NCBI RefSeq assembly: GCF_028641065.1
Contig: NC_073384.1
Span: 56,482,001 to 56,546,000, forward strand
Direction of reading: 5' to 3'
From: Leucoraja erinacea
Taxonomy: Eukaryota
DNA: 64,000 nucleotides
This document shows positions 1-64,000 of the stretch, one piece after another. Every line of letters begins with the position of its first letter. Within the stretch, counting starts at the first letter, position 1. The position numbers and the translations under genes are program-made. The notes beneath the pieces were generated by a model. That model worked only from the letters and a program-made list of their open reading frames with translations. It was not told the origin of the DNA and made no database searches.

Positions 1-570
1 TATCTAACTCTCTCTTCAAAGCATCCAGAGAAATGGCCTCCACTGCCTTCTGAGGCAGAGAATTCCACAGATTCACAACCCTCGGTTTAAAAGTTTTGCC
101 GCATCTCCATTCTAAATGGCTTACCCCTTATTATTAAAGAGTGGCCTCTGGTTCTGGATTCCCCCAACATCAGGAACATGTTTCCTGCCTCTAGCAAGTC
201 CAAACCCTTAATAATCTTATATATTTCAAAAAGATCCCCTCTCATCCTAAATTCCAAAGTACACAAACCCAGCCTCTCCATTCTATCAGCATATGACAAT
301 CCCGCCATCCCGGGAATTAACTTTGTGAACCTATGCTGCACTCCCTCAATAACACGAACGTTTCCTCAAATGTGGAGACCAAAACTGCACACAATACTCC
401 AAGTGTGGTCTCATTAGGGCCCTGTACAACTGCAGAAGGACCTCTTTGCTCCTATACTCAACTCCTCGTGTTATGAAGGCCAACATGCCATTCGCTTTCT
501 TCACTGCCTGCTGCACCTGCATACTTACTTTCAGTGACTGATGCACAAGGACCCCCCAGATCTCGTTGTA
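1..570 (-). mobile_element. CR1 LINE 3' fragment (RT C-terminus), degraded
   Basis: Minus ORFs 346..675 (VKKANGMLAFITRGVEYRSKEVLLQLYRALMRPHLEYCVQFWSP) and 87..341 (RFTKLIPGMAGLSYADRMERLGL...RGDL..YKI..G...TRGH) are typical CR1 ORF2 C-terminal motifs. Confidence 0.9.
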
Positions 571-594
571 TAGCCCTTGAGGGAAATAGAGTGA

Positions 595-795
595 AATAGC
601 CCTTGCTTTACCTCTCTCTACACCCCCCTCCCCCTTCCCAGTGCTCCCACCAGTCGTTACAGTCTCTGAATACATTCTATCTCTCTCCCGCCCACTCCCC
701 TGACATCAGTCTGAAGAAGGGTCTCGACCCGAACCGTCACCCATTCTTTCTCTCTAGAGATGCTGCCTGTCCCGCTGAGTTACTCCAGCATTCTA
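595..795 (+). mobile_element. Penelope-like element 3' terminal repeat fragment with hammerhead-like core
   Basis: Pyrimidine-rich tract, then CTGAAGAAGGGTCTCGACCCGAACCGTC (711-738) and AGATGCTGCCTGTCCCGCTGAGTTACTCCAGC; homologous to the tail of the Penelope RT copy at 49100-49350. Confidence 0.85.
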
Positions 796-839
796 TCCTC
801 TAGTGTATGAATCCTGACTTGCATCCCCCTCACATCCGC

Positions 840-1080
840 ACTCATTGGTCAGCAACATTTGCAGTCTGGAATCTACTGCTTCAAAACATTCCTTCACATT
901 TTCAAATCCATCTGATGATTTGAGTCGTCCTATTTTTGATAATTCCTCCAGTCCTAGATCACTTAACGGTTTCTGTGCTTCTCCAGGTAAATTCTATCAT
1001 TTGATGCCTCGGCAACTTATTAAATCTCTCCACTTTATCTTCCTTTAAGACAATCCTTAAAATTTAACTTTTTGGCCATA
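840..1080 (+). mobile_element. Old L2-like LINE 3' remnant
   Basis: Degenerate similarity to L2 ORF2 end (..tttaagacaatccttaaaa..ttttggcca); resembles 56460-56720. Recognised by eye only. Confidence 0.4.
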
Positions 1081-1699
1081 TGTTGATCAGCACATTTTAC
1101 TATTTTGAGGAACTCTTGTAAATAATAAAACTTCTGGGCCGAACATTTCTCATCCGAATTCCTTAGATGAATCCCAAGTAGTGTAATGCACAGATACCTC
1201 TAGTATCTTTGGTGTAAAGTAGAACTCGGGGGTCAGATGGGCTCTCAGATGCCAGCGCAATGGTGAAGAGATTGTGAGTGGAAGAAGGCAATCAAAACAA
1301 TAGTGAAGGGTTTATAGGGATCAGAGCGGTTGGAATGTCAAATGAAATGCATGAAGCGGCCGTAATACTTAAATACAAAAATCTCCGCCACACGGTGTCA
1401 CCCACGAGACAGCTTTTCAGCAGTTGGCAACATTGCTCGCCTCTACAATCGCAAAATATAATAATCTGAGTTGCAGACGACATACATTCCTTGGGGAAGA
1501 AAGTGCATTCGTTTCATAATATTTTACTGTCCAAATGTATCAATATGGTTGAAAGAATGCACTTTTTGGCGTGAAGGCACCCAACCACGTCGGCTCACAT
1601 AGTTAGCTGAACAAACTCCCCATTGATTACTATAAAACAATGCGTGCAATGAAAAAAATATATATAATCGCATTAAAGGAAAGGTTAAACTGTTGCAGG

Positions 1700-2050
1700 C
1701 CAGCTTTGAATCGACGCTGGCTGGGCGTGTTTTCGCTGTGTGACCATTAAGAAGGAACGACATCTCAGCCCTGCAGCAGCTCGCATTCCTGGCATTCCAC
1801 CTTTCTGATGTCACGAGGCGTAGATTTTTTTCCCCCAAACCCACAAACTCTGACCATGTTATTCCATCGAAAATAGTCTCGCTTGCAAAGTGGGGTGGGG
1901 GGGAAAGAAAGAGGAGAAAGGGAGAGGCGAGGAAAGGGACGGAGAGATCGGACGAGCTGGAAGCGGGAAGGGGAGCGCTGCCCCGGCGGCCGAGCTCTCT
2001 CCCCCCCCCCCACTCACCCTCACCCTACCCCGGGCGAAAGTAGTTGTCGA
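1700..2050 (+). promoter_or_regulatory. CpG-rich promoter region of an unidentified host gene
   Basis: Local CpG enrichment in an otherwise CpG-poor window and not attributable to a repeat; CRE/ATF-like TGATGTCA at 1806-1813; purine tract 1891-1980 followed by pyrimidine tract 1995-2030; immediately upstream of a strong splice donor. Confidence 0.65.
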
Positions 2051-2316
2051 GAGCGCTGACTGAGCCGCGCTCCCGGGACAACGCCAGGCGAGCGGCTTCC
2101 CCGGGCCAGTGCACGCACAGCGTGGATCCCTTGTCCGGGACGGTGCTACCGGCCCTGTGCCCACTTTTGGAAACTCCTCTCCTTTAAAAAAAAACAACAA
2201 TATATATACACAAGGAAAGGAAACACACATTTTGGAAAGTCCTTTGGAGAGAGCGCACGCGCTGCTTGTGGATTTAATGGACTGGCCGGACTCAATAATA
2301 GAGGACACGTAAACAG
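2030..2316 (+). other. Putative first (5' UTR) exon; start approximate
   Basis: CpG-rich segment ending at consensus donor AAACAG|GTAAGA (2316/2317); contains a short uORF ATG 2277 to TAA 2312. Confidence 0.55.
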
Positions 2317-3724
2317 GTAAGAGGGCACTCTCGCAGCTTGTCTCTTTTAATTAGAATAGGTGTGGGTGGGGGAAGGTAAAGAAGAAGGTGAGAAGTGAGC
2401 CTTTGCTTGATCCCTATGCACTCGTCTCTGAGTGTTTTATAAGAGGCAGTCAGTCAGACTCAAAGATGTGTACCTCCAGACTCAAAGATCTTTGGTCAGA
2501 GTTGCCTCCCTCTGCGGCTCCACTGCCAGCGGTCCCCGGCTGCTTGATCTTTCCTGCACTTCCCTTGTTTTAGGCTTTCGGGATGGGGAGCTATTAGACC
2601 AAGACGTCGCAGCCTTCTATTCTAACGTGTGTCTGTTCAACGTTGTGAAGTGCTTGGACTGGGAAGGTGCCTGCTTTGGCCCGTGCTTTGTTGCAACGTG
2701 TTTAAAGAGACCTTCTCGGTGGGGAATCTTGGTAGTGGAATAAAGGACAGGATGCTGTGCAGTCAGAGACAATTACCTTTAATCGTTACCTTAGTGGCAA
2801 AGGTGTTTACTTGAACATGTTAAATAGTTGAACATTTTTTAAATTTAAAACCAGAACACAAATGAACATGACTGCTTAGGCCCCCAAGATTGTGAATAAA
2901 CAATCAAACGATTTAGCTTGCCGGATGAATTAGATTATATCACAAAGCAAAACTTGAAACGATAATATAAAATATAGTTCTAGTAAGTTGCACAAACTCT
3001 CCAAATTCAGTCTGTTTCGCTGAAAAAAGATTCAGTTTGAAATGTTTATAATTTGACTTCCCGTGCCTTGGTTTTTCCAATAGAAGTATTGAAACAAAGG
3101 ATATTGTTGACTTTGGGATGACTGCCTCTTAGGACACAAACAGCATTTTCACAATATTTTTTGAAAACATCATAGATATAATCATTATATAAACGTTAAA
3201 TATCTGGAATAAAACATTCATCCACAGTGTTTCCATTAATGTCACATTATGCTTACATTTTATTCAATTTGTTAATTTCATAAACAACCTTGTGCTTGCT
3301 AAAACTTTTAAAAGGGATATGTGGCATTCATCACATTTGGTCATAGTGTAAGCAATCTGATCTGAATTACTACTTGTGTTCTGATCCACTCTGTGTAGTA
3401 ATTAACTGTAATGGAAATGCAATTTGAAACATATGACCTGTGGGCATGTCTGGGTTCAAATTCTGAGGTAATGTGTGATACAAGCACGAGATTAAATTAA
3501 CCTTAGGTTAATGCTGTCACATTTTCAAAGGTGGTCCACTGGTTGCAAAAAATCATTGACTTGGAAGATGGCACCTGAGTTATTTGAAAGTTAGAAATTT
3601 GGGAGAAATAAGATCAAACACAATGGATAATCCATTTGTTGCTTGCACATTAGAATAATGTTTTGTACATAAGATCTGTTATCCCAGGCACTTTTACCAA
3701 AAATCTATGAAACAGGACATTTTT

Positions 3725-3980
3725 CAAGAGTCAAGAGTGTTTTTATTGTCATTTGTCCCGGCAGGCCAATGACATTCTTACTTGCTGCAGCACAACAGAA
3801 TATGTGAATATGTAAACATTGTATATAACGGGGGAAAAAAGTTCAATAAATAACAAATATAGTGCAAATAACAAATAATAATATAGTCTTTTGCAGTTCA
3901 GAGCTCATAGCTTAATTGTTGTGTTTAATAGCCTGATGGCTGTGGGGAATTAGTTGGCTATTAAACACAACAAATAAGTT
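3725..3980 (-). mobile_element. Rex1/Babar-type LINE 3' end fragment
   Basis: tcaagagtcaagagtgtttttattgtc...ttcttacttgctgcagcacaac is the reverse complement of the 3' UTR type seen at 19560-19810. Confidence 0.65.
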
Positions 3981-4024
3981 ATGCACTTTTTTATGCACTT
4001 ATAAGTTTAATGCACTTTGCAATC

Positions 4025-4375
4025 ATTAGATCATGGGAGGAATAGATCGGGTAAGATGCACAGAGTCTCTCGCCCAGAGTAGGGAAATCGAGGACCAGAG
4101 GACATAGGCTTAAGATGAAGGGGAAAATATTTAATAGGAATCTGAGGGTGGTGGGTGTATGGAACAAGCTGCCAGAGGAGGTAGTTGGGGCTAGGACTAT
4201 CCCAAAGTTTAAGAAATAGTTAGACATGTAAATGGATAGTACAAATTTGGAGGGAAATGGACCAAGCACACACAGGCAGATGGGACTAGTGTAGCTGGGG
4301 CATGTTGGCCAGTGTGGGCAAGTTGGGCCGAAGGGCCTGTTCCCACAATGTATCACTGTGACTCTGACTTCAAGA
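4025..4375 (+). mobile_element. CR1 LINE 3' end fragment
   Basis: gaggaatagatcggg...ACCAGAGGACATAGG...gtgggtgtatggaacaagctgccagaggagg...gggccgaagggcctgtt; CR1 ORF2 end plus 3' UTR. Confidence 0.85.
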
Positions 4376-5923
4376 TGACTTTGTACTTTGATAGCTTCAT
4401 TATCTATCTGAGTGTTATCCTTTTCATATTCACAATAAACAAGTCAACATCTTGGGTATTACAGTTCCCCCAGGAACAAAAAGAGGTCAAAGGCTGTGTG
4501 TTCTGAGGCGAGAAACCTGACTCCTTATTTTCCTCAAAGCCTTTACACTATCGACAATGCACGATGATTATCCAATGTTCAGTTCCTTTAACAACTCCTC
4601 AGTAAATGGAACAGACTCTGTGTGCTGCAAGAACTAGGCAGAATTCAGTTATTATGGGTTAATAAATGGCAATGAAATTTATACCATTAATGTTACAAGA
4701 CCACTGCCACCAAGATAGAGGCTAACCATGTAATATTGGCAATAAATGCTTCACCATTGTCGGACGACCATTGACCAATAACTTGATAGGATCAGTTCCA
4801 TAAATGCTATGATTGCAGGAGCAAGTCGGAGGCATGGTATCTAGTAGCAAGTGATGCACCAACTATTTTTGTTCTGCCATTGAAAAGGCACAGTTCAGGA
4901 GTGCTGTGGTTTTCTCTGAATGAGTGCAGTTGCAGCTCACTGTATCACCACCCTGCTCTGTGTATATTGAGTACAAATTTCATGGCATTTTTTTTACCTG
5001 CATTGCTCTGACAGCACCTCCCAACCCATGACCTCTACCAAGAAGGACAAGTACAGTAGTGCAACGGGGACACCACCTAGGAACACACACCCCTTGAAAT
5101 AACACACTCTTAGCATAGAAATGAGATAAAAGGCAGGTAATTCAGCACCCCTGGTATTTTAGTTGTGCCAGATGACCATTTTTTTTAGACTATTGGGTGT
5201 TTCTCATATTAATACTCCCAGACACTTTAATTTCACATTTCCTACATGTTTCACAAGAGTATAATAAAATTTCAAGTAAAGCTGGTGAGCTTAAAAGGAG
5301 CAGGAAGTAAAGAAGTAGCCCTGACCTTGGCTCTGGCTACAAACATACACATGTTTATGACCCCTTACTGTTTGATCCCAGCCCTGGCTCCAGACACACA
5401 GCCAGCCTGCAGTCTAGACTGACTCTGGTCACACACCCTGCTTGTACTCTGGCCCCCAGCTCACATCTGGATTGATGAGTAAACCAGATGCTGATCGTTC
5501 AGGATTGCTGAACAATTGGATTCTGGATTATTGGAGTTTTCCAAATCCTGGGATTCCTTGCATGACAGCATGGCAGGCTAAGAGGACTGCAGCAATTCAA
5601 GAAGTCGTTTTGCCATGATTTCATCAAGCAATCGGGGATGGGCGATGAATGCTGGCCTTGTCAAGGATGCCTGCTTTCTGTAATTAAAAATAGTCAGGCT
5701 TGAGGAATGCACTGCATCAACTGGGCAGCACAAAAGGCCTCAAAAAGCTCTACTCCATTCAGAACAGAGCACCTGCTTGATTAATAATTCATTCACCCCC
5801 ATAACCATTAATTGCCTTCCTAATAGGCTTAGCATGCCTTCAGTAGGCATGCCTACCATCTTGCAAAATACCCTGTATTTACTCATGCAGGTTACCCCAT
5901 CAGTCCCTCCTAAACCCAGGACC

Positions 5924-6340
5924 TGTGTAGGAAGGAACTGCAGATGCTGGTTTAATCCGAAGATAGACACAAAATACTGGAGGATACTCAGCAGGACAGG
6001 CAGCATCTCTGGATAGGAGGAATGGGTGACGTTTCAGGTCAAGATCCTCCTTCAGACTGTCAGGGGAGGGAGATACTGAGATAAGGAAGCGTAAGGTGTG
6101 AAAACGAGACAAATCTGATGGAGATCAATGAAAATGTAGAATAGATCATTGTTGGCTAGGACAAAGAAAACAGAGATAAAACGTAATTGAGAACAGTCAG
6201 ACTGGTCGGAGAACTGGGCAATGAGGGGGGGGGGGATGGGGAGCAAGGTTTACTTGAAGTTAGAGGTCAATATTCATACCACTGGGGTGTAAACTGTCCA
6301 AGTAAAATATGAGAAGTGGCCTCACTCTGACAATGGACAC
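5924..6340 (-). mobile_element. Penelope-like element 3' fragment (ORF end plus terminal repeat)
   Basis: Reverse complement of the terminal repeat, with hammerhead-like core at 6028-6055; 6250-6315 is homologous to the LIFRLGSL.P.GMN ORF end seen at 46330-46400 and 49040-49107. Confidence 0.85.
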
Positions 6341-6748
6341 CTGTACCACTTGTGAAGCAGCATCAGCAGGTTCCCTTCCAGTTCACTGATGATTCTGACA
6401 TAAAAATGTATTACTATGTATAAATCCTACCCCAAAATGCCAGAGACTGCAGCAATTCAAGACAGCAGTTCACAGTGTCCACCACAAGGGCACTTTGGGG
6501 TGGGCAATTAACCCTGACTGTGCCAGAGCCTTACACATTCCATGCAAAAATGGATCTGTTCTGGTTTTAAACTTCAACAGGATACCTTCATGTTTTCTTG
6601 GATTGCCTGCCCTGGAGTGCCTCCAATCCAGGAAGCCTGTGGGCCTGTGACACAATGTTCCACTCCTCTGCCAATCACCTCTGTGTCCTGTGTGGGGCAT
6701 CTCCTGCAGACGACCTTGAAGGCACTGGACGTAGTACCCTCTCCTACT

Positions 6749-6871
6749 GGGCGGTCCACTTGCCTCCATCACCGCCGGGCGGTCCACTTGCCTCCATCAC
6801 CACCAGCGGCTCCCTCCTCCACTCTTCGTGGCTTCCCAGCTCCCTCCTCTGGTCTTCGTGGCTTCCCAGCT
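6749..6871. repeat. Two short tandem duplications
   Basis: GGGCGGTCCACTTGCCTCCATCACC twice (from 6749 and 6777); TCTTCGTGGCTTCCCAGCT twice. Confidence 0.8.
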
Positions 6872-6883
6872 ACTGTTGCACGT

Positions 6884-7085
6884 GTCAAGTCAAGTCAAGT
6901 TTATTTGTCACATACACATACGAGATGTGCAGTGAAATGAAAGTGGCAATGCTCGCGGACCTTTGTGCAAAAGACAAACAACAAAATAACCAAACAAATT
7001 ATAAACACAATCATAACACACATATTCTTTTACATAATAAATAATGGAAGGAAAAACGTTCTGTAGAGCTAGTCCCTGGTGAGAT
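6884..7085 (-). mobile_element. LINE 3' tail fragment with (CTTGA)n terminus, Rex1/L2-like
   Basis: gtcaagtcaagtcaagtttatttgtcac = reverse complement of AATAAA-(CTTGA)3 tail. Confidence 0.6.
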
Positions 7086-7130
7086 TGGCCGTTGGTCTTC
7101 GTTCTTAGGGGCCGGCGGGTCTTTGTTCTC

Positions 7131-7350
7131 AGAAAGAATTGCAGATGCTGGTTTAAACTGAAGATGGACACAAAATGCTGGAGTATTTCAGCTGGACAGG
7201 CAGCATCTCTGAGAAGGACGGATGATGTTTTGGGTCAAGACCCTTCTTCAGAGTCTGAAGAAAGGTCCTGACCCGAAACATCGCCCATTCCTTCGATCCA
7301 GAGATGCTGCCTGTCCCGCTGAGTTACTCCAGCATTTTGTGTCTATCTTA
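7131..7350. mobile_element. Palindromic head-to-head Penelope terminal-repeat insertion with 14-bp TSD
   Basis: Arms inverted about ttcagagtctgaa (~7252); flanked by GGGTCTTTGTTCTC (7117-7130) and GGGTTTTTGTTCTC (7351-7364). Confidence 0.88.
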
Positions 7351-7526
7351 GGGTTTTTGTTCTCGTTGGCTGGCGAATCTGTCCTTGTTCCTTATGCGGT
7401 CTTTGGCTGTACTTGTCCGTCCTGTCCTCGTTCTCGGCGGTCACTTCGGCTGCCGGGCTCGTTCTTGTCTGTGTCGACAGTGGGCCGGGTCTGCACCAGC
7501 TAGGCTGTACGGTGCTCGCCGGTGAC

Positions 7527-7640
7527 CCACCCCAAAGACGTGTGGGTTTGTAGGTGAATCAACTTCTGTAAATTGCCCCTATGTGTAGGGAGTGGATGAG
7601 AAAGTGGGATAACACAGAACTAGTGTGAATGGGTGATAAA
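7527..7640 (+). mobile_element. HE1/V-SINE-like fragment (3' part)
   Basis: ccccaaagacgtgtgggtttgtagg...ctgtaaattgcccct...actagtgtgaatgggtgat; matches other SINE copies in the window. Confidence 0.7.
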
Positions 7641-9401
7641 GCTCCTTTTCATCATTTTATATTATCCTAAATTGGGTTAACTGTCAATGAATTCCATAAT
7701 GTTGTCACTGTTATGTAACAAACCGTGACCACCATATACACCACAATCACCTCCAACCAGCAGGGTGATAAAGACCAGATTGTCAATTTGGATGTTTCTT
7801 TGTACATTGTTTTTATTTTCATCTACCTAACCGTATGCTTGCAAATGAGGCTAAAAGCACAATCTGTTCCTATGCCATTACTAATGTCCTTATAATCAGC
7901 TATCAATGGCTTCAGAGACCACCACTTGGGAATCTCCTGTCAGATTATTCCTCTCTCCTACTGTGATGAGGAGATATGTGATATAAGCTCATCACCTCCT
8001 GCTCAGTGCAGATCAGATTTGGAGTCTCAGGCGTTTAGCCATCAGCAACAATAGCCCTGTGAAAGCACACTTGCTTCTGGGTTGGATGGTATGCACATGT
8101 AACATAGACTCTGACTTCAGTGCTGTGTCATGAAGGAGCTGCAGTGCCCCAATTTCTTTTTTTTAATGAATATCAAACCAATGCTTAGTCTGTCCTATCA
8201 AGCAGATGTAAAAGATCTTAAGTACAAAATTTGGCAGTTAAACATCAGGATGCACCAGCAGCGCAAAGCACAATATAGTTGCATGTTCTTGCTTATGGGA
8301 TTCGGGTAATGTTAAGCAGCTCAATTTTTTAAAATTGTGCCATATAGTTACTGTAAGATGAGATGTGCACTCTTTCGAGGTGATGGTACTCCCCACAAAT
8401 AACTCGTTACTGCTCTTGATATACATGATATACAGTTTTGTTTAAATTTTTTACGTTTTGTTTTGGAGTACAGGGAAATACTGTTTTGGTGTCTACTTAC
8501 ACTAAACAGTTTACTTTGCATTATAATGCCATCATGTTTTGTCCATATCAGGTGCAATAGACCCGCGGCCTTTTTTAAAGAAAGAGCCTTTATGCAGCCC
8601 CCTTTCGTGACCTCGAAATGTCCCAGAGAACTACATGGCCTACAGAGTACTTCTGAAGTGTATTCATTGTTGTTTTGCAGGAAGTGTGGGAGGCGGTTTG
8701 TGCATGACAACATTCCACAAACAGTAGAGTGATAGTGAGCAGATAAAACTGGCACCAGAAAGGAGCCAGCGTTTAATATGCAACTGACTTGGGCACATAG
8801 TTCCAGCTTTGTATTGACATTACTTTTGGCTCATTGTAAGGAAGTGTTGGTGAAATAGGGAGCAACATTCTGCAGAGCTCCTGGTGATCACGGGTGACCA
8901 AGCCATTCGCAGATCAGATTCCTTCAATCAATAATTACTGCATAATGTGCTAAAGAGTGAACAAAGTGTGGACACAGACCAGCACTTCCCTAAATTGTGT
9001 CTAGGTTTGTTGCAACCAAGCTGTGCACTATTATATTCTCCATGGTTGATATAAACAATCTGATTTAAAAAATATATATATATAGGATAGGAATGTTAGT
9101 TTCCTTTATATGTTTTGGCAGACAAATTTGCTTGGCTTAAGTTCAGTTTTCCAGGCGACTGCGCTGAGAGTTGATTGTAGCGGAAACCTGGCTCTCCTAT
9201 AAGTTCATGCAGAACCTGACATGGATTCAGAGCGTTTTCAAACTGCAAATATGTCGCAAAGGATCAGGCTGTTTCCAGGGAAGGTATGAGTAAAGAAACA
9301 GAAAATGGCAGTTCACACAGAGAAAGGAGACCCTTGCTCAATTCTGACTGAAGGTGTACTGTGTGTGCAGTTGACCCACATCTCAAAGACGGGGTTGTTA
9401 A

Positions 9402-9730
9402 TGGACCTGTCCCACTTAGGCGACTTTTTAAAGCAACTACAGGCGACTAGTTTGTCGCCACATGTTCGCCGGTGGTCGCCGGGAGTAGTCTCCTCAGTCG
9501 CGCAAAAAATCGTAGTGTCTTTCTGGTCGCCGCTAAATTTTCAACATGTTGAACATTTTTCGGCGACAATGAGTTTGACGTCAATGAGCGTAGCTTGACT
9601 TCTCCTGACGTAGGTGCTGTTCTATGTTGTCGCCAGGATGATGTAGGTTGTCGCCGGTTTTTCGGTGACCTGCTACGACTATGACAGTCGTCGGCAGTTG
9701 CCTAAAAAATCGCCAAGTGGGACAGGCCCA
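9402..9730. mobile_element. PIF/Harbinger-type MITE inserted in an old SINE
   Basis: TIRs TGGACCTGTCCCACTTAGGCGAC / ATCGCCAAGTGGGACAGGCCCA; TAA on both sides (9399-9401, 9731-9733); no ORF; CpG-rich. Confidence 0.85.
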
Positions 9731-10956
9731 TAAGTTAATTGGGCACTGTAACTTTCCAATAGTGGTGGAATCTGGAGGGAGTAGATGGAAATATGAGGAT
9801 AACAAAATGGGATTAGTATAAATGGGTGGCCTATAGTCAGTGCAGACCCAGTGGGACAAGAGTGTTTTTGAGTTGCATGACTCTCATAGGCACAATTTTA
9901 TTATGTTGGTGCACAATAAAGTTCAGTGGGTGCAGGTTAACTGAGAGCTCTGAGCCCACATCATTACCATGTGATCTTGTTTATTGTTGTAACGATTCTG
10001 AAATCCTATTCAACTATGTGAACAAATAACCTGTTTTAGCAATTTTTTTACCTTAAGATTGCAAATTCAAAAACTAACCAATGTTTTAAAATTATCACTG
10101 ATTTAGTTGAATGGAAATAAATCCAAAAATAAGTCATTTGGAAGAGAAACAATTATATTCAATACTTTATGTATTGTCTTCCTAATTGCATATTTTAAAT
10201 TGAATTTGTTATTGAGATTATAAGTGAGTTTTATTACAATGAAATGATTTAAATCCCCAAAATTGAGGCTTCAGTTCATTAATTACTGCTGGGGTCGACA
10301 TAAGAACACCGCAACTTTACAATTAAAATTTATACTAGGATATGAGCAGCCCTCACCTAAAATTGTGTAGGTGACTGGGAATGAGAAAATCCTGGATACC
10401 AACACGCAGCTTCCCTCCTAAGTGCATATTTCCAATTTTAATGGAGGAGGTATGCAGAGTGGGCAGACACACTCATCAGACAGACTGGCAATTTCATTCA
10501 GATACACTAACCTTCCCTGCTTTCTGATTACTCCAGCTTTTGGATGTGACCTGGGGGCCTAACCGACTGACAGGTTAGCCAGCCAGCCTTTCATTTTTGC
10601 TGGCTTCAGCTGGAAATTAGTGAGTTGAAACAAAAGTGCTTATCACGTCCTGCCATTTAAATTGGACAGGAACTGATGGAAACCTGTTTCTCTGACTTTC
10701 CTCAAGTCCAATGTGATAAGAAAGGAAAACAGGCATATATTTGCTCTGGAAATTCGTTCCCGTTTTCATGTTTGTTATACACCATATGATATTGGCCTGT
10801 GTTGTGCCACTCTCGTGAAAATTAATTTCATTAACTTTAGATAGCATGTTTGATGTCTTTGCCTACCAAATATATGAAGTCAGTGGAACTGAATGGATGC
10901 CTTGATCTGTTAGTTTATGACAAATCTGGTTCACAAATCAATTCTACATTTAATAA

Positions 10957-11158
10957 CACAAAATGCTGGAGTAGCTCAGCGAGACAGGCAGCATCTCTGG
11001 AGAGGAATGGGTGACGTTTCGGGTCGAAACCCAGAAGATGGGTCTTGACCCGAAACGTCATTCCTTCTCTTCAGCGATGCTGCCTGTCTCGCTGAGTTAC
11101 TCCAGCATTTTGTGTCTATCTCCGGTTTAAACCAGCATCTGCAGTTCTTTCCTATACG
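10957..11158. mobile_element. Palindromic head-to-head Penelope terminal-repeat insertion
   Basis: Inverted arms joined at ~11033 inside the hammerhead core; TTAATAA at 10950-10956 and 11159-11165. Confidence 0.88.
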
Positions 11159-13109
11159 TTAATAATATCCATTCTTAAATATTACAGTAACTTTTTTTTA
11201 CTTGCCTTTGCCCTGCTTTTGCCTGCAGCATTGGCTGTTTGAAGAACATTTGTTCAATCAGCGCTTCTCCTCAGTGCTCCACACAACCAGGTGCACCTTT
11301 GTAGACTAGACCCAGCATGAGTTGGAGATTAATGGTCACAGAATGCTCCACAGCATATCACACTTGTTTGGCGGTAACAAACAGCATGCATTTGTATCCC
11401 AATGGCAGCATCTACAATGTTAATCTCCGCAGATTGCTGAATTTGAAATTAATACAGAGCCTGCTTGTTTTAACAGGTATAAATAAACGGCAGCTGTTGC
11501 TACATTCAACACAAGCTTTGTTCATCATCTTAAGAGGGCCTCTAACAAGGCTGGTTCTGAATTGATATTTGAAGTTGGAACCTTTTCATTGTTGACTATC
11601 TGGAGGTGAGCATATGCTAGTTTGAGTTCTCACCGCCATACTTAAAGATTGATTGATATTGAGGTTTTGATTCATTTGGGAAGTCTACCTACTGGGATTA
11701 CATGTTTTTTATAAGGGAGCTTTGAAGTACCATGTTAATTTGTATTGTTGTTTTTGCACATGCTGTTCTTGATATGTGAGCAGAACAATTGTGGATAATG
11801 ATGCTGGAGAGATTTTAGATAGAGGAGCCAACGATCATAAAATCCTCAGTACTTTCAGCGATGTGTTCCGGATGATCTTGTGTGTTTTCATTTTCCATCT
11901 TTCAATACATTGAATAATGCAGATTCCCACTAATTGTGATCTTAAAAAAGATCCAATAATTACGACTGTAACACTGGTAAAAATGTACAAAGTTTCGGAG
12001 TAAGTTGCAACCTACTTTGTCTTACCAATGATTAATGCCATAGCTTATGAACAGGAAATGTTTTGCTTCAGAGAGGGAATCTATAGGATTTTTAAAATGA
12101 GTTATTTGATTGTCAAAAGAGAAATAACTTTTCTGTTGAAATTTAAGTAAAGACATGCTTTAATACACACTTTAGAATGTAATTTTTTTTATTTAATTAC
12201 TTCATCTTTTACATTTTATTTGGTTAATATTTAACATGCTTAACATTGATTATTTGTTATTTTCATTTATTTGATGCTGACTGTGGCAGTTTTACTTTGG
12301 ATGGCAAGGAAGTAATATGACGGTCTAATATGATTTTTCTGGTGTATATGAGTGAATGCATTAGTAAATATACAATGTGAGACTGACTTGCCTGCTTTTG
12401 TGTATATAAAACACCAATGTACAGACAGTGCTTTTGTGTAGCAGAGATTTATGTGGGCATAATGTGTATGCTGTAACGATGACATTTGCATAAATGTTGA
12501 AGAAGTAACGTCGACCTCGCACAGAAAAATATAGGTGTTAATAGGAGAGTCGAAGGTTTACTTGAGCAGGAGTTAAAATATCTTTGCATGAATTGGATGG
12601 ACCAAATGTCTCCATGTGTTCTCAGTAAGGCTGCTGTCTTTCTATGAGGAGGAATCTGAAAGTTCTGACTCTGCCCTTGGTGTTCTCCTATGTTTTAGTA
12701 TCGGATTGTCTGTCGAAGAACCCAAATGCCTAATGCATTCCCATCTCGCCCACGTCAGGCAGTAGGTCATCTGATTTGGGCCTACTACTTGCAGAAGCCA
12801 TTCCCATTGCCAACAGTTGTCTTAAGTACTCCTACCATGGCACTAGGTTGTTGAGCCATTTGAGCTTCCAGATGTCCTTGGAATTAAGCGTGGCTGTTGT
12901 TTGTAATTGTACTAAGAATCTGGGAACTTCACCACTTAATGCATTGGATTTTTTGCATGTCGCGCAGGTAAGAATATGTCACTGTCCCCCGCAGATTCAC
13001 AGTCCATTATGTACCAATATTTTGACATTGTCCGTCCCGTGTTTTAAAGTTTCCAAACTGAAGTACTATCCACCTATAATTGTCTGAGATACTAGCTTTT
13101 CATTTGTTG

Positions 13110-13312
13110 AAGGCACAAAGAACGGCAGGTGCTGGTTTACAAAAAAAACCCACAGTGCTGGAGTAACTCAGCAGGTCCTGACCTGCATTTCTGGAGGATG
13201 TGGATAGGTGACTCAGTCTGAAGAAGGGGCTCCGATCCAAAACATCACCTCTCTGCGTTCTCCTGAGCTGCTGACTGACCCACTGTGTTACCTCAGCATC
13301 TTGGCTTTTTCT
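13110..13312. mobile_element. Older palindromic Penelope terminal-repeat insertion
   Basis: Minus arm (gtgctggagtaactcagc...ataggtgac) then plus arm (cagtctgaagaagggg...aaaacatcacc...cctcagcat). Confidence 0.7.
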
Positions 13313-13332
13313 CATTTGTTGGATTGTCCAAC

Positions 13333-13512
13333 GTTTGCAATCCACACATTATATTAAACAATTGCATGCAAGATAAAGTTTCATTTTAGTCTATTATAAA
13401 ATTGACTAAATGGTCTAATATAAAGTTACATTTTAGTCTATTAGTTTGCAGTCCACGTATTATAATAAATAATTGCATGTAGGATAAAGTTACATTTTAG
13501 TCTGTTTAAAAT
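13333..13512. repeat. Diverged ~70-bp direct duplication with partial third copy
   Basis: gtttgcaatccacacattat...ataaagtttcattttagtct (13333) vs gtttgcagtccacgtattat...ataaagttacattttagtct (13444); ataaagttacattttagtcta also at ~13420. Confidence 0.75.
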
Positions 13513-14749
13513 CAGTGGTGTACTTTGTATTGACATTTAATTTATATACACATCTCTTCATTATCAGATTTTGAAGAGGACTGTTTAAAACTCAAGAATC
13601 TGCAATTGGATGAATTCCTTTTTTTTTTATTGGTTACCATTTCAGATAGCTATTTTATGGAATATTTTGGTGGAAAAGTTCATTCACTGAACTATAATTA
13701 TAGCCTTTATATGGTATCGATATGGTTTTGTGGAGAGTTACGTCTGAAAAGCCTCCAATTTACTGTGCACTCGATGTAATGATAACAGAAATAACATTTG
13801 GAGAATAGTACTGTTAAGCCCTATCAGTACTTTGAAGGTTAATTTGATGTTTGATTTGACATTGCTCTTAAAAAGAACAATTACTTGCTCTTTATCAGCT
13901 TATGCCCGCGTGTTGCATGCAAGCATGAACTGCTTCATTTTTTCGGGATTGCAAATTGAATTGAATACAATGCAATCAGAATTAAACATTCACATTCTGA
14001 CCTGGAAGGAAGGAAGGTAATTGATGAAGCAGCTTCTTACAGCAACATGCTGGGAATGGGATGTTTGACCTCCAACTAGAACCATTTTCCTCTGCGCAAG
14101 TTGTGACTCAAACCAATGGTGGGTTTTCCCCGGCACTTTCATTGTTTAATTTTACCAGAGTTCTTTCCCAGCATTAAATGTGTGAATGCTGCCTTTGTCA
14201 AAGGCAAATCATTCTCAGTTCAACCCTGGAATTCGGTTATTTTATCTATTTATGACCAAGGAGATCTGGCACCAGGTTTTACTGGCCAATAGCCAGACTA
14301 AGCACTAAGGTTATTGATGATTGAGTGCTATTTTTCCAGTTAACAACATCATCTTCATTACTATTGTGAATAAAGAACTGAGATGATAATTTGCAGGATT
14401 TAATTTGATCTGTTTTTGGAGGACAGGATGCACCTGGCTAATTTTCCGCATTATCTGAAAGATGACAATTTTGCAACAACATTGGAACAACTTGGCGGAA
14501 GCTGCTGGTTGTTCTGCAGCACAATTCTGAAGAACAATTGACATATCTAATGCCTTCAGCCATTTTGTGATAACATATAGATTGAATAGAATTTGCTGAA
14601 GACTGATGATGGGTGCTTAGGAGGAATAGTTCATTTATTTGCCTGCTTCAGTCGAACATGTTTGAAAAATGCACCAGTCTTGCCTTTGGCACTTGCACAC
14701 TGAACTGCATTATTTTTGGTGTAAATATAAGTGCTGTCTGCACAAAGTT

Positions 14750-14960
14750 TGTATGCTAATGTGGCCACGTGGGTTTTCTCTGGGTGCTCTGGTTTCTCTC
14801 ACACTTTAAAGACGTACAGGTTTGCAGGTTAATGGCTTTAGTAAAAATTGTAAATTGTCCCTGGTGTGTAGGATAATGCTAGTCTATCAGCGTGATCGCT
14901 GGTCAGTGCAGACTCGGTAGACCACAGGGTTTGTTTCCACGCTGTATCTTTAAAGTCTAA
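14750..14960 (+). mobile_element. HE1/V-SINE-like fragment
   Basis: cgtgggttttctctgggtgctctggtttc...aaagacgtacaggtttgcaggttaat...gtttccacgctgtatctttaaagtctaa. Confidence 0.75.
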
Positions 14961-14998
14961 ATTGTTCTAATTGCATTCAGCCAACTTGTTCTTGTATT

Positions 14999-16070
14999 CC
15001 ATATAACCATATAACAATTACAGCACGGAAACAGGCCATCTCGGCCCTACAAGTCCGAGCCGAACAACCTTTTTCCCTTAGTCCCACCTGCCTGCACTCG
15101 TACCATAACCCTCCATTCCGTTCTCATCCATATGCCTATCCAATTTATTTTTAAATGATACCAATGAACCTGCCTTCACCACTTCCACTAGAAGCTCATT
15201 CCACACCGCTACCACTTTCTGAGTAAAGAAGTTCCCCCTCATGTTACCCCTAAACTTCTGTCCCTTAATTCTGAAGTCTTGTTTGAATCTTCCCTATTCT
15301 CAAAGGGAAAAGCTGATCCACATCAACTCTGTCTATCCCTCTCATCATTTTAAAGACCTCTATCAAGTCCCCCCCTTAACCTTCTGCGCTCCAGAGAATA
15401 AAGACCTAACTTATTCAACCTTTCTCTGTAACTTAGTTGTTGAAACCCAGGCAACATTCTAGTAAATCTCCTCTGTACTCTCTCTATTTTGTTGACATCC
15501 TTCCTATAATTGGCGACCAAAAAATGTTGTACACCACACTCCAGATTTGGTCTCACCAATGCCTTGTACAATTTTAACATTACATCCCAGCTTCTATACT
15601 CCATGCTCTGATTTATAAAGGCTAGCACACCAAAAGCTTTCTTTACCACCCTATCTATATGAGATTCCACCTTCAAGGAACTATGCACGGTTATTCCCAG
15701 ATCCCTCTGTTCAACTGTATTCTTCAATTCCCTACCATTTACCATGTACGTCCTATTTTGATTTGTCCTGCCAAGGTGTAGCACCTCACATTTATCAGCA
15801 TTAAACTCCATCTGCCATCTTTCAGCCCATTCTTCCAAATGACCCAAATCACTCTGTAGACTTTGGAAATCCTCTTCATTATCCACAACACCCCCTATCT
15901 TTGTATCATCTGCATACTTACTAATCCAATTTAATACACCTTCATCCAGATCATTGACGTACATGACAAACAACAAAGGACCCAACACCGATCCCTGAGG
16001 CACCCCACTAGTCACCTGCCTCCAACCCAACAAACAACCATCCACCATTACCCTCTGGCTTCTCCCACAG
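14999..16070 (-). mobile_element. CR1 LINE, 5'-truncated, RT domain to 3' tail
   Basis: ORF 15350..16084 has SGVPQGSVLGPLLF, SKYADDTK, WQMEFNADKC; tandem (GTTATATG)n tail at ~15000-15015; frameshifted near the C-terminus. Confidence 0.95.
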
Positions 16071-16109
16071 GGAAGGGGCTTCATGTAAAGGTTTGCTTGG
16101 GTATAAGAT

Positions 16110-16457
16110 TAAAAACTGACCAGAACCTGATCTGAGTACAGCTAATCTGGATCTGACCTGAGGCTGAGCAATTGTTCTGCTTTTGTTGCTCTCCTCGACC
16201 TGATGGCGAATCTGGTCAAGTTTGGATCAGGTAACCAGGATCTGTAATGAATAGGGAAATGGAAACCACTTCCTGTGCTACTTGCACAATCCTGGCTACT
16301 TTCACATCCCCCAGTACCGAGCCATTGTGCATCCTTTCAATAAAGAATCGTCCCAGTCTGATCTGAACTGAACCCAAGGGCAACATTTTTGATACCTGAT
16401 CCAAACTCAACACTTCAGTGGAATTCTGGTGGGGTCGTGTCGGGTAACTAGTCTTTC
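16110..16457. mobile_element. Degraded DNA-transposon MITE, possibly hAT-like
   Basis: Decayed reiterated CCYGAYCYGA motifs; ends taaaaactgacc... and ...gtcgggtaactagtcttt are weakly inverted. Confidence 0.35.
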
Positions 16458-17959
16458 ACTCCAAAATGGCATGCTTGCATCTATGAGTTCAGGATTAAGT
16501 CAACCATCTGCGGTGGGCTTTGTAATTCAATACCTTAACTAGTCCAATTGAGAACACCCTTGTTTAATGGCTTGAGCAGCTAGTCAACAAAAATAAATTA
16601 AATTCCTTCATTTCCAATCGCCCTGCAAAGCAAATGTACAAATCGATAGAACGGCCATGCTTGATTGAACTGTGGGAAGTTTCTCAATGTATGGTGTAAA
16701 CTTCAGCAATGTCTCCTCACACTGTATGCTCCCCAAATCTTAGCTATTTCACCTTAGCTTTAACATGCAGCATTGTGTAAATCAGGTGCATTGTTTTCAA
16801 AAGTGAACTTGCATTTTGTATCGGGCGTTCCTTAGGAACTTGGCTCCAATTCGTAAATGGGATTGTTGGATTGTCAGATGCCCATTTATTTGAGAAACCA
16901 TTTTTGAAAAACACCAGGAATATAAATACGATCTGTTTTGCGAACCTTGGAATAGTTAATGTATGATTACACCTTGTGGCAAATTCTTGGGTTTCAGCCC
17001 TTGGTCTAACATGGTTTGTTGATTACATCTGTGTCCTTAAATTTTAGTTGATTGTAGAGTTAGCACTGTTTATTCGAATTCACTAACTTTGGCTGGAAGT
17101 TCACTCAAAGGCACACTTGACAGTTTTGTGCCTTGATAGATTAACATTTCTTAATCAGTATCTGGATAAAAAAAAGCAACATGTATACATGCTGAACGTA
17201 AAATAAAACCAGAAAATGCTTTATATACTCAGCAAGTCAGACTGCATCCATGGGAAGAGAGGCAGAGCTAACTTTCAGTGTGAAGACTCATCATCAGATA
17301 CTGGGATTAGGCGGTGAGAATTGAACATGTTTGTTAGTTTTCCACTTACTGTGTCATTTACATACCAGGGCCTTAAGACCTGCATGGGCCAGAGAGAATT
17401 CCCATTAACTTACTGCAAAAGTTTTCCTTAAGTCATTCATTATCATGTTGGGGATCCCCAAACACTCTACAAAGCTATCGGTCTTTCATATTTGTTGACC
17501 TGAAAGTCATTGCATGGGAGATCCCCTACAACAAGAATACCAGTCAAGCCTGAAACACTCTGTTTTAACTTCAGATATGACAGCGGTGCCACAATTTCCA
17601 TCATTTAACATTCAACTGAAATGACAAATGAAATAAGATCTTTGCAGTGGTGTTTTATATACTGTACCGCTCACTGGAAATTCAAATGCATTATAGTGGG
17701 CTAAATATTACAAAGCCACGAATTTGAAAAATAGTTTCCCAATTAGTTCAGATTAGTTTAATGATTTTTTTTCTGATTCTAAGAACAGTGGAATTTATCA
17801 GAGAGTACATTTATGTTTGGACAGGCTTGGATAAACTTTATATTATGGTGGTTTACTTATGGTGTTGAGCTCAGATCAGGTTGTGCATTTTGTACATAAG
17901 CAGACTGCAAACTGAGGTGTAATTCCATCTCAGCAGGAAAATAAAACACAACCTATTTT

Positions 17960-18100
17960 CAGGAAAAAACAAAAACTTCTAGAGGAACTCAGCAGGTCAG
18001 ACAGTGTCTGGGGAGGGATTGGACAGGTAATGCTCCCTGATCCGCTGAGTTTCTTTTGTGTTTTGCTCAAGATTCTAGCATTGGCCGTCTCCTGTATCTA
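17960..18100. mobile_element. Old palindromic Penelope terminal-repeat remnant
   Basis: gaggaactcagcaggtcagacag... followed by inverted ..tgctccctgatccgctgagttt..gattctagcat. Confidence 0.55.
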
Positions 18101-18319
18101 CAACCTATTGTGAGTTGTCCTCGGGGAATCACCATTTTATTACTCAATTGGGTATTACACTGTTGAATGTAAAAACAAGCTGTTCATCTCAAAAGCGATT
18201 CAAGGTTTTTGTTGTGTGAAGTTTCTGTTAGAATTGTTTTAATTCTGTGTAGTTGTAAATAGAATGAAAGGCTTCTTCAAAGTTGAGAGATCTGAAGATT
18301 AATATATGCTGTTAATCTG

Positions 18320-19810
18320 AAAACCTGTGTAGACCAACTGGCTGGAGTTTTTGTGGACACCTTCAACCTCTCATTTATGAAGTTTGAGGTTCCCACCTGC
18401 TTTAAGAGGGCATCAATAATACCGATGCCCAAGAAAAGTATGGTGACATGCCTCAATGAATATCGACCAGTTGCACTAACGTAGCACTAACGTTCATGAT
18501 GATGAAGTGCTTTGAGAGGTTGGTTATGGCGCATATCAACTCCTACCTCAACATGAATCTCGACTCATTATAATTTCCCTACCGACACAACAATCAACTG
18601 ATGGGATCTCACTGGGTCTCCACTTTGCACTGGACCACTTGGACAATAAAAACACAAATGTCAGGCTGTTGTTTATAGACTAGAGCTCAGCGCCGCATCC
18701 CATCATCCCCTCCAAGCTGGTTATCAAGCTCACGGAACTGGGTCTCTGCACATCTTTCTGCAACTGGATCCGTGACTTCCCCATTAACAGACTAGTTGCT
18801 GTACATACTGACAACCACACCGATAACCATCAGTACGGGAGCACCTCAAGGCTGTGTGCTCAACCCACTGCTCTACTCGCTCTATACTCACGAGCGAGTG
18901 TAGCCGGACACAGTGCGAACTCCATCTTCAAGTTCGCCGACGACACCACTGTTGTTGAACGAATTACGGGTGGTGATGGGTCAGAGTATAGAAGTGAGAA
19001 CGATCGACTGATGAAATTAGTGCCAGCCCAACAACCTGGCTCTCAATGTCAGTAAGACTAAGGAACCAATTGTGGACTTCGGAAGAGGAAAGTTGAGGAC
19101 CAACAAACGTGTATATTGACGGGATGATGTTGGAGAGTCAAAAGCTTCAAATTCCTGCGTGTGCATATCTCTGAAGATCTTTCCTGGACCTAGCAAGCTG
19201 ATGAAATTATAAAAAGAGCTCATCAACGCTTCTACTTCCTGAGAAGATTACATAGATTCAGTATGACAGAGAAGACTCTCTTGAACCTCCACAGGTGTAC
19301 AGTAGAGAGCATATTGACTGGTTGCATTGCAGCCTGGTTCGGCAACTTTAATGCCCAGGTGCGATGAAGACTGCAAAACGTGAACCCTGCCCAGTCCATC
19401 ACGGGTACCGACCTCCCTACTGTTGAAGGGATTTACAGGTCGCTGCATCGTCAGAGTTCCACACACACATTTCACTCTTGCCATCGGGAGGAAGATATGG
19501 GAGCCTGAAAATTGTTATGTCCAGGTTCAGGAACAGCTTCTTCTTCCTTGAAGCCATTAGGCTATTAAACACTACAACCTCCAAGTGAGCTCTGAACTAC
19601 ATAGACAGGGGCATTGGCTTTGTCTTTTTGCACTATTATTGTTTGGTTTGTTTTTACGTGCATGTGGGTATGTAGATATATGAACTTTTGTTTTTGTTCA
19701 TTATATCGTTTCCCGAGTACTATGTTTACATATGCTGGTATGCTGTTGCAAGTAAGAATTCCATTGTTCTGTCTGGGAAATATGATGAATAACCACTGTT
19801 GACTCTTTAC
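18320..19810 (+). mobile_element. Rex1/Babar-clade LINE, 5'-truncated, RT pseudogene
   Basis: Conceptual translation gives [59 protein letters not shown] (18925-18950); multiple stops and frameshifts; TG-rich 3' UTR. Confidence 0.92.
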
Positions 19811-20949
19811 GAGTTTGCGGTCTTGGATGTTTTCATTCTTTTCTTTTGGCAAGGCAATTAATTTCATTATTTGAGATGCTATTCTGAGCATAATAGCGAT
19901 TTAAAAATAACTTTCAGTGGCAATAGGAATGCATTTTACAGTAATCATATCGTCAATTTCTCTTGCAAATCCTCATGTGAGCGAGCATCATTTTTTTTCT
20001 TTCATTTTACCAGTGTTTAGATTATATGAATTTATATACTTTCATGATACATTCTCAGATGACAATTGGTTAAAAAAGATGCAACTTTGTTGATACAACC
20101 ATCTTTAAGAATGATAGATATCATTAACCAGAACTTTATTTTTGAAGTTATTATTCATTCCCTTCTGATGTTTTGTTACTATTTACAACTTTTAACTTTT
20201 TCTAATTTATAATCATACTTTATTAGCCAAGTATGTTTTGCAACATACAATTAATTTTATTTGCCATACAGTCATGCCAATAAAAAGCAACAAAACACAC
20301 AAAATACATTTTAACATATATTTAAATATCAAGTCTTCTGAAACTTGATCCTTTCTAATTCCCTTTGAACATAGTAATTGAAGTTCTGGTAACTGACATA
20401 AATTACCCAGTTATAGTATTTGGTCCACTGCTTTTATGGTATCATGATGCTTTGATGTTAGTTCTTTGTGTTTGGATTCTATTTGAAAGGATATTTTTGT
20501 TTATTACTCTCCATCATAGATGATTAAGGTACATACCTCTCTTGACTGTATAGTTGATATGAGTTTATGTCAAAAGTCTCGTGCAGCATCTAATTTCTTT
20601 AATGCTTTGTGCATTTAATGGACTGTTCACCAGTGACTATAGCAAAGAGCAAATGTCTACTTTAGCTTGTTTTTAATTATATACATTTGTTATTTATCAG
20701 AATTTTGTCCCCGATTGTCTCCTAGCTTGTAGTACTTCATATTACTAAGTAGATTAAAATCGGCAGTTTCGGAAGCACCAGGATATGTTCATTATCCATT
20801 TTAAAGGGGGAAGTGGAAGGAAGAAAGACATTAGAATTGGCTCCCAATGTATGTCTGTTGCTTTGCTATCAGCTCTTTAATCATCTGAGGTATGTTACAG
20901 AAAACATGGGAAATTAAAAGCTGCAGTTGTGGGCTTTGCTTAGGAAAAA

Positions 20950-21345
20950 GTAGTGGCAGTAGACCATTCAGTCCCATGTAATTGCTCCCCTCTCAATATG
21001 ATCACAGCTGATTTATTGCCTTGGTGCTACTTTGTATTCATTCTATATCCACCTATTCTCTTAACTACCTATTTTGATACACTAACCATCTATCTTGCCA
21101 ATGAGATCACCTCCATTTTGTGAAAGAAGCAAACACCCACTCTTCATAGTCACTCCCCGTATGCCAAACCTGCCATCCCAAGATTCAAAATGACAGTCTT
21201 CTACTGCACTCCGTCAATCTCACATATAACGTCCTTTAAATAGTGAGACCAGTGCTGCATATAATATTCCTTCCATATGTGGTCTCACTGTCACCGTATA
21301 TTACTGAAGCAAGGTGTCTCTACTCTGGCACTGAAATCTCTGCAT
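20950..21345 (-). mobile_element. Old CR1 remnant
   Basis: accattcag...aatatgatcacagctgat; cctgccatccca; gagaccagtgctgcat...gtggtctcac, degenerate CR1 3' sequence. Confidence 0.55.
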
Positions 21346-22004
21346 GATTTGAGTGGTAATCTTCACCAGGGCATCTTTGGAACATGGAGTCAGTGTCCTA
21401 TAATTGAATAGATTGTTGGCTTAACAGTATCCCAGGTCAAGATGCTCACTCCTTCATGGGTCAAGATACATGGAGAACTTGTATGAGGCCAAATGCCCAA
21501 ACATTTAAATTGCACAATTTTAAACCATCAATAGAACTGTATATTTAAATGGCTTTGAATATGAATGTATTGCAATCGTGTCATTTGTTTATTTGCCTTC
21601 TTTCTTTTGCTCTTTATTCCCAGCATTACATATCTCTCTAAGAATCTATCAATTATCTGTTATTCTGCATTTCTCTTAACTCCAACTTCAATATTTATTT
21701 TCTGTCATTTGCTTATAGTCTCTATTCTCTTCCCATTCCTGATCAATGAAAACAAATCACAAACTATCTTAACTGGGGAAAAAAAATTAATCTTAATGTT
21801 TTCTTCAGCAATTTTAACCATTCAGTATTTTGGATTGTCATTTTGTATTAGTTCTGTGTCTCAGGCATACGCGTTTACTCGTAGACCAAATACAAAACTT
21901 GGCAGATGGGAAATCAACCTGTTATTGGCTCCTTCCACCATTTGTGCTTGGTTTCCGTGTGCTCTCGTTACTGTCTCTAAGTGCTCAGTGGCTTTTAAAA
22001 GCTA

Positions 22005-22930
22005 CTAGACCAAGTGCAGACCCGTTGGGTCTGCTCCCCCAATGGTATGATCCCCCAACCCAATATTCCACCATGCACCCGTCTCCTCCAATGGAACTGA
22101 AGCCGTTCCCAAAAGTAAGATTCCAGCACTGCCCTGCCTCTTTAAAAAAAAATCCAATGGCACCTGCCCTGCCTGCTGCAGCAGTGAAAAGTTCAGTGTT
22201 CCTGTCTTGCAACATTGTTTCGAAGTGTGTTGGAAGCTGAGAGGAAGGAGCAGCCGTCAACGAATCAAAAGGCAGGAAGGTATCCGTACTGCAGGCGGGC
22301 GGACGGATTTGAGTTTTATATATATACTAGACCAAGTGCAGACCCGTTGGGTCTGCTCCCCCAATGGTGTGATCCCCCAACCCAATATTCCACCATGCAC
22401 CCGTCTCCTCCATTGGAACTGAGCCCGTTCCCAAATGTAAGATTGCAGCCCTCCCCTGCCTGCTGCAGCAGTGAAAAGTTCAGTGTTCCTCTCTTGCAAC
22501 TTTGTTTCGAAGTGTGTTGGAAGCTGACATGTAAATGGAGAAGCCTGTTTATTTTTGAAATACTTGGGGGTGGGTGGGGGAGAAGGATTTGATTAAAAAC
22601 ATGTACTTCAACACGACGAAATGAAATGAGGAGCGGATACTTAGAAAGAAAAGCGAAATCTCTACCGAAATGGAAAATATCTCGGAGATTGAGCGTCTGG
22701 ATTGGGCGTGGCAATGAATCAAAGGAAGAAATGCAGCCGGCAGCCGTACATGCAAATGAATCCATTCCGATTGGACATCTGCGAGCATCGGCCATTCCGA
22801 TTGGACATCTGCGAGTATCGGGCACGAATCGAAAGGCAGGAAGGGATCCGTACTGCAGGCGGACGGATGGATTTGAGTTTTATATATATAAAAGATATAG
22901 AAGATAGATAGATAGATATAGATAGATAGA
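22005..22930 (-). mobile_element. Non-autonomous Helitron, head-to-tail dimer (22005-22326 and 22327-22930)
   Basis: Minus strand begins A|TCTATC.. and each unit ends with hairpin GCAGACCC-AAC-GGGTCTGC followed by ACTTGGTCTAG|T; no TSD; units share both ends. Confidence 0.85.
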
Positions 22931-23479
22931 TATATATTTTAAAGTTGAGCTGTCTTGGACCAGGGAGTTGTCTTTGACCAGGGACTCCCTTATACTAAGA
23001 GGCTTTGAAACCTCTTTGAAGCATGCCTGTTTGTTTTGACGGTAGTAGTGCAGCTACCTTCTCAAAGAGTGGGAATATTTTACTCTATGGGACCTCTGTT
23101 GCAACAATAAGAGCTGTATAACTATGGGCATTTCCCCAGCTGGCTCTGCTTATGGACTCAATTTATGATACAAGTTAGATTTATATGGTCAACATTCTAA
23201 TATGCACCCAGCAGTTACTGGTTTCTGCCTTATCTGAGAAAGAATAAATCAGTCACCCTATACATACATACATGGATTCAGGTGTCTTGCATTCTGAGTG
23301 TAAAGGAGCATTGAAATAAAAGTCGGAACCAAAGGATACCTTACCTGAACTTTAACTCTATTAGCATATGAATCTGTTTCCAACTCATGCATGAGTGCTG
23401 CACAACTTTTTCCCTCATTTCTGATCTTTCTGGCCATTACCTACAAAAGCCTATTGTTAAATATGCACACTTTGAAGGA

Positions 23480-23600
23480 GACCCAACCCAAAATATCACC
23501 TATCCATGTTCTCCAGGGACGCTGTTTGACCCGCTGAGTCACTTCAGCAGTTTGTGTCCTTATTTGTAAATTAGTAGCTGCAGATCCTTGTTTGTTCACC
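23480..23600 (+). mobile_element. Old Penelope terminal-repeat fragment
   Basis: tgaaggagacccaacccaaaatatcacctatccatgttctccagggacgctg..gacccgctgagt. Confidence 0.65.
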
Positions 23601-23973
23601 TTTGAAAATAAAATTTAGGTGGTAATTGCATTGATATGGACAGCCCACTGAATTTTTATGCATGTTTCTTGGCTTTCAAGTAAACCATTGTAGCATGAGA
23701 TTTATTTCAAGTCATCTTCAGGCTGTTAAACACCTCTTTGGTACTCAAGAAAGCCGGCAGTAAGTATGCAGGTACAGCAGGCAGTGAAGAAAGCGAATGA
23801 CATGTTGGCCTTCATAACAATAGAAGTTGAGTTTAGGAGCAAAGAGTTCCTTCTGCAGTTGTACAGGGCCCTAGTGAGACCACACCTGGAGTATTGTGTG
23901 CAGTTTTGATCTCCAAATTTGAGGACGAACATTCTTGCTATTGAGTAAGTGCAGCATAGGTTCACAAGGTTGA

Positions 23974-25331
23974 AGGGGCTGTCCCACTTGGGCGACCTAA
24001 TTTAAAAAAATGACATGTTGAAGACCTTCTTCGACTATGTTGAAGACCAGCTACTACTAGCTACGACTAACTTCGGGAAAATTGGACTCCGAATAGTGGA
24101 GAGTGAAGACGACCTCCTTCGATCTCCTTCGACCTCCCTTCGACTATGTTGAAGACTACCTTCGACTACCCTCGATTACCTACGACTAACATGGTGACCT
24201 ACTACGACTAAACCTACGAGTAAAAAAAGTATCAATTTTTTTCCATGGTAATAATAATAATAAATTTTATTTTCGGGCGCCTTTCAAATCTCAAGGTCAC
24301 CTTATAAAGATTAAACAGAAGGAAAAAAAAACATGTAGTCGGAGAAAAATAAATAATAAGGACATCATCAATACACAAATTAAAGATAGAAATCGCTCCA
24401 AAGACACAAAATCAAAAAATCAAAAAAAACACAATGTGAAGAGAGAGCAGCGGCAGCTAAAGCGCGCCAGCGTCCACTCTCTCTTCCGACAGCCATCTTG
24501 GACACAGACTAACAAAGTACCTTACACACAGAAAAATCATCCCCCCACAGTGGAAGGCACAAAAGTCCAGTCCCCAACCCAAGTTCTCCCAAAAGTCAGG
24601 CCTTTTAACGCCACCGCTGTTGCCTCAACGGAGACCCGATGTTCCTGGCCGTTCTAGCCGGGTGGTCTTGCCCCGGCGTCGGGAGAGTCCTCACAGCGGC
24701 TGGGCCACCTGGAACGGCCGCTTCCTAGCAGGGGATTGTCGGCTTCCGAAGCCGACAAGGGCGCACCGAGTTGGAGCTCCCAGGCTCCCGATGTTAATGT
24801 CGGCGCCGCCCGCTCCGCTCCGCAGGCCCGCAGCCCGGAGGTGTTGCTCTTGGCAGTCCAGCTCACCGGAGCTCCAGCGCGGCGACATCCAGGCAAGGCA
24901 TCGCCCGCTCCGAGATGGCGCTCCAGCGCTGTGCCGCCACCGAAGCCGAGGTGCTGGGCGGTCCCCACCAGGAAACGGCGCTCCAAGGTTACCTCCTTCC
25001 CCCCACAATAAGAAGTCCATTCTCCGAAAAAATGACGAACAAAACTAACTCAAAACTGAAAAAAAAATGAATTAAACGGACGGCTGCTGGTTAGCAGCCG
25101 TTCCCCAAGATGGCTCCTCCTATGACCATTTTTTACTCGCGGGCATTTTTTTAACATATTGAAAAAAACGCCGCGACCTAGCTGAGGCCTCGAGTACGCG
25201 GAGACCACTCTCGAGCATAAAGGAGAGTTACGAAGACCTTCTTTGACCCCGTGTTGACCATGCTGCGAGTATGAGTCGAGGGCAAACTCACCAGAACTTG
25301 CGGATTAGGTCGCCCAAGTGGGACAGGCCCT
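23974..25331. mobile_element. PIF/Harbinger-type MITE carrying a nested insertion
   Basis: 27-bp TIRs AGGGGCTGTCCCACTTGGGCGACCTAA / TTAGGTCGCCCAAGTGGGACAGGCCCT, related to the 9402 MITE; flanks TGA/TTA (degenerate TWA TSD); internal CGACTA/CGACCT repeats. Confidence 0.85.
24249..25120 (-). mobile_element. GC-rich non-autonomous retroposon with L2-like tail
   Basis: Minus strand ends ..gtgaccttgagatttgaaaggcgcccgaaAATAAAatt(TAT)4; GC/CpG-rich body; no RT ORF. Confidence 0.65.
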
Positions 25332-27741
25332 TTATTCCCAGGATGGTGGGACTGTAGTGTGCTGAGAGAATGGAGTGGCTGGGCTTGTACACTCTGGAAT
25401 TTAGAAGGATGAGAGGGCATCTTATTGAAACATATAAGATTATTAATGTTTGGACACGCCAGAGGCAGGAAACTTGTTCCCGATGTTGGGGGAGTCCAGA
25501 ACCAGGGGCCACGGTTTAAGAATAAGGGGTAAGGCATTTAGAACAGAGATGACGAAGAGAGACACTTTTTCACACAGAGAGTTGTGAATTCTCTACCTCA
25601 GAGGGCGGTGGAGGCCGGTTCTCTGGATACTTTCAAGAGAGAGCTAGATAGGGCTCTTAAAGATAGATGAGTCAGGGGACATGGGGAGAAGGCAGGAATG
25701 GGGTACTGATTGTGGATGATCAGCCATGATCCTATTGTCTATTGCAAACCAGACCTGATGAGGTTTCTCTCACCTCTAACTTGTTCTCTCGCCTCTTTTT
25801 CCCATTGCTACAACCATTTGTAATGTTAGTTGCGTATTCCACAGGTTATGTCACTTTTTTTCCCTATTCACTCTGTGCAGAAGCTACAATTCATTGCAAA
25901 ACATTCTTACCATAAAATTATTTTACAGAACAACAAAACTGCAGGATTTTTGAACTCCCTTCAACTTGGCACCAAGTAATCATTAATTCATCTATCTGTT
26001 TCAGTTTGGGTGGAATCTCCAAAATGTGGGGCTTGGTCTTTTTGTTTTTGCCAAGTAAAACTAAATTCAGCTGTGTAAACCTTCAACGCAAAGAAGCTCA
26101 CTTATTGTCTTTTCCTTGTACCTGTGCCTAGGAATATTCTCTTAAAGATATTAACAAATATACATCGTTGTAATTGTTTAGATTGCTGAGGAATTGACCT
26201 TATTGCTGAAGTTGCATGCACACATGTCAAAAACTATTGTCAGCTACATTTTGTGTAGTTCAGTTCTTTGCTTTTTAACCTCTTGTCGAGAAGATGTTAG
26301 CTATCTAAGCTGGTGTGTTCTTTTGCTCTTTCAAATCTAGGTATGTTTCCACCATGCACTTGCTATATCCTCTTCTATTCTGCCTGTCACTCCTGTGATG
26401 TATTTGTTCTGCCACCTCTACTGTTCCAAAAAGGAGCTTTGGCAACCATGATTTTAAAATTGGACGTTGTTTAGAATTTCACGTTGCTTTGACTTGCTGT
26501 TGAAACCACATCCTAAGTTCCATGAGCAGCGTGGAAAAAAATGAACCTGGATTTAATTTTTGATTGATGCAGATATTTTGCTTAAAAGTAGCAAATGCTG
26601 CTGAAGACACAACTTTAGTCAAGCTGTGATGACCCTCGCAGTCAAATAGTCATTGCCGTTCATCTCTGGGGTCTCATGCGAAGGGTAAGCACATAGATAA
26701 GTTGTTAGGCAGATACCGATGCTTGTAAGTGTGTATCCCGTGAGCTGCAGCACCAAGCCAAGTAAACTGGGAACAGAGACTTGTAGTCTTGCTGGTGATT
26801 CCATGTTGCTTAGCGATAATTTAAAAAAAGGGTTTGAGTTGTATTTCTAATAGTTAAGAAAGAACGTATTCTTGTTATAAAAGCATACTGTTTTCCTGAG
26901 TAATTGTAATCCTTCAATGTATCACATGATTAATTTTCAATGAAAAATAAAAAGTAAATGCAAATAGGGTAGATTTTATTCTTGGTTCCTCTGTGTGACT
27001 GCTACGCAACCCAAGAACGGTCTCGGCCATGAACAATGGTTTCCGCAGGACCATCTGGGATGATCATTCATGTTCATGTGTCAGTGCAGGGATAGTCAGT
27101 CATGTTTGAATAGTTTGCTCCTGCAGAAGCAAACTATTGGACAGTAGGCAATAGAAATTGATCAGTAAATGGAGCCATGATTGAATGGTGGAGTGGCCTA
27201 ATTCTGTTCCTATGTCATTGATATTATGAAAGTAATTTGTGTTTTGTGTAACCGGGCAAATTATTTTTGGGTGCCTGACATGCAGGTGTATAGTTGCCTC
27301 TCTTGGTGTCAACATGTGTTCAGATGCATCTTGTTGTGTGGTATGTTGCCATTTATTGGAAGATTTAAGTAGAAGAGATGACTTGCTCGAGTTATATAAG
27401 GTTCTCTGATTACACAGTACCCAGGTGGAAATATTTTGTTTCATCTCTAACCTATGGATGAATATTCTCGTGATCGAGCAAATGTTACAAAGATCCACCG
27501 GACTGATTCTTGATTTGTTGCATTCAGAGATACAGCAGACTGGGTCTGTACTCTCTTGATCTCAGTGAAATGTACAGAATAAATCTGGTACTTGACAGGG
27601 TTGATGGGAGGATAATGCTTCCCCCAGCTGGGGTGTCTAGAGTTGCAGATGTAGCCCAGCCCATCACATAACCCAGACTCCCCACCATATACCATCGGCA
27701 CCATACTGCCTCGGAAAAGCAGCCAACATAATCAAAGGTGA

Positions 27742-27860
27742 TACAAGGAACTGCAGATGCTAGTTTACAAAATAAGACACACCTTGTGAGTAACTCAGCG
27801 AGTCAGGGTGCATCTCTGGAGACGGGTACAGGTGACGTTTCGGGTCAGGAGCCTTCTTCA
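27742..27860 (-). mobile_element. Penelope terminal-repeat single-arm insertion
   Basis: tacaaggaactgcagatgct...ggtgacgtttcgggtcaggagccttcttca; cataatcaaa present on both sides (27727-27736, 27859-27868). Confidence 0.8.
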
Positions 27861-27967
27861 TAATCAAATATTTATCCCACCCTTGTCATTCCTTCTTCTT
27901 CTTGCTCCCGTTGGGTAGAAGATACAGAAGCTTGAAAGTCTGTACCACCAGACTCAGGAGCAGCTTG

Positions 27968-28255
27968 TGTAGGAAGGAACTGCAATGCTGGTTTAAACCG
28001 AAGATAGACACAGAAAGCTGGAGTAACTCAGCAGGACAGGCAGCAACTCTGGAGAAAAGGAATGGGTGACGTTTCAGATTGAGACCCTTCTTGAGAAGAA
28101 TGGTCTCGACCCGAAACGTGACAGATTCCTTTTCTCCAGAGATGCTGCCTGTCCTGCCTTCTGCTCAAGAAGGGTCTCAATCCGTAACATCACCTATTCC
28201 TTTTCTCCCGAGATGCTGCCTGTCCCACTGAGTTACTCTAGCTTTTTGCGTCTAT
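27968..28255. mobile_element. Penelope terminal-repeat insertion: one inverted arm plus two tandem arms
   Basis: Minus arm to ~28090, plus arms from ~28095 and ~28167; flanked by CTCAGGAGCAGCTTG (27953-27967) and CTCAAGAACAGCTTG (28256-28270). Confidence 0.85.
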
Positions 28256-28956
28256 CTCAAGAACAGCTTGTTCCCCTCTGTTATCAGGCTTCTGAACAAT
28301 CCTTTCATAGATCTGGGTACTGTCCAATTCACCATTATGGACTTTGTACTTTGTCTGTGGAAATGGTGCATTACAATGCATTACAGTGCATTGCATACAA
28401 TTACCTTCTCCTTTGCTCTACATATTGTACTTGAGTTTGGCTTGATAGTATTTATGTATAGTTATATCTGATTTGATTGAATAGCATACAAAAACAAAAT
28501 TTTGCACAGTACCTCTGCACACGTGACGATAATAAATCTAAAACCTGGGTCATGGACTCAATATAATGCGTTTCCCCTTCAGGATGCAGAAAGGAAGATA
28601 TTTACTCACTGGGAGATTGGTGAATATTTTGAATTCTCTAGGATTATGGAGGATCAGTCATTGGATATGTACAAAAGCAAGATCATGTGCTAGCCTGCAG
28701 TGCAACACCAGTTTCACATGCCTTTCTTGACGTGGAAGAATTTTTGCCTCAACCAAACCCACGTGAGGTGCACGCAATCGTTAAAAAATCAAGTGCTGCT
28801 TGTCCATTATTCATATTTTTTTATTCAAAGTGCATATTTGTTTCTGATTTACATTGTAAATTTTGAACATGTCGTATAAAAAAGAGCTGTTTAATCAAAC
28901 TCTATTCAGCACGCAAAAACATCTTTAAATCAGGCATCAAATATTTAACAGACTGG

Positions 28957-29046
28957 AAGGTACACAAAAATGCTGGAGAAACTCAGTGGGTGCAGCAGCA
29001 TCTATGGAGTGAAGGAGATGGGCAACGTTTCGGGCCAAAACCCTTC
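28957..29046 (-). mobile_element. Penelope terminal-repeat fragment (subfamily of the 47870-49350 copy) with 12-bp TSD
   Basis: Reverse complement of 49227-49318; TTAACAGACTGG at 28945-28956 and 29047-29058. Confidence 0.85.
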
Positions 29047-29211
29047 TTAACAGACTGGTATCCCTGTGTTGGAATATGTGGCACGGTGTTTCTAGACACA
29101 CTACTTTATACAGTTAGTCATCACCATTAACCTGTAGTCTTCATAATGCCCATCCCCAAACGCCCTAATTGCTTCTCCATTGCCATGGCTTTGTCAGTAG
29201 GAAAATTGGAG

Positions 29212-29445
29212 ACATAAACATAGAAACATAGAAATTAGGTGCAGGAGTAGGCCATTCGGCCCTTCGAGCCTGCACCGCCATTCAATATGATCATGGCTGA
29301 TCATCCAACTCAGTATCCCGTACCTGCCTTCTCTCCATACCCCCTGATCCCCTTAGCCACAAGGGCCACATCTAACTCCCTCTTAAATATAGCCAATGAA
29401 CTGGCCTCAATTACCCTCTGTGGCAGAGAGTTCCAGACTTTCACA
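29212..29445 (-). mobile_element. Young CR1 3' terminus with (TTTCTATG)n tail
   Basis: Near-identical reverse complement of 60790-61013; acatagaaacatagaaa tail. Confidence 0.92.
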
Positions 29446-31569
29446 GAGACCAAGCGGGAAATGGAAAGATCACTGAGCCTCAGCACGGGTGACTATGTTA
29501 TGTTGAGGAATAGTATTTTCACTAACCTCCCTCCCAATAAACTATGGTTTTGTAAAACAATTGGCAAATCTGAGACTTCAGCTGAAGATTTTGCTTGAAG
29601 ATTTGTTCAGTGGAACATCTGGTCATGTTACAGTTTATTTCCAAACATGTGCAGCCAGTTTCCCTGTTACATGATTTGTGTCCCTTGATGTCAGAGACAC
29701 ACTTTTTGGTTTGTGTACTGTGAAATAAATTAGTGCAAATTTTATATGATTCATCGAGGCCCAAAACATTTCATGACAAACAAAGGAGTTTAAATTGCAG
29801 TGCAACAATAAACTGGGATTGGAAGCTGAGACACTGAGATTTTTTAGCATAGCATGCTTTTTCTGGGAAATATCAAATAAAAATACATTTCACTCCGAGG
29901 AAATGTTATATACAGTTCCTCCGAAGAAATAGCAAAGATTGTGATTCTTTGGTCAAATGTCAAGAATTGTTATTCAAGTGTCAAGAATCAGTTCTACATT
30001 CTGCTGCTTGTTGCCGTGTGCCCAATTAGAGGTGTTAAGATGCATTTGAACACTGCAAGTTTAAATGTACTGCTAATTTCATTCGCACTTTGGTTGTCTG
30101 GCATGCATGTTGTTTGATTTTTACATCGCGTTAGGATCATTTATCTTGCTAAGTGTAACTGAGTTAAGCGATGCATAAGACAATTTCAAACCTCTTCAGG
30201 GAAATGCATGTGTTGCATGGTTTATGAGGTCTACTGGTGATGTTGAACAAACAAAAACAATTTATTTATTTGGGCTAAATGTGGCCAAATTGTCCGATGT
30301 ACTTCACAAGGGATGAATGGGACGAGTAGTGCAAATAAGGAAATGCCGAGACAAGTGAAAGAAACGGGATTATTGGCTGCACTTTCATTGTAAAATTTGT
30401 AAGGTTGGAGAAAGAAAATTGTATATCTGGAATTTAATTTGTACCTTAGGTAAAAGAAATTCAGGAGGAATATATATTTGTTGCATGAATAATATAGAAT
30501 GATTAATTTGCTCGTTTATTTTTTTTTCATGTTTCTCTCTTTCAATTTCTTCACAATCCCACTTTTTCACACTTGTCCTGTTTGATTCTCTCATTTATTC
30601 TGTTCAATCTCTGTCCCTCTGTCCCTAGCATTTCTCTCCCACTGCACCTCTCTCCTCTCAGTGTTTTCGAGTGATTATTTATGATATCATCATCCCAATC
30701 ACTGATATCTTCAAGTTGCAGTGTTTCATGTTTTAAAAGCATAGCTGGAGGGGATTTTCGAATTGCTTTTGTGGGTCATGACCTGACGTACCTGCACTTG
30801 TTCTTTGTTTTTCACTTGTCATGGATAAAAGTATCAGGAAATATTGCCTGGCAAGATTCAATGCTTATTACATTTCAAGCTTTTAAGTTGAGATGGCATA
30901 TATAATAATGGCATTTTCTATTAAACAAGAACTGATTGGACCATGTTTTCTTCATTTTGAAGCACAAAAACTGCAAGCTTCATTGCACGCCAGCGGTTCG
31001 CTTTTCTTAGCCCTCCTGATCAATCCTTAAAGCAATGTTTAAAGCTCCCTTTAACTTATAAATTGTGTTATTAACCATAATCATGTTTTGTAACCATTTT
31101 ATCCTTCTAGTTAACTAGTTTCTTTCTGTATCTTGAGGAACTGTTGGTTTAGGCTACTACTTGTTTTTATTGTCAGAAGTTTGTGGACTGTTCTTTGCCT
31201 GTTAGCCTATAGGTTTATTTGTGTAAATGTGATAACGGGGGCTTCAATATTTCCCGTGATCTATTCCCAGTTCTGACTTTGTGATAACATCCTTGAAGCA
31301 TCTCCATCTTGGAATGGAGCTGATGGGAGGCAGAACTACAAAAGCACTTTTGGAAAAATTTCATTAACAATGATTGATAAAAGTCCATCCTTGGACGCTT
31401 GCACTAAATGTGCAGCATAGCAGTATTTGTGTGCTGTTTATTTCCAAAAATTATGTTTGACATTTGGTTCCGTTTGGAACTGAAATTGGAAATACCCCTT
31501 ATGTGCTTAGTAAATAGTGTCATGGGGGTGAAAATTGAATTGGCCCTGAAGTAAACCTGCAACCATTTC

Positions 31570-31810
31570 TCTGTGGTGTTTGCATGTTCTCCCTGTGACC
31601 GTGTGGGTTTCCTCTGGGTGCTCTGATTTCCTCTCGTATCCCAAAAACTTGGGTGGATTACCACTGTAAATTGCTCCTGGAGTGAAGGTGAGTATTAGAA
31701 TCTGGACAAGTTGTTGCGAATGTGGGTTGAACAAAACGGATTTGCGCAAATAGGTGCTTGATGGCTATTACAGATTGGGTGGGATGGAACGTTTTTCAGG
31801 CTGTATTCAT
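31570..31810 (+). mobile_element. HE1/V-SINE-like fragment, old
   Basis: tgtggtgtttgcatgttctccctgtgaccgtgtgggtttcctctgggtgctctgatttcctc core. Confidence 0.7.
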
Positions 31811-32184
31811 TCTTTGAATCAAACCTTTGCTGCAAAGAAAACCATGTAATGGGACAGATAGAAATATAGTTCCAGTGCTTTGACATTAATGGATGCAATG
31901 GAACCTCTATGCAACATCTTATGATATCCCATCATCAACACTGTTTTGTGCAAGTCATATTTAGTAAAATTATATCTCATCTATTTTTTTCCAAGCATGT
32001 CATTACCCATTTAAGATTTAGCTGGAAATGAACCAGATTTGAATATGTGCTGGAATGAATTACTGTATATTTTACCACAGTTCCTGCCAATGAAAGAATG
32101 CATTCTTTTGGGATTGGTTTTCTAAATTTTCCTAAATTAAATTTCTGTGTCATAGCTTTTATGAGACCTTTACAATAGGATTTA

Positions 32185-32285
32185 CATGGAACTGCAGAAG
32201 CTGGAATAACTTGGTGGATCAGGCAGCATTTGTGGAGGGAATGGATCTGTGACATTTCGGGTCGGGACCCTTCTTCAGACTGATT
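32185..32285 (-). mobile_element. Penelope terminal-repeat single arm with hammerhead core
   Basis: Reverse complement reads CAGTCTGAAGAAGGGTCCCGACCCGAAATGTC. Confidence 0.75.
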
Positions 32286-33449
32286 CTGAATACTTTGTGT
32301 TTTGCATTTTATTTGTATGATGGAACAGCAGAAAGTGTTCAGATACATTTGAGTCAGTTGTCAAGGTGGAAGGGACGTCTGCTGATTGATGAGGAAAAAT
32401 GATTCTCATTTCTCTACCTGTACCTGAGAATCAAAGATTTGATTTTCAGTAATAAAGTATGAAAATATTCTTTCATGTCTAAAATTAAGGTGGCAAGTGT
32501 AACATACAAAAACAAGTTGTCTTTCTTGTCGTGTGGTAAAATAGTTGCACAGATCCATATTTTTGTGTTCTTACCAATGTGATTATTATGCAAAATTCTC
32601 TTTTGGAGTAAGCATTTAAAAAAATCTCTTGTGTGTCTGAAAACTGAATATCTTTATTGTGTGTTTAAGCATTGTCTCCCAACTGAAACTAATGGTAATG
32701 AATTCCTTGTCTAGTTTATGCAATTGGCTAGACGTAACTAATTAAATACATGAAGTAGTTATGATGCAGGTTTTAGGCTGGGAAATTTCTCCTACTGAAC
32801 AGGTTTGATGAATAATTGTAGAACTTAATGTTGACCCTTGAACTGGACTATTTGATGAGCATGTAAGAATAAGATATGTGGGAGATATCTAGATCCGCAT
32901 ATAAACTGCATTATGAATCTTATTCAGTAACGTTCATCATTTCTGTTGGTATGATGGTGGCTATTTTAAGCTTTACTTCCCGTTTACTTTCAACCTGGTC
33001 AGTGATGTAAGTAGTTTTATATAAACAATTGCTTGTTGGGATTACATACTACATTATTAAAAAACTATGATGACCTATCAGTGTAAAACCATCTAAGAAT
33101 AGGGTTGATGCACTTGATTTAAGTCAGAGGAAATTTAAAACCAAGAGAATCTGAGTGAAAATAGTGTGTTCTTGTTTAACAGTTTGAAAGCCAGGGAATC
33201 GTTTAACTATTCACGAAAGGAAATGCAGGTTTAGTGCTGGTTCATTAAGGTAATAAAACTTATGTTATTTGTGTACAAAAATTAAATTTATATCTCCAAG
33301 TCTTCTGCATTCACTTACTAAGCTCAGGCTATTAAGAGGTACATTATTGTTTGCTATCTGGGGTGGGTGATGTCAATCAGTGAGTAGCCATGTTGTGTAA
33401 GATGTAATCATACTCTTCCTTCAGTACTGCCAACCCTGCGTTATGGCCA

Positions 33450-33670
33450 AAGATAGACACAAAAAGCTGGAGTAACTCAACAGGACAGGCAGCATCTCTG
33501 GAGAGAAGGAATGGGTGACATTTCGGGTCGAGACCCTTCTGCGTTATGGCCATTTTGAATACGGGAATGCCTGAAGAAGAGTCTCGACCAGAAACATCAT
33601 CCATTCCTTCTCTCCAGAGATGCTGCCTGTCCCGCTGACTTACTCCAGCTTTTTGCATCTATCTTCGGAT
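33450..33670. mobile_element. Two opposed Penelope terminal-repeat arms, each with its own TSD
   Basis: Minus arm 33450-33538 flanked by CTGCGTTATGGCCA (33436-33449, 33539-33552); plus arm 33569-33670 flanked by TACGGGAAT (33560-33568, 33671-33679). Confidence 0.85.
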
Positions 33671-35679
33671 TACGGGAATCATCCAGAGATCACAAAACAC
33701 TACCCAAAAATTTGAGATACAGAATAAAATACAGATAATACGGCTTTGTGTAATGGATTGTTTTCTTGGGAAGCTAACCACCTGTAATGTGAAGGCCACT
33801 TTTATTGTAATTCAGCAGCTGCTAGTACACAATTGGCCTACGAAGTTGTGATGTTGAAATGTTTTTATACTTTATCCCTTATTCCTGAATGCAGAGTTTG
33901 TTTCTGGACAAGCCCTCCATTGATTCTGTTAACTTGGTCAAGTTTAAAACGTTGTATCTGAGCCTATGTAAAAATGTTGGTAGATAATTAACATTCCTGA
34001 TATATTTTAAATCCGATTTCATCAGTTAAACTATAATGTTTTGTGGATGTATAAAAATTACAGGTAGAAGGCAGCCTGGTCCTTTGAACCTGCCCCACAA
34101 CATGTTGGCAAGGTCATCATGGCTGCCGTTATCCTCACCAGTGTTTCCCATTGATTTATCATCAGTTATTTTTGATCTTGTCAGTGCTGCAAAAACAAGA
34201 AAAAAAAATCTGGCACCATTATGAGTAAAAATATTTGTTAAAGTCTCCTTGTGAGTCCCTCCAGGGAATCGCATCTAATCCAGAAGATAACACAGCATCA
34301 CTTCGATGAGCTCCAATCTCTGCCTGAAGTCAAGAACCAGACCAGTTTTATCTCACAGGTGGATGGAGCATGTTTGCAATGCAGTAATTGGCAATTACTT
34401 CCAGAGACTCAATATTCCATCAAGAAAGAAAAAAAACACTTAATAGTGAGTTTTTACAGCTCTTTCATAGACAGATAAAGGACATTTGGTGTACATTTGT
34501 ATGATTTTAAAAATCCATTCTGATAAGGCACTTACTGTACAAGAGTGGTGGCGGACCGGGGAAGGTGATAAGATTGTTGGTGATTCATAATAAAAGTTAA
34601 TAGTGACAGAAAGCTGCTTGAACTGGTGCATGATACTCCTTGGTGACTAACCTGTGGAGCCTCATTTGCTTATTTATGCAGATTGAAGTGTTATATGGTA
34701 AATGAAGTGTGAACAGTGAATCCCATGGAATAATTAGCCTTTCTCACGTTTAGCTAGTAACCTCTTAAAACTGTCCATGTCATTTTCTGTGTATTTTGCA
34801 CCTGGTAGTGAGTTTCATGTTCCTGCTATTCTTCGTGTTCATCCTATCAATCACCTTTGTAATTTTAAAGATATTACTAGATCATCCTTTCATCTCTCTT
34901 CCAATAAAAGGAGATTAGGTTGCACAGCCTTTCCAGGGAATCACTTTTGGTCTTTTTGCAGTGCCTCTAATCCTTTTAATATTAATATAGAACGAAAGGG
35001 TTGAATGGTGAAGTGATTAGATGACTAGATAAGCAGCAAGAGGTCTGGACCATGGATCCAAAGATGTGATTCTTCCAGAGTCAGAAAAATAATACCAGTT
35101 TCTAATTCCAGATTCATTTAATGAATCCCTAGATAAATTGGGGTGTTTAAATTCAAGTAACTAAATGATGCTGGAATTAGAAGCTAATATTATTTTGCTG
35201 ACTTTGAAACTACTTTTGCAAAAATCCCATCTGATTTACTAATTCCCTTTTGGGGAGGCAACTCTACTGACCTTGGCCAGTATATGACCCCAAATTCGCC
35301 AATGTGGTTACCTTCCCAGTTCACAGGCAAAATGGTCAATGCAGAATTATTAACAATGACCACATCTGAGAAAAGAAACTGGAAAAAGCTATCTCCTCCA
35401 TTTTGGGTACAGTGTCATCAGGATTCAATGCATTTATAAAACCAAATGTTTGTTAGTCCATTCCTCAAGAGATTTGTGCCTTTTTCCAATTAGATCATAG
35501 TCATTTTTTTCTATTAAAATGTTATGTTTTACGTAATGCCGTTGCTATTCATTTTTCAATCACATGTCTATTCAGCAAGTTCATTAATGGCTCCTTTACA
35601 TAAGTTCGCTAGCATGAAAAACCACAGTCTGATTCTGTCCACCTTTGGTTCCTGAATTAAACTGGTACAGTATAAATTA

Positions 35680-36220
35680 TGTGTAAGAAGGAACTGCAGA
35701 TGCTGGTTTAAACCAAAGTTAGACATAAAAAGCTGGAGAAACGAAGCGGGACAAGCAGCATCTCTGGAGAGAAGGAATGGGTGTTGTTTCGGGTCCAGGC
35801 GCTTCTTCAGATTTGCTCAGTAGCCATCGGGTTATTTATTCTGCTCAGGCAGGGTGTTTACCTTAGTTGCAAAGCCTTAAGGAGGTACAAGGAAGAACAG
35901 ATGCTGGTTTACAAAAAATGACACAAAGTGATGGAGTAAGTCAGCAGATCATGCAGCATTTCTGGAGAACATAGATAGTTGATGTTTTGGTCGGGACCAT
36001 TCTTCTCCAGACTTATTTAGTAACTAACCTACAAACAACCTTTTTTCCTTCCTTCCCCTCATCTGTATCCAGGTATCAGTCACCAGTCCTTGTCCTGCCC
36101 CTCCTCTTTATTCCAGTTTATCCACCCCCCACCCCGACCAGAATCTCTGAAGAAGGGTCACAAACCAAAACATCACCTATCCATGTTTCCCAGAGAATTT
36201 GTGTCTTTCTTTTGTTATAA
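35680..36220. mobile_element. Cluster of Penelope terminal-repeat arms (minus 35680-35811, minus 35885-36013, plus ~36040-36220)
   Basis: Each matches the terminal repeat; minus arms end at cttcttcaga / tcttctccagact. Confidence 0.8.
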
Positions 36221-36634
36221 GGCCTACCTGTAGAATGGCCCCCACGATTCATGGGTAACACACACAGACGGAGGTATAAACATTATCATGTGCACTGTAG
36301 GTATTACGTCGGTCTGGACGCATACCGGCATAATTGAAGTCTAGATTTTGAGTCTAGATGATAGAAGCCATTTCTGTCATAAACATTTGACTTCCTTCTA
36401 TCTCTATGATACAGCACACAAATACGGTGCTTTGCAATAGAATTTGTAGGATTTGTTTAAAAATTATGCAAATTCAAAATAGATTTAATAGATGTAAATA
36501 TACATTACAGTGTATTTTGATTTCAATTTTATAAATTGTTGGGTACTCGGAAGATGAAAGATTCCACTATTAATACTAAAAACTACCAAGGAACCAAAGG
36601 AGCAGGGTGGACCAGACGGAGTACAAAACGCAAG

Positions 36635-36790
36635 GGAAGTAGACACAAAGTGCTTAAGCAACTTGGCGGCATCTCTGGAGCTTGCGAGCCTGCGCTTGGT
36701 CTCGCCATATGCAGGAGTCCACACCTGGAACAGCAGATACAGTAGAACAGTAGATGAGGTTGGAGGAGGTGCAAGTGAACCTATGAATTC
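36635..36790 (-). mobile_element. Penelope GIY-YIG endonuclease fragment fused to terminal-repeat remnant
   Basis: Minus-strand frames give SNLIY..CICCSRCGLL and YGETKRRL, the GIY-YIG signature of Penelope-like elements (frameshifted). Confidence 0.7.
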
Positions 36791-37476
36791 CCTATAAATG
36801 AAACCAATTTTGTTTATGCAGATAATGATTTGAAATTGCGTGATCATTATTTAATTCAGCAGAGGCATGTAAACGTAGTTATATTATAGAACAGGTAAAA
36901 TGGTGGCAATAGGGCAGGATAGAAGACAGCTTGTCCTACTTCTCAGGTTGACAGCAAGCTGATAAGGTCATCTTGGGTCGAGCCAACTCCTTGAAGCCAG
37001 ACAAAACCACTGGCTGATGAAACACAAAAAATAATGTGGAATCTGTTAAGAACATCAAAATAATTTGGCAAACCTTGAGCTGCACCCAGAGAGGCAAGCA
37101 GAGAGAGGAATCCAGGAGAGCTGCCTGGCTTGAACCCAGTCTGTTTAGGATTTCCGCAGCTGTTATTGAAAATGCAGGCTGTGTAAGCAGACAGTGGAAA
37201 CCTCACATCTCAGCAAACAATACAATAATTCCTAGAGGGGGAGTGTGGGGGTTAATTGCTGAAATCACATTTTTTAAGGGAATCCTGTGTGGCATATTAA
37301 CCAGCATTTAGGATGTACGGCAGAGAAAAGGGCACTTGCAGATCATGGAGACAAAGTTCAGGAGTCAAATGTGTTTAATTGTCATATTTACTGACGACTG
37401 TTCAATTAATTTCTTACTTGCTGCAGTTTACAGGCCCATTAATACAATAACACACAGATAATGATATAATAAACTA

Positions 37477-38398
37477 CTAGACTAAGTGGGACACATCACT
37501 GACTCACACACCATATATATAGCAGCTTCACACGGGAGGGCTGGTCCCCCAATGCAATATTCCACCTCTCCAACAATTCCAATATTGCTGGCCAGTGGGG
37601 GTAGGGGGGCTTTCTGGAATACTAGTGTGGTGTTGTGGGCCAAAGGGACTGGTTTCCAGAGGGCTAGTAGGGACATTGTGGGCCGAATGGGTTCTTGGGC
37701 TGGCAGATCAGTGACTGAGACCACACTCACACAGACACACACTCACACACACACACACTTACTGACTCACACACCATATATATAGCAGTAAACTTTCTTG
37801 AATACTCACACGGCTGAGCGCGGCCTCTCCGCTTTGGGGCTTCCGCAGTCAGCGGCACTTCCGCAATCAACGTGACCTCTGCACTCACCGGAACTTACGC
37901 AATCAGCGCAACCTGTCCACTAAGTGGAAGTCAGGAAATGAGTGGGACCTAATAAAGCATTGCAGTTTCAAGCACAGGCTGGGCAGCAGGCAAAACAACT
38001 CATGTCATTGTCATTAAGGGCTAACAAATTATTTATTGCAAGTACACAGGTCAGTTGATTCATAGCTTAGAATGAGAGTCGTTGTCTCTCCCTCGCGATC
38101 TTGCAGATTGACTTCCAGGCATCTGGGATTTTATAATCCTGCACCCCACACCCTCCCCCCCCCCCGGAAGGGCCGTTACCTTCATTGCGGTGATTGACAG
38201 GGAGAGGACCTCAAAGTTTTTTAAACACACATAACCTTTTTATTTTTCATTGATGCGAAAATCCTTGAGGCCTGCTCAGTGGAGGAGGACTGTGAGTAAG
38301 ATGGCCAAATATCATAGCGATATATGATAGCGTTTTTTCTATAAACAATATACAGCACAAACAGGAAGTGGTCAAGATGAGACTTTTAATTATATAGA
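37477..38398 (-). mobile_element. Non-autonomous Helitron-like element (second family)
   Basis: Minus strand A|TCTATATAATTAAAAG ... CCCACTTAGTCTAG|T; shares cccaatgcaatattccacc-like segment with the 22005 element; subterminal hairpin not intact; internal CA-rich duplication. Confidence 0.65.
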
Positions 38399-38477
38399 TA
38401 ACACTGGTGATCAGGATAGTTCAATACTGGTAGTCCAAGCTTATAGTGCATCCAAAGACAGTTCGTAGAAGATTTAG

Positions 38478-38644
38478 GGGGGCGGCACAGTGGCATAGTA
38501 GTAGAGTTGCTGAAATATAGCGTCAGAGACCCGGGTTCGATTCTGACTATGGGTGCTTTCTGGATGGCGTTTGTACGTTCTCCTTGTGACATGGGTTTTC
38601 TCCAGGTCCTCCGATTTCCTCCCACATCCCAAAGACGTAGTACA
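38478..38644 (+). mobile_element. HE1/V-SINE tRNA-derived SINE, 5' part
   Basis: A-box-like TGGCATAGTAG, B-box GGTTCGATTC (38534-38543), V-domain-like core tttgtacgttctcc..tgggttttctcc..tttcctcccacatcccaaagac. Confidence 0.82.
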
Positions 38645-38650
38645 GTCATT

Positions 38651-38966
38651 GGCAGATTCATGGGTAATTTTCAGCCGCTTTCCGTAACCGGTTTTCAACT
38701 CCGCACCAAAGATCCCATAGCGGAGCAAAGATACTAGTGCGGAGACGGAAGCCGGTTACGGAAACATCCTCGTAAAAATCAAAGTTATTTGGGAAAAATC
38801 TTCTCCTCATTTTCAGAATTATATTATTATATTGCAGATTACACTGTGGGTCGGGTCGGGTTACGGAAATGGATGAAAAAAAGGCCCACTTTCCGCTCCG
38901 TTGCGTACTATACGTCAGACCATTGCATTTAGAAGGAGTGGTCTATCTTGCTATAGGATCTTTGGT
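38651..38966. mobile_element. Unclassified short element with interlocking inverted repeats
   Basis: CpG-rich; GTCATT at both flanks (38645-38650, 38965-38970); IR pairs 38679-38691/38752-38764, 38699-38706/38737-38744, 38705-38733/38944-38966. Confidence 0.6.
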
Positions 38967-39029
38967 CATTACCTCTGATGGATTGGTCAAAGTCTAGTAC
39001 TCCCTATAGTCTCTTTTCTGAGTGTTCAT

Positions 39030-39200
39030 ATTGACGAACCAGACTGTGATGCAATCAGTCACAAAGCTCTCTGCCGTACACCTGTAGAACTTTGATGGAC
39101 TATTTGTCAACATAACAAATCTCCTTAATCTTCTAACGAAGTAGAGGCATTGATGAGCTTTCTTTGTTATTGCATTGATGTACTAGGCCACGACAATTCT
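39030..39200 (-). mobile_element. Rex1-type RT fragment
   Basis: Reverse-complement similarity to 19190-19345 (aaagctcatcaatgcctctacttcg..agaagattaagg..ttctacaggtgtacgg). Confidence 0.7.
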
Positions 39201-39931
39201 TTGATCCAGCAGTCAATCTTGCAGATGTTCCATGCCATCCTTACTTTTCTCGTTAGAGAATCCATGAAATCTTGAATGTTGAGGACTTTCAAAGCCAGAG
39301 CAAGATTTTCGTTGTACCTGTACTTTATTGTACCTTTGCAGTAAACTCAACATGACTTGAAGTTCGACTAAATCTGGTGGTGGACTCCAAGATCTTGTCG
39401 TCTTGGAATTTATGGGCTGCATATCAAGAAGTGGCAGGGAGCTGGTTCTGGTGTGAGCTAATGTCCAATTTTTCCACCTTAAAATGTTAATCTATTTCTG
39501 ATAAAAAAGATACTTTGTTCAATCGTCAAGCCATATATGTTAGAAAACAGAAAAGGAATAAAAGAGCAGTTGACAGACGAGAGCTCTTTGAAGCAGCCTG
39601 TCTCTGGTGTAATGAAAGGCGGCTCTGTCACATCAAACACGACCCTTCTTCCTAGTTTGAAGTTGTAAATTTGGCCTCTTTTTGTATGGGCAGCAGACAG
39701 ACCCTCCTTCACCTACATTGCCATGTGCTGTTGTCCATTACGGCTGCGCTGTATCCAATGTGGCCTTTCATATTTAATGTGTACAGACTCCTCTAAACCA
39801 GAGGCATGGTATGGCTCAGGGGACTGGGATACTCCAGCCATTGTAAAGATAAGGCTGAGATGAGCCCAGGACCACCAGCTCATTGTTCCAGGGTACAGAT
39901 ACTACAGAGGTGATGGAGATACAGGTAAGTG

Positions 39932-40302
39932 TCAAGTCAAGTCAAGTCACATTTATTTATAAAGCACATTTAAAAAAACAACTCTCGTTGGCCAAAGTGC
40001 TTTACATTTGTTATAAGAATAGCACAACAAAACAAACTACATACATATATACATGTAGCCCTCACTCGGAGGACGTCAGGAAAGGCTTGGGAGTATAGAT
40101 AAGTCTTTAGTCTTGACTTAAAAGAGTCGATGGAGGGGGCAGTTCTGATTGGAAAGGGGATGCTGTTCCACAGCCTAGGGGCTGCAACCGCAAAGGCGCG
40201 GTCACCCCTGAGCTTATGCCTAGACCGTGGGATATTCAGCAACACCAAGTCGGCCGATCTGAGGGGCCTGGAGGTGGAGTGGTGGGTGAGATGACTTTTT
40301 AT
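39932..40302 (-). mobile_element. L2 LINE 3' fragment with 7-bp TSD
   Basis: ORF 39970..40386 contains RPLRSAD..L.IPR...GDRAFAVAAPRLWNSIP..IR.APS..SFKSRLKTYL; (CTTGA)n tail; GTAAGTG at 39925-39931 and 40303-40309. Confidence 0.9.
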
Positions 40303-40429
40303 GTAAGTGAAGATTGGGGGCAGAGGGTGCATGTTTGATGAAGGAGAACACAAACAGTCCTTGGAGGAAATCCTTGGGGGAATCATCCAGAGAAGCTATA
40401 TGGGTTGAAACAAGAGTGGATGTTCACAT

Positions 40430-40960
40430 TGTATTACAGGCCTCCCACTAGTTGGTGGGAATCAGAAGAGCACATGCCTAAGGAGATTAATACGGTAGTT
40501 TTATGGGGAGATTTTAGCTTCCCTTAAATTGACTGGGTCATGAGTGGGGTGGGATTTATCAAATGTGTCCAAGAAAGCTTTCTTAATCCATTTATAGAGG
40601 GTCCTATTAGACAGGGTACAACACTGGACCTCTTAGGGAAAGAGGTAGGGCAAGTGACTGCAGAGTTGGTGGGGAAGCTATTTGGGACCTGAGGCCATAA
40701 TTCTGTAGGTTTTGAGATAGTTATGCAAACAGATAAGACTGGTCCATAAGTCCTAAGTTGTGGCAATGCCAGTTTTGAAGACATTAGGGAGGAACTTACT
40801 GTGGTCGATTGGGAGAGTCTGTTTGCTGCCAAGTGGGAGTTTTTTAAAGTATGATAGCAAGAATTCAGGGCCAGCATGTTCCTGATAGGGTGAAGAGCAA
40901 GGCTGGCAAGCTCATGGAACCTGGGAGACAAGAAATATTGAGGCCCAGGTCAGGAAAAGC
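40430..40960 (+). mobile_element. CR1 ORF2 N-terminal (endonuclease/linker) remnant
   Basis: gtattacaggcctccc, atggggagattttagcttccc..ttgactggg (GDFN-like), actggacct.., ccataattc (DHN-like); many disablements. Confidence 0.7.
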
Positions 40961-41004
40961 AGTCAGAAACAGTTTTGTTTTGTTATTGTTATCGGCAAAC
41001 ACCA

Positions 41005-41765
41005 GGAAAGAGTCAGAATGGAGTCAGGCCCTTCGACCAACACGTCCATGCTGAGCAATATGACAATCTATGCTAGCCCCGTTTGCCCATGTTGAACCAC
41101 ACCCCTTTAAACCTTTCCTATCCATGTACTTGTCCAATTAATTTTCAATTGTTTATGTACCTGCCTCAACCCCTTCCTCTGGCAACTCGTTTCATATACC
41201 CACCATCATCTCTGTGAAAATGTTACGCCTCAGGTTCCTGTTACATTTTTCCTCTCTCACCTTAAAACTATGCCTTCTAACTTTTGTCTCGCCTACCCAG
41301 GGAAAATGACTGCGTGCATTCACAATATGTATGTCCCTCATGATATGATATGCCCCTTTGAATTTGCTTGTCAATCTCCTATGCTCCAAGCAATAAAGAT
41401 CTTATTTGCCCAACCTTTCTCTACAACTTAGGCACTTGAGTCTGAGCAAGTTTCTCATAAATCCACTTTGTACTCTTTCCAGTATTCTGACATCTTTTCT
41501 ACGAGAGGATAACCAAAACTGTACACAATATGCCAAGCCTTGCTTCACCAACGATGTCCGGTACAACAGTAAAATAACATCCCAACTCCTGACTGATCGA
41601 TGAAGGCCAGCATATCCTTTTTTCACTATCCAGTCTACCTGGGATGCTACTTCTAGGGAACTATGTACTTCTACTCTAGTTCCTCTGTTCTACAAAACCT
41701 CCCAGGTCCTTACTTTTTGCTGTGAAAGCCTGATTTGGCTTCCAAAAATCCAATGGCTTGCACTT
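41005..41765 (-). mobile_element. CR1 3' fragment, degraded
   Basis: Minus ORFs 41402..41626 (RSWDVILLLY..LV...YCVQFW...ILERVQ) and 41192..41389. Confidence 0.85.
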
Positions 41766-42046
41766 TTTGAATTGAATGTTTACATATTCTGTTATACTGC
41801 AGCAAGTAAGTTATTTCATTGTTTTATGTGGGATATCTTTATACTTATAAACTCTGATCTTGGATGTGTGTGTATTGTGCGATGTTCATGTGCGTTTCAC
41901 ATCTCCTTGAAAACACGACACACTAACGGTAAGACTCTGGGTATGAGAAAACTGTTCTGAATTGTCCTACTTGAGATGAGCAGTACAGTGATGCTTTAGA
42001 TGAAGGATAGCATATTTTCTTCTCTGAAGAAAATTAATGACCCATT

Positions 42047-42252
42047 ATAGACACAAAAAGCTGGAGTAACTCAGCGGGACAGACAACATCTCTGGAGAAA
42101 AGAAATGGGTGACATTCGGGTCGAGACTCTTCTTCAGACTTCTCGATCCAAAATGTCACCCATTCCTTCTCTCCAGAGGCGCTGTCTGTCCAGCTGAGTT
42201 ACTTTTGTGTCTATCTTTGGTTTAAACCAGCATCCGCAGTTCCTTCCAACAC
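42047..42252. mobile_element. Palindromic Penelope terminal-repeat insertion with ~17-bp TSD
   Basis: Arms joined at ~42140; ATTAATGACCCATTATAG (42033-42050) vs ATTAATGTCCCATATAG (42253-42269). Confidence 0.85.
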
Positions 42253-43194
42253 ATTAATGTCCCATATAGCTTTTAAGGTAATCTGACAGCCCTATTGATA
42301 CTATAATCAATATTATTCCTTCATTTCCAGATGTTATTTTAAATTGAATATGTGTTCTGCCCTGCTGTTTTTAATTTGCGTTCTCTGGACTATTATAGAT
42401 CAAATCATGTTGCCAATAAAGAGCCATCTCACCACCGGGGCAGGAGAATGGGGGTCCCTGTTTTTATATTTTCTCTTTTTCAGTCTTTTGTGAGAAGTGT
42501 GTTTGGCGTACTCTTTTCGATTTGTGGTATCAAGACTTCATTAAGACAAAAATTTACATTTACAGTGTGTGAATTTTGCCTTTTTTTGGGTGGTATTTCT
42601 GAATGTATCGGCCAAGTGTTTAAATTAGCTGGAATTGTATCCTGATGTTGATCAAGGGAACTTTGAGTTGGAATTCCATCATCGGAACTGGGGAGATTTT
42701 AATTCCAAATTCATTATCTGAATTTAACGCAATAATTTATAATTGTAACTACATAAACACAAGGGTGTCATTAAAAATCCATCTTGTTCACTGATGTCCT
42801 TATGTGTCTCTGGATTTTTAGCAATGGAGTTTACCCATTAGCTATTTTCTTAAAGGGATTAGCGAGCTACCCAGTTGAGGGATTGGACAATGAAATAGCA
42901 GTGTTGACATTACTTAAAAATATACTGGGTTATGGAATTTAATTATTAAAATACGTTGGAATAAAATGATTTATATTTAATTCCAACATTAAGAATTGTG
43001 GCGTGTTTTTGAAAATTGGAATTTATTTGTTTGCTACCACATCAATAAAGGGCTGAATATCACATTCGGTCCCAAATGTTGCATCCTTTGGGATGTTATG
43101 ATGTGCTTTTTTGTGTGAGGTAGAAAGAGTAAGAGATGAAATCTAAATAGATGGCTGTAGGAATCCAAAGCAGGCTGCAAGTTGGATTTTAAAA

Positions 43195-43464
43195 TGTGTA
43201 GGAAGGAACTGCAGATATAAAACATTTTGAGTGCAGGATGGAAATTGGTGGTGAAGTTGACGAAGTCCATGAGTTCTGCACGGGCGCAAGATGTAGCATC
43301 GATGCCGTCGACAATGTAACGGAGATAGAGTTCGGGGATAGGGCCAGTGTTCGCCTGGAATAGGGATTGTTTGAAGAAGGGTGTCAACCCGAAACGTCAC
43401 CCATTCCTTCTCTCCAGAGATGCTGCCTGTCCCGCAGAGCTACTCCAGCTTTTTGTGTCTATCT
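43195..43464. mobile_element. Penelope RT fragment (minus) fused to an inverted terminal-repeat arm (plus)
   Basis: Minus ORF segment QSLFQANTGPIPELYLRYIVDG..ATSC..ELMDFVNFTTNFHPAL is homologous to the 48013 ORF; plus arm starts at 43371. Confidence 0.88.
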
Positions 43465-44119
43465 GCGTGTTAAATCAGTGCCTTTGGTGGTGGCAAGATT
43501 TTCTGACTGCTTTTCATTAACTTTTTAGCAAGCACACTAGGCAGATTTCTAACAGGCAAGTCACATTGGCGATTCTATTGCCTTCAAATCTTCCCCGAGG
43601 GTTACGGTACACTTCTCCTTCAAGGACATTGTTCTTTTGATGCTTTTGTGTTTGATGTTTAAAGAGTTCAGTTTTCGAAAGTAAAAATGGTGGTGTCTCA
43701 GTAAAGTTACTATTCGTTTTTTTTTTAAAAGGGGCAAATTCATCAAAGCAACAGCTTCAAAAGAATTGCAATCCAGATCCAAATTGTTCACCCATCCCTA
43801 CAATTGTGGCTGTTCTTGTGGAATTTCTGTGTTATTTTAACTTTGTGAAAAAACTGAAACCAACAAAAATGCCAATGCTTGTGGTTTGCGTGAATTTTTT
43901 GATTCAGCTTCTGCAGCTCAACGAAACCATTTATTTAACCCCTTCATCGGCCATGGTAGTATTTCTAAATTGTTGAGCTTATGGCAATGATTTTTCACTC
44001 AAATATGACTGAATATAGGCAGTAATTTAAAATGTGAACATATTTTGCTTTGGGGAATTTATATGACACAAGTGGACTTAAGATAGTGAGGAAAGTTGGG
44101 TTCATTTCTTTTGAGAAAC

Positions 44120-44910
44120 AGATATAAAGATCAAGAAACTCATCACTTACATAAATTGAGAAATAATGCTTTTGTATGCCTAAATAAATGTAGGAGAACA
44201 TGGCGGTGGAGAGAGCTAAAGTATAACACTTTCCTAGAGTCAAATTTGATATTGGAAAAATAACCAATATTAATGTGCATGTTAACATGAACATAATTTT
44301 TTTTTAAAAACACAATGTCAGAACAACTCTTAAAAGTATGTGCATGGCAATCTGTGGGGTGAATTTGTGGAATAGTCAAGAACAGGAGATAAAACCTAGC
44401 ACAAACATAATTCAGTTTAAAAAAAATGTACAAAAACACTTTTTTAAAAGGATACTGGGATGAGGATAGGTGATTGTGAGTGGGATATTTGGTATACTGG
44501 TTGTATTGGGAAGGGTGATTATAGGGCGATGGGTTGTATATACGACTAAGAGATACTGTATAGTATATGAGGGTTTTTTCTTTTTTCTTTTTTTCTCTCT
44601 TTTTTGTATGGCTTTGTAAATGATTAGTGTGTAAGTGTAAATAATTTGCTGTACATATAGCTGCTGGTGTACATATGGTGTACATATAGCTGCTAAATTT
44701 GTATAAGATAATTATAAGCAGTTGAATAAGGGGTGGGAATTAATAAGCTTTGGCTTCTTCCTGCTCCTTTTCGGACACATACGATTTAATTTATTTATAG
44801 ATATTGTTTATGACACTTTTTATAAATATTCTTGCTTTTGTTTTTTGTATGCTGTTTCACACTTGCTTTTTATTCTTTTATTCTGTTCGAAATAAAGAAT
44901 TAAATAAGTT
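44120..44910 (+). mobile_element. AT-rich LINE 3' fragment (L2/Crack-like)
   Basis: G(V)NLWNS...IK....IQFKK-type C-terminal motif at ~44350-44440; 3' UTR ending gttcgaAATAAAgaattaaataa. Confidence 0.6.
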
Positions 44911-45389
44911 AACAAACAAACGTGCAAGCAGGGTGAAAAAATGTGGATTTAGAGAGATTATTTAAAATTTCGGATGTAAATAATCAAAAGGTGTGCAGTG
45001 TGCCCAAAAAGCAAATTACTACAGATGCTGGAAATCTGAAACAAACGCAGAAATGTTTGAAAAAATCAGGCTACATTTGAAAAGAGAAAAACAGTACTCC
45101 AGCACTTTGTGTCTTTTTTATAAACCACCACCTGCAGTTCCTTGTGTCAGCATAATGTTTCATCAGAGGACAGAGCTTCAACCTGATTTTGTCTTACCAC
45201 AGATGCTGGCTGACCACCTGTTTTTTTAGCATTATCTGCTTTTTTTCCACATAGACATGTCTTGCTATTGCTGTCTGATTTTTAAGTGTGTGCCTCTGTT
45301 GCATAATAAGCTGTAGTACTAAACAGTGTTCATAGATACAAAAAATATGTTTATTATTAACCTTGCTAATGAATTGGTGAAATGGAAGC

Positions 45390-45520
45390 CAGTCAGATGA
45401 AGGGACCCAACCCAAAATTTCACCTGTCCATATCCTCCAGAGATGCTGCCTGGCCTGCTGAATTACTCCATTGCTTTGTGTTTTACTCGAGATTCCAGCA
45501 TCTGAGGTTCCTTGTGTCAC
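45390..45520 (+). mobile_element. Old Penelope terminal-repeat arm (another remnant at 45018-45150)
   Basis: gatgaagggacccaacccaaaatttcacctgtcc..ctccagagatgctgcctggcctgctgaattactcca. Confidence 0.7.
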
Positions 45521-46249
45521 CATTAGTTTTATTTTAATGGGTAATCTGAACAACTCACTTTTAGTTTCTACATGCAAGTGAGAAAAAGCTTTTCAGTGGG
45601 TCAGTTGCATGCACCACTCGAGCTAACAAAGGGAACATTCCTTATTTTCAGATTTGCACAATGTAAATGTATCCTTTGTATTAAAATTTGCAAAGGACAT
45701 AACATTTCTGTCTTTCCTAAAATCTGTACTAACCGCAGCCAATAACTTAGAGGAATTTGCTGAGGCTTGTAAAAAAAACATTAATTCATCAAACCACACA
45801 CATTGCAGAGCACCTGTTCGGATAATAATAGTACAGTTGAAAGCGGTTTAATGGAATGGTCCCAGTCAGAAGAACTCAACTTTCCTAATCATTCTGATGT
45901 AGGTTAAATATATTATTTTTCATGAACTAGGCAAGTGTTGCTTGGTGCATGACAGGACGTGAGGATCGAAAGAAAGTACAGTGACATGCTAGAACTTGCT
46001 GGTTACAAGGAAAGAGCATTCTTAGTTGGTGACCAGTTCCACGCTAATAATGTGGTACGTGCTGGCCAGTGCCTTTTTAACCATTCTGTAGGAAGTGCAG
46101 AGTATGGCTCTCAGTGGGTCCGCTGGGGGCTGTAGTGTTTTTTTTCATTTAAGTAAGAATGGATTACAAATCGGCTTTCATTGGAGATGGGATATTGTCT
46201 CAGATATTGGTTTTGCCTAGACTTTGTTTCATTTGGATTATGATAGGAA

Positions 46250-46798
46250 AGGCCTCCCATTCCCACACTGACCTTTCTGTCCAGGGCCTCCTCCACTGTC
46301 AGAGTGAGGCCAAATGCAAATTGGAGGACCAGCACCTCATATTTCGCTTGGGCAGCTTATAACCCAGCGGTATGACTGTTGATTTCTCTAACTTCAAGTA
46401 ACCCTTGCATCCCCTCTCTCTCCGTCCCTTCCCCAACCTAGTGGTCGTAATAAGAAGGGTTTCGGCCCGAAACGTTGCCTATTTCCTTCGCTCCATAGAT
46501 GCTGCTGCACCCGCTGAGTTTCTCCAGCTTTTTTGTGTAATAATTTCACTGTCGCCCTGCTGAGTTCCATTGTTTGTATCTCGTTATCACCTTATCTACA
46601 GCCAACAATGGCTTTGATCTGCCTTTTTGCACATCTTTCATTAATTTGTTCTATTTCTTGGTTCCCTCTCCCCTGACACAGTCTGAAGAAAGGTCTCAAT
46701 CCAAAACGTCAACTATTGCTTTTCTCCAGAGATGCTGCCTGTCCCGCTGAGTTACTCCAGCATTTTGTGTAAACCAGCATCGGCCTTCCCTTCCTACA
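46250..46798 (+). mobile_element. Penelope 3' fragment (endonuclease C-terminus plus terminal repeat) with nested arm of the other subfamily
   Basis: SHSHTDLSVQGLLHCQSEAKCKLEDQHLIFRLGSL; nested arm 46454-46536 flanked by GTAATAA (46447-46453, 46537-46543); host core at 46683-46710. Confidence 0.88.
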
Positions 46799-48012
46799 AT
46801 TTTAGTTGTTGGAATATAAATGGAAGGGGCTGAGCATCGCTGTGAATTGAATTGCAGCCGTAAGTGCTGATATAAATAATATTTATTTTTGGTGTATGAC
46901 AGGATTATTTTGAATTCAGCTACTGGGCTCATAATGTGGAAAAATAAGGGTAATGTCAAAACAATGTCTCAATTATAGGTGTTTCCTGAGAGACTTTGAT
47001 TAAAATTATGTTAGTTATCCATCAGAACAGCCCTGCAAAACTGCTTTGCATTTCCGTTGGTGGCAGCCATTTCTTTGAGCTTCTTCTTCCTGTCGAGTCC
47101 ACATACAAGATTAGAAGTTGTTCAGCCAGAGCTGAATACACCTCTCGGCATCTGCATATAATGGTGTCTGTCTTGTCTCTTCTTGTGCGTGGCGGTGGAA
47201 AAATGAGTGGAAACAGGGTCGCGATGTGAACGCTCTTTCCTTGACCCCATTTCTTTGAGCTGTATTCCCCCCTTTTATTCCTAATACTGACAGAAAATCC
47301 CAGACCTCACTAAAAGCAAGTCTTGAGAATGGAGTTCACTCAGCAGATTTTTGAGTCTTGTTCTCCATACTTCACTATTTCCTTTAAGATATTACCCTTC
47401 AATTTTTCTTAAACCCTTTCCCCGATCCCCTCAGTCCTTTCAGTTACCAGTCTTTTTGTCTTTATTTGTTGTTTCTGTTAGTTTGTTCCTTCGTATTATC
47501 TTGAGTGGCTTTCTGTTTGGATAGTTTGTCGTGCAACATAGACCGTATCAAGCTGCTATACCTTGTGCTTTCCAGCATGCATCAACATGCCACATTAACT
47601 CTGTAAGAGTCCACGCAAGGCTTATAAACAACATTTAGTTCCTTTGATTCTTACGGGTGTATTTCAGTAATACCTTGACAGGTTGTGCATTAAAGCTTCT
47701 GATGTCATCAGTGAATCCTGCAAGATACCGAGCGATGAAGACTGCGTTCAATCCTTGGTCAGCTCCTCTCAGTCTGTAGCATTGTCAATAATGTGGTTGG
47801 TACATTTGCGTTATCTTATAAAGTAAAAAGCAAGCAGAAGATATTCTCTCAGTAGAAATAAAGAAATAAAGACGCCCCGCGACTCGACCACCAGCAGACT
47901 CCAGGCCCCAACTACAGCCTGCATCGCCTGCCCAAGTCCCGCGACGCCATCTTGGCCACGAGGAGCGCCTACAATACTCACCAGGACGCCGCCTTCACCA
48001 ACCTCCACATCG

Positions 48013-49107
48013 ATGCCGCCGCCGACCCTCACCTGCCTACCGATGACGCCCAGCCTCGCCGCTTCTACGGTAACTTGGACCCGCTCCCCATCGCTGATTC
48101 CTCCGACCCTCGCCGCCCTCCGGGACCGCCTAGCCTCATCGCCGCACCGGGCCTACCCGACATCGCCGCCGCACTGGGCCCATCCAGCATCTTCGCTGGA
48201 CCGGGCCCACTCTCTAGGCCCTCGCCTCCTCATCTTCACCATGGACGTCCAATCACTCTACACCTCCATCCCCCACCAGGATGGCCTCAAAGCCCTCTGG
48301 TTCTTCCTCGACCAGAGGAGCAACCTATACCCAGCCACTGACACCCTCCTCCGCCTAGCGGAGTTGGTCCTCACCCTCAACAACTTTACGTTTGACTCCT
48401 CCCATTTCCTCCAAACACAAGGCGTAGTTATGGGCACACGCATGGGCCCCAGCTATGCCTGCCTCTTTGTCGGGTACGTTGAACAATCCTTGTTCAATAC
48501 GTACCAGGGCCCCATCCCCGACCTCTACCTCCGTTACATTGACAACTGCTTTGGTGCCACCTCCTGCACCCACACACAACTGACTGACTTCATCCACTTC
48601 ACCACCAACTTCCATCCGGCACTCCAATACACCTGGACCATTTCCGACACTTCCCTACCATTCCTTGACCTCACCATCTCCATCGCAGGGGACAGACCTC
48701 TGACCGACATACACTACAAACCAACTGACTCGCATGGCTATCTGGACTACATGTCTTCCCACCCTTCCCCCTGTAAAGACTCCATCCCCTACTCCCAATT
48801 CCTCCGCCTACGCCGCATCTGTTCCCAGGATGAGACGTTCCACACCAGGGCATCGGAAATGTCCTCGTTCTTCAGGGAACGGGGATTCCCCTCTGCCACC
48901 ATAGATGAGGCTCGCACTAGGGTCTCATCCATACCCCGCAACACTGCTCTCTCTCCCCATCCCCGCACTCGCAACAAGGGAAGAGTCCCCCTAGTCCTCA
49001 CCTTTCAGAGTGAGCAACACCGGAAATTGGAGAAACAGCACCTCATATTCCGCCTGGGCAGCTTGCGTCCGGATGGCATGAACGTTGAATTCTTCCAGTT
49101 TTGCTAG
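48013..49107 (+). pseudogene. Penelope-type reverse transcriptase, truncated; GIY-YIG largely deleted
   Basis: PLE RT motifs FTMDVQSLYTSIPH, QTQGVVMGTRMGPSYACLF, YLRYIDN (normally YIDD), LPFLDL, YKPTD, SSHP, SIPYSQFLRLRRICS; VPLVLTF joined directly to the C-terminal EKQHLIFRLG. Confidence 0.92.
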
Positions 49108-49217
49108 CCCTTGCTGTCTCCTCCCCTTCCTTAACCCTCGAGCTGTCTCCTCCCATCCCCCTGCCCTCGGGCTCTTCCTCCTCCCTTTTTCCTTCCTTCT
49201 TCCCCCCCACCCCCCAT

Positions 49218-49253
49218 CAGTCTGAAGAAGGGTTTCGGCCCGAAACGTCGCCT
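49218..49253 (+). ncRNA. Minimal type I hammerhead ribozyme motif (predicted)
   Basis: CUGAAGA (49222-49228), extra A, stem II GGGU-UUCG-GCCC, GAAA, palindromic ACGU stem III without loop, GUC cleavage triplet (49247-49249); the location in a Penelope terminal repeat fits the known association. Confidence 0.75.
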
Positions 49254-49357
49254 ATTTCCTTCGCTCCATAGATGCTGCTGCACCCGCTGAGTTTCTCCAG
49301 CATTTTTGTGTACCTTCGATCTTCCAACATCTGCAGTTCCTTCTTGAACACCCAAGA

Positions 49358-49470
49358 TCTACAGATGCTAGTTTATACCAAAAATGGACCCAAAGTGTTG
49401 GAATAACTCGGTGTCAGGCAGAATCTCTGAAGAAAAAGGATGGGTGATGTTATGGGTCGGTACCCTTCTT
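49358..49470 (-). mobile_element. Penelope terminal-repeat arm, older
   Basis: tacagatgctagttta...gggtgatgttatgggtcggtacccttctt. Confidence 0.7.
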
Positions 49471-49934
49471 TATATTCCCGCCTCACTTGAGTTCAGTGAT
49501 TCTTTCGGGAGATCCACACACCTGGTGGCTGTTGAATCAAGAATAATTTAGTTTGTTTATGGCTGGGAATTTTGTGATTAAAAAAAATGCAACCTCTCTT
49601 GGGGTACATGATCACTTGGATGAGGATGAAACTTTGGCATGATAGTGGCGTTTAACAGGCTTTTAGATAGGCACATGAATATGCAGGGAATAGAAGGATT
49701 TTGTGCAGGCAGAAAGGATTTGTGCAATTTGGCATCATGTTCAACACGGGTGTCATAGGCCAAAGGGCCTGTTCCAGTGGTGCACTGTTCTATGTTCTCT
49801 AATCCTCCTCTTCTCTATCCCCTCTACTTCAATTCTTTCCTTCTCACCTAACCATGCCATCCCTCCCTAATATGGACTGTGATTGCCATAGTGCTCCAGG
49901 GTCAGATGGGGCAACATTTGTTAACTGTACCTGG

Positions 49935-50990
49935 GGAGTCATAGAGATATACAGTGTTGGAACAGATCCTTCAGCCTACCTTCATCCAAGACAATTAAGT
50001 TGGCATATTGGACAAGTTCCATTTGCATCCATTTGGCCCATACCCCTCTAATCCCTTCCGATTCATATATCTGCCCAAATGTATTTAAAAAATGTAATTG
50101 TATATAAATTATAACTTCCTCTGGCAGTTCATTCCCATTAGGGACTACCCTCAGAGTGGAAAAAAGTTGCTCCTGAGGTCTCTCTCAAATCTTTCCCTAT
50201 GCCCTCTAGTTTTAGAATCCTCTACCCTGGAACAAAGGCTGTGCACGTTTACTTTATCTGTGCCCCTCATGATCTTGTTCGCCTCAATAAGGTCAGCCCT
50301 CGGCCTCCTACACTCCAAAGAAAAAAGCCCTAGCTTATCCACTCTCTGTAACACAAGCACACCAGCACGTTTAACATCCTGGTGAATCACTTCTGCACCA
50401 TTTCCAATTATAAAAAAATAAAAAATAAAAAAAATTCCTCAGTAAGTCCTGACTAAATAAGTTTGAAATACCAAAATGCAACACATCACAGTTGTTAGAG
50501 TTGCCATTCCTTGGCCCACCTTCCTATCTCATCTAGGTCTTGTTGTAACTTTCTTCATTGTGTACTTAAACGCCTACTTTGGTGGTAAATTTGCAGTTGA
50601 CATCAATGTTAAATACATTGTCAGCCAAATCATTAATGTACATAACAAACAGCAGCAGACCCAGCATCAACCCCTGCGGTACTCCACTGATTACACGTCT
50701 CCAATCAGGAAATCGACCCTCTACAATTACGCTTGACTCTTTCGTCCAAGCTAATTTTGAATCCCATTTTGGCTATCTCACCCTGGATTCCATGTGACCT
50801 AATCTTCGAGAGTAGCCTACCATGCGGAGCCATGTTAAAGGACACGCACTGTCCTGCCCTCTTCTGTCCTCTTGGTGACCTCTTCAGATTTGTGAGACAG
50901 GATTTCCAACGCACAAAACCATGCTGACTATTCCTAATCAGTCTGTTCCTATCTAAATGGTGGATAGTGTCCAAGAATGTTTTCTCAAGC
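49935..50990 (-). mobile_element. CR1 RT fragments, degraded
   Basis: Minus ORFs 50705..51139 (NSQHGFVRWKSCLTNL, PHGRLLSKIRSHGIQG) and 50151..50390 (LGLFSLECRR.RADLIE..KIMRG..TRGH). Confidence 0.85.
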
Positions 50991-50999
50991 AATATATAG

Positions 51000-53195
51000 A
51001 TTGCTCTACTGGAGAGAGAGAACAACACTTGACCTTTTCTTGGGAAATGAGGCAGGACTGACGTGTCAGTGGAGGAATATTTTGGGACCAGTGACCATAA
51101 TTTTAAATAGTTATGGAAAAACATCGCATTGATCCACAAGTTAAATTCCCAAATTGGGGCATGGCTAATTTTGGGGGCATTTGACAGGAACTTGCAAAGA
51201 TTAATTAAAAGAGGCTGTTACCACATAAAGGGACGTCTAGCAAGTGGGAGCTTATTAAAAGTGAGATAGCAAGAGTTTGGGGCCAACTTGAAGTAAAGGG
51301 TAGGATTGGGAAACCCTAGTTAATGAGTAATATTGAGGCTCTGGTCAGGAAAAAGAAAGAGGTAAATGTCAGGCAAAAAAACAAAGTGTTGCAGGAACTC
51401 AGCAGGCCAGGCAGTACCTATGGAGTGGGGGTGGACTAATAATCAAACAAATCCCTTGAGGAGTATTAGCAATGCCGGAGTACAATTAATAACTAAATCA
51501 GGAAGTCAAAATGGAAGATGTCCTCTGCAGATAAGGAAAAGGAAAATCCTGAGAGTCTCTAAAAGTATGGAAAAGGATAACTAGCGACGGAATCGGTGTT
51601 GGCATCTGTGTGTCGAGCTACACAATATGGGCAAGGTCAAAAATGACTACTTTATCTTTGTGTTTATCATTGAGAAGGTCACGGAAGCTAGGGAATTAAG
51701 GGAAGAGAATAATGATGCCCTGAAACATTGACATTATGTAAGGGGAGTTTTTGATGATCTTGCAACATATAAAGGTGGATAAATCCCTGGTTTCTATAAA
51801 TCCCTGCCTGTCCAAATGTATCCTATGGTGTTATGGGAAGTCAGAGAAGAAATTGCTGGCACGCCGGCTGATCTTCCTTAGCTATGGGTGTGGACTGGAA
51901 GACGATAAATACTGTGCCTTTATTTAAGAAGGATTGCAAGAACAACCAGAGTACTACAGGCTGCTGAGCCTAACATTGATGTTGAGAAAGTTGCTGCAGG
52001 AGATTATCAGAGATCGGGCTTATCTGTGTCTGAAGAAGGGTCTTGACTTCGAAACGCCACCCATTCCTTCTCTCCAGATATGCTGCCTGTCCCGCTGAGT
52101 TACTCCAGATTTTTGTGTCTATCTTTGGAAAGGTAACGACTGATTATGGAGAGTCAGCATGACTTTGTGTGAAGTTGTCTCTCACAAATTTGATTGAGTC
52201 TTTCGAAGAGGAGACCAAGAGAAGTGATGAATGCAGGGTAGTAGACATTATTTATGTTTGACAAGTACTGCATGGTAGGCTGGCCAGAAGTTTCAATCAC
52301 ATGGGATCCAGGGCGAGCTGGCCAATTGGATATAAAATTGGCTCAGTGGAAGGAATTAGAGAGTGGTGGTGGAAGGTTGATTTCCAGATTGGAAGACTGT
52401 GAATAGTGATTAGTGCTGTTATTTACAATTTGGATGCAAAATTAGATGGTGGGATTAATGTTTGCAAATGACACCAAAATTGGTGACATGGTTGACTGTG
52501 AAGAAGGTTGCCTGAGGTTACAACAAGACCTAGATCAACTGGAAAATGGGCAAACGAATGGGAGATGGAACTTCATTTGGACTTGTGAAATCCTGTATTT
52601 TGGTAAATTGAACGGTGGCAGGACTTACACAATGAATCACAGGGTCATGTGGAGCAGGGAGACATTGTTCTCTAAAGGTGGAGATGCAGGTAGACAAGGT
52701 GGTGAAGAAAGATTATGGCATGCTTGCCTTCATCGGTCAGAGCATTGAGTGCAAGGGTTTGGATGACACATTGCCTGGAATATTGTGTGCTGTTCTGGTC
52801 ACCCTTCTATAAGAAGGATTAAGTCAGAGAGGGTATACAAAGATTCACAATGATGTTGCTGGAACTGCGGTTTAAATCAAATGGAGAGACTTTATAAAAT
52901 CATAAGGTGCATGTTCTTGGTATTTATACCCAGGGTAAGGGAGTCTAAAACTAAGGGACAGACGTTTGAGAGAGGAAAGATTTAAAAGGACATGTGACTA
53001 GATTTTTGCATAGGATATTTGGAAGGAGCTGGCAGAGGAAGTGGCGGAGGTGGGTTCAATTGCAATGTTTAAAAGATGTTTGGACACATAATACTGGATA
53101 GGAAAGGTATAGAGTGAAGTGAGCTAAAGACGGGCAAATGAGACTAGCATGTTGGTTGCTATGGACTTGGATGGACATGTTTCTGTTCTAAATAA
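51000..53195 (+). mobile_element. Long degraded CR1 ORF2 remnant
   Basis: gaccagtgaccataat (SDHN), aaaggtggataaatccc, tgtgcctttatttaagaagg (VPLFKK), agtcagcatgacttt (SQH.F), MFANDTKIG (decayed FADD), 3' UTR to ~53195. Confidence 0.85.
52028..52125 (+). mobile_element. Penelope terminal-repeat arm nested in CR1
   Basis: gtctgaagaagggtcttgacttcgaaacgccacccattcc...ttttgtgtctatct. Confidence 0.85.
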
Positions 53196-54414
53196 CTCAG
53201 ACTGAATTTGCATAAATGTATTGCAACTCCCGATTCAACAGGATTCCTTCACATATTTTCGTCACACGTAAGCATTATTTTGAGCTTGGCAATCTGAATG
53301 GGAGGAGAATGTTTATACGATTTTATTGGGAGCTAATGGGTTACAGGTAGACTGGCTGCTGGAAAATGAAAACCACCGTTTCTTGGGATGCTCCAGTATT
53401 ACTCTCTGTGCCTTCTAGTTTTTTGTTTGTATAAAAGGAACGATAGGAGCTCGGAGAACATCTGCTGAGGAGCAGTTCCTGTGTGGGGGAGGGAATACAA
53501 TGCTTCCATTTATACATCAGTGAAGTCAACCCCGTTGGAAATTGCCTGAAGCCAAGATGTTTAACCCACTTCAAGGTGCAGGAGAAAGTAATTCCACATG
53601 TGCCGAGTCTCTTCGGATCACAATACCTTTCATTAATTGCTGGTTGTGAGAATAAAGGTGTCTACATATGCTCAGTATGTACATTTTACTTTCAGACAGC
53701 AGCTCATTAAATTGGAAAGAACGTATGCTTTAAAATTTTAGCCATTAAAGATTAATGTAACCAAATGGGCAAATTAGTTGTTCTCCAGATGTGTAGCTCT
53801 TTTCATTGAAATTCTTTGACACAATTGAACATGAATAATGAATAAACACATAAACACGTGAACATGAATAAAAACATTGTTAAGTTATGGGATTTTTTTT
53901 GGCCTCCCTTTTCTTTTGTTTTCTGGATGAGGAAAAATTAAATGCTGTTGTGAAGTCCAAGGGCAAACAAGCAGTCAAAGTCTGATAGAAACATCGTACA
54001 TTACAGGAAATTCCAGCAGAAAATGACACATTAACATTCAGAATGCACGCAACAGTTTACCTTTCATAGACTTTAAGACAGACTAGATTTTGAAGTCAAA
54101 TTTGAAAATATTATTATTATATTCCAGTGAGGCATGGGAAGTTTGACTGAATTCTTGCACAGTAGTTTTTTTTATTGCATATTTGTGTGCGTCAAGTTGA
54201 TGCCTTTCAGACAGACATGGAGTGCTATTGAAATGGATACTGGATTTACAAGCATTTTGAGCTCTGATATATGTATGTACAGACTCATAAATGTTTTAGT
54301 TTTTCAATACTTTGAACCAATCAGCAATACGCAAGAGGAGTAATATTACAATTATTGATATTTTTTTAAAATGTCAATTTATGGAATTTGTATTTGCAGA
54401 AAGCTTTTGTTTTA

Positions 54415-54544
54415 GGTTTTAAAGTTACAGTGTGGAAACAGGCCCTTCGGCCCACTGAATCCATGCCAAGCATCCAACAATCACCCATGCACTAGATCTA
54501 TCCTATACACTAAGGACAATTTACAGAAGTCAATCAACCTAAAG
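54415..54544 (-). mobile_element. HE1/V-SINE-like 3' fragment
   Basis: acagtgtggaaacaggcccttcggccc...ctatacactaaggacaatttacagaag. Confidence 0.7.
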
Positions 54545-54985
54545 CAGTGGTTCCCAACCTTTTTTTGGCCATGCCCCACCTAATCACCTCTAAAATCCTG
54601 ATGCCCCCCCTTGCTTTCCCTTGAGAGAAAACGGAGGAAATAGATATTATAAGGGTAACTTAGCAAAAGCTCTTTGAATCGCATTTCTAAATCCAATTCA
54701 ATAAATAAGGTTCTTCCATGACCTCGCGCGCTTAGTGCGACGTACATGAAGAGCGATGGCGCGGTGATTATGTAATAACTAAACAATAAAGACCTTTTTT
54801 ACCCAAAAAATTTATTTACTCAAAATAACATCTGAAACATAAACTACATATGTTTACCTGATGGAAAATCCAAAAAAATAAAAATCGAAAATTTGGACCC
54901 AGACCTCCTCAGTCGCACTCAATTGCCCCCCTTAAAAATCAAATTGCCCCCCTGTGGGGCGTACGCCCCACATTGGGAACCACTG
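54545..54985. mobile_element. hAT (Charlie-like) MITE
   Basis: 13-bp TIRs CAGTGGTTCCCAA / TTGGGAACCACTG; perfect 8-bp TSD ACCTAAAG (54537-54544, 54986-54993). Confidence 0.92.
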
Positions 54986-55162
54986 ACCTAAAGTGTCCGC
55001 AGAAGATCTGTGAATATATTTACAAAACAATGAGCGTATTTATAAATGCTGCCTTGCATCAAGCAGGAGTTGATGAAAAGACAGCATGGTCAATCTTTAT
55101 TAAATGGTATTTTGGCAAATGTTATGTGTCTCTTTCCACAGATGATGAGTGCCTTACTGAAT

Positions 55163-55430
55163 TAGTTTAGTTTAGAGATAGAACATGGAAGCAGGCGATC
55201 CACCCCGACCAACGATCACTTTGACACTAGTTCCATCCTGCACACTAGAAACAATTTACATCAACTAATTAACTTGCAAACCTGCATGTCTTTGGAATGT
55301 GGGAGAAAACGAGAGCACACGGAGAAAGCCCACACCACCACAGGGAGAGCGTTGTACAGACAGCACCTGAAGTCAGGATTGAACCCAGGTCTCTGGCACT
55401 GTAATGCAGCAGCTCTGCACCACTATACTG
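55163..55430 (-). mobile_element. HE1/V-SINE-like element
   Basis: tagtttagtttagagata tail; tgtctttggaatgtgggagaaaac core; caggattgaacccagg (B-box reverse complement). Confidence 0.78.
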
Positions 55431-56459
55431 CTTTTTATACGATTTTTCCTTTGTTTCAGATTTCCAGCATTTTCAGGGTTTTTTTAATACCTGACATTAT
55501 TTCCTGAAGATTTGAGTATTTGTATAAATGATTCACAACAAAAGCCAAAGGGGGCTTCATAGTAACGGAATTTAGAGGTCATTATTAAGGTATATTGCAA
55601 CATGTTCTACAGTTTAAATACTGTGTGCAGTTTTTAAGTATCTGCCTAAAAAAGCAAATGAAAATCAGAATGTGCAACAGACTTGCAGCAAAATGCTTCA
55701 AGAACTATTACGAGCAATTTGAACTGCTTGGAGTTTTTTCCCAAAGAACCAGATGATTTTTATGATAAATGTTGTCAGTGATAAGAGAATCTTATTTTTA
55801 GGTTTGATCAAAACTGAAGAATTGCCAATGTAAAGTAGTCTGTACAAATTTGGGGAGAGAATAAGAGCTTAATTAATATGGCGAAATATTGGACCATAAA
55901 ATGTTTTGCACAAGAAGGTTGTTGTCTATTTAAAGGGACACTGGGAAGAGATCAGTGCAAGGGGTTCAGTTTGTATTGTTCCAGCAAAGCATTACAGGAG
56001 ATGCAGCACAAAATCTCTGAAAGGTCTTTAGTGTACCATCATATTTTTGTGTGGTACATGATGGAATTTCATCCAAGTTTTTTGTGGAATGCTGCTTGTG
56101 TTCCAGGTTCCCTGTTTAAAATACACGATTATTCATGGTGGTAATTGCATCAATGCAGTGATGTCATGTGTCATAGATTCACATAGCACAAAAACCGGCT
56201 CTATGGCCCAACTTGCACCAAAGTTAAATCCCTGTTAGCTGCCTCTCTGTTGAAACATGCAAGTTAGTTCGTAATTATGCGCTTTCAGTTCAAAGACTAC
56301 TTACTGTTACATAATACTACGCACCCATGAATTATTATGGAATACTTCATCTGTAAGCTTCAAGGCCTTTAAATTTTCCTACCAAAATATGTATCTTTTT
56401 TCCACTCAACCCAACCCCCCCCCTCCCCCCAGACAAAAACAGCCTTGGAATTCAACTGC

Positions 56460-56720
56460 CTCTAAATCACTCCATTGTTGGCATTCATGTCATCGGCTGC
56501 TAAGGCCATAAACACTGGAATTCCTGTCCTGAACCTCTGTGTTTCCACCTCGTTTTCCTCCTTTTTAGACGCATCTTAAACCCACATCTTTATCCAGGTT
56601 TTGGGACATTGCACCAACAGATCATGGCTTGTGTTTTAAATTTTATTTTAAGACATTCCTTCAAATGCTTTGATAGTTTTATTTTATTAAAGCTGCTGTT
56701 TAAATAAAATATCTTGCTTT
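56460..56720 (+). mobile_element. Old L2-like LINE 3' remnant
   Basis: ctggaattcc (WNS), cctcctttttagacgcatcttaaacccacatcttt (SF..LK.HLF-like), tail ..ataaaatatcttgcttttgctgttg. Confidence 0.5.
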
Positions 56721-58029
56721 TGCTGTTGAACGATTGCTCTAACGCTCCATTTTATCACCCAGATGTAGCAATCAGAGGTTATATATTAATAAAAGAATGT
56801 CATTGTCCTAGCTTTGTGACGACTTTTCAACTTCTCCAGTATTAAAACTGAGCTACTGATAGGTGGTGGTACACATAGCTGGTGTTAAATAATGACACGT
56901 TTCCACTGTAAATGAGCAATGTTTCAAGCTGTCCTTGTTACCTTTATTTAAGAGGGTATTATTTACTTTGTGCTTTCTCCCCACTGTATGAGTCATTAAG
57001 GCCATTGATTGACTCAAATTATGTGTAGGATATTCAAGTGCCAAGAGTGCAGGATGTTTTGCAAGGGAGAGCTGTAATAGTAGAACCCTTTCACTAAAGT
57101 TTTTATTGATAGATTGTGGTACCTGTTGTGAAGCTTTGTGTCATTTTAATGCTGGTAAATCCCGTGCTAAATTTTAATTCTTTTACCACTTTATGTTTTC
57201 ATTATCTTTTGAACACATGGATGGCTAGATGGTCTCTTTTGAAGTCTGCATCTTGTGTAGTTGTGCTTGTTATAGGGAAGAGTAAAAGTGCATTGGAGTA
57301 TCTATCTACTGCCATACATTTTGGCCACAATAGACAAGGAATGCATCCCGTGCGGAACTGCACGTGTGATCTGACACCCGACTGCCAAACGGCGCTGTTC
57401 CCAGAACCTTCACTCTTTCTAAAATGCTAGACTCCCCAGATGGCTTATTTGCTGAAACAATAGAACTTCATGGGTTTCAGCTATTTGGATTAGTAGTGCC
57501 TCAATTTGAATTACTGTTGAACTAATCAATTGCAACCATATTGAAAGGAAACTCAGAGTATTTCCCCTTCCTGGCACGAAGATGAGGTTACTTTAAATGC
57601 TACCACGATACGGAATAATTAGTAGTAACAGTTAGAAATATGTGTAATGCCCATATATACAATCACTGAGTTTATAATGAGGGAAATCTGAGTGTTCCTG
57701 GCATTGCAATTAGTCATTGGTAAATTTCAGTGGATTATTCAGAATCAATGCCAGATTATTTATTGTCAGCTGCACTACAGAGCTATGAAATTCTTTGTTT
57801 GCATGAAGCTCATGGAGTAAACTGTATACATGGTAATGATAAATACAAGGGATGACACAATAATAAATTAATCTGAAGTAGTGCAAAAAAAAAAAATTAG
57901 ATTGCAATAATGAAACAGGTGATCTTTTTACCTCCGTCCTCTTGCGCCGACCCTGCCTTGCCCTCGGTTCATTCCTTCACATTCTTCTCCCATCTTCTGA
58001 TCTCCAACTGGTTCCTGCCATGTTTGATG

Positions 58030-58452
58030 GCACTAGGCCTATATTCATTGAAGTTTAGAAGAATGAGGGGGGGGGCACATTGAGATGTACAGAATAGTGA
58101 AAGGCTTGGATAGAGGGGACGTGGAAAGAATGTTTCCACGTGGGAGAGCCTAGGACTAGAGGTCAAAGCCTCAGAATTAAATGACATTCTTCTCGCAAGG
58201 AGATGAGGAGGAATTTCTTTAGTCAGAGGGTGGTGAATCAGTGGAACTCTTTGCTACAGAAGGCTATTGAGGAAAAGTCAGTGGATATATTTAAGGCAGA
58301 GATAGATATTCTTGATTAGTATGGATGTCAGAAGTTATGGGGAGAAGGCAGGAGAATGGGGTAAGGAGGGAGAGATAGACCAGCCATGATTGAATGGAGT
58401 AGACTTGATGGGCCTAATGGCCTAATTCTACTCCTATCTCTCATGATCTTAT
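58030..58452 (+). mobile_element. CR1 3' fragment
   Basis: ctaggcctatattcattgaagtttagaagaatgaggggg...agtcagagggtggtgaatc...cagccatgattgaatgg. Confidence 0.88.
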
Positions 58453-59974
58453 GTGGAATTGCTCCTACAACAGCTGCTAGGTTTCTGCAAAGACTGTCAA
58501 CCATTAGAGGACCTTGGGGTGGAGGAAAGTGAAGGTCGTGGATGGTGAAGGTGCCGGGGAAATTTCTGCGTGGTAATTAGTTGATTTTCACATTTGCCGA
58601 TGTTCCATGATTGGATACATGGAGTCAGAATATGATATAATCAGCTCTCTAAGAATCCGGAATGGGCAGCTTTCCAACTGTCTATATGTTGAAGAGATTC
58701 CAGCTATTTATGTGGAGATTTTCCCAACTTGGGGCCATTGTTGTTCTATAAGTTTTTATCCACAACAAAACCATCACCCACTCGGTGTTACTTGCTTTAT
58801 GATACCGGCGTTAAACAGTAATTTATCACATCGTTTGCATGGGAGGACAAAAACTTGGGTCTCCATTGAGTAAAACTGGTTAGCAATCGGTAGCATTCTT
58901 GATGAATTGATTAAAAAAAGTGGTTTGGTGAAGGGAGGAGAACTGCATTTTTATATGCGATCATAAGAAAGCATTCGTTAACTGCCTATTGCAGCAGTGG
59001 TAATATTTCAGTGATGAGAGAGAAAATATAGTTTGTATATTTGAACATGAATAATTTATGGGGGATGTTTATTTGGCCATGAAATGACCTTAGGGGCGAA
59101 ATTGTAGTGTCTTCCATCTTGTTAATTCGTTCAAAATCGCCCTTTCAGAACGATGAGTATATCCTCTGGTTTTGTTGGTGTCAATCTTTGCTGCCCCGTC
59201 ATTTGAGAGAAGAAATTCTGGAGGCTGCAATGCGCACAACACACATATCTCTCTGACTGTTTAGACTTAGTCCACAGTTTGCCTTTCCAAATTATCTGGT
59301 TTAGGATTACATATTACCTTCAGTTGCTGCTTTGTTTGTTTTTCCTTAAATGGAATGCTGGATTGCATCCAGAGCAACATTCCATGAGCAGAAGGTATAA
59401 CAAGAACAGACATGATATCTGAAATAGTTTGTTTTCTTCCCCCTAGGAAAGAGAAATAGTAAATCTGCAGCTTGTGGTAACAAGCAAGAACTAAACTGCC
59501 ATCAGTCAAGGCCAAGAAAGTTAGGCATTGGTATTTTTTGATGAGACACCCACTTTTCTTTGGCATATCTGATCTGCCGCTACACTCATATTAATGTTTT
59601 AACAATTGACTTTGCTGCAGCTTGCTAAAGGTCTTCCGGCTCTGGAATTGTATGATTGTATAGGCAGCTGGTCCACACCCCTAAAGAGCTATTGACATTG
59701 TTTGTTACAGGATTTCTTAGTCTTGGCATCAGGTTGACGTATTTCTGATCTGCTACCTCATGTGAGGTCCTTGTGTATGAGCTTCAATTGTTGATTTATT
59801 TGGCGTGGAGCCCATTTTACCTCTGATTTATGTTGTGTATCTGAGTAGAATAGCCTTTTGGGGTAACTGCACAATTGATTTGTTCAATAGGTAGAAACTG
59901 AAGTACTGCAACAAAAATGCCAATTTTTAAATAGAAGGAAATTATAATTGTAAATCAAAACAACCCTTCTCGCA

Positions 59975-60341
59975 CGCTGAGGCCAGGAGCAGAGAGGGAG
60001 AAGGAGGCCTCCTTCTGCTGGGTGAGGTGCAGGAAGAGGAGGCGGTGGAGCCGCTGTCGCGGCCGCTGTTGCCGCTGTTCGGGGCCCGTCATTCGCTCCG
60101 ACCCTTCGTCACCACGCACCTAGTATCTTTGCCATGCATTACAGCCGTCGCTGACACAAAACGTCACGTTCCTATTCTCCAGAGATGCTGCCTGACCCGC
60201 GGAGTTACTCCAGTTTTTTGTGTCTATCGGTATAAACCAGTATCTGCTTTCCAAGCCGGGCAAAATGAGTCGGCGTTTAGGTTGCCCGGAGGCACTTTGG
60301 GTGGTCAATGGCACCCGGGCAACCGCTAATTTCGAGACCTG
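59975..60341. mobile_element. Truncated GC-rich DNA-transposon end (hAT-like) containing a Penelope arm at 60157-60250
   Basis: CpG-rich block ending ..cccgggcaaccgctaatttcgagacCTG (CAG-starting terminus on minus strand); the matching left TIR was not found. Confidence 0.45.
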
Positions 60342-60496
60342 CATCATAGACATCTGTACAGATTCTGTTTCACAAGGTCCTAGTTAAATGTAAGGCCTTT
60401 CTCTGCAAGCGATGTAGTGTAGTTTCCTATGACTCAATCAAGAGTATTACTAGAATCACCAATGCTGTAAGTATTAAATTTACATGTAAAATTACA

Positions 60497-61013
60497 TTTC
60501 TTGCCATAGAGGGAGTACAGAGAAGGTTCACCAGACTGATTCCTGGGATGTCAGGACTTTCATATGAAGAAAGACTGGATAGACTCGGCTTGTACTCGCT
60601 AGAATTTAGAAGATTGAGGGGGGATCTTATAGAAACTTACAAAATTCTAAAGGGGTTGGACAGGCTAGATGCAGGGAGATTCTTCCCGATGTTGGGGAAG
60701 TCCAGAACAAGGGGTCACAGTTTAAGGATAAGGGGAAATCTTTTAGGACCGAGATGAGAAAAACATTTTTCACAGAGAGTGGTGAATCTCTGGAATTCTC
60801 TGCCACAGAAGGTAGTTGAGGCCAGTTCATTGGCTATATTTAAGAGGGAGTTAGATGTGGCCCTTGTGGCTAAAGGGATTAGGGGGTATGGAGAGAAGGC
60901 AGGTACGGGATACCGAGTTGGATGATCAGCCATGATCATATTGAATGGCGGTGAAGGCTCGAAGGGCCGAATGGCCTACTCCTGCACCTATTTTCTATGT
61001 TTCTATGTTTCTA
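60497..61013 (+). mobile_element. Young CR1 3' fragment with (TTTCTATG)n tail
   Basis: ORF 60548..60757 GLSYEERLDRLGLYSLEFRRLRGDLIETYKILKGLD..SRTRGH; tail ttttctatgtttctatgtttcta. Confidence 0.95.
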
Positions 61014-61444
61014 AGATGGTTTCGCTGATTGTGAGGACAAAAAGGTCAGCAGGAGTTATGCGAAGGAAAGATGATAATTTGCATGCTGCACTTGTGAGAT
61101 CATTGAATCTCTTACCTTGACATCTCATTTTGGTAATGCAGATCTTCGTGAAGACCTCTCTTTAAGCTTGCATTATTGTCTTTTTGATGACCTCCTCCTA
61201 AGAGGATACTCAGTAGAATAAAGTAGTTTTCTATGTTTCTATGTACTATTAAATACTGTTTGAGCAATCCCAATCATATCCATGTGCTTAATTTGAGAAG
61301 TGTTTGAGATATAGAGCAGATGCCCTGGTGATATTGTGATGCTTCTGTATGGTTTTGGCATGGAATTAAAAAAAAACAAAATCTTCCACTACGATGGTGC
61401 ACTTATTGAACATATTCATACACATTTCAGAAGATTTTACTGAT

Positions 61445-61722
61445 TGATTGAAAGATACAGCATGGAAATAGGCCCTTCAGCCTTTCGAGTCCACGCTGAA
61501 AATCAATCGCCCATTCACGCTAGTTCTGTTATCCTACTTTTGCATCCACTCCCGACACTCTTGGGGAAATTTTATAGAAACCGGTTAACCTAAAAACCGG
61601 CATGTCTTTGGGACGTGGGATGAAACCGCAGGAAAGCCACGCGGTCACGGGGAGAATGGGAAAACTACACACAAACAGCACCTGATGTCAGGATTGAACT
61701 AGCTGCACCACTGTGCCCCGCC
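61445..61722 (-). mobile_element. HE1/V-SINE-like element
   Basis: gatacagcatggaaataggcccttc tail; tgtctttgggacgtggga core; caggattgaac; gcaccactgtgcccc 5' end. Confidence 0.78.
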
Positions 61723-61844
61723 CTATTTCAGGCTAATATATACAACAGTTTTTCTTGGAATCTCCACATAGCTCTGTCAAAATTTTTACTGTGGCGATGA
61801 GAATTCAATTGCCTGAACTCCAATACAAAATCTAGGAAGGTTGG

Positions 61845-62412
61845 CTCACCTTCATTGGTCGGGGCATTGAGTATAAGAATGAGGAAGTCATATGGCAGCT
61901 TTAAAGGTCTTTGGTTTGGGCCACATTTGAAATATTGTAGGCTTTGGAGAGTGCACAGAAGAGGTCTTGCTGAAAGTTGTGTGGATTAGACAGTTAGAGA
62001 TTAGTGATAAGGTGAGTGGCCAAACTTGGATTGTTTTGTCTGGAAGATCAGAGTTTGAAGAAAGACCTGAGAGAAGTATATAAAATTATGAGAGGGGTGG
62101 ATAGTGTAGACAATCAGAACCTTTTTCCAGTGTGGAAATAGCAAAGTCAAGAGAGCATAGTTTTAAGGTGAGAGGGGTAAAGTGTAAAGGAGATGTTTGG
62201 GACAAGTATTTTTACACACACAGTGGAATACTTTGCCTGGAGTGGTGGTGGTATGATAATGGCATTTAAATGGCTTTTAGATAGCCAGATAAATATGCAG
62301 GGAATAAAGGATTATGGATATGGCAGGCAGAGATAATTAGTTTAACCTAGAATCCTGTTGGACATTGTGGGCTGAAGAGCCTTTTCCAGTGCTGTGCTGT
62401 TGTGTTCTATGT
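61845..62412 (+). mobile_element. CR1 3' fragment, degraded
   Basis: ccttcattggtcggggcattgagtataag...tataaaattatgagagg...gagcatagttttaaggtgagaggg...gctgtgctgttgtgttctatgt. Confidence 0.8.
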
Positions 62413-62665
62413 TAATTAAAACCAATGATCCAATATGCCAATTATTTTTTCTTGTTAGCCTGATGGATGTGAGTTAATTAAGTCATCAGCTGTGTTCGTT
62501 TAAAACTGTTGGCACCTGAAGTTTCGGGTGGGTTTTCTTGAATATTACTATTAACTCAGTTAGTTGTAACAGTTATTTCCATAACTGCAGATATGATTCT
62601 TGAACATGCATTCTCTCCAGCTCTCTTGGTTTACTAGACCAGCAATTGGATTAGTAGCAGGTAGA

Positions 62666-62684
62666 TTATTATTATTATTATTAT
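62666..62684. repeat. (ATT)n microsatellite
   Basis: attattattattattatta. Confidence 0.8.
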
Positions 62685-63344
62685 CTCAGTGGCTGAACTA
62701 GAATGGTGACCTGGCAGGGTGTGATTAATTGTTTCTGCATTCCATTATGCTTTGAAGTCGTTTGTAGAATTTTGCCAATCAGTTACAGAAGTTGAAATAA
62801 AGGAATTTATTTGAGCCCTAAAGCAGTTGGGAACATTTCTTGTCTGGCATTGAATGTTTAGATTGCCATTAAATGTTTGTATCCCAGCGCCGATCTCAGC
62901 TGCTTTTAGAGCAGCAATCACTGATTCAGAATATTGATCTTTTTGAAGGGTTATGGTTCCTTTTGAGGGCCAGATATCTAGTAGGAATTTAAACCAGTAA
63001 ATTCCACCACATCTTGGATTGGGATTTTAAACACTCTATCCTGGAAGTCCGCAGGGTGCTTTGTCTGACATGAATTAGTTTGCTACCTTTTGAGGCTTTA
63101 ACAGTTAACGTATATAAACCTCCAGTTAGCTCAGGTACTTGCGGCCTAAATTATGACACACTTTTCACCTTTACAGTACTATTTCCAAACTTTAGAAAAT
63201 AGAATAAATGATCAAATTCAGATGTAAAATAAAAATCTTGTATCAAACATACTTTCTGTAAATCAGGAAAAAAAAGAAGGCATGAATGTTGAAAACAAAA
63301 TGAGAAATGTCATCAAATTATACTCCCATGTACTTCGATGTCTT

Positions 63345-63608
63345 TTAGTTTAGAAATATATAGCGCGGAAACAGACCTTCCGGCCCACCAGCGATCCCCG
63401 CACCCACTAGAGAATATTTACAATTTTACCAAAGACAATTAACCTACAAACCGGTACGTCTTTGGAATGTGGGAGATCCTGGAGAATCCCCACGCAGGTC
63501 ATGGGGAGAACGTATATATTCTGTACAGACAGCACCTGTAGTCAGGATTGAACCCGGGTCCGTGGTGCTGCAAGGCAGCAGCTTTACCACTGCACAACCA
63601 TGACACCC
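63345..63608 (-). mobile_element. HE1/V-SINE-like element
   Basis: tagtttagaaatatatagcgcggaaacag tail; acgtctttggaatgtgggag core; caggattgaacccgggtc B-box reverse complement. Confidence 0.8.
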
Positions 63609-63824
63609 CTTCTAGCAAACTGGAAGACTTGGACATTCAGTATTACACCTATCTTTGGTACATTTGGGCTCACGTTAGGACCTCCGCTGGGTAAGTCAGA
63701 GTTCTGTTCCTGAGAACTGTTCATAACCTGAAAAGTTCACAAGGTGCAATTATGGCCATGAACCAAGCATCCACATGGCAGAAGATACCTTCCCCCCCCC
63801 CACCCCCCCACCCCAGAAGATCAA

Positions 63825-63965
63825 GATAGTGATTCAGCTAGTTCCAGGCACCCAGAGTTGATCCTGACCATGGGCACTGTCTATCTGGAGATTGCACATT
63901 CTCACTGTGTGCAGGCTTTCACTTTCCTCCTGTGACCTGTATATATGCTGGTAAATTACTTGGTT
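63825..63965 (+). mobile_element. Old HE1/V-SINE-like fragment
   Basis: cccagagttgatcctgaccatgggcactgtctatctggagattgcacattctc. Confidence 0.55.
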
Positions 63966-64000
63966 CCTTAAATGACCCTTTAGGAAAGTTAAGAAGCAAA

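Follow-up and report, generated by a model that had tools for sequence, protein, structure and literature searches.

The window, a stretch of 64,000 nucleotides from Leucoraja erinacea (contig NC_073384.1, positions 56,482,001 to 56,546,000), contains a long Penelope-like copy and dispersed short repeats that match its terminal unit. Offsets within the unit are counted from the C of the CTGAAGA hammerhead core, which is position zero. The copies, some flanked by target-site duplications (TSDs), are listed below. The papers cited in this text enter as excerpts, and what is said of them holds for those excerpts.

47941..49351, plus strand: long, internally deleted family-b Penelope-like copy (blastn to L046/L047, 92–95%; translation), with an N-terminal piece, RT/thumb, endonuclease end, pyrimidine-rich 3'UTR and tailed terminal unit
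49216..49351, plus strand: terminal unit of this copy, used as the reference (−6 to about +130)
49217..49223, plus strand: initiator-like TCAGTCT at the boundary (from sequence); also polypyrimidine plus CAG, acceptor-like
49222..49249, plus strand: core of the minimal type I hammerhead, with the cut predicted after 49249; the sole intact core among 36 window copies
598..792, plus strand: long copy that includes 106 nt of the 3'UTR
5924..6313, minus strand: long tailed copy (−277)
7132..7355, unstranded: head-to-head pair, tailed and tail-less; TSD 7117-7130 / 7351-7364
10956..11160, unstranded: head-to-head pair, tail-less and tailed
13115..13310, unstranded: head-to-head pair; TSD 13097-13109 / 13309-13321
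17196..17260, minus strand: degenerate old fragment
17964..18054, unstranded: degenerate old head-to-head pair
23474..23599, plus strand: tailed solo, start +5, TSD of 7 bp
27740..27860, minus strand: tailed solo, start +1; TSD 27727-27736 / 27859-27868
27966..28257, unstranded: head-to-head pair plus an additional piece in tandem; TSD 27953-27968 / 28256-28271
28956..29057, minus strand: tail-less family-b solo; perfect 12-bp TSD overlaps the 5' end (microhomology)
32200..32285, minus strand: solo, start −7
33447..33672, unstranded: head-to-head pair; filler of about 30 nt repeating flanking DNA
35679..35811, minus strand: tailed solo, start −1
35887..36196, unstranded: short arm (−12) opposite a longer arm (−86)
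36641..36680, minus strand: short fragment
42047..42255, unstranded: head-to-head pair; TSD 42033-42045 / 42253-42265
43183..43478, unstranded: unit 43369-43478 (start −2) opposite an antisense RT fragment and tail piece
45095..45148, plus strand: tailed 3' fragment
45390..45518, plus strand: tailed solo, start −4
46452..46539, plus strand: young family-b unit with a 7-bp TSD, within an older long copy, 46253-46798
49356..49470, minus strand: solo, start +3
51375..51425, minus strand: truncated fragment
52028..52128, plus strand: tail-less solo, start −2
60153..60247, plus strand: truncated unit, start +15

A search profile made from 18 window copies gave 36 matches in the window and 600 in a genome sample of 1.364 Mb (the window and 130 stretches of ten kb), about 4% of the sampled DNA. 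By extrapolation, the whole genome would hold about 1 million copies. A sequence-only reading of this DNA had rightly seen multiple insertions of a Penelope-derived terminal segment, but its count of about 20 was too low. Judged by sequence comparison, these repeats of about 100–135 bases are stand-alone insertions of the pseudo-LTR (pLTR) of Neptune-type Penelope-like elements, and at least five families of the unit can be distinguished. Short copies make up about 80% of the total. The 3' ends are fixed at two places, about +95 and about +131, so that the unit of about 130 nt described earlier comes in two sizes rather than one.

The parent element has a single ORF with reverse transcriptase (RVT_1, 30.2 bits in L047; cut-off 29.6), and its open frames span 529–1052 aa. 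A GIY-YIG endonuclease is found at the C terminus, its GIY and YIG separated by a stretch with two cysteines (aa 666–681 of L047), at Pfam E-values of 7e-4 and 2e-4 that fall slightly under the cut-off. The RT-EN linker carries CX2-5CxxC at aa 629–637 of L047, in family b only; this motif defines Neptune and is present in Nematis as well (PMC8557442), and on its presence in family b the clade is assigned as Neptune-type. EN+ Penelope-like elements have a pLTR, an optional tail of 30–40 bp and an adjacent inverted, 5'-truncated copy (PMC8557442, PMC3846280); in the skate, the partial-tandem pLTR, optional tail, inverted copy and TSD are all present. L046 begins at −2 and continues to an ATG at +163, so the unit opens the ORF-bearing element. 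Among 30 loci with the unit and the ORF start, 8 start at −11..+2 and 6 have upstream 3'UTR as partial tandems; ORF-bearing copies too start at the unit's boundary.

For the 5'-end counts, 31 uncalled matches, 8 edge-cut copies and 9 aligner artefacts were left out (n = 552); the artefacts include 28096 (minus) and 33571 (plus), where long calls arose through the inverted partner. The 5' ends of 212 of the 552 copies (about 38%) lie at −10..+4, more than 10 times the rate elsewhere in the 1.364-Mb sample, with 156 ends at −10..−1 vs 10 at −20..−11 (p = 8e-35). Per base, 5' ends occur at a rate of 0.113 at −5..−1, 0.008 at +11..+55 and 0.003–0.009 below −10, while 900 simulated copies with uniform truncation gave a flat profile. 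This peaked, nonuniform histogram bears out the earlier proposal of a preferred cDNA end near the ribozyme, and the 16 positions listed in its favor are each no more than about 12 nt from a 5' junction close to the core. Position 711 belongs to the long copy that starts at −106, and 60250 marks the 3' end of a truncated unit. The scattered truncation of CR1 was also confirmed, the 208 matches to one CR1 copy of the window being mostly spread. In this control, 56 of the 208 start at the reference copy's own edge and the others number at most 17 per 25-nt bin; the peak was dismissed as a true boundary, since it is the edge of the reference copy itself.

The upstream DNA of solo boundary copies has a pyrimidine content of 0.49, which is the random level (n = 122), unlike that of long copies, 0.72 (n = 106), and the 5' boundary is therefore not an alignment artefact. 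The boundary position is identical in five families despite their differing 3'UTRs. Raw reads of X24, one poly(A) run whose reads may not be from Leucoraja erinacea, show a depth step at the same boundary, with loose ends mainly at −6..−2. Among the papers that the literature searches brought up, none treats a constant 5' limit of pLTR stubs; the search did not take in Dfam or Repbase, most subscription journals, or the supplementary files of PMC11167929, where Fig. S2 plots genomic coverage.

All five consensuses carry the minimal type I hammerhead predicted by the sequence-only reading, with core, extra base, stem II and palindromic helix III (C0 with one core change). The core is intact in 23/34 copies that reach it in family b, 26/115 in family a and 2/80 in family c. 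An Rfam scan of the window gave 11 matches, all below the gathering score and with no hammerhead model among them. The skate motif resembles the minimal hammerheads of metazoan Penelope-like elements in its core, unpaired base before stem II, G10.1-C11.1 and palindromic ACGU, and also in occurring mainly as single dispersed motifs, some of them close together on opposite strands (PMC4209133). The cut is predicted after +27, about 29–33 nt downstream of the boundary rather than about 25 nt as first estimated, and no excess of 5' ends was seen at the cut (15 at +26..30 vs 19 and 19 in the adjacent bins). Simple self-cleavage had been judged unable to explain the boundary, and this holds; the ribozyme probably marks the boundary just through adjacency. 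Where PMC4209133 proposes self-cleavage and circular templates, the skate copy ends ignore the cut.

The conserved core would also suit a retrozyme-like origin, in which hammerhead self-cleavage yields a small RNA, linear or circular, as the template for reverse transcription. Metazoan non-LTR retrozymes are, like the skate units, short, noncoding, hammerhead-bearing and related to pLTRs, but they form tandem arrays, most often with canonical hammerheads, and are processed into circles, whereas the skate has dispersed solos and inverted pairs (PMC7229834, 10.64898/2026.07.22.740005). No tandem hammerhead arrays were found in the window, a same-strand neighbor within 100 nt upstream was seen for 28 of the 600 copies, and neither end of the unit falls at the cut. 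The unit shows no special fold stability compared with shuffles (z 0.43), and minimal hammerheads cleave poorly (PMC4209133). The retrozyme-like family suggested earlier is accordingly given up, as a very improbable source of the stubs.

That the units insert alone, as had been suggested, is confirmed by flanking TSDs (score ≥9), which were found for 16 of 69 solos vs 0.4 expected and for 21 of 43 pairs vs 0.1 expected, and which adjoin the boundary with 0–7 extra bases. The tailed share of solos is 47%, whereas 50 of the 53 classifiable short pairs combine a tailed with a tail-less arm (p = 2e-12). The same was true of 9/9 long pairs, chosen by position from a listing, with an arm-to-arm identity of 98–99.6% in eight and 94% in one. 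Both arms belong to the same family in 39/39 confidently typed pairs, vs 33% by chance. The arm lengths are coupled: besides 76 short-short pairs, there were at most 4 short-long pairs vs 12.8 expected and 5 long-long pairs vs 0.6 expected, the last two counts being small and collected by differing scripts. The limit is therefore a property of the template, not of independent stalls. Fold-back of a single cDNA would be another route to coupled arm lengths.

These counts bear on the possibility that the RNA extends farther upstream and is blocked or its copy trimmed at the boundary, with reverse transcriptase stalling or cDNA being trimmed at the edge of the pyrimidine tract through bound splicing factors or G-rich cDNA structure. 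The tract does adjoin the boundary in every family, and the solo ends at −5..−1 (15, 13, 14, 14 and 18) are spread more broadly than one simulated start. But the end rate within the tract is low (0.006–0.009), the position is constant whatever the tract sequence, and independent stalls predict about 59 short-long pairs per 76 short-short pairs. We consider a roadblock unlikely, though it deserves some weight.

The stubs could instead be a SINE-like family, transcribed from solos and mobilized in trans. Their predominance and their own TSDs would fit, internal initiation would avoid 3' transduction, short copies separate from long ones in one of five nearest-neighbor tests (family b, p = 0.01), and a young subfamily seems rich in long copies. 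Against this, short and long copies have equal identity to the consensus within each family (p 0.47–1), and no diagnostic alleles separate them at up to 95 sites per family in four testable families (smallest p 0.019); with the same age and alleles in both, the independent family proposed by the sequence-only reading is not upheld. ORF-bearing copies share the boundary, tail-less solos could not template tailed arms, and the anole protein requires approximately 55 nt downstream of the start sites (PMC11167929), which solos lack. With E up to 5, the Rfam scan of the window matched no tRNA-, 5S- or 7SL-derived Pol III head. The chance of such a family seems small.

The RNA 5' end is probably the transcription start. 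The promoter and start site of Penelope-like elements lie within the pLTR (PMC2377424, PMC8557442). TCAGT occurs at the boundary in five of six family consensuses. TCAGTCT at 49217..49223 is a sequence that we take to resemble the initiator (Inr) consensus. In X24, 91% of the reads on the unit continue into unlike sequence, the strands are equal over the unit, and no site was found where many molecules begin. Nor was a cap-derived G found before starts at −3 (i.e. at −4), where G/A was 900/1240 vs 289/412 at a control position (p = 0.72); both results would fit a roadblock. A G excess at −7, seen in 97 of the first 100 matches listed of 5823, was rejected as a cap signature, being a young subfamily variant with 31/37 consecutive matches extending into the pyrimidine tract.

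The polypyrimidine and CAG at −4..−2, with a helix I of 2 bp, raise the question of whether the RNA end arises by processing at this acceptor-like site. The tract would then be an intron end, as in D. virilis Penelope, whose intron ends in helix I at the same place of the hammerhead (PMC4209133), and a very short exon or cleavage would put the unit first; the loose read ends do include −3 and −2. Spliced copies or a hidden upstream exon were nevertheless dropped: of 123 solo boundary copies, a single one, which had inserted into an older copy, is preceded by element sequence. At most 3 of the 123 flanks have any 8-mer in common, the TSDs adjoin the boundary, and no GT..AG joint was seen among the X24 matches listed. 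Processing is, in our estimate, rather improbable.

We favor, with a probability of roughly 60%, the reading that the stubs arise by run-off copying of the element RNA, of which they represent the first 95 or 131 bases, with priming at both nicks. The endonuclease would make two staggered nicks about 10–18 bp apart, each of which would prime cDNA synthesis on the same RNA, at one or other of two internal sites. Both cDNAs would extend to the RNA 5' end and be joined head-to-head, or one would be lost to leave solos, about half of them tailed. Less firmly, most RNAs might start at the initiator-like TCAGT, so that copying of the first unit would give stubs, with long copies and long-long pairs coming from RNAs that read through from farther upstream. 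The hammerhead would stay uncut in the RNA template. More tentatively, at somewhat below even odds, double priming would be obligate, each nick being tied to one start site 95–131 nt from the transcription start, with the run-off stub as the main product in about a million insertions. If so, it would account for the one-sided tail and the head-to-head pLTRs together, and the promoter would be mapped from DNA alone.

In L1 twin priming, two target ends prime on one RNA and the arms copy different parts of it, whereas both skate arms copy the same part. Retroviral minus-strand strong-stop DNA is likewise a short run-off cDNA of an RNA 5' end; in the skate, short-long pairs are rare, and routine strand transfer of the run-off cDNA is therefore disfavored. 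The closest mechanistic parallel is the Poseidon element PAc of the green anole, in which, as proposed here, initiation is internal at two sites flanking the tail, both strands are cut and extended, and the hammerhead of the template RNA is uncut (PMC11167929). PAc belongs to another clade than the skate element with its Neptune-type linker; both strands use both sites alike in vitro, whereas each arm of the skate genomic pairs uses one; and its main text describes no fixed 5' end, which the skate has (PMC11167929). EN+ Penelope-like elements share with the skate the partial-tandem terminal repeat, one-end tail, head-to-head inversion, TSDs and solo pLTRs, but their 5' truncation is variable, whereas about 38% of skate ends lie at one boundary and stubs predominate (PMC8557442, PMC3846280). 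The skate adds counts for the tail asymmetry and coupled arm lengths to these descriptions, and double priming on sense RNA fits it better than the self-priming on antisense template by which PMC3846280 explains inversions.

Of the Penelope-like elements, which integrate with inverted ends and a one-sided tail, one has been reconstituted so far (PMC11167929). The skate junctions yield sharp rules that can be tested: a single start site for each target strand, a common template limit and a 5' end at −6..−1. As the likely RNA start, the boundary would make the stubs a natural record of Penelope copying, and the junctions indicate that annotation of the skate genome should label this very abundant short repeat as Penelope stubs rather than as active ribozymes or a SINE.

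The reading frame through the unit is open in the consensuses of families a and b and interrupted by a stop in that of family c; a coding role was dropped. As a possible trace of strand transfer, family assignments of the unit and the 3'UTR were compared, and were discordant in 9/60 calls, one of which is a nested insertion and the others maybe subfamilies not separated here.

The sample searched for the unit covered 1.364 Mb, comprising 128 segments of 10 kb taken at even spacing from large contigs, 2 more that flank the window, and the window itself, and the search profile was made from 18 copies in the window. This search gave 36 matches in the window and 600 in the sample. The abundance claimed in the sequence-only reading was borne out, although its figure of about 20 insertions was too low. 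The sample minus the window has 434 units per Mb, or 3.9% of bases, which extrapolates to about 1 million copies in the 2.19-Gb genome. Long copies form at least 5 families, which share the unit and differ in the pyrimidine-rich 3'UTR after the endonuclease end. The unit is present at both ends of the element. Numbering the C of CTGAAGA as 0, with the hammerhead cut predicted after +27, an element at locus L046 starts at −2 and passes through the unit to an ATG at +163. This locus holds two family-b elements back to back, the first with a 1052-aa open frame and no 3' end, the second split by an insertion. At L169:1565-1580, the family-b start codon (+163) shares bases with a donor-like AAG|GTATG. 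Among the best 30 unit+ORF-start loci by score, 8 start at −11 to +2, 6 at +7 to +17, and 6 have upstream 3'UTR; 3 upstream calls are artefacts, and the remainder start deeper inside.

The 5' ends were called by aligning each copy to family consensuses and individual long copies, and 552 matches were kept after removal of 31 without a call, 9 artefacts, and 8 cut by a locus edge. The ends lie at −10 to +4 in 212 copies, deeper inside the unit in 225, and upstream in 115. The rate per base is 0.113 at −5 to −1, compared with 0.008 at +11 to +55 and 0.003–0.009 below −10; this steep peak upholds the proposed breaks near the CTGAAGA core, and the distribution in the sample is not uniform. Uniform truncation put through a similar caller gave a flat profile, and CR1 5' ends are scattered when those at the edge of the reference itself are left out, as the claimed contrast with CR1 implied. 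No heap of ends was seen at the predicted hammerhead cut among the 552, in agreement with the view that self-cleavage does not explain the break. The boundary is seen in all 5 larger families. The DNA 5' of solo boundary copies has genomic composition, showing that the pyrimidine tract is truly absent there. Genome-wide raw counts for family b agree with the boundary: A or G precedes −3 in 2140 matches and +1 in 701 (point mutations included), with 779 and 1214 matches at other positions, and 2621 of 14 447 continue exactly into the C-run.

The 3' ends form two clusters, at about +131 and about +95, so the proposed length of about 130 nt fits the first but is not the only size. The stretch between the two clusters is the tail, which has been linked to two internal RT start sites (PMC11167929). 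With a threshold score of 9 or more, TSDs are found at 16 of 69 solo boundary copies (expected 0.4) and 21 of 43 inverted pairs (expected 0.1), as well as 4 of 63 internally truncated copies and 4 of 45 long copies. The flanking TSDs show that each stub or pair went in as one insertion event. The 5' junctions of solos frequently have a few bases of overlap with the TSD, or up to 7 extra bases. Young units with TSDs also lie inside older Penelope copies, close to their endonuclease end (window 46253-46798, and locus L029).

Head-to-head pairs include 185 of 454 short copies vs 3 of 79 long copies with 21–284 nt of upstream sequence, and all 39 confidently typed pairs are of a single family. Both 3' ends are at a defined site in 53 of 83 pairs, of which 50 combine a tailed and a tail-less arm, 3 are both tail-less, and none is both tailed; among unpaired copies, 92 have the tail and 102 lack it (p = 2e-12 for the asymmetry). 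The simplest reading is that both nicks would prime on one RNA, each using one start site, and that both cDNAs would be limited by the 5' end of that RNA. Fold-back of one cDNA would have to involve tailed cDNAs only, while half of the solos are tail-less. Nine long–long pairs, chosen by position out of a pattern listing, are all tailed plus tail-less, with arms carrying about 150–1770 nt of upstream sequence. Same-family long–long neighbours in the sample number 5 vs 0 in a tail-to-tail control, and long–short neighbours 9 vs 11. Among 20 resolved long copies of a young subfamily, 7 arms (4 events) face antisense body, 2 are opposite a short arm, and the other 11 have nothing opposite. Though small, these counts indicate that both arms have a common limit. 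If strand transfer of the run-off cDNA to the 3' unit were routine, many short–long pairs would be expected, so this route is disfavoured. The young subfamily, part of family b, carries G at −7 and has about 5800 exact-pattern matches, and its long inverted duplications (0.5–2.6 kb) have near-identical arms (L196-L235). Two arms are separated by a filler at window 33540-33571 that contains a repeat of 12 nt lying immediately beyond the left end and also resembles right-end DNA; judged from these matches, it is a templated patch.

In the double-priming reading, the RNA 5' end at the boundary would most likely be a transcription start, because TCAGTCT there matches the initiator consensus, and TCAGT is conserved between families even though helix I pairs just two of its bases. 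A further reason is that PLE promoters are located in the pLTR (PMC2377424, PMC8557442). A cap-G test for a transcription start was negative. The boundary is possibly a roadblock instead, or possibly a splice-related end, but neither a spliced copy nor a shared upstream exon was found. In X24, a poly(A) read run, 91% of 6480 aligned reads run on into other sequence, both strands are equal over the unit, and no pile-up of read starts was seen there; a second read alignment gave the boundary again, as loose ends only. Parts of the ORF are strand-biased in X24 (L169:1000-1240 and 1540-1630), with first mates 1.4- to 5-fold more frequent on +, and the unit is unbiased. With the usual stranded protocol, this bias would mean mostly antisense RNA. 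A second unit-like stretch lies <1.3 kb away in 17 of 30 unit+ORF-start loci (L167-L195), found with a query that favoured breaks beyond +226. In most cases, the ORF start stops at +224 to +836, fused to a 5'-truncated copy; the joined copy starts at −13 to −4 four times, and no two junctions are alike. These fusions look like template jumps making direct tandems.

The boundary stubs are a real feature and not a new family. The proposed SINE-like family is not supported, since short and long copies are alike in identity to consensus and in alleles; the one marginal difference, in family b, may reflect subfamilies differing in the proportion of long copies. Nor is a retrozyme-like family supported, as there are no tandem arrays and the unit fold has no special stability. 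Hammerhead cores are mostly decayed, with 1 intact in 36 window copies. For PLEs, the hammerhead, tail, inversion, and solo pLTRs have already been published (PMC11167929, PMC4209133, PMC2377424, PMC3846280, PMC8557442, PMC8969392). In the parts consulted of these papers and of the retrozyme papers (PMC7229834, 10.64898/2026.07.22.740005), and in literature search listings, we found no description of the fixed 5' boundary, the near-strict tail asymmetry, or the coupled arm lengths. The stubs are useful as a footprint of the integration mechanism. At window 47197-47256 (−), the Rfam model of the CPEB3 (HDV-like) ribozyme matches weakly, with 26.8 bits vs 35 and E 0.007, and this may be due to chance. 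An AT-rich hairpin at window 35081-35197, with weak matches to microRNA models, is possibly a small inverted-repeat element.

Follow-up and report, generated by a model that had tools for sequence, protein, structure and literature searches.

The closest described relatives of the structures reported here are the Penelope-like elements (PLEs) with inverted pseudo-LTRs, namely Adineta Pen2, Pen2a and Pen3a (PMC3846280; PMC8557442, Fig. 2 legend) and D. virilis Penelope (PMC2377424). In these elements a 5'-truncated inverted copy lies head-to-head, a tail of 30-40 nt is present at one end, one target-site duplication (TSD) surrounds the insertion, the repeat carries a hammerhead motif, and partial tandems occur. 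The layout of an inverted repeat with one tail and one TSD has already been published (PMC3846280, PMC8557442). The origin of the inverted repeats and tails was stated as unresolved in PMC8557442, and self-priming on an antisense template was proposed in PMC3846280. The palindromes in the 64-kb stretch of DNA analysed here (the window) share this layout and are a minimal variant of the known Penelope structure. They differ in consisting of the terminal repeat alone on both sides (about 70-125 nt per arm), in their density of 7-9 per 64 kb, and in TSD length, which reaches 13-16 bp where the rotifer cases compared have 8-10 bp (PMC3846280).

Poseidon from Anolis carolinensis (PAc, PMC11167929) resembles the local element in its two reverse transcription (RT) start sites bounding the tail, its AC-rich outer end, and the nicking and extension of both target strands. 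These properties were published from in vitro work with the anole protein, which is modelled as a dimer (PMC11167929), and they supply the parts that a two-strand model needs. The main text of PMC11167929 discusses no inverted insertions and assigns no start site to either strand; start sites were seen not to differ between strands there, and it gives no account of why the strands would take different sites. The clade of PAc is probably different from that of the local element, whose RT relatives mostly have a zinc-finger-like Cys pattern in the linker.

MITEs are alike in being short, hairpin-forming, non-coding and flanked by duplications. Unlike MITEs, however, the window palindromes have unequal termini (one arm always longer), variable TSDs, unique junctions and a retroelement origin. 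In L1 twin priming, cDNA synthesis is primed on both target strands, so that a single TSD encloses an inverted segment and the junction shows short microhomology; each cDNA copies its own, non-overlapping part of the RNA, and the second one begins at random. In contrast, the window arms appear to copy the same stretch from two fixed neighbouring starts, and they overlap on the template in six of seven loci, the exception being the locus at 43195. Non-LTR retrozymes and solo minimal hammerheads (PMC4209133; bioRxiv 10.64898/2026.07.22.740005) likewise derive from pseudo-LTRs, are short and non-coding, carry a type I hammerhead and abound in vertebrates. They are described as head-to-tail tandems or monomers, whereas the window loci are head-to-head pairs within one TSD, with a partial tandem only at 27968.

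A literature search, with most subscription papers, older Penelope reviews among them, outside its scope, found no repeat-only palindromes in cartilaginous fish and no two-strand/two-start-site explanation. A term search of the supplements of PMC11167929 found nothing relevant, and passages of PMC12910113 and PMC8969392 held nothing further on mechanism. That the layout, both-strand priming and two starts were not found tied together in print is weak evidence of novelty, and the genomic tail ends in supplementary figures of PMC11167929 may be relevant to it.

The focal insert (7131-7350) consists of two head-to-head copies of a Penelope-like 3' repeat (pseudo-LTR) with one enclosing TSD. Its features are as follows.

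7117 to 7130, plus strand: left TSD copy, 14 bp, matching 7351-7364 at 13 of 14 positions
7131 to 7252, minus strand: tailed arm, Penelope-like 3' pseudo-LTR, repeat positions 0 to about 125, 3' end outward, with a 29-nt 3' overhang beyond the other arm
7224 to 7251, minus strand: mirror copy of the hammerhead-like motif
7252 to 7350, plus strand: tail-less arm, same repeat as the tailed arm, positions -2 to about 95, overlapping the left arm by 1 nt at 7252
7255 to 7282, plus strand: minimal hammerhead-like motif (CUGAnGA, stem II, GAAA, short helix III), CpG-decayed, fitting the min-HHR description in PMC4209133
7351 to 7364, plus strand: right TSD copy, paired with 7117-7130

The sequence-only reading had described two inverted arms with outward 3' ends within a 14-bp duplication at 7117-7364, and the arms and TSD listed above bear this out. 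TSDs were scored as flanking direct repeats at most 8 bases from the arm ends, in 27 candidate units. The focal TSD scored 11; none of 2999 random flank pairs attained this value, 6 of 3000 local pairs did, and cross-pairing of 42 real flanks gave a top score of 6. On folding, the focal stretch formed a single DNA hairpin (z = -15.8), equalled in none of 200 shuffles. The focal arms differ by 1-2 nt at the junction, and because of this near-symmetry the focal locus alone cannot tell both-strand priming from fold-back of a single strand.

Six other firm head-to-head loci and one control pair were found in the window; none is assigned a strand as a whole.

10950 to 11165 (locus 10957): tail-less minus arm and tailed plus arm, blunt junction, weak 7-bp TSD (10950-10956/11159-11165, 7/7, score 7, p about 0.03-0.04)
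13097 to 13321 (locus 13110): older subfamily, tailed minus arm and tail-less plus arm, 4-nt junction microhomology, 12/13 TSD (13097-13109/13309-13321, score 10, local p about 0.005)
17948 to 18109 (locus 17958): older subfamily, tail-less minus arm and tailed plus arm, 10/10 TSD
27953 to 28271 (locus 27968): tailed minus arm and two direct plus arms (partial tandem, the outer one tail-less), 14/16 TSD (27953-27968/28256-28271, score 10, local p about 0.005)
33436 to 33679 (control pair 33447/33571): two tail-less arms, head-to-head, with separate TSDs of 14/14 and 11/12 whose copies lie 4 bp apart
42033 to 42265 (locus 42047): tail-less minus arm, longer 5', and tailed plus arm, blunt junction, 12/13 TSD (42033-42045/42253-42265, score 10, local p about 0.005)
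43195 to 43464 (locus 43195): head-to-head join of an inverted tail plus RT piece (minus) with a tail-less repeat (plus); the TSD search found none

The four loci previously given the same architecture (10957, 13110, 27968 and 42047) all proved real, and those at 17958 and 43195 are additional. The locus at 27968 had been taken for a two-arm palindrome. It is indeed a head-to-head unit within a TSD, but it contains three arms, one inverted and the others in partial tandem. Its target site lies within another repeat. In the partial tandem (28095-28257), the first direct arm ends at about position 65 and is followed by a few unassigned bases with a small hairpin and then by the second direct arm. 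TSD length varies between loci (7, 10, 13, 13, 14 and 16 bp), as had been claimed, although the range is 7-16 bp under our scoring instead of 7-17 bp. A single TSD encloses both arms clearly in five of the seven loci and weakly in one.

At 43195, the left half comprises a 22-nt tail followed by 146 nt of inverted Penelope RT coding sequence, 77% like the long copy described below. This half has no sequence in common with the right arm, and a forced arm-to-arm alignment there is spurious. The stretch at 35883-36217 is a probable eighth head-to-head locus, with a tailed minus arm and a tail-less plus arm carrying about 128 nt of extra 5' sequence. Another at 45018-45250 is probably an old palindrome of a diverged subfamily, into which a younger arm (45090-45150) has inserted. 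The TSD search was also empty at 35883-36217, 32185, 45018 and most older single arms. The control pair might stem from two insertions at a hot spot, or from one concerted event in which two pairs of nicks were made separately.

The arms are identifiable as the 3'-terminal repeat of a Penelope-like retrotransposon, because they follow remnants of the endonuclease (EN) terminus and of RT coding sequence in two longer copies.

46255 to 46798, plus strand: 5'-truncated long copy with the endonuclease C-terminus, 3' UTR and a repeat of the focal-arm subfamily
48109 to 49351, plus strand: longest Penelope-like copy, with RT and thumb, endonuclease mostly deleted, 3' UTR and a tailed repeat of a sister subfamily

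The derivation from a Penelope terminal repeat suggested earlier is upheld by this linkage. The first of these copies carries a nested single arm at 46452-46538. For the RT reading frame of the second, the best named relatives were bamboo shark proteins (68% and 65%), which points to a cartilaginous fish as the probable host, and 366 homologues were found, many with RT plus GIY-YIG. The GIY-YIG domain (PF01541) was present in four of the five homologues scanned. In the window copies the core GIY-YIG is deleted, and just the final ~45 residues match a homologue (E 0.001). The open reading frame at 47827-49107 joins RT and thumb straight to the final endonuclease residues, with most of the linker and GIY-YIG missing. 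A loose Cys pattern occurred in the RT-EN linker of 96 of 98 homologues with a recognisable EN motif; the count started from 120 homologues, 22 without an EN motif were left out, and the linker of the window copy itself is deleted. A zinc-finger-like motif in this linker is a trait of Neptune/Nematis (PMC8557442). Taken together, RT linkage, tail, truncation and inverted layout assign the palindromes to Penelope-like elements. Fragments of another RT-bearing LINE lie at 15350-16108, 50705-51217 and 60350-60757, the first with an RVT_1 match. From their resemblance we take these fragments to be CR1-like.

At its head, the repeat shows the layout of a minimal hammerhead as described in PMC4209133. 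Among 148 cells of the hammerhead pairing, 81% pair, against 21-56% when the pairing is slid. A covariation count over 20 decayed copies gave 0 compensatory changes. Rfam returned nothing at gathering level in the window, and at E-value level over 5900-7400 only a generic hairpin and no hammerhead. The ribozyme identity therefore rests on the motif and the literature. We rejected a microRNA precursor, since the MIR856 match (59.9 bits, threshold 297) was that of a generic long hairpin.

Fourteen of 17 main-subfamily arms start within -2 to +12 of the first hammerhead-core base, and the short form of the arms, starting near this core, is the dominant feature in the window. The arms had been thought to be fused at their ribozyme ends. 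Their junction does fall on the 5' side of the ribozyme motif or close to it, but not at the predicted cut site. Hammerhead cleavage was rejected as the source of the arm heads: the predicted cut follows position 28, and the heads are 16-30 nt upstream of it. Four single arms folded as RNA showed no significant stability (z -1.26 to 0.47), so no structure is claimed at the RT start sites. A pyrimidine tract ending in CAG lies just ahead of the hammerhead core (690-716, 6050-6075, 46663-46688 and 49200-49227) and looks like both a splice acceptor and an initiator. The sequence at -4 to +1 may be initiator-like; the same site also resembles a splice acceptor. In D. virilis Penelope, an intron ends at a place just ahead of the hammerhead core (PMC4209133).

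The arms within a locus were unequal in a regular way. In all seven loci the element tail was present on exactly one arm, an asymmetry absent from the sequence-only reading. The 3' overhangs measured 29, 44, 36, 35, 37 and 29 nt in six loci, and the seventh carried the 22-nt tail piece. Independent choice of start site would give the one-tail pattern with a probability of at most 0.5^7 = 0.008. A fixed tail-motif search caught five of the seven firm loci; those at 27968 (deletion) and 17958 (diverged) were missed and were scored from alignments.

The opposite ends of the arms varied. The five junctions that could be mapped to the consensus all differed, as had been anticipated, with overlaps of 1, 0, 4, about 2 and 0 nt, and the arm spans differed at all seven loci. 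The arms were non-nested in four of the seven loci (13110, 17958, 42047 and 43195). The tail-less arm extended further 5' than the tailed arm by about 35-39 nt at 13110, 20 nt at 17958 and 14 nt at 42047, so neither arm at these loci can be a copy of the other. At 10957 and 27968 the arms were nested.

Arms of the same locus also shared sequence variants. In four main-subfamily pairs, 1, 2, 2 and 1 non-CpG variants were shared (mean 1.5), against a mean of 0.31 in 129 between-locus pairs (resampling p = 0.002). Some of these variants are subfamily markers of common occurrence, these arms also went into the reference, and the pairs are not independent. A single donor would be expected to lead to such sharing, and conversion driven by the hairpin could produce a like signal. 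It had been proposed that an empty site would carry a single TSD copy. A paralogue of the target repeat of 27968, at about 19475-19570, can be aligned over the emptied site and has a single copy of the duplication, which agrees with the proposal, though the match to the right of the site is weak (11/30 ungapped, p = 0.11) and improves with one 3-nt gap. For the other 11 of 12 emptied sites, no paralogue within the window spanned the junction.

We propose, with a probability of roughly 0.65, that the palindromes are dead-on-arrival insertions of an endonuclease-bearing Penelope-like element, each made on site by priming from both strands instead of being propagated as a palindromic unit. As suggested by the one TSD around both arms, the element protein would nick both target strands 7-16 bp apart and leave 3' overhangs. 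Each 3'-OH would then prime one cDNA on the element RNA, as happens in vitro in the related lizard element. The tailed cDNA would start at the outer RT start site and the other about 30-45 nt inside it, without the tail; the asymmetry is observed, and its link to the start sites is what the model supplies. Both cDNAs would usually halt near the 5' side of the hammerhead motif. Their ends would be joined bluntly or via 1-4 nt of microhomology, as the observed junctions suggest for the putative repair route, and gap filling would produce the TSD. Extension of one strand only would give a single arm with a TSD, a form also found in the window.

The single tail, the differing junctions, the non-nested arms in four of seven loci and the non-homologous arms at 43195 favour two target-primed cDNAs over fold-back or a MITE. 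De novo formation by reverse transcription primed from both strands of a staggered break, as the sequence-only reading had it, thus gives the best fit to the non-nested and non-homologous loci, but stays short of proof. The evidence base is seven loci in one window. The most telling locus, 43195, has no detectable TSD, and its halves could therefore be separate events. With arm identities of 40/61 and 32/42, two of the non-nested loci are old, and later loss of sequence may have affected them. Three of the seven loci also fit fold-back, namely the nested 10957 and 27968 and the near-symmetric focal locus.

Fold-back is the strongest of the alternatives, although we consider it unlikely. An antisense transcript (PMC3846280) or the first cDNA would fold and prime its own copy; the hairpin would be integrated or resolved, and a nuclease would trim one tail. 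This is the published account of head-to-head repeats. It also predicts the variants shared between arms, and a 7-nt near-palindrome at -3 to +4 lies in the common junction zone. Moreover, PMC8557442 ascribes the tail to nuclease resolution of an intermediate, which could erase nesting. On the other hand, in four of seven loci the tail-less arm has 5' sequence absent from the tailed arm, or the arms have no common sequence. The blunt junctions at 10957 and 42047 offer no complementarity for priming, and the anole protein in vitro uses both-strand target nicks with sense RNA (PMC11167929). Fold-back has no account of the locus at 43195, if that locus is one event.

A mobile palindrome seems quite improbable. 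Such a unit would have been born a few times and then either been transcribed and spread by retrotransposition in trans, or been carried as a MITE by the transposase of a DNA element. The size of about 200-250 bp, the strong hairpin and the many loci would suit this, and pseudo-LTRs have been described as enough in cis for mobilisation (PMC3846280). However, the mapped junctions and the arm spans are not constant, the arms come from at least three subfamilies, and the termini are unequal with TSDs of 7-16 bp. The earlier conclusion that these are not MITEs is sustained on these grounds.

Two successive independent insertions, the second arm landing inverted at the head of the first, are no easier to credit. 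As the control pair at 33447/33571 demonstrates, two distinct arms can insert head-to-head with a few bases between them; the anole protein nicks sites inside the repeat of its own element (PMC11167929), and nested or adjacent copies exist at 46452 and 49352. But in this same pair each arm has a TSD of its own, both arms lack the tail and no variants are shared, whereas in the fused loci a single TSD encloses the two arms, the junction has none, and there is always one tail. Least credible is an inverted duplication that host replication or repair later made out of a single-arm insertion: the window often has single arms with TSDs (four clear), but the second arm ends beside the TSD at an element-defined, non-random end, and the non-nested arms and those at 43195 cannot be copies of a first arm.

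Within the reading of two target-primed cDNAs, the one-tail asymmetry appears to tie the two arms to the two RT start sites of a Penelope-like element. A more specific form of this reading is possible, though we hold it only tentatively. Twin priming might be built in, with one dimer using one RNA, often a short one that begins at an initiator-like site just ahead of the hammerhead motif. With the outer start on one strand and the inner start on the other, the tail, inverted repeat and long TSD would arise from a single reaction in which the tailed cDNA trails. The tailed arm is the shorter one at the junction in four of seven loci, and at 43195 the tailed cDNA segment departs after 22 nt, just before the inner start zone.

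The value of these loci lies in abundant natural evidence on mechanism, seven of them leaning to both-strand priming without proving it. Each palindrome preserves its two start sites and two stop sites together with the junction and the stagger of the nicks, so the mechanism can be tested by counting. Two-strand extension, if true, would explain the known one-tail inverted-repeat habit of Penelope-like elements, and it bears on the group of reverse transcriptases to which telomerase is most closely related. By extrapolation, 7-9 minimal palindromes per 64 kb would mean many thousands per such genome. They also matter for annotation, because the loci look like MITEs or microRNA hairpins.

A profile search of the window gave 41 matches, and none in the reversed window. 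Two weak matches (14535 and 55131) were dropped, and the remaining 39 arms were grouped by eye into 29 loci. Of these, seven are firmly and two probably head-to-head; among the nine loci with a clear TSD, five are head-to-head. The palindromic form is accordingly common, and to call it dominant, as before, was an overstatement. The single arms with clear TSDs lie at 27738, 28956, 33447 and 33571. A bacterial promoter and terminator scan, irrelevant here, returned nothing. Several minor observations accompany the census. The tailed arms at 32185-32282 and 46682-46798 lack internal stretches (about positions 82-109 and 89-101) in the region in which tail-less arms terminate; the deletions pass over this region and may represent template jumps over the inner start site. 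The adjoining stretch at 32283-32305 may be a vestigial inverted arm. Further short inverted repeats at 35073-35209, 3906-3983 and 38679-38764 are unrelated to the Penelope repeat. At 49218-49470, the long RT-bearing copy and a minus-strand arm form a tail-to-tail pair, the arm lying directly against the tail of the copy.
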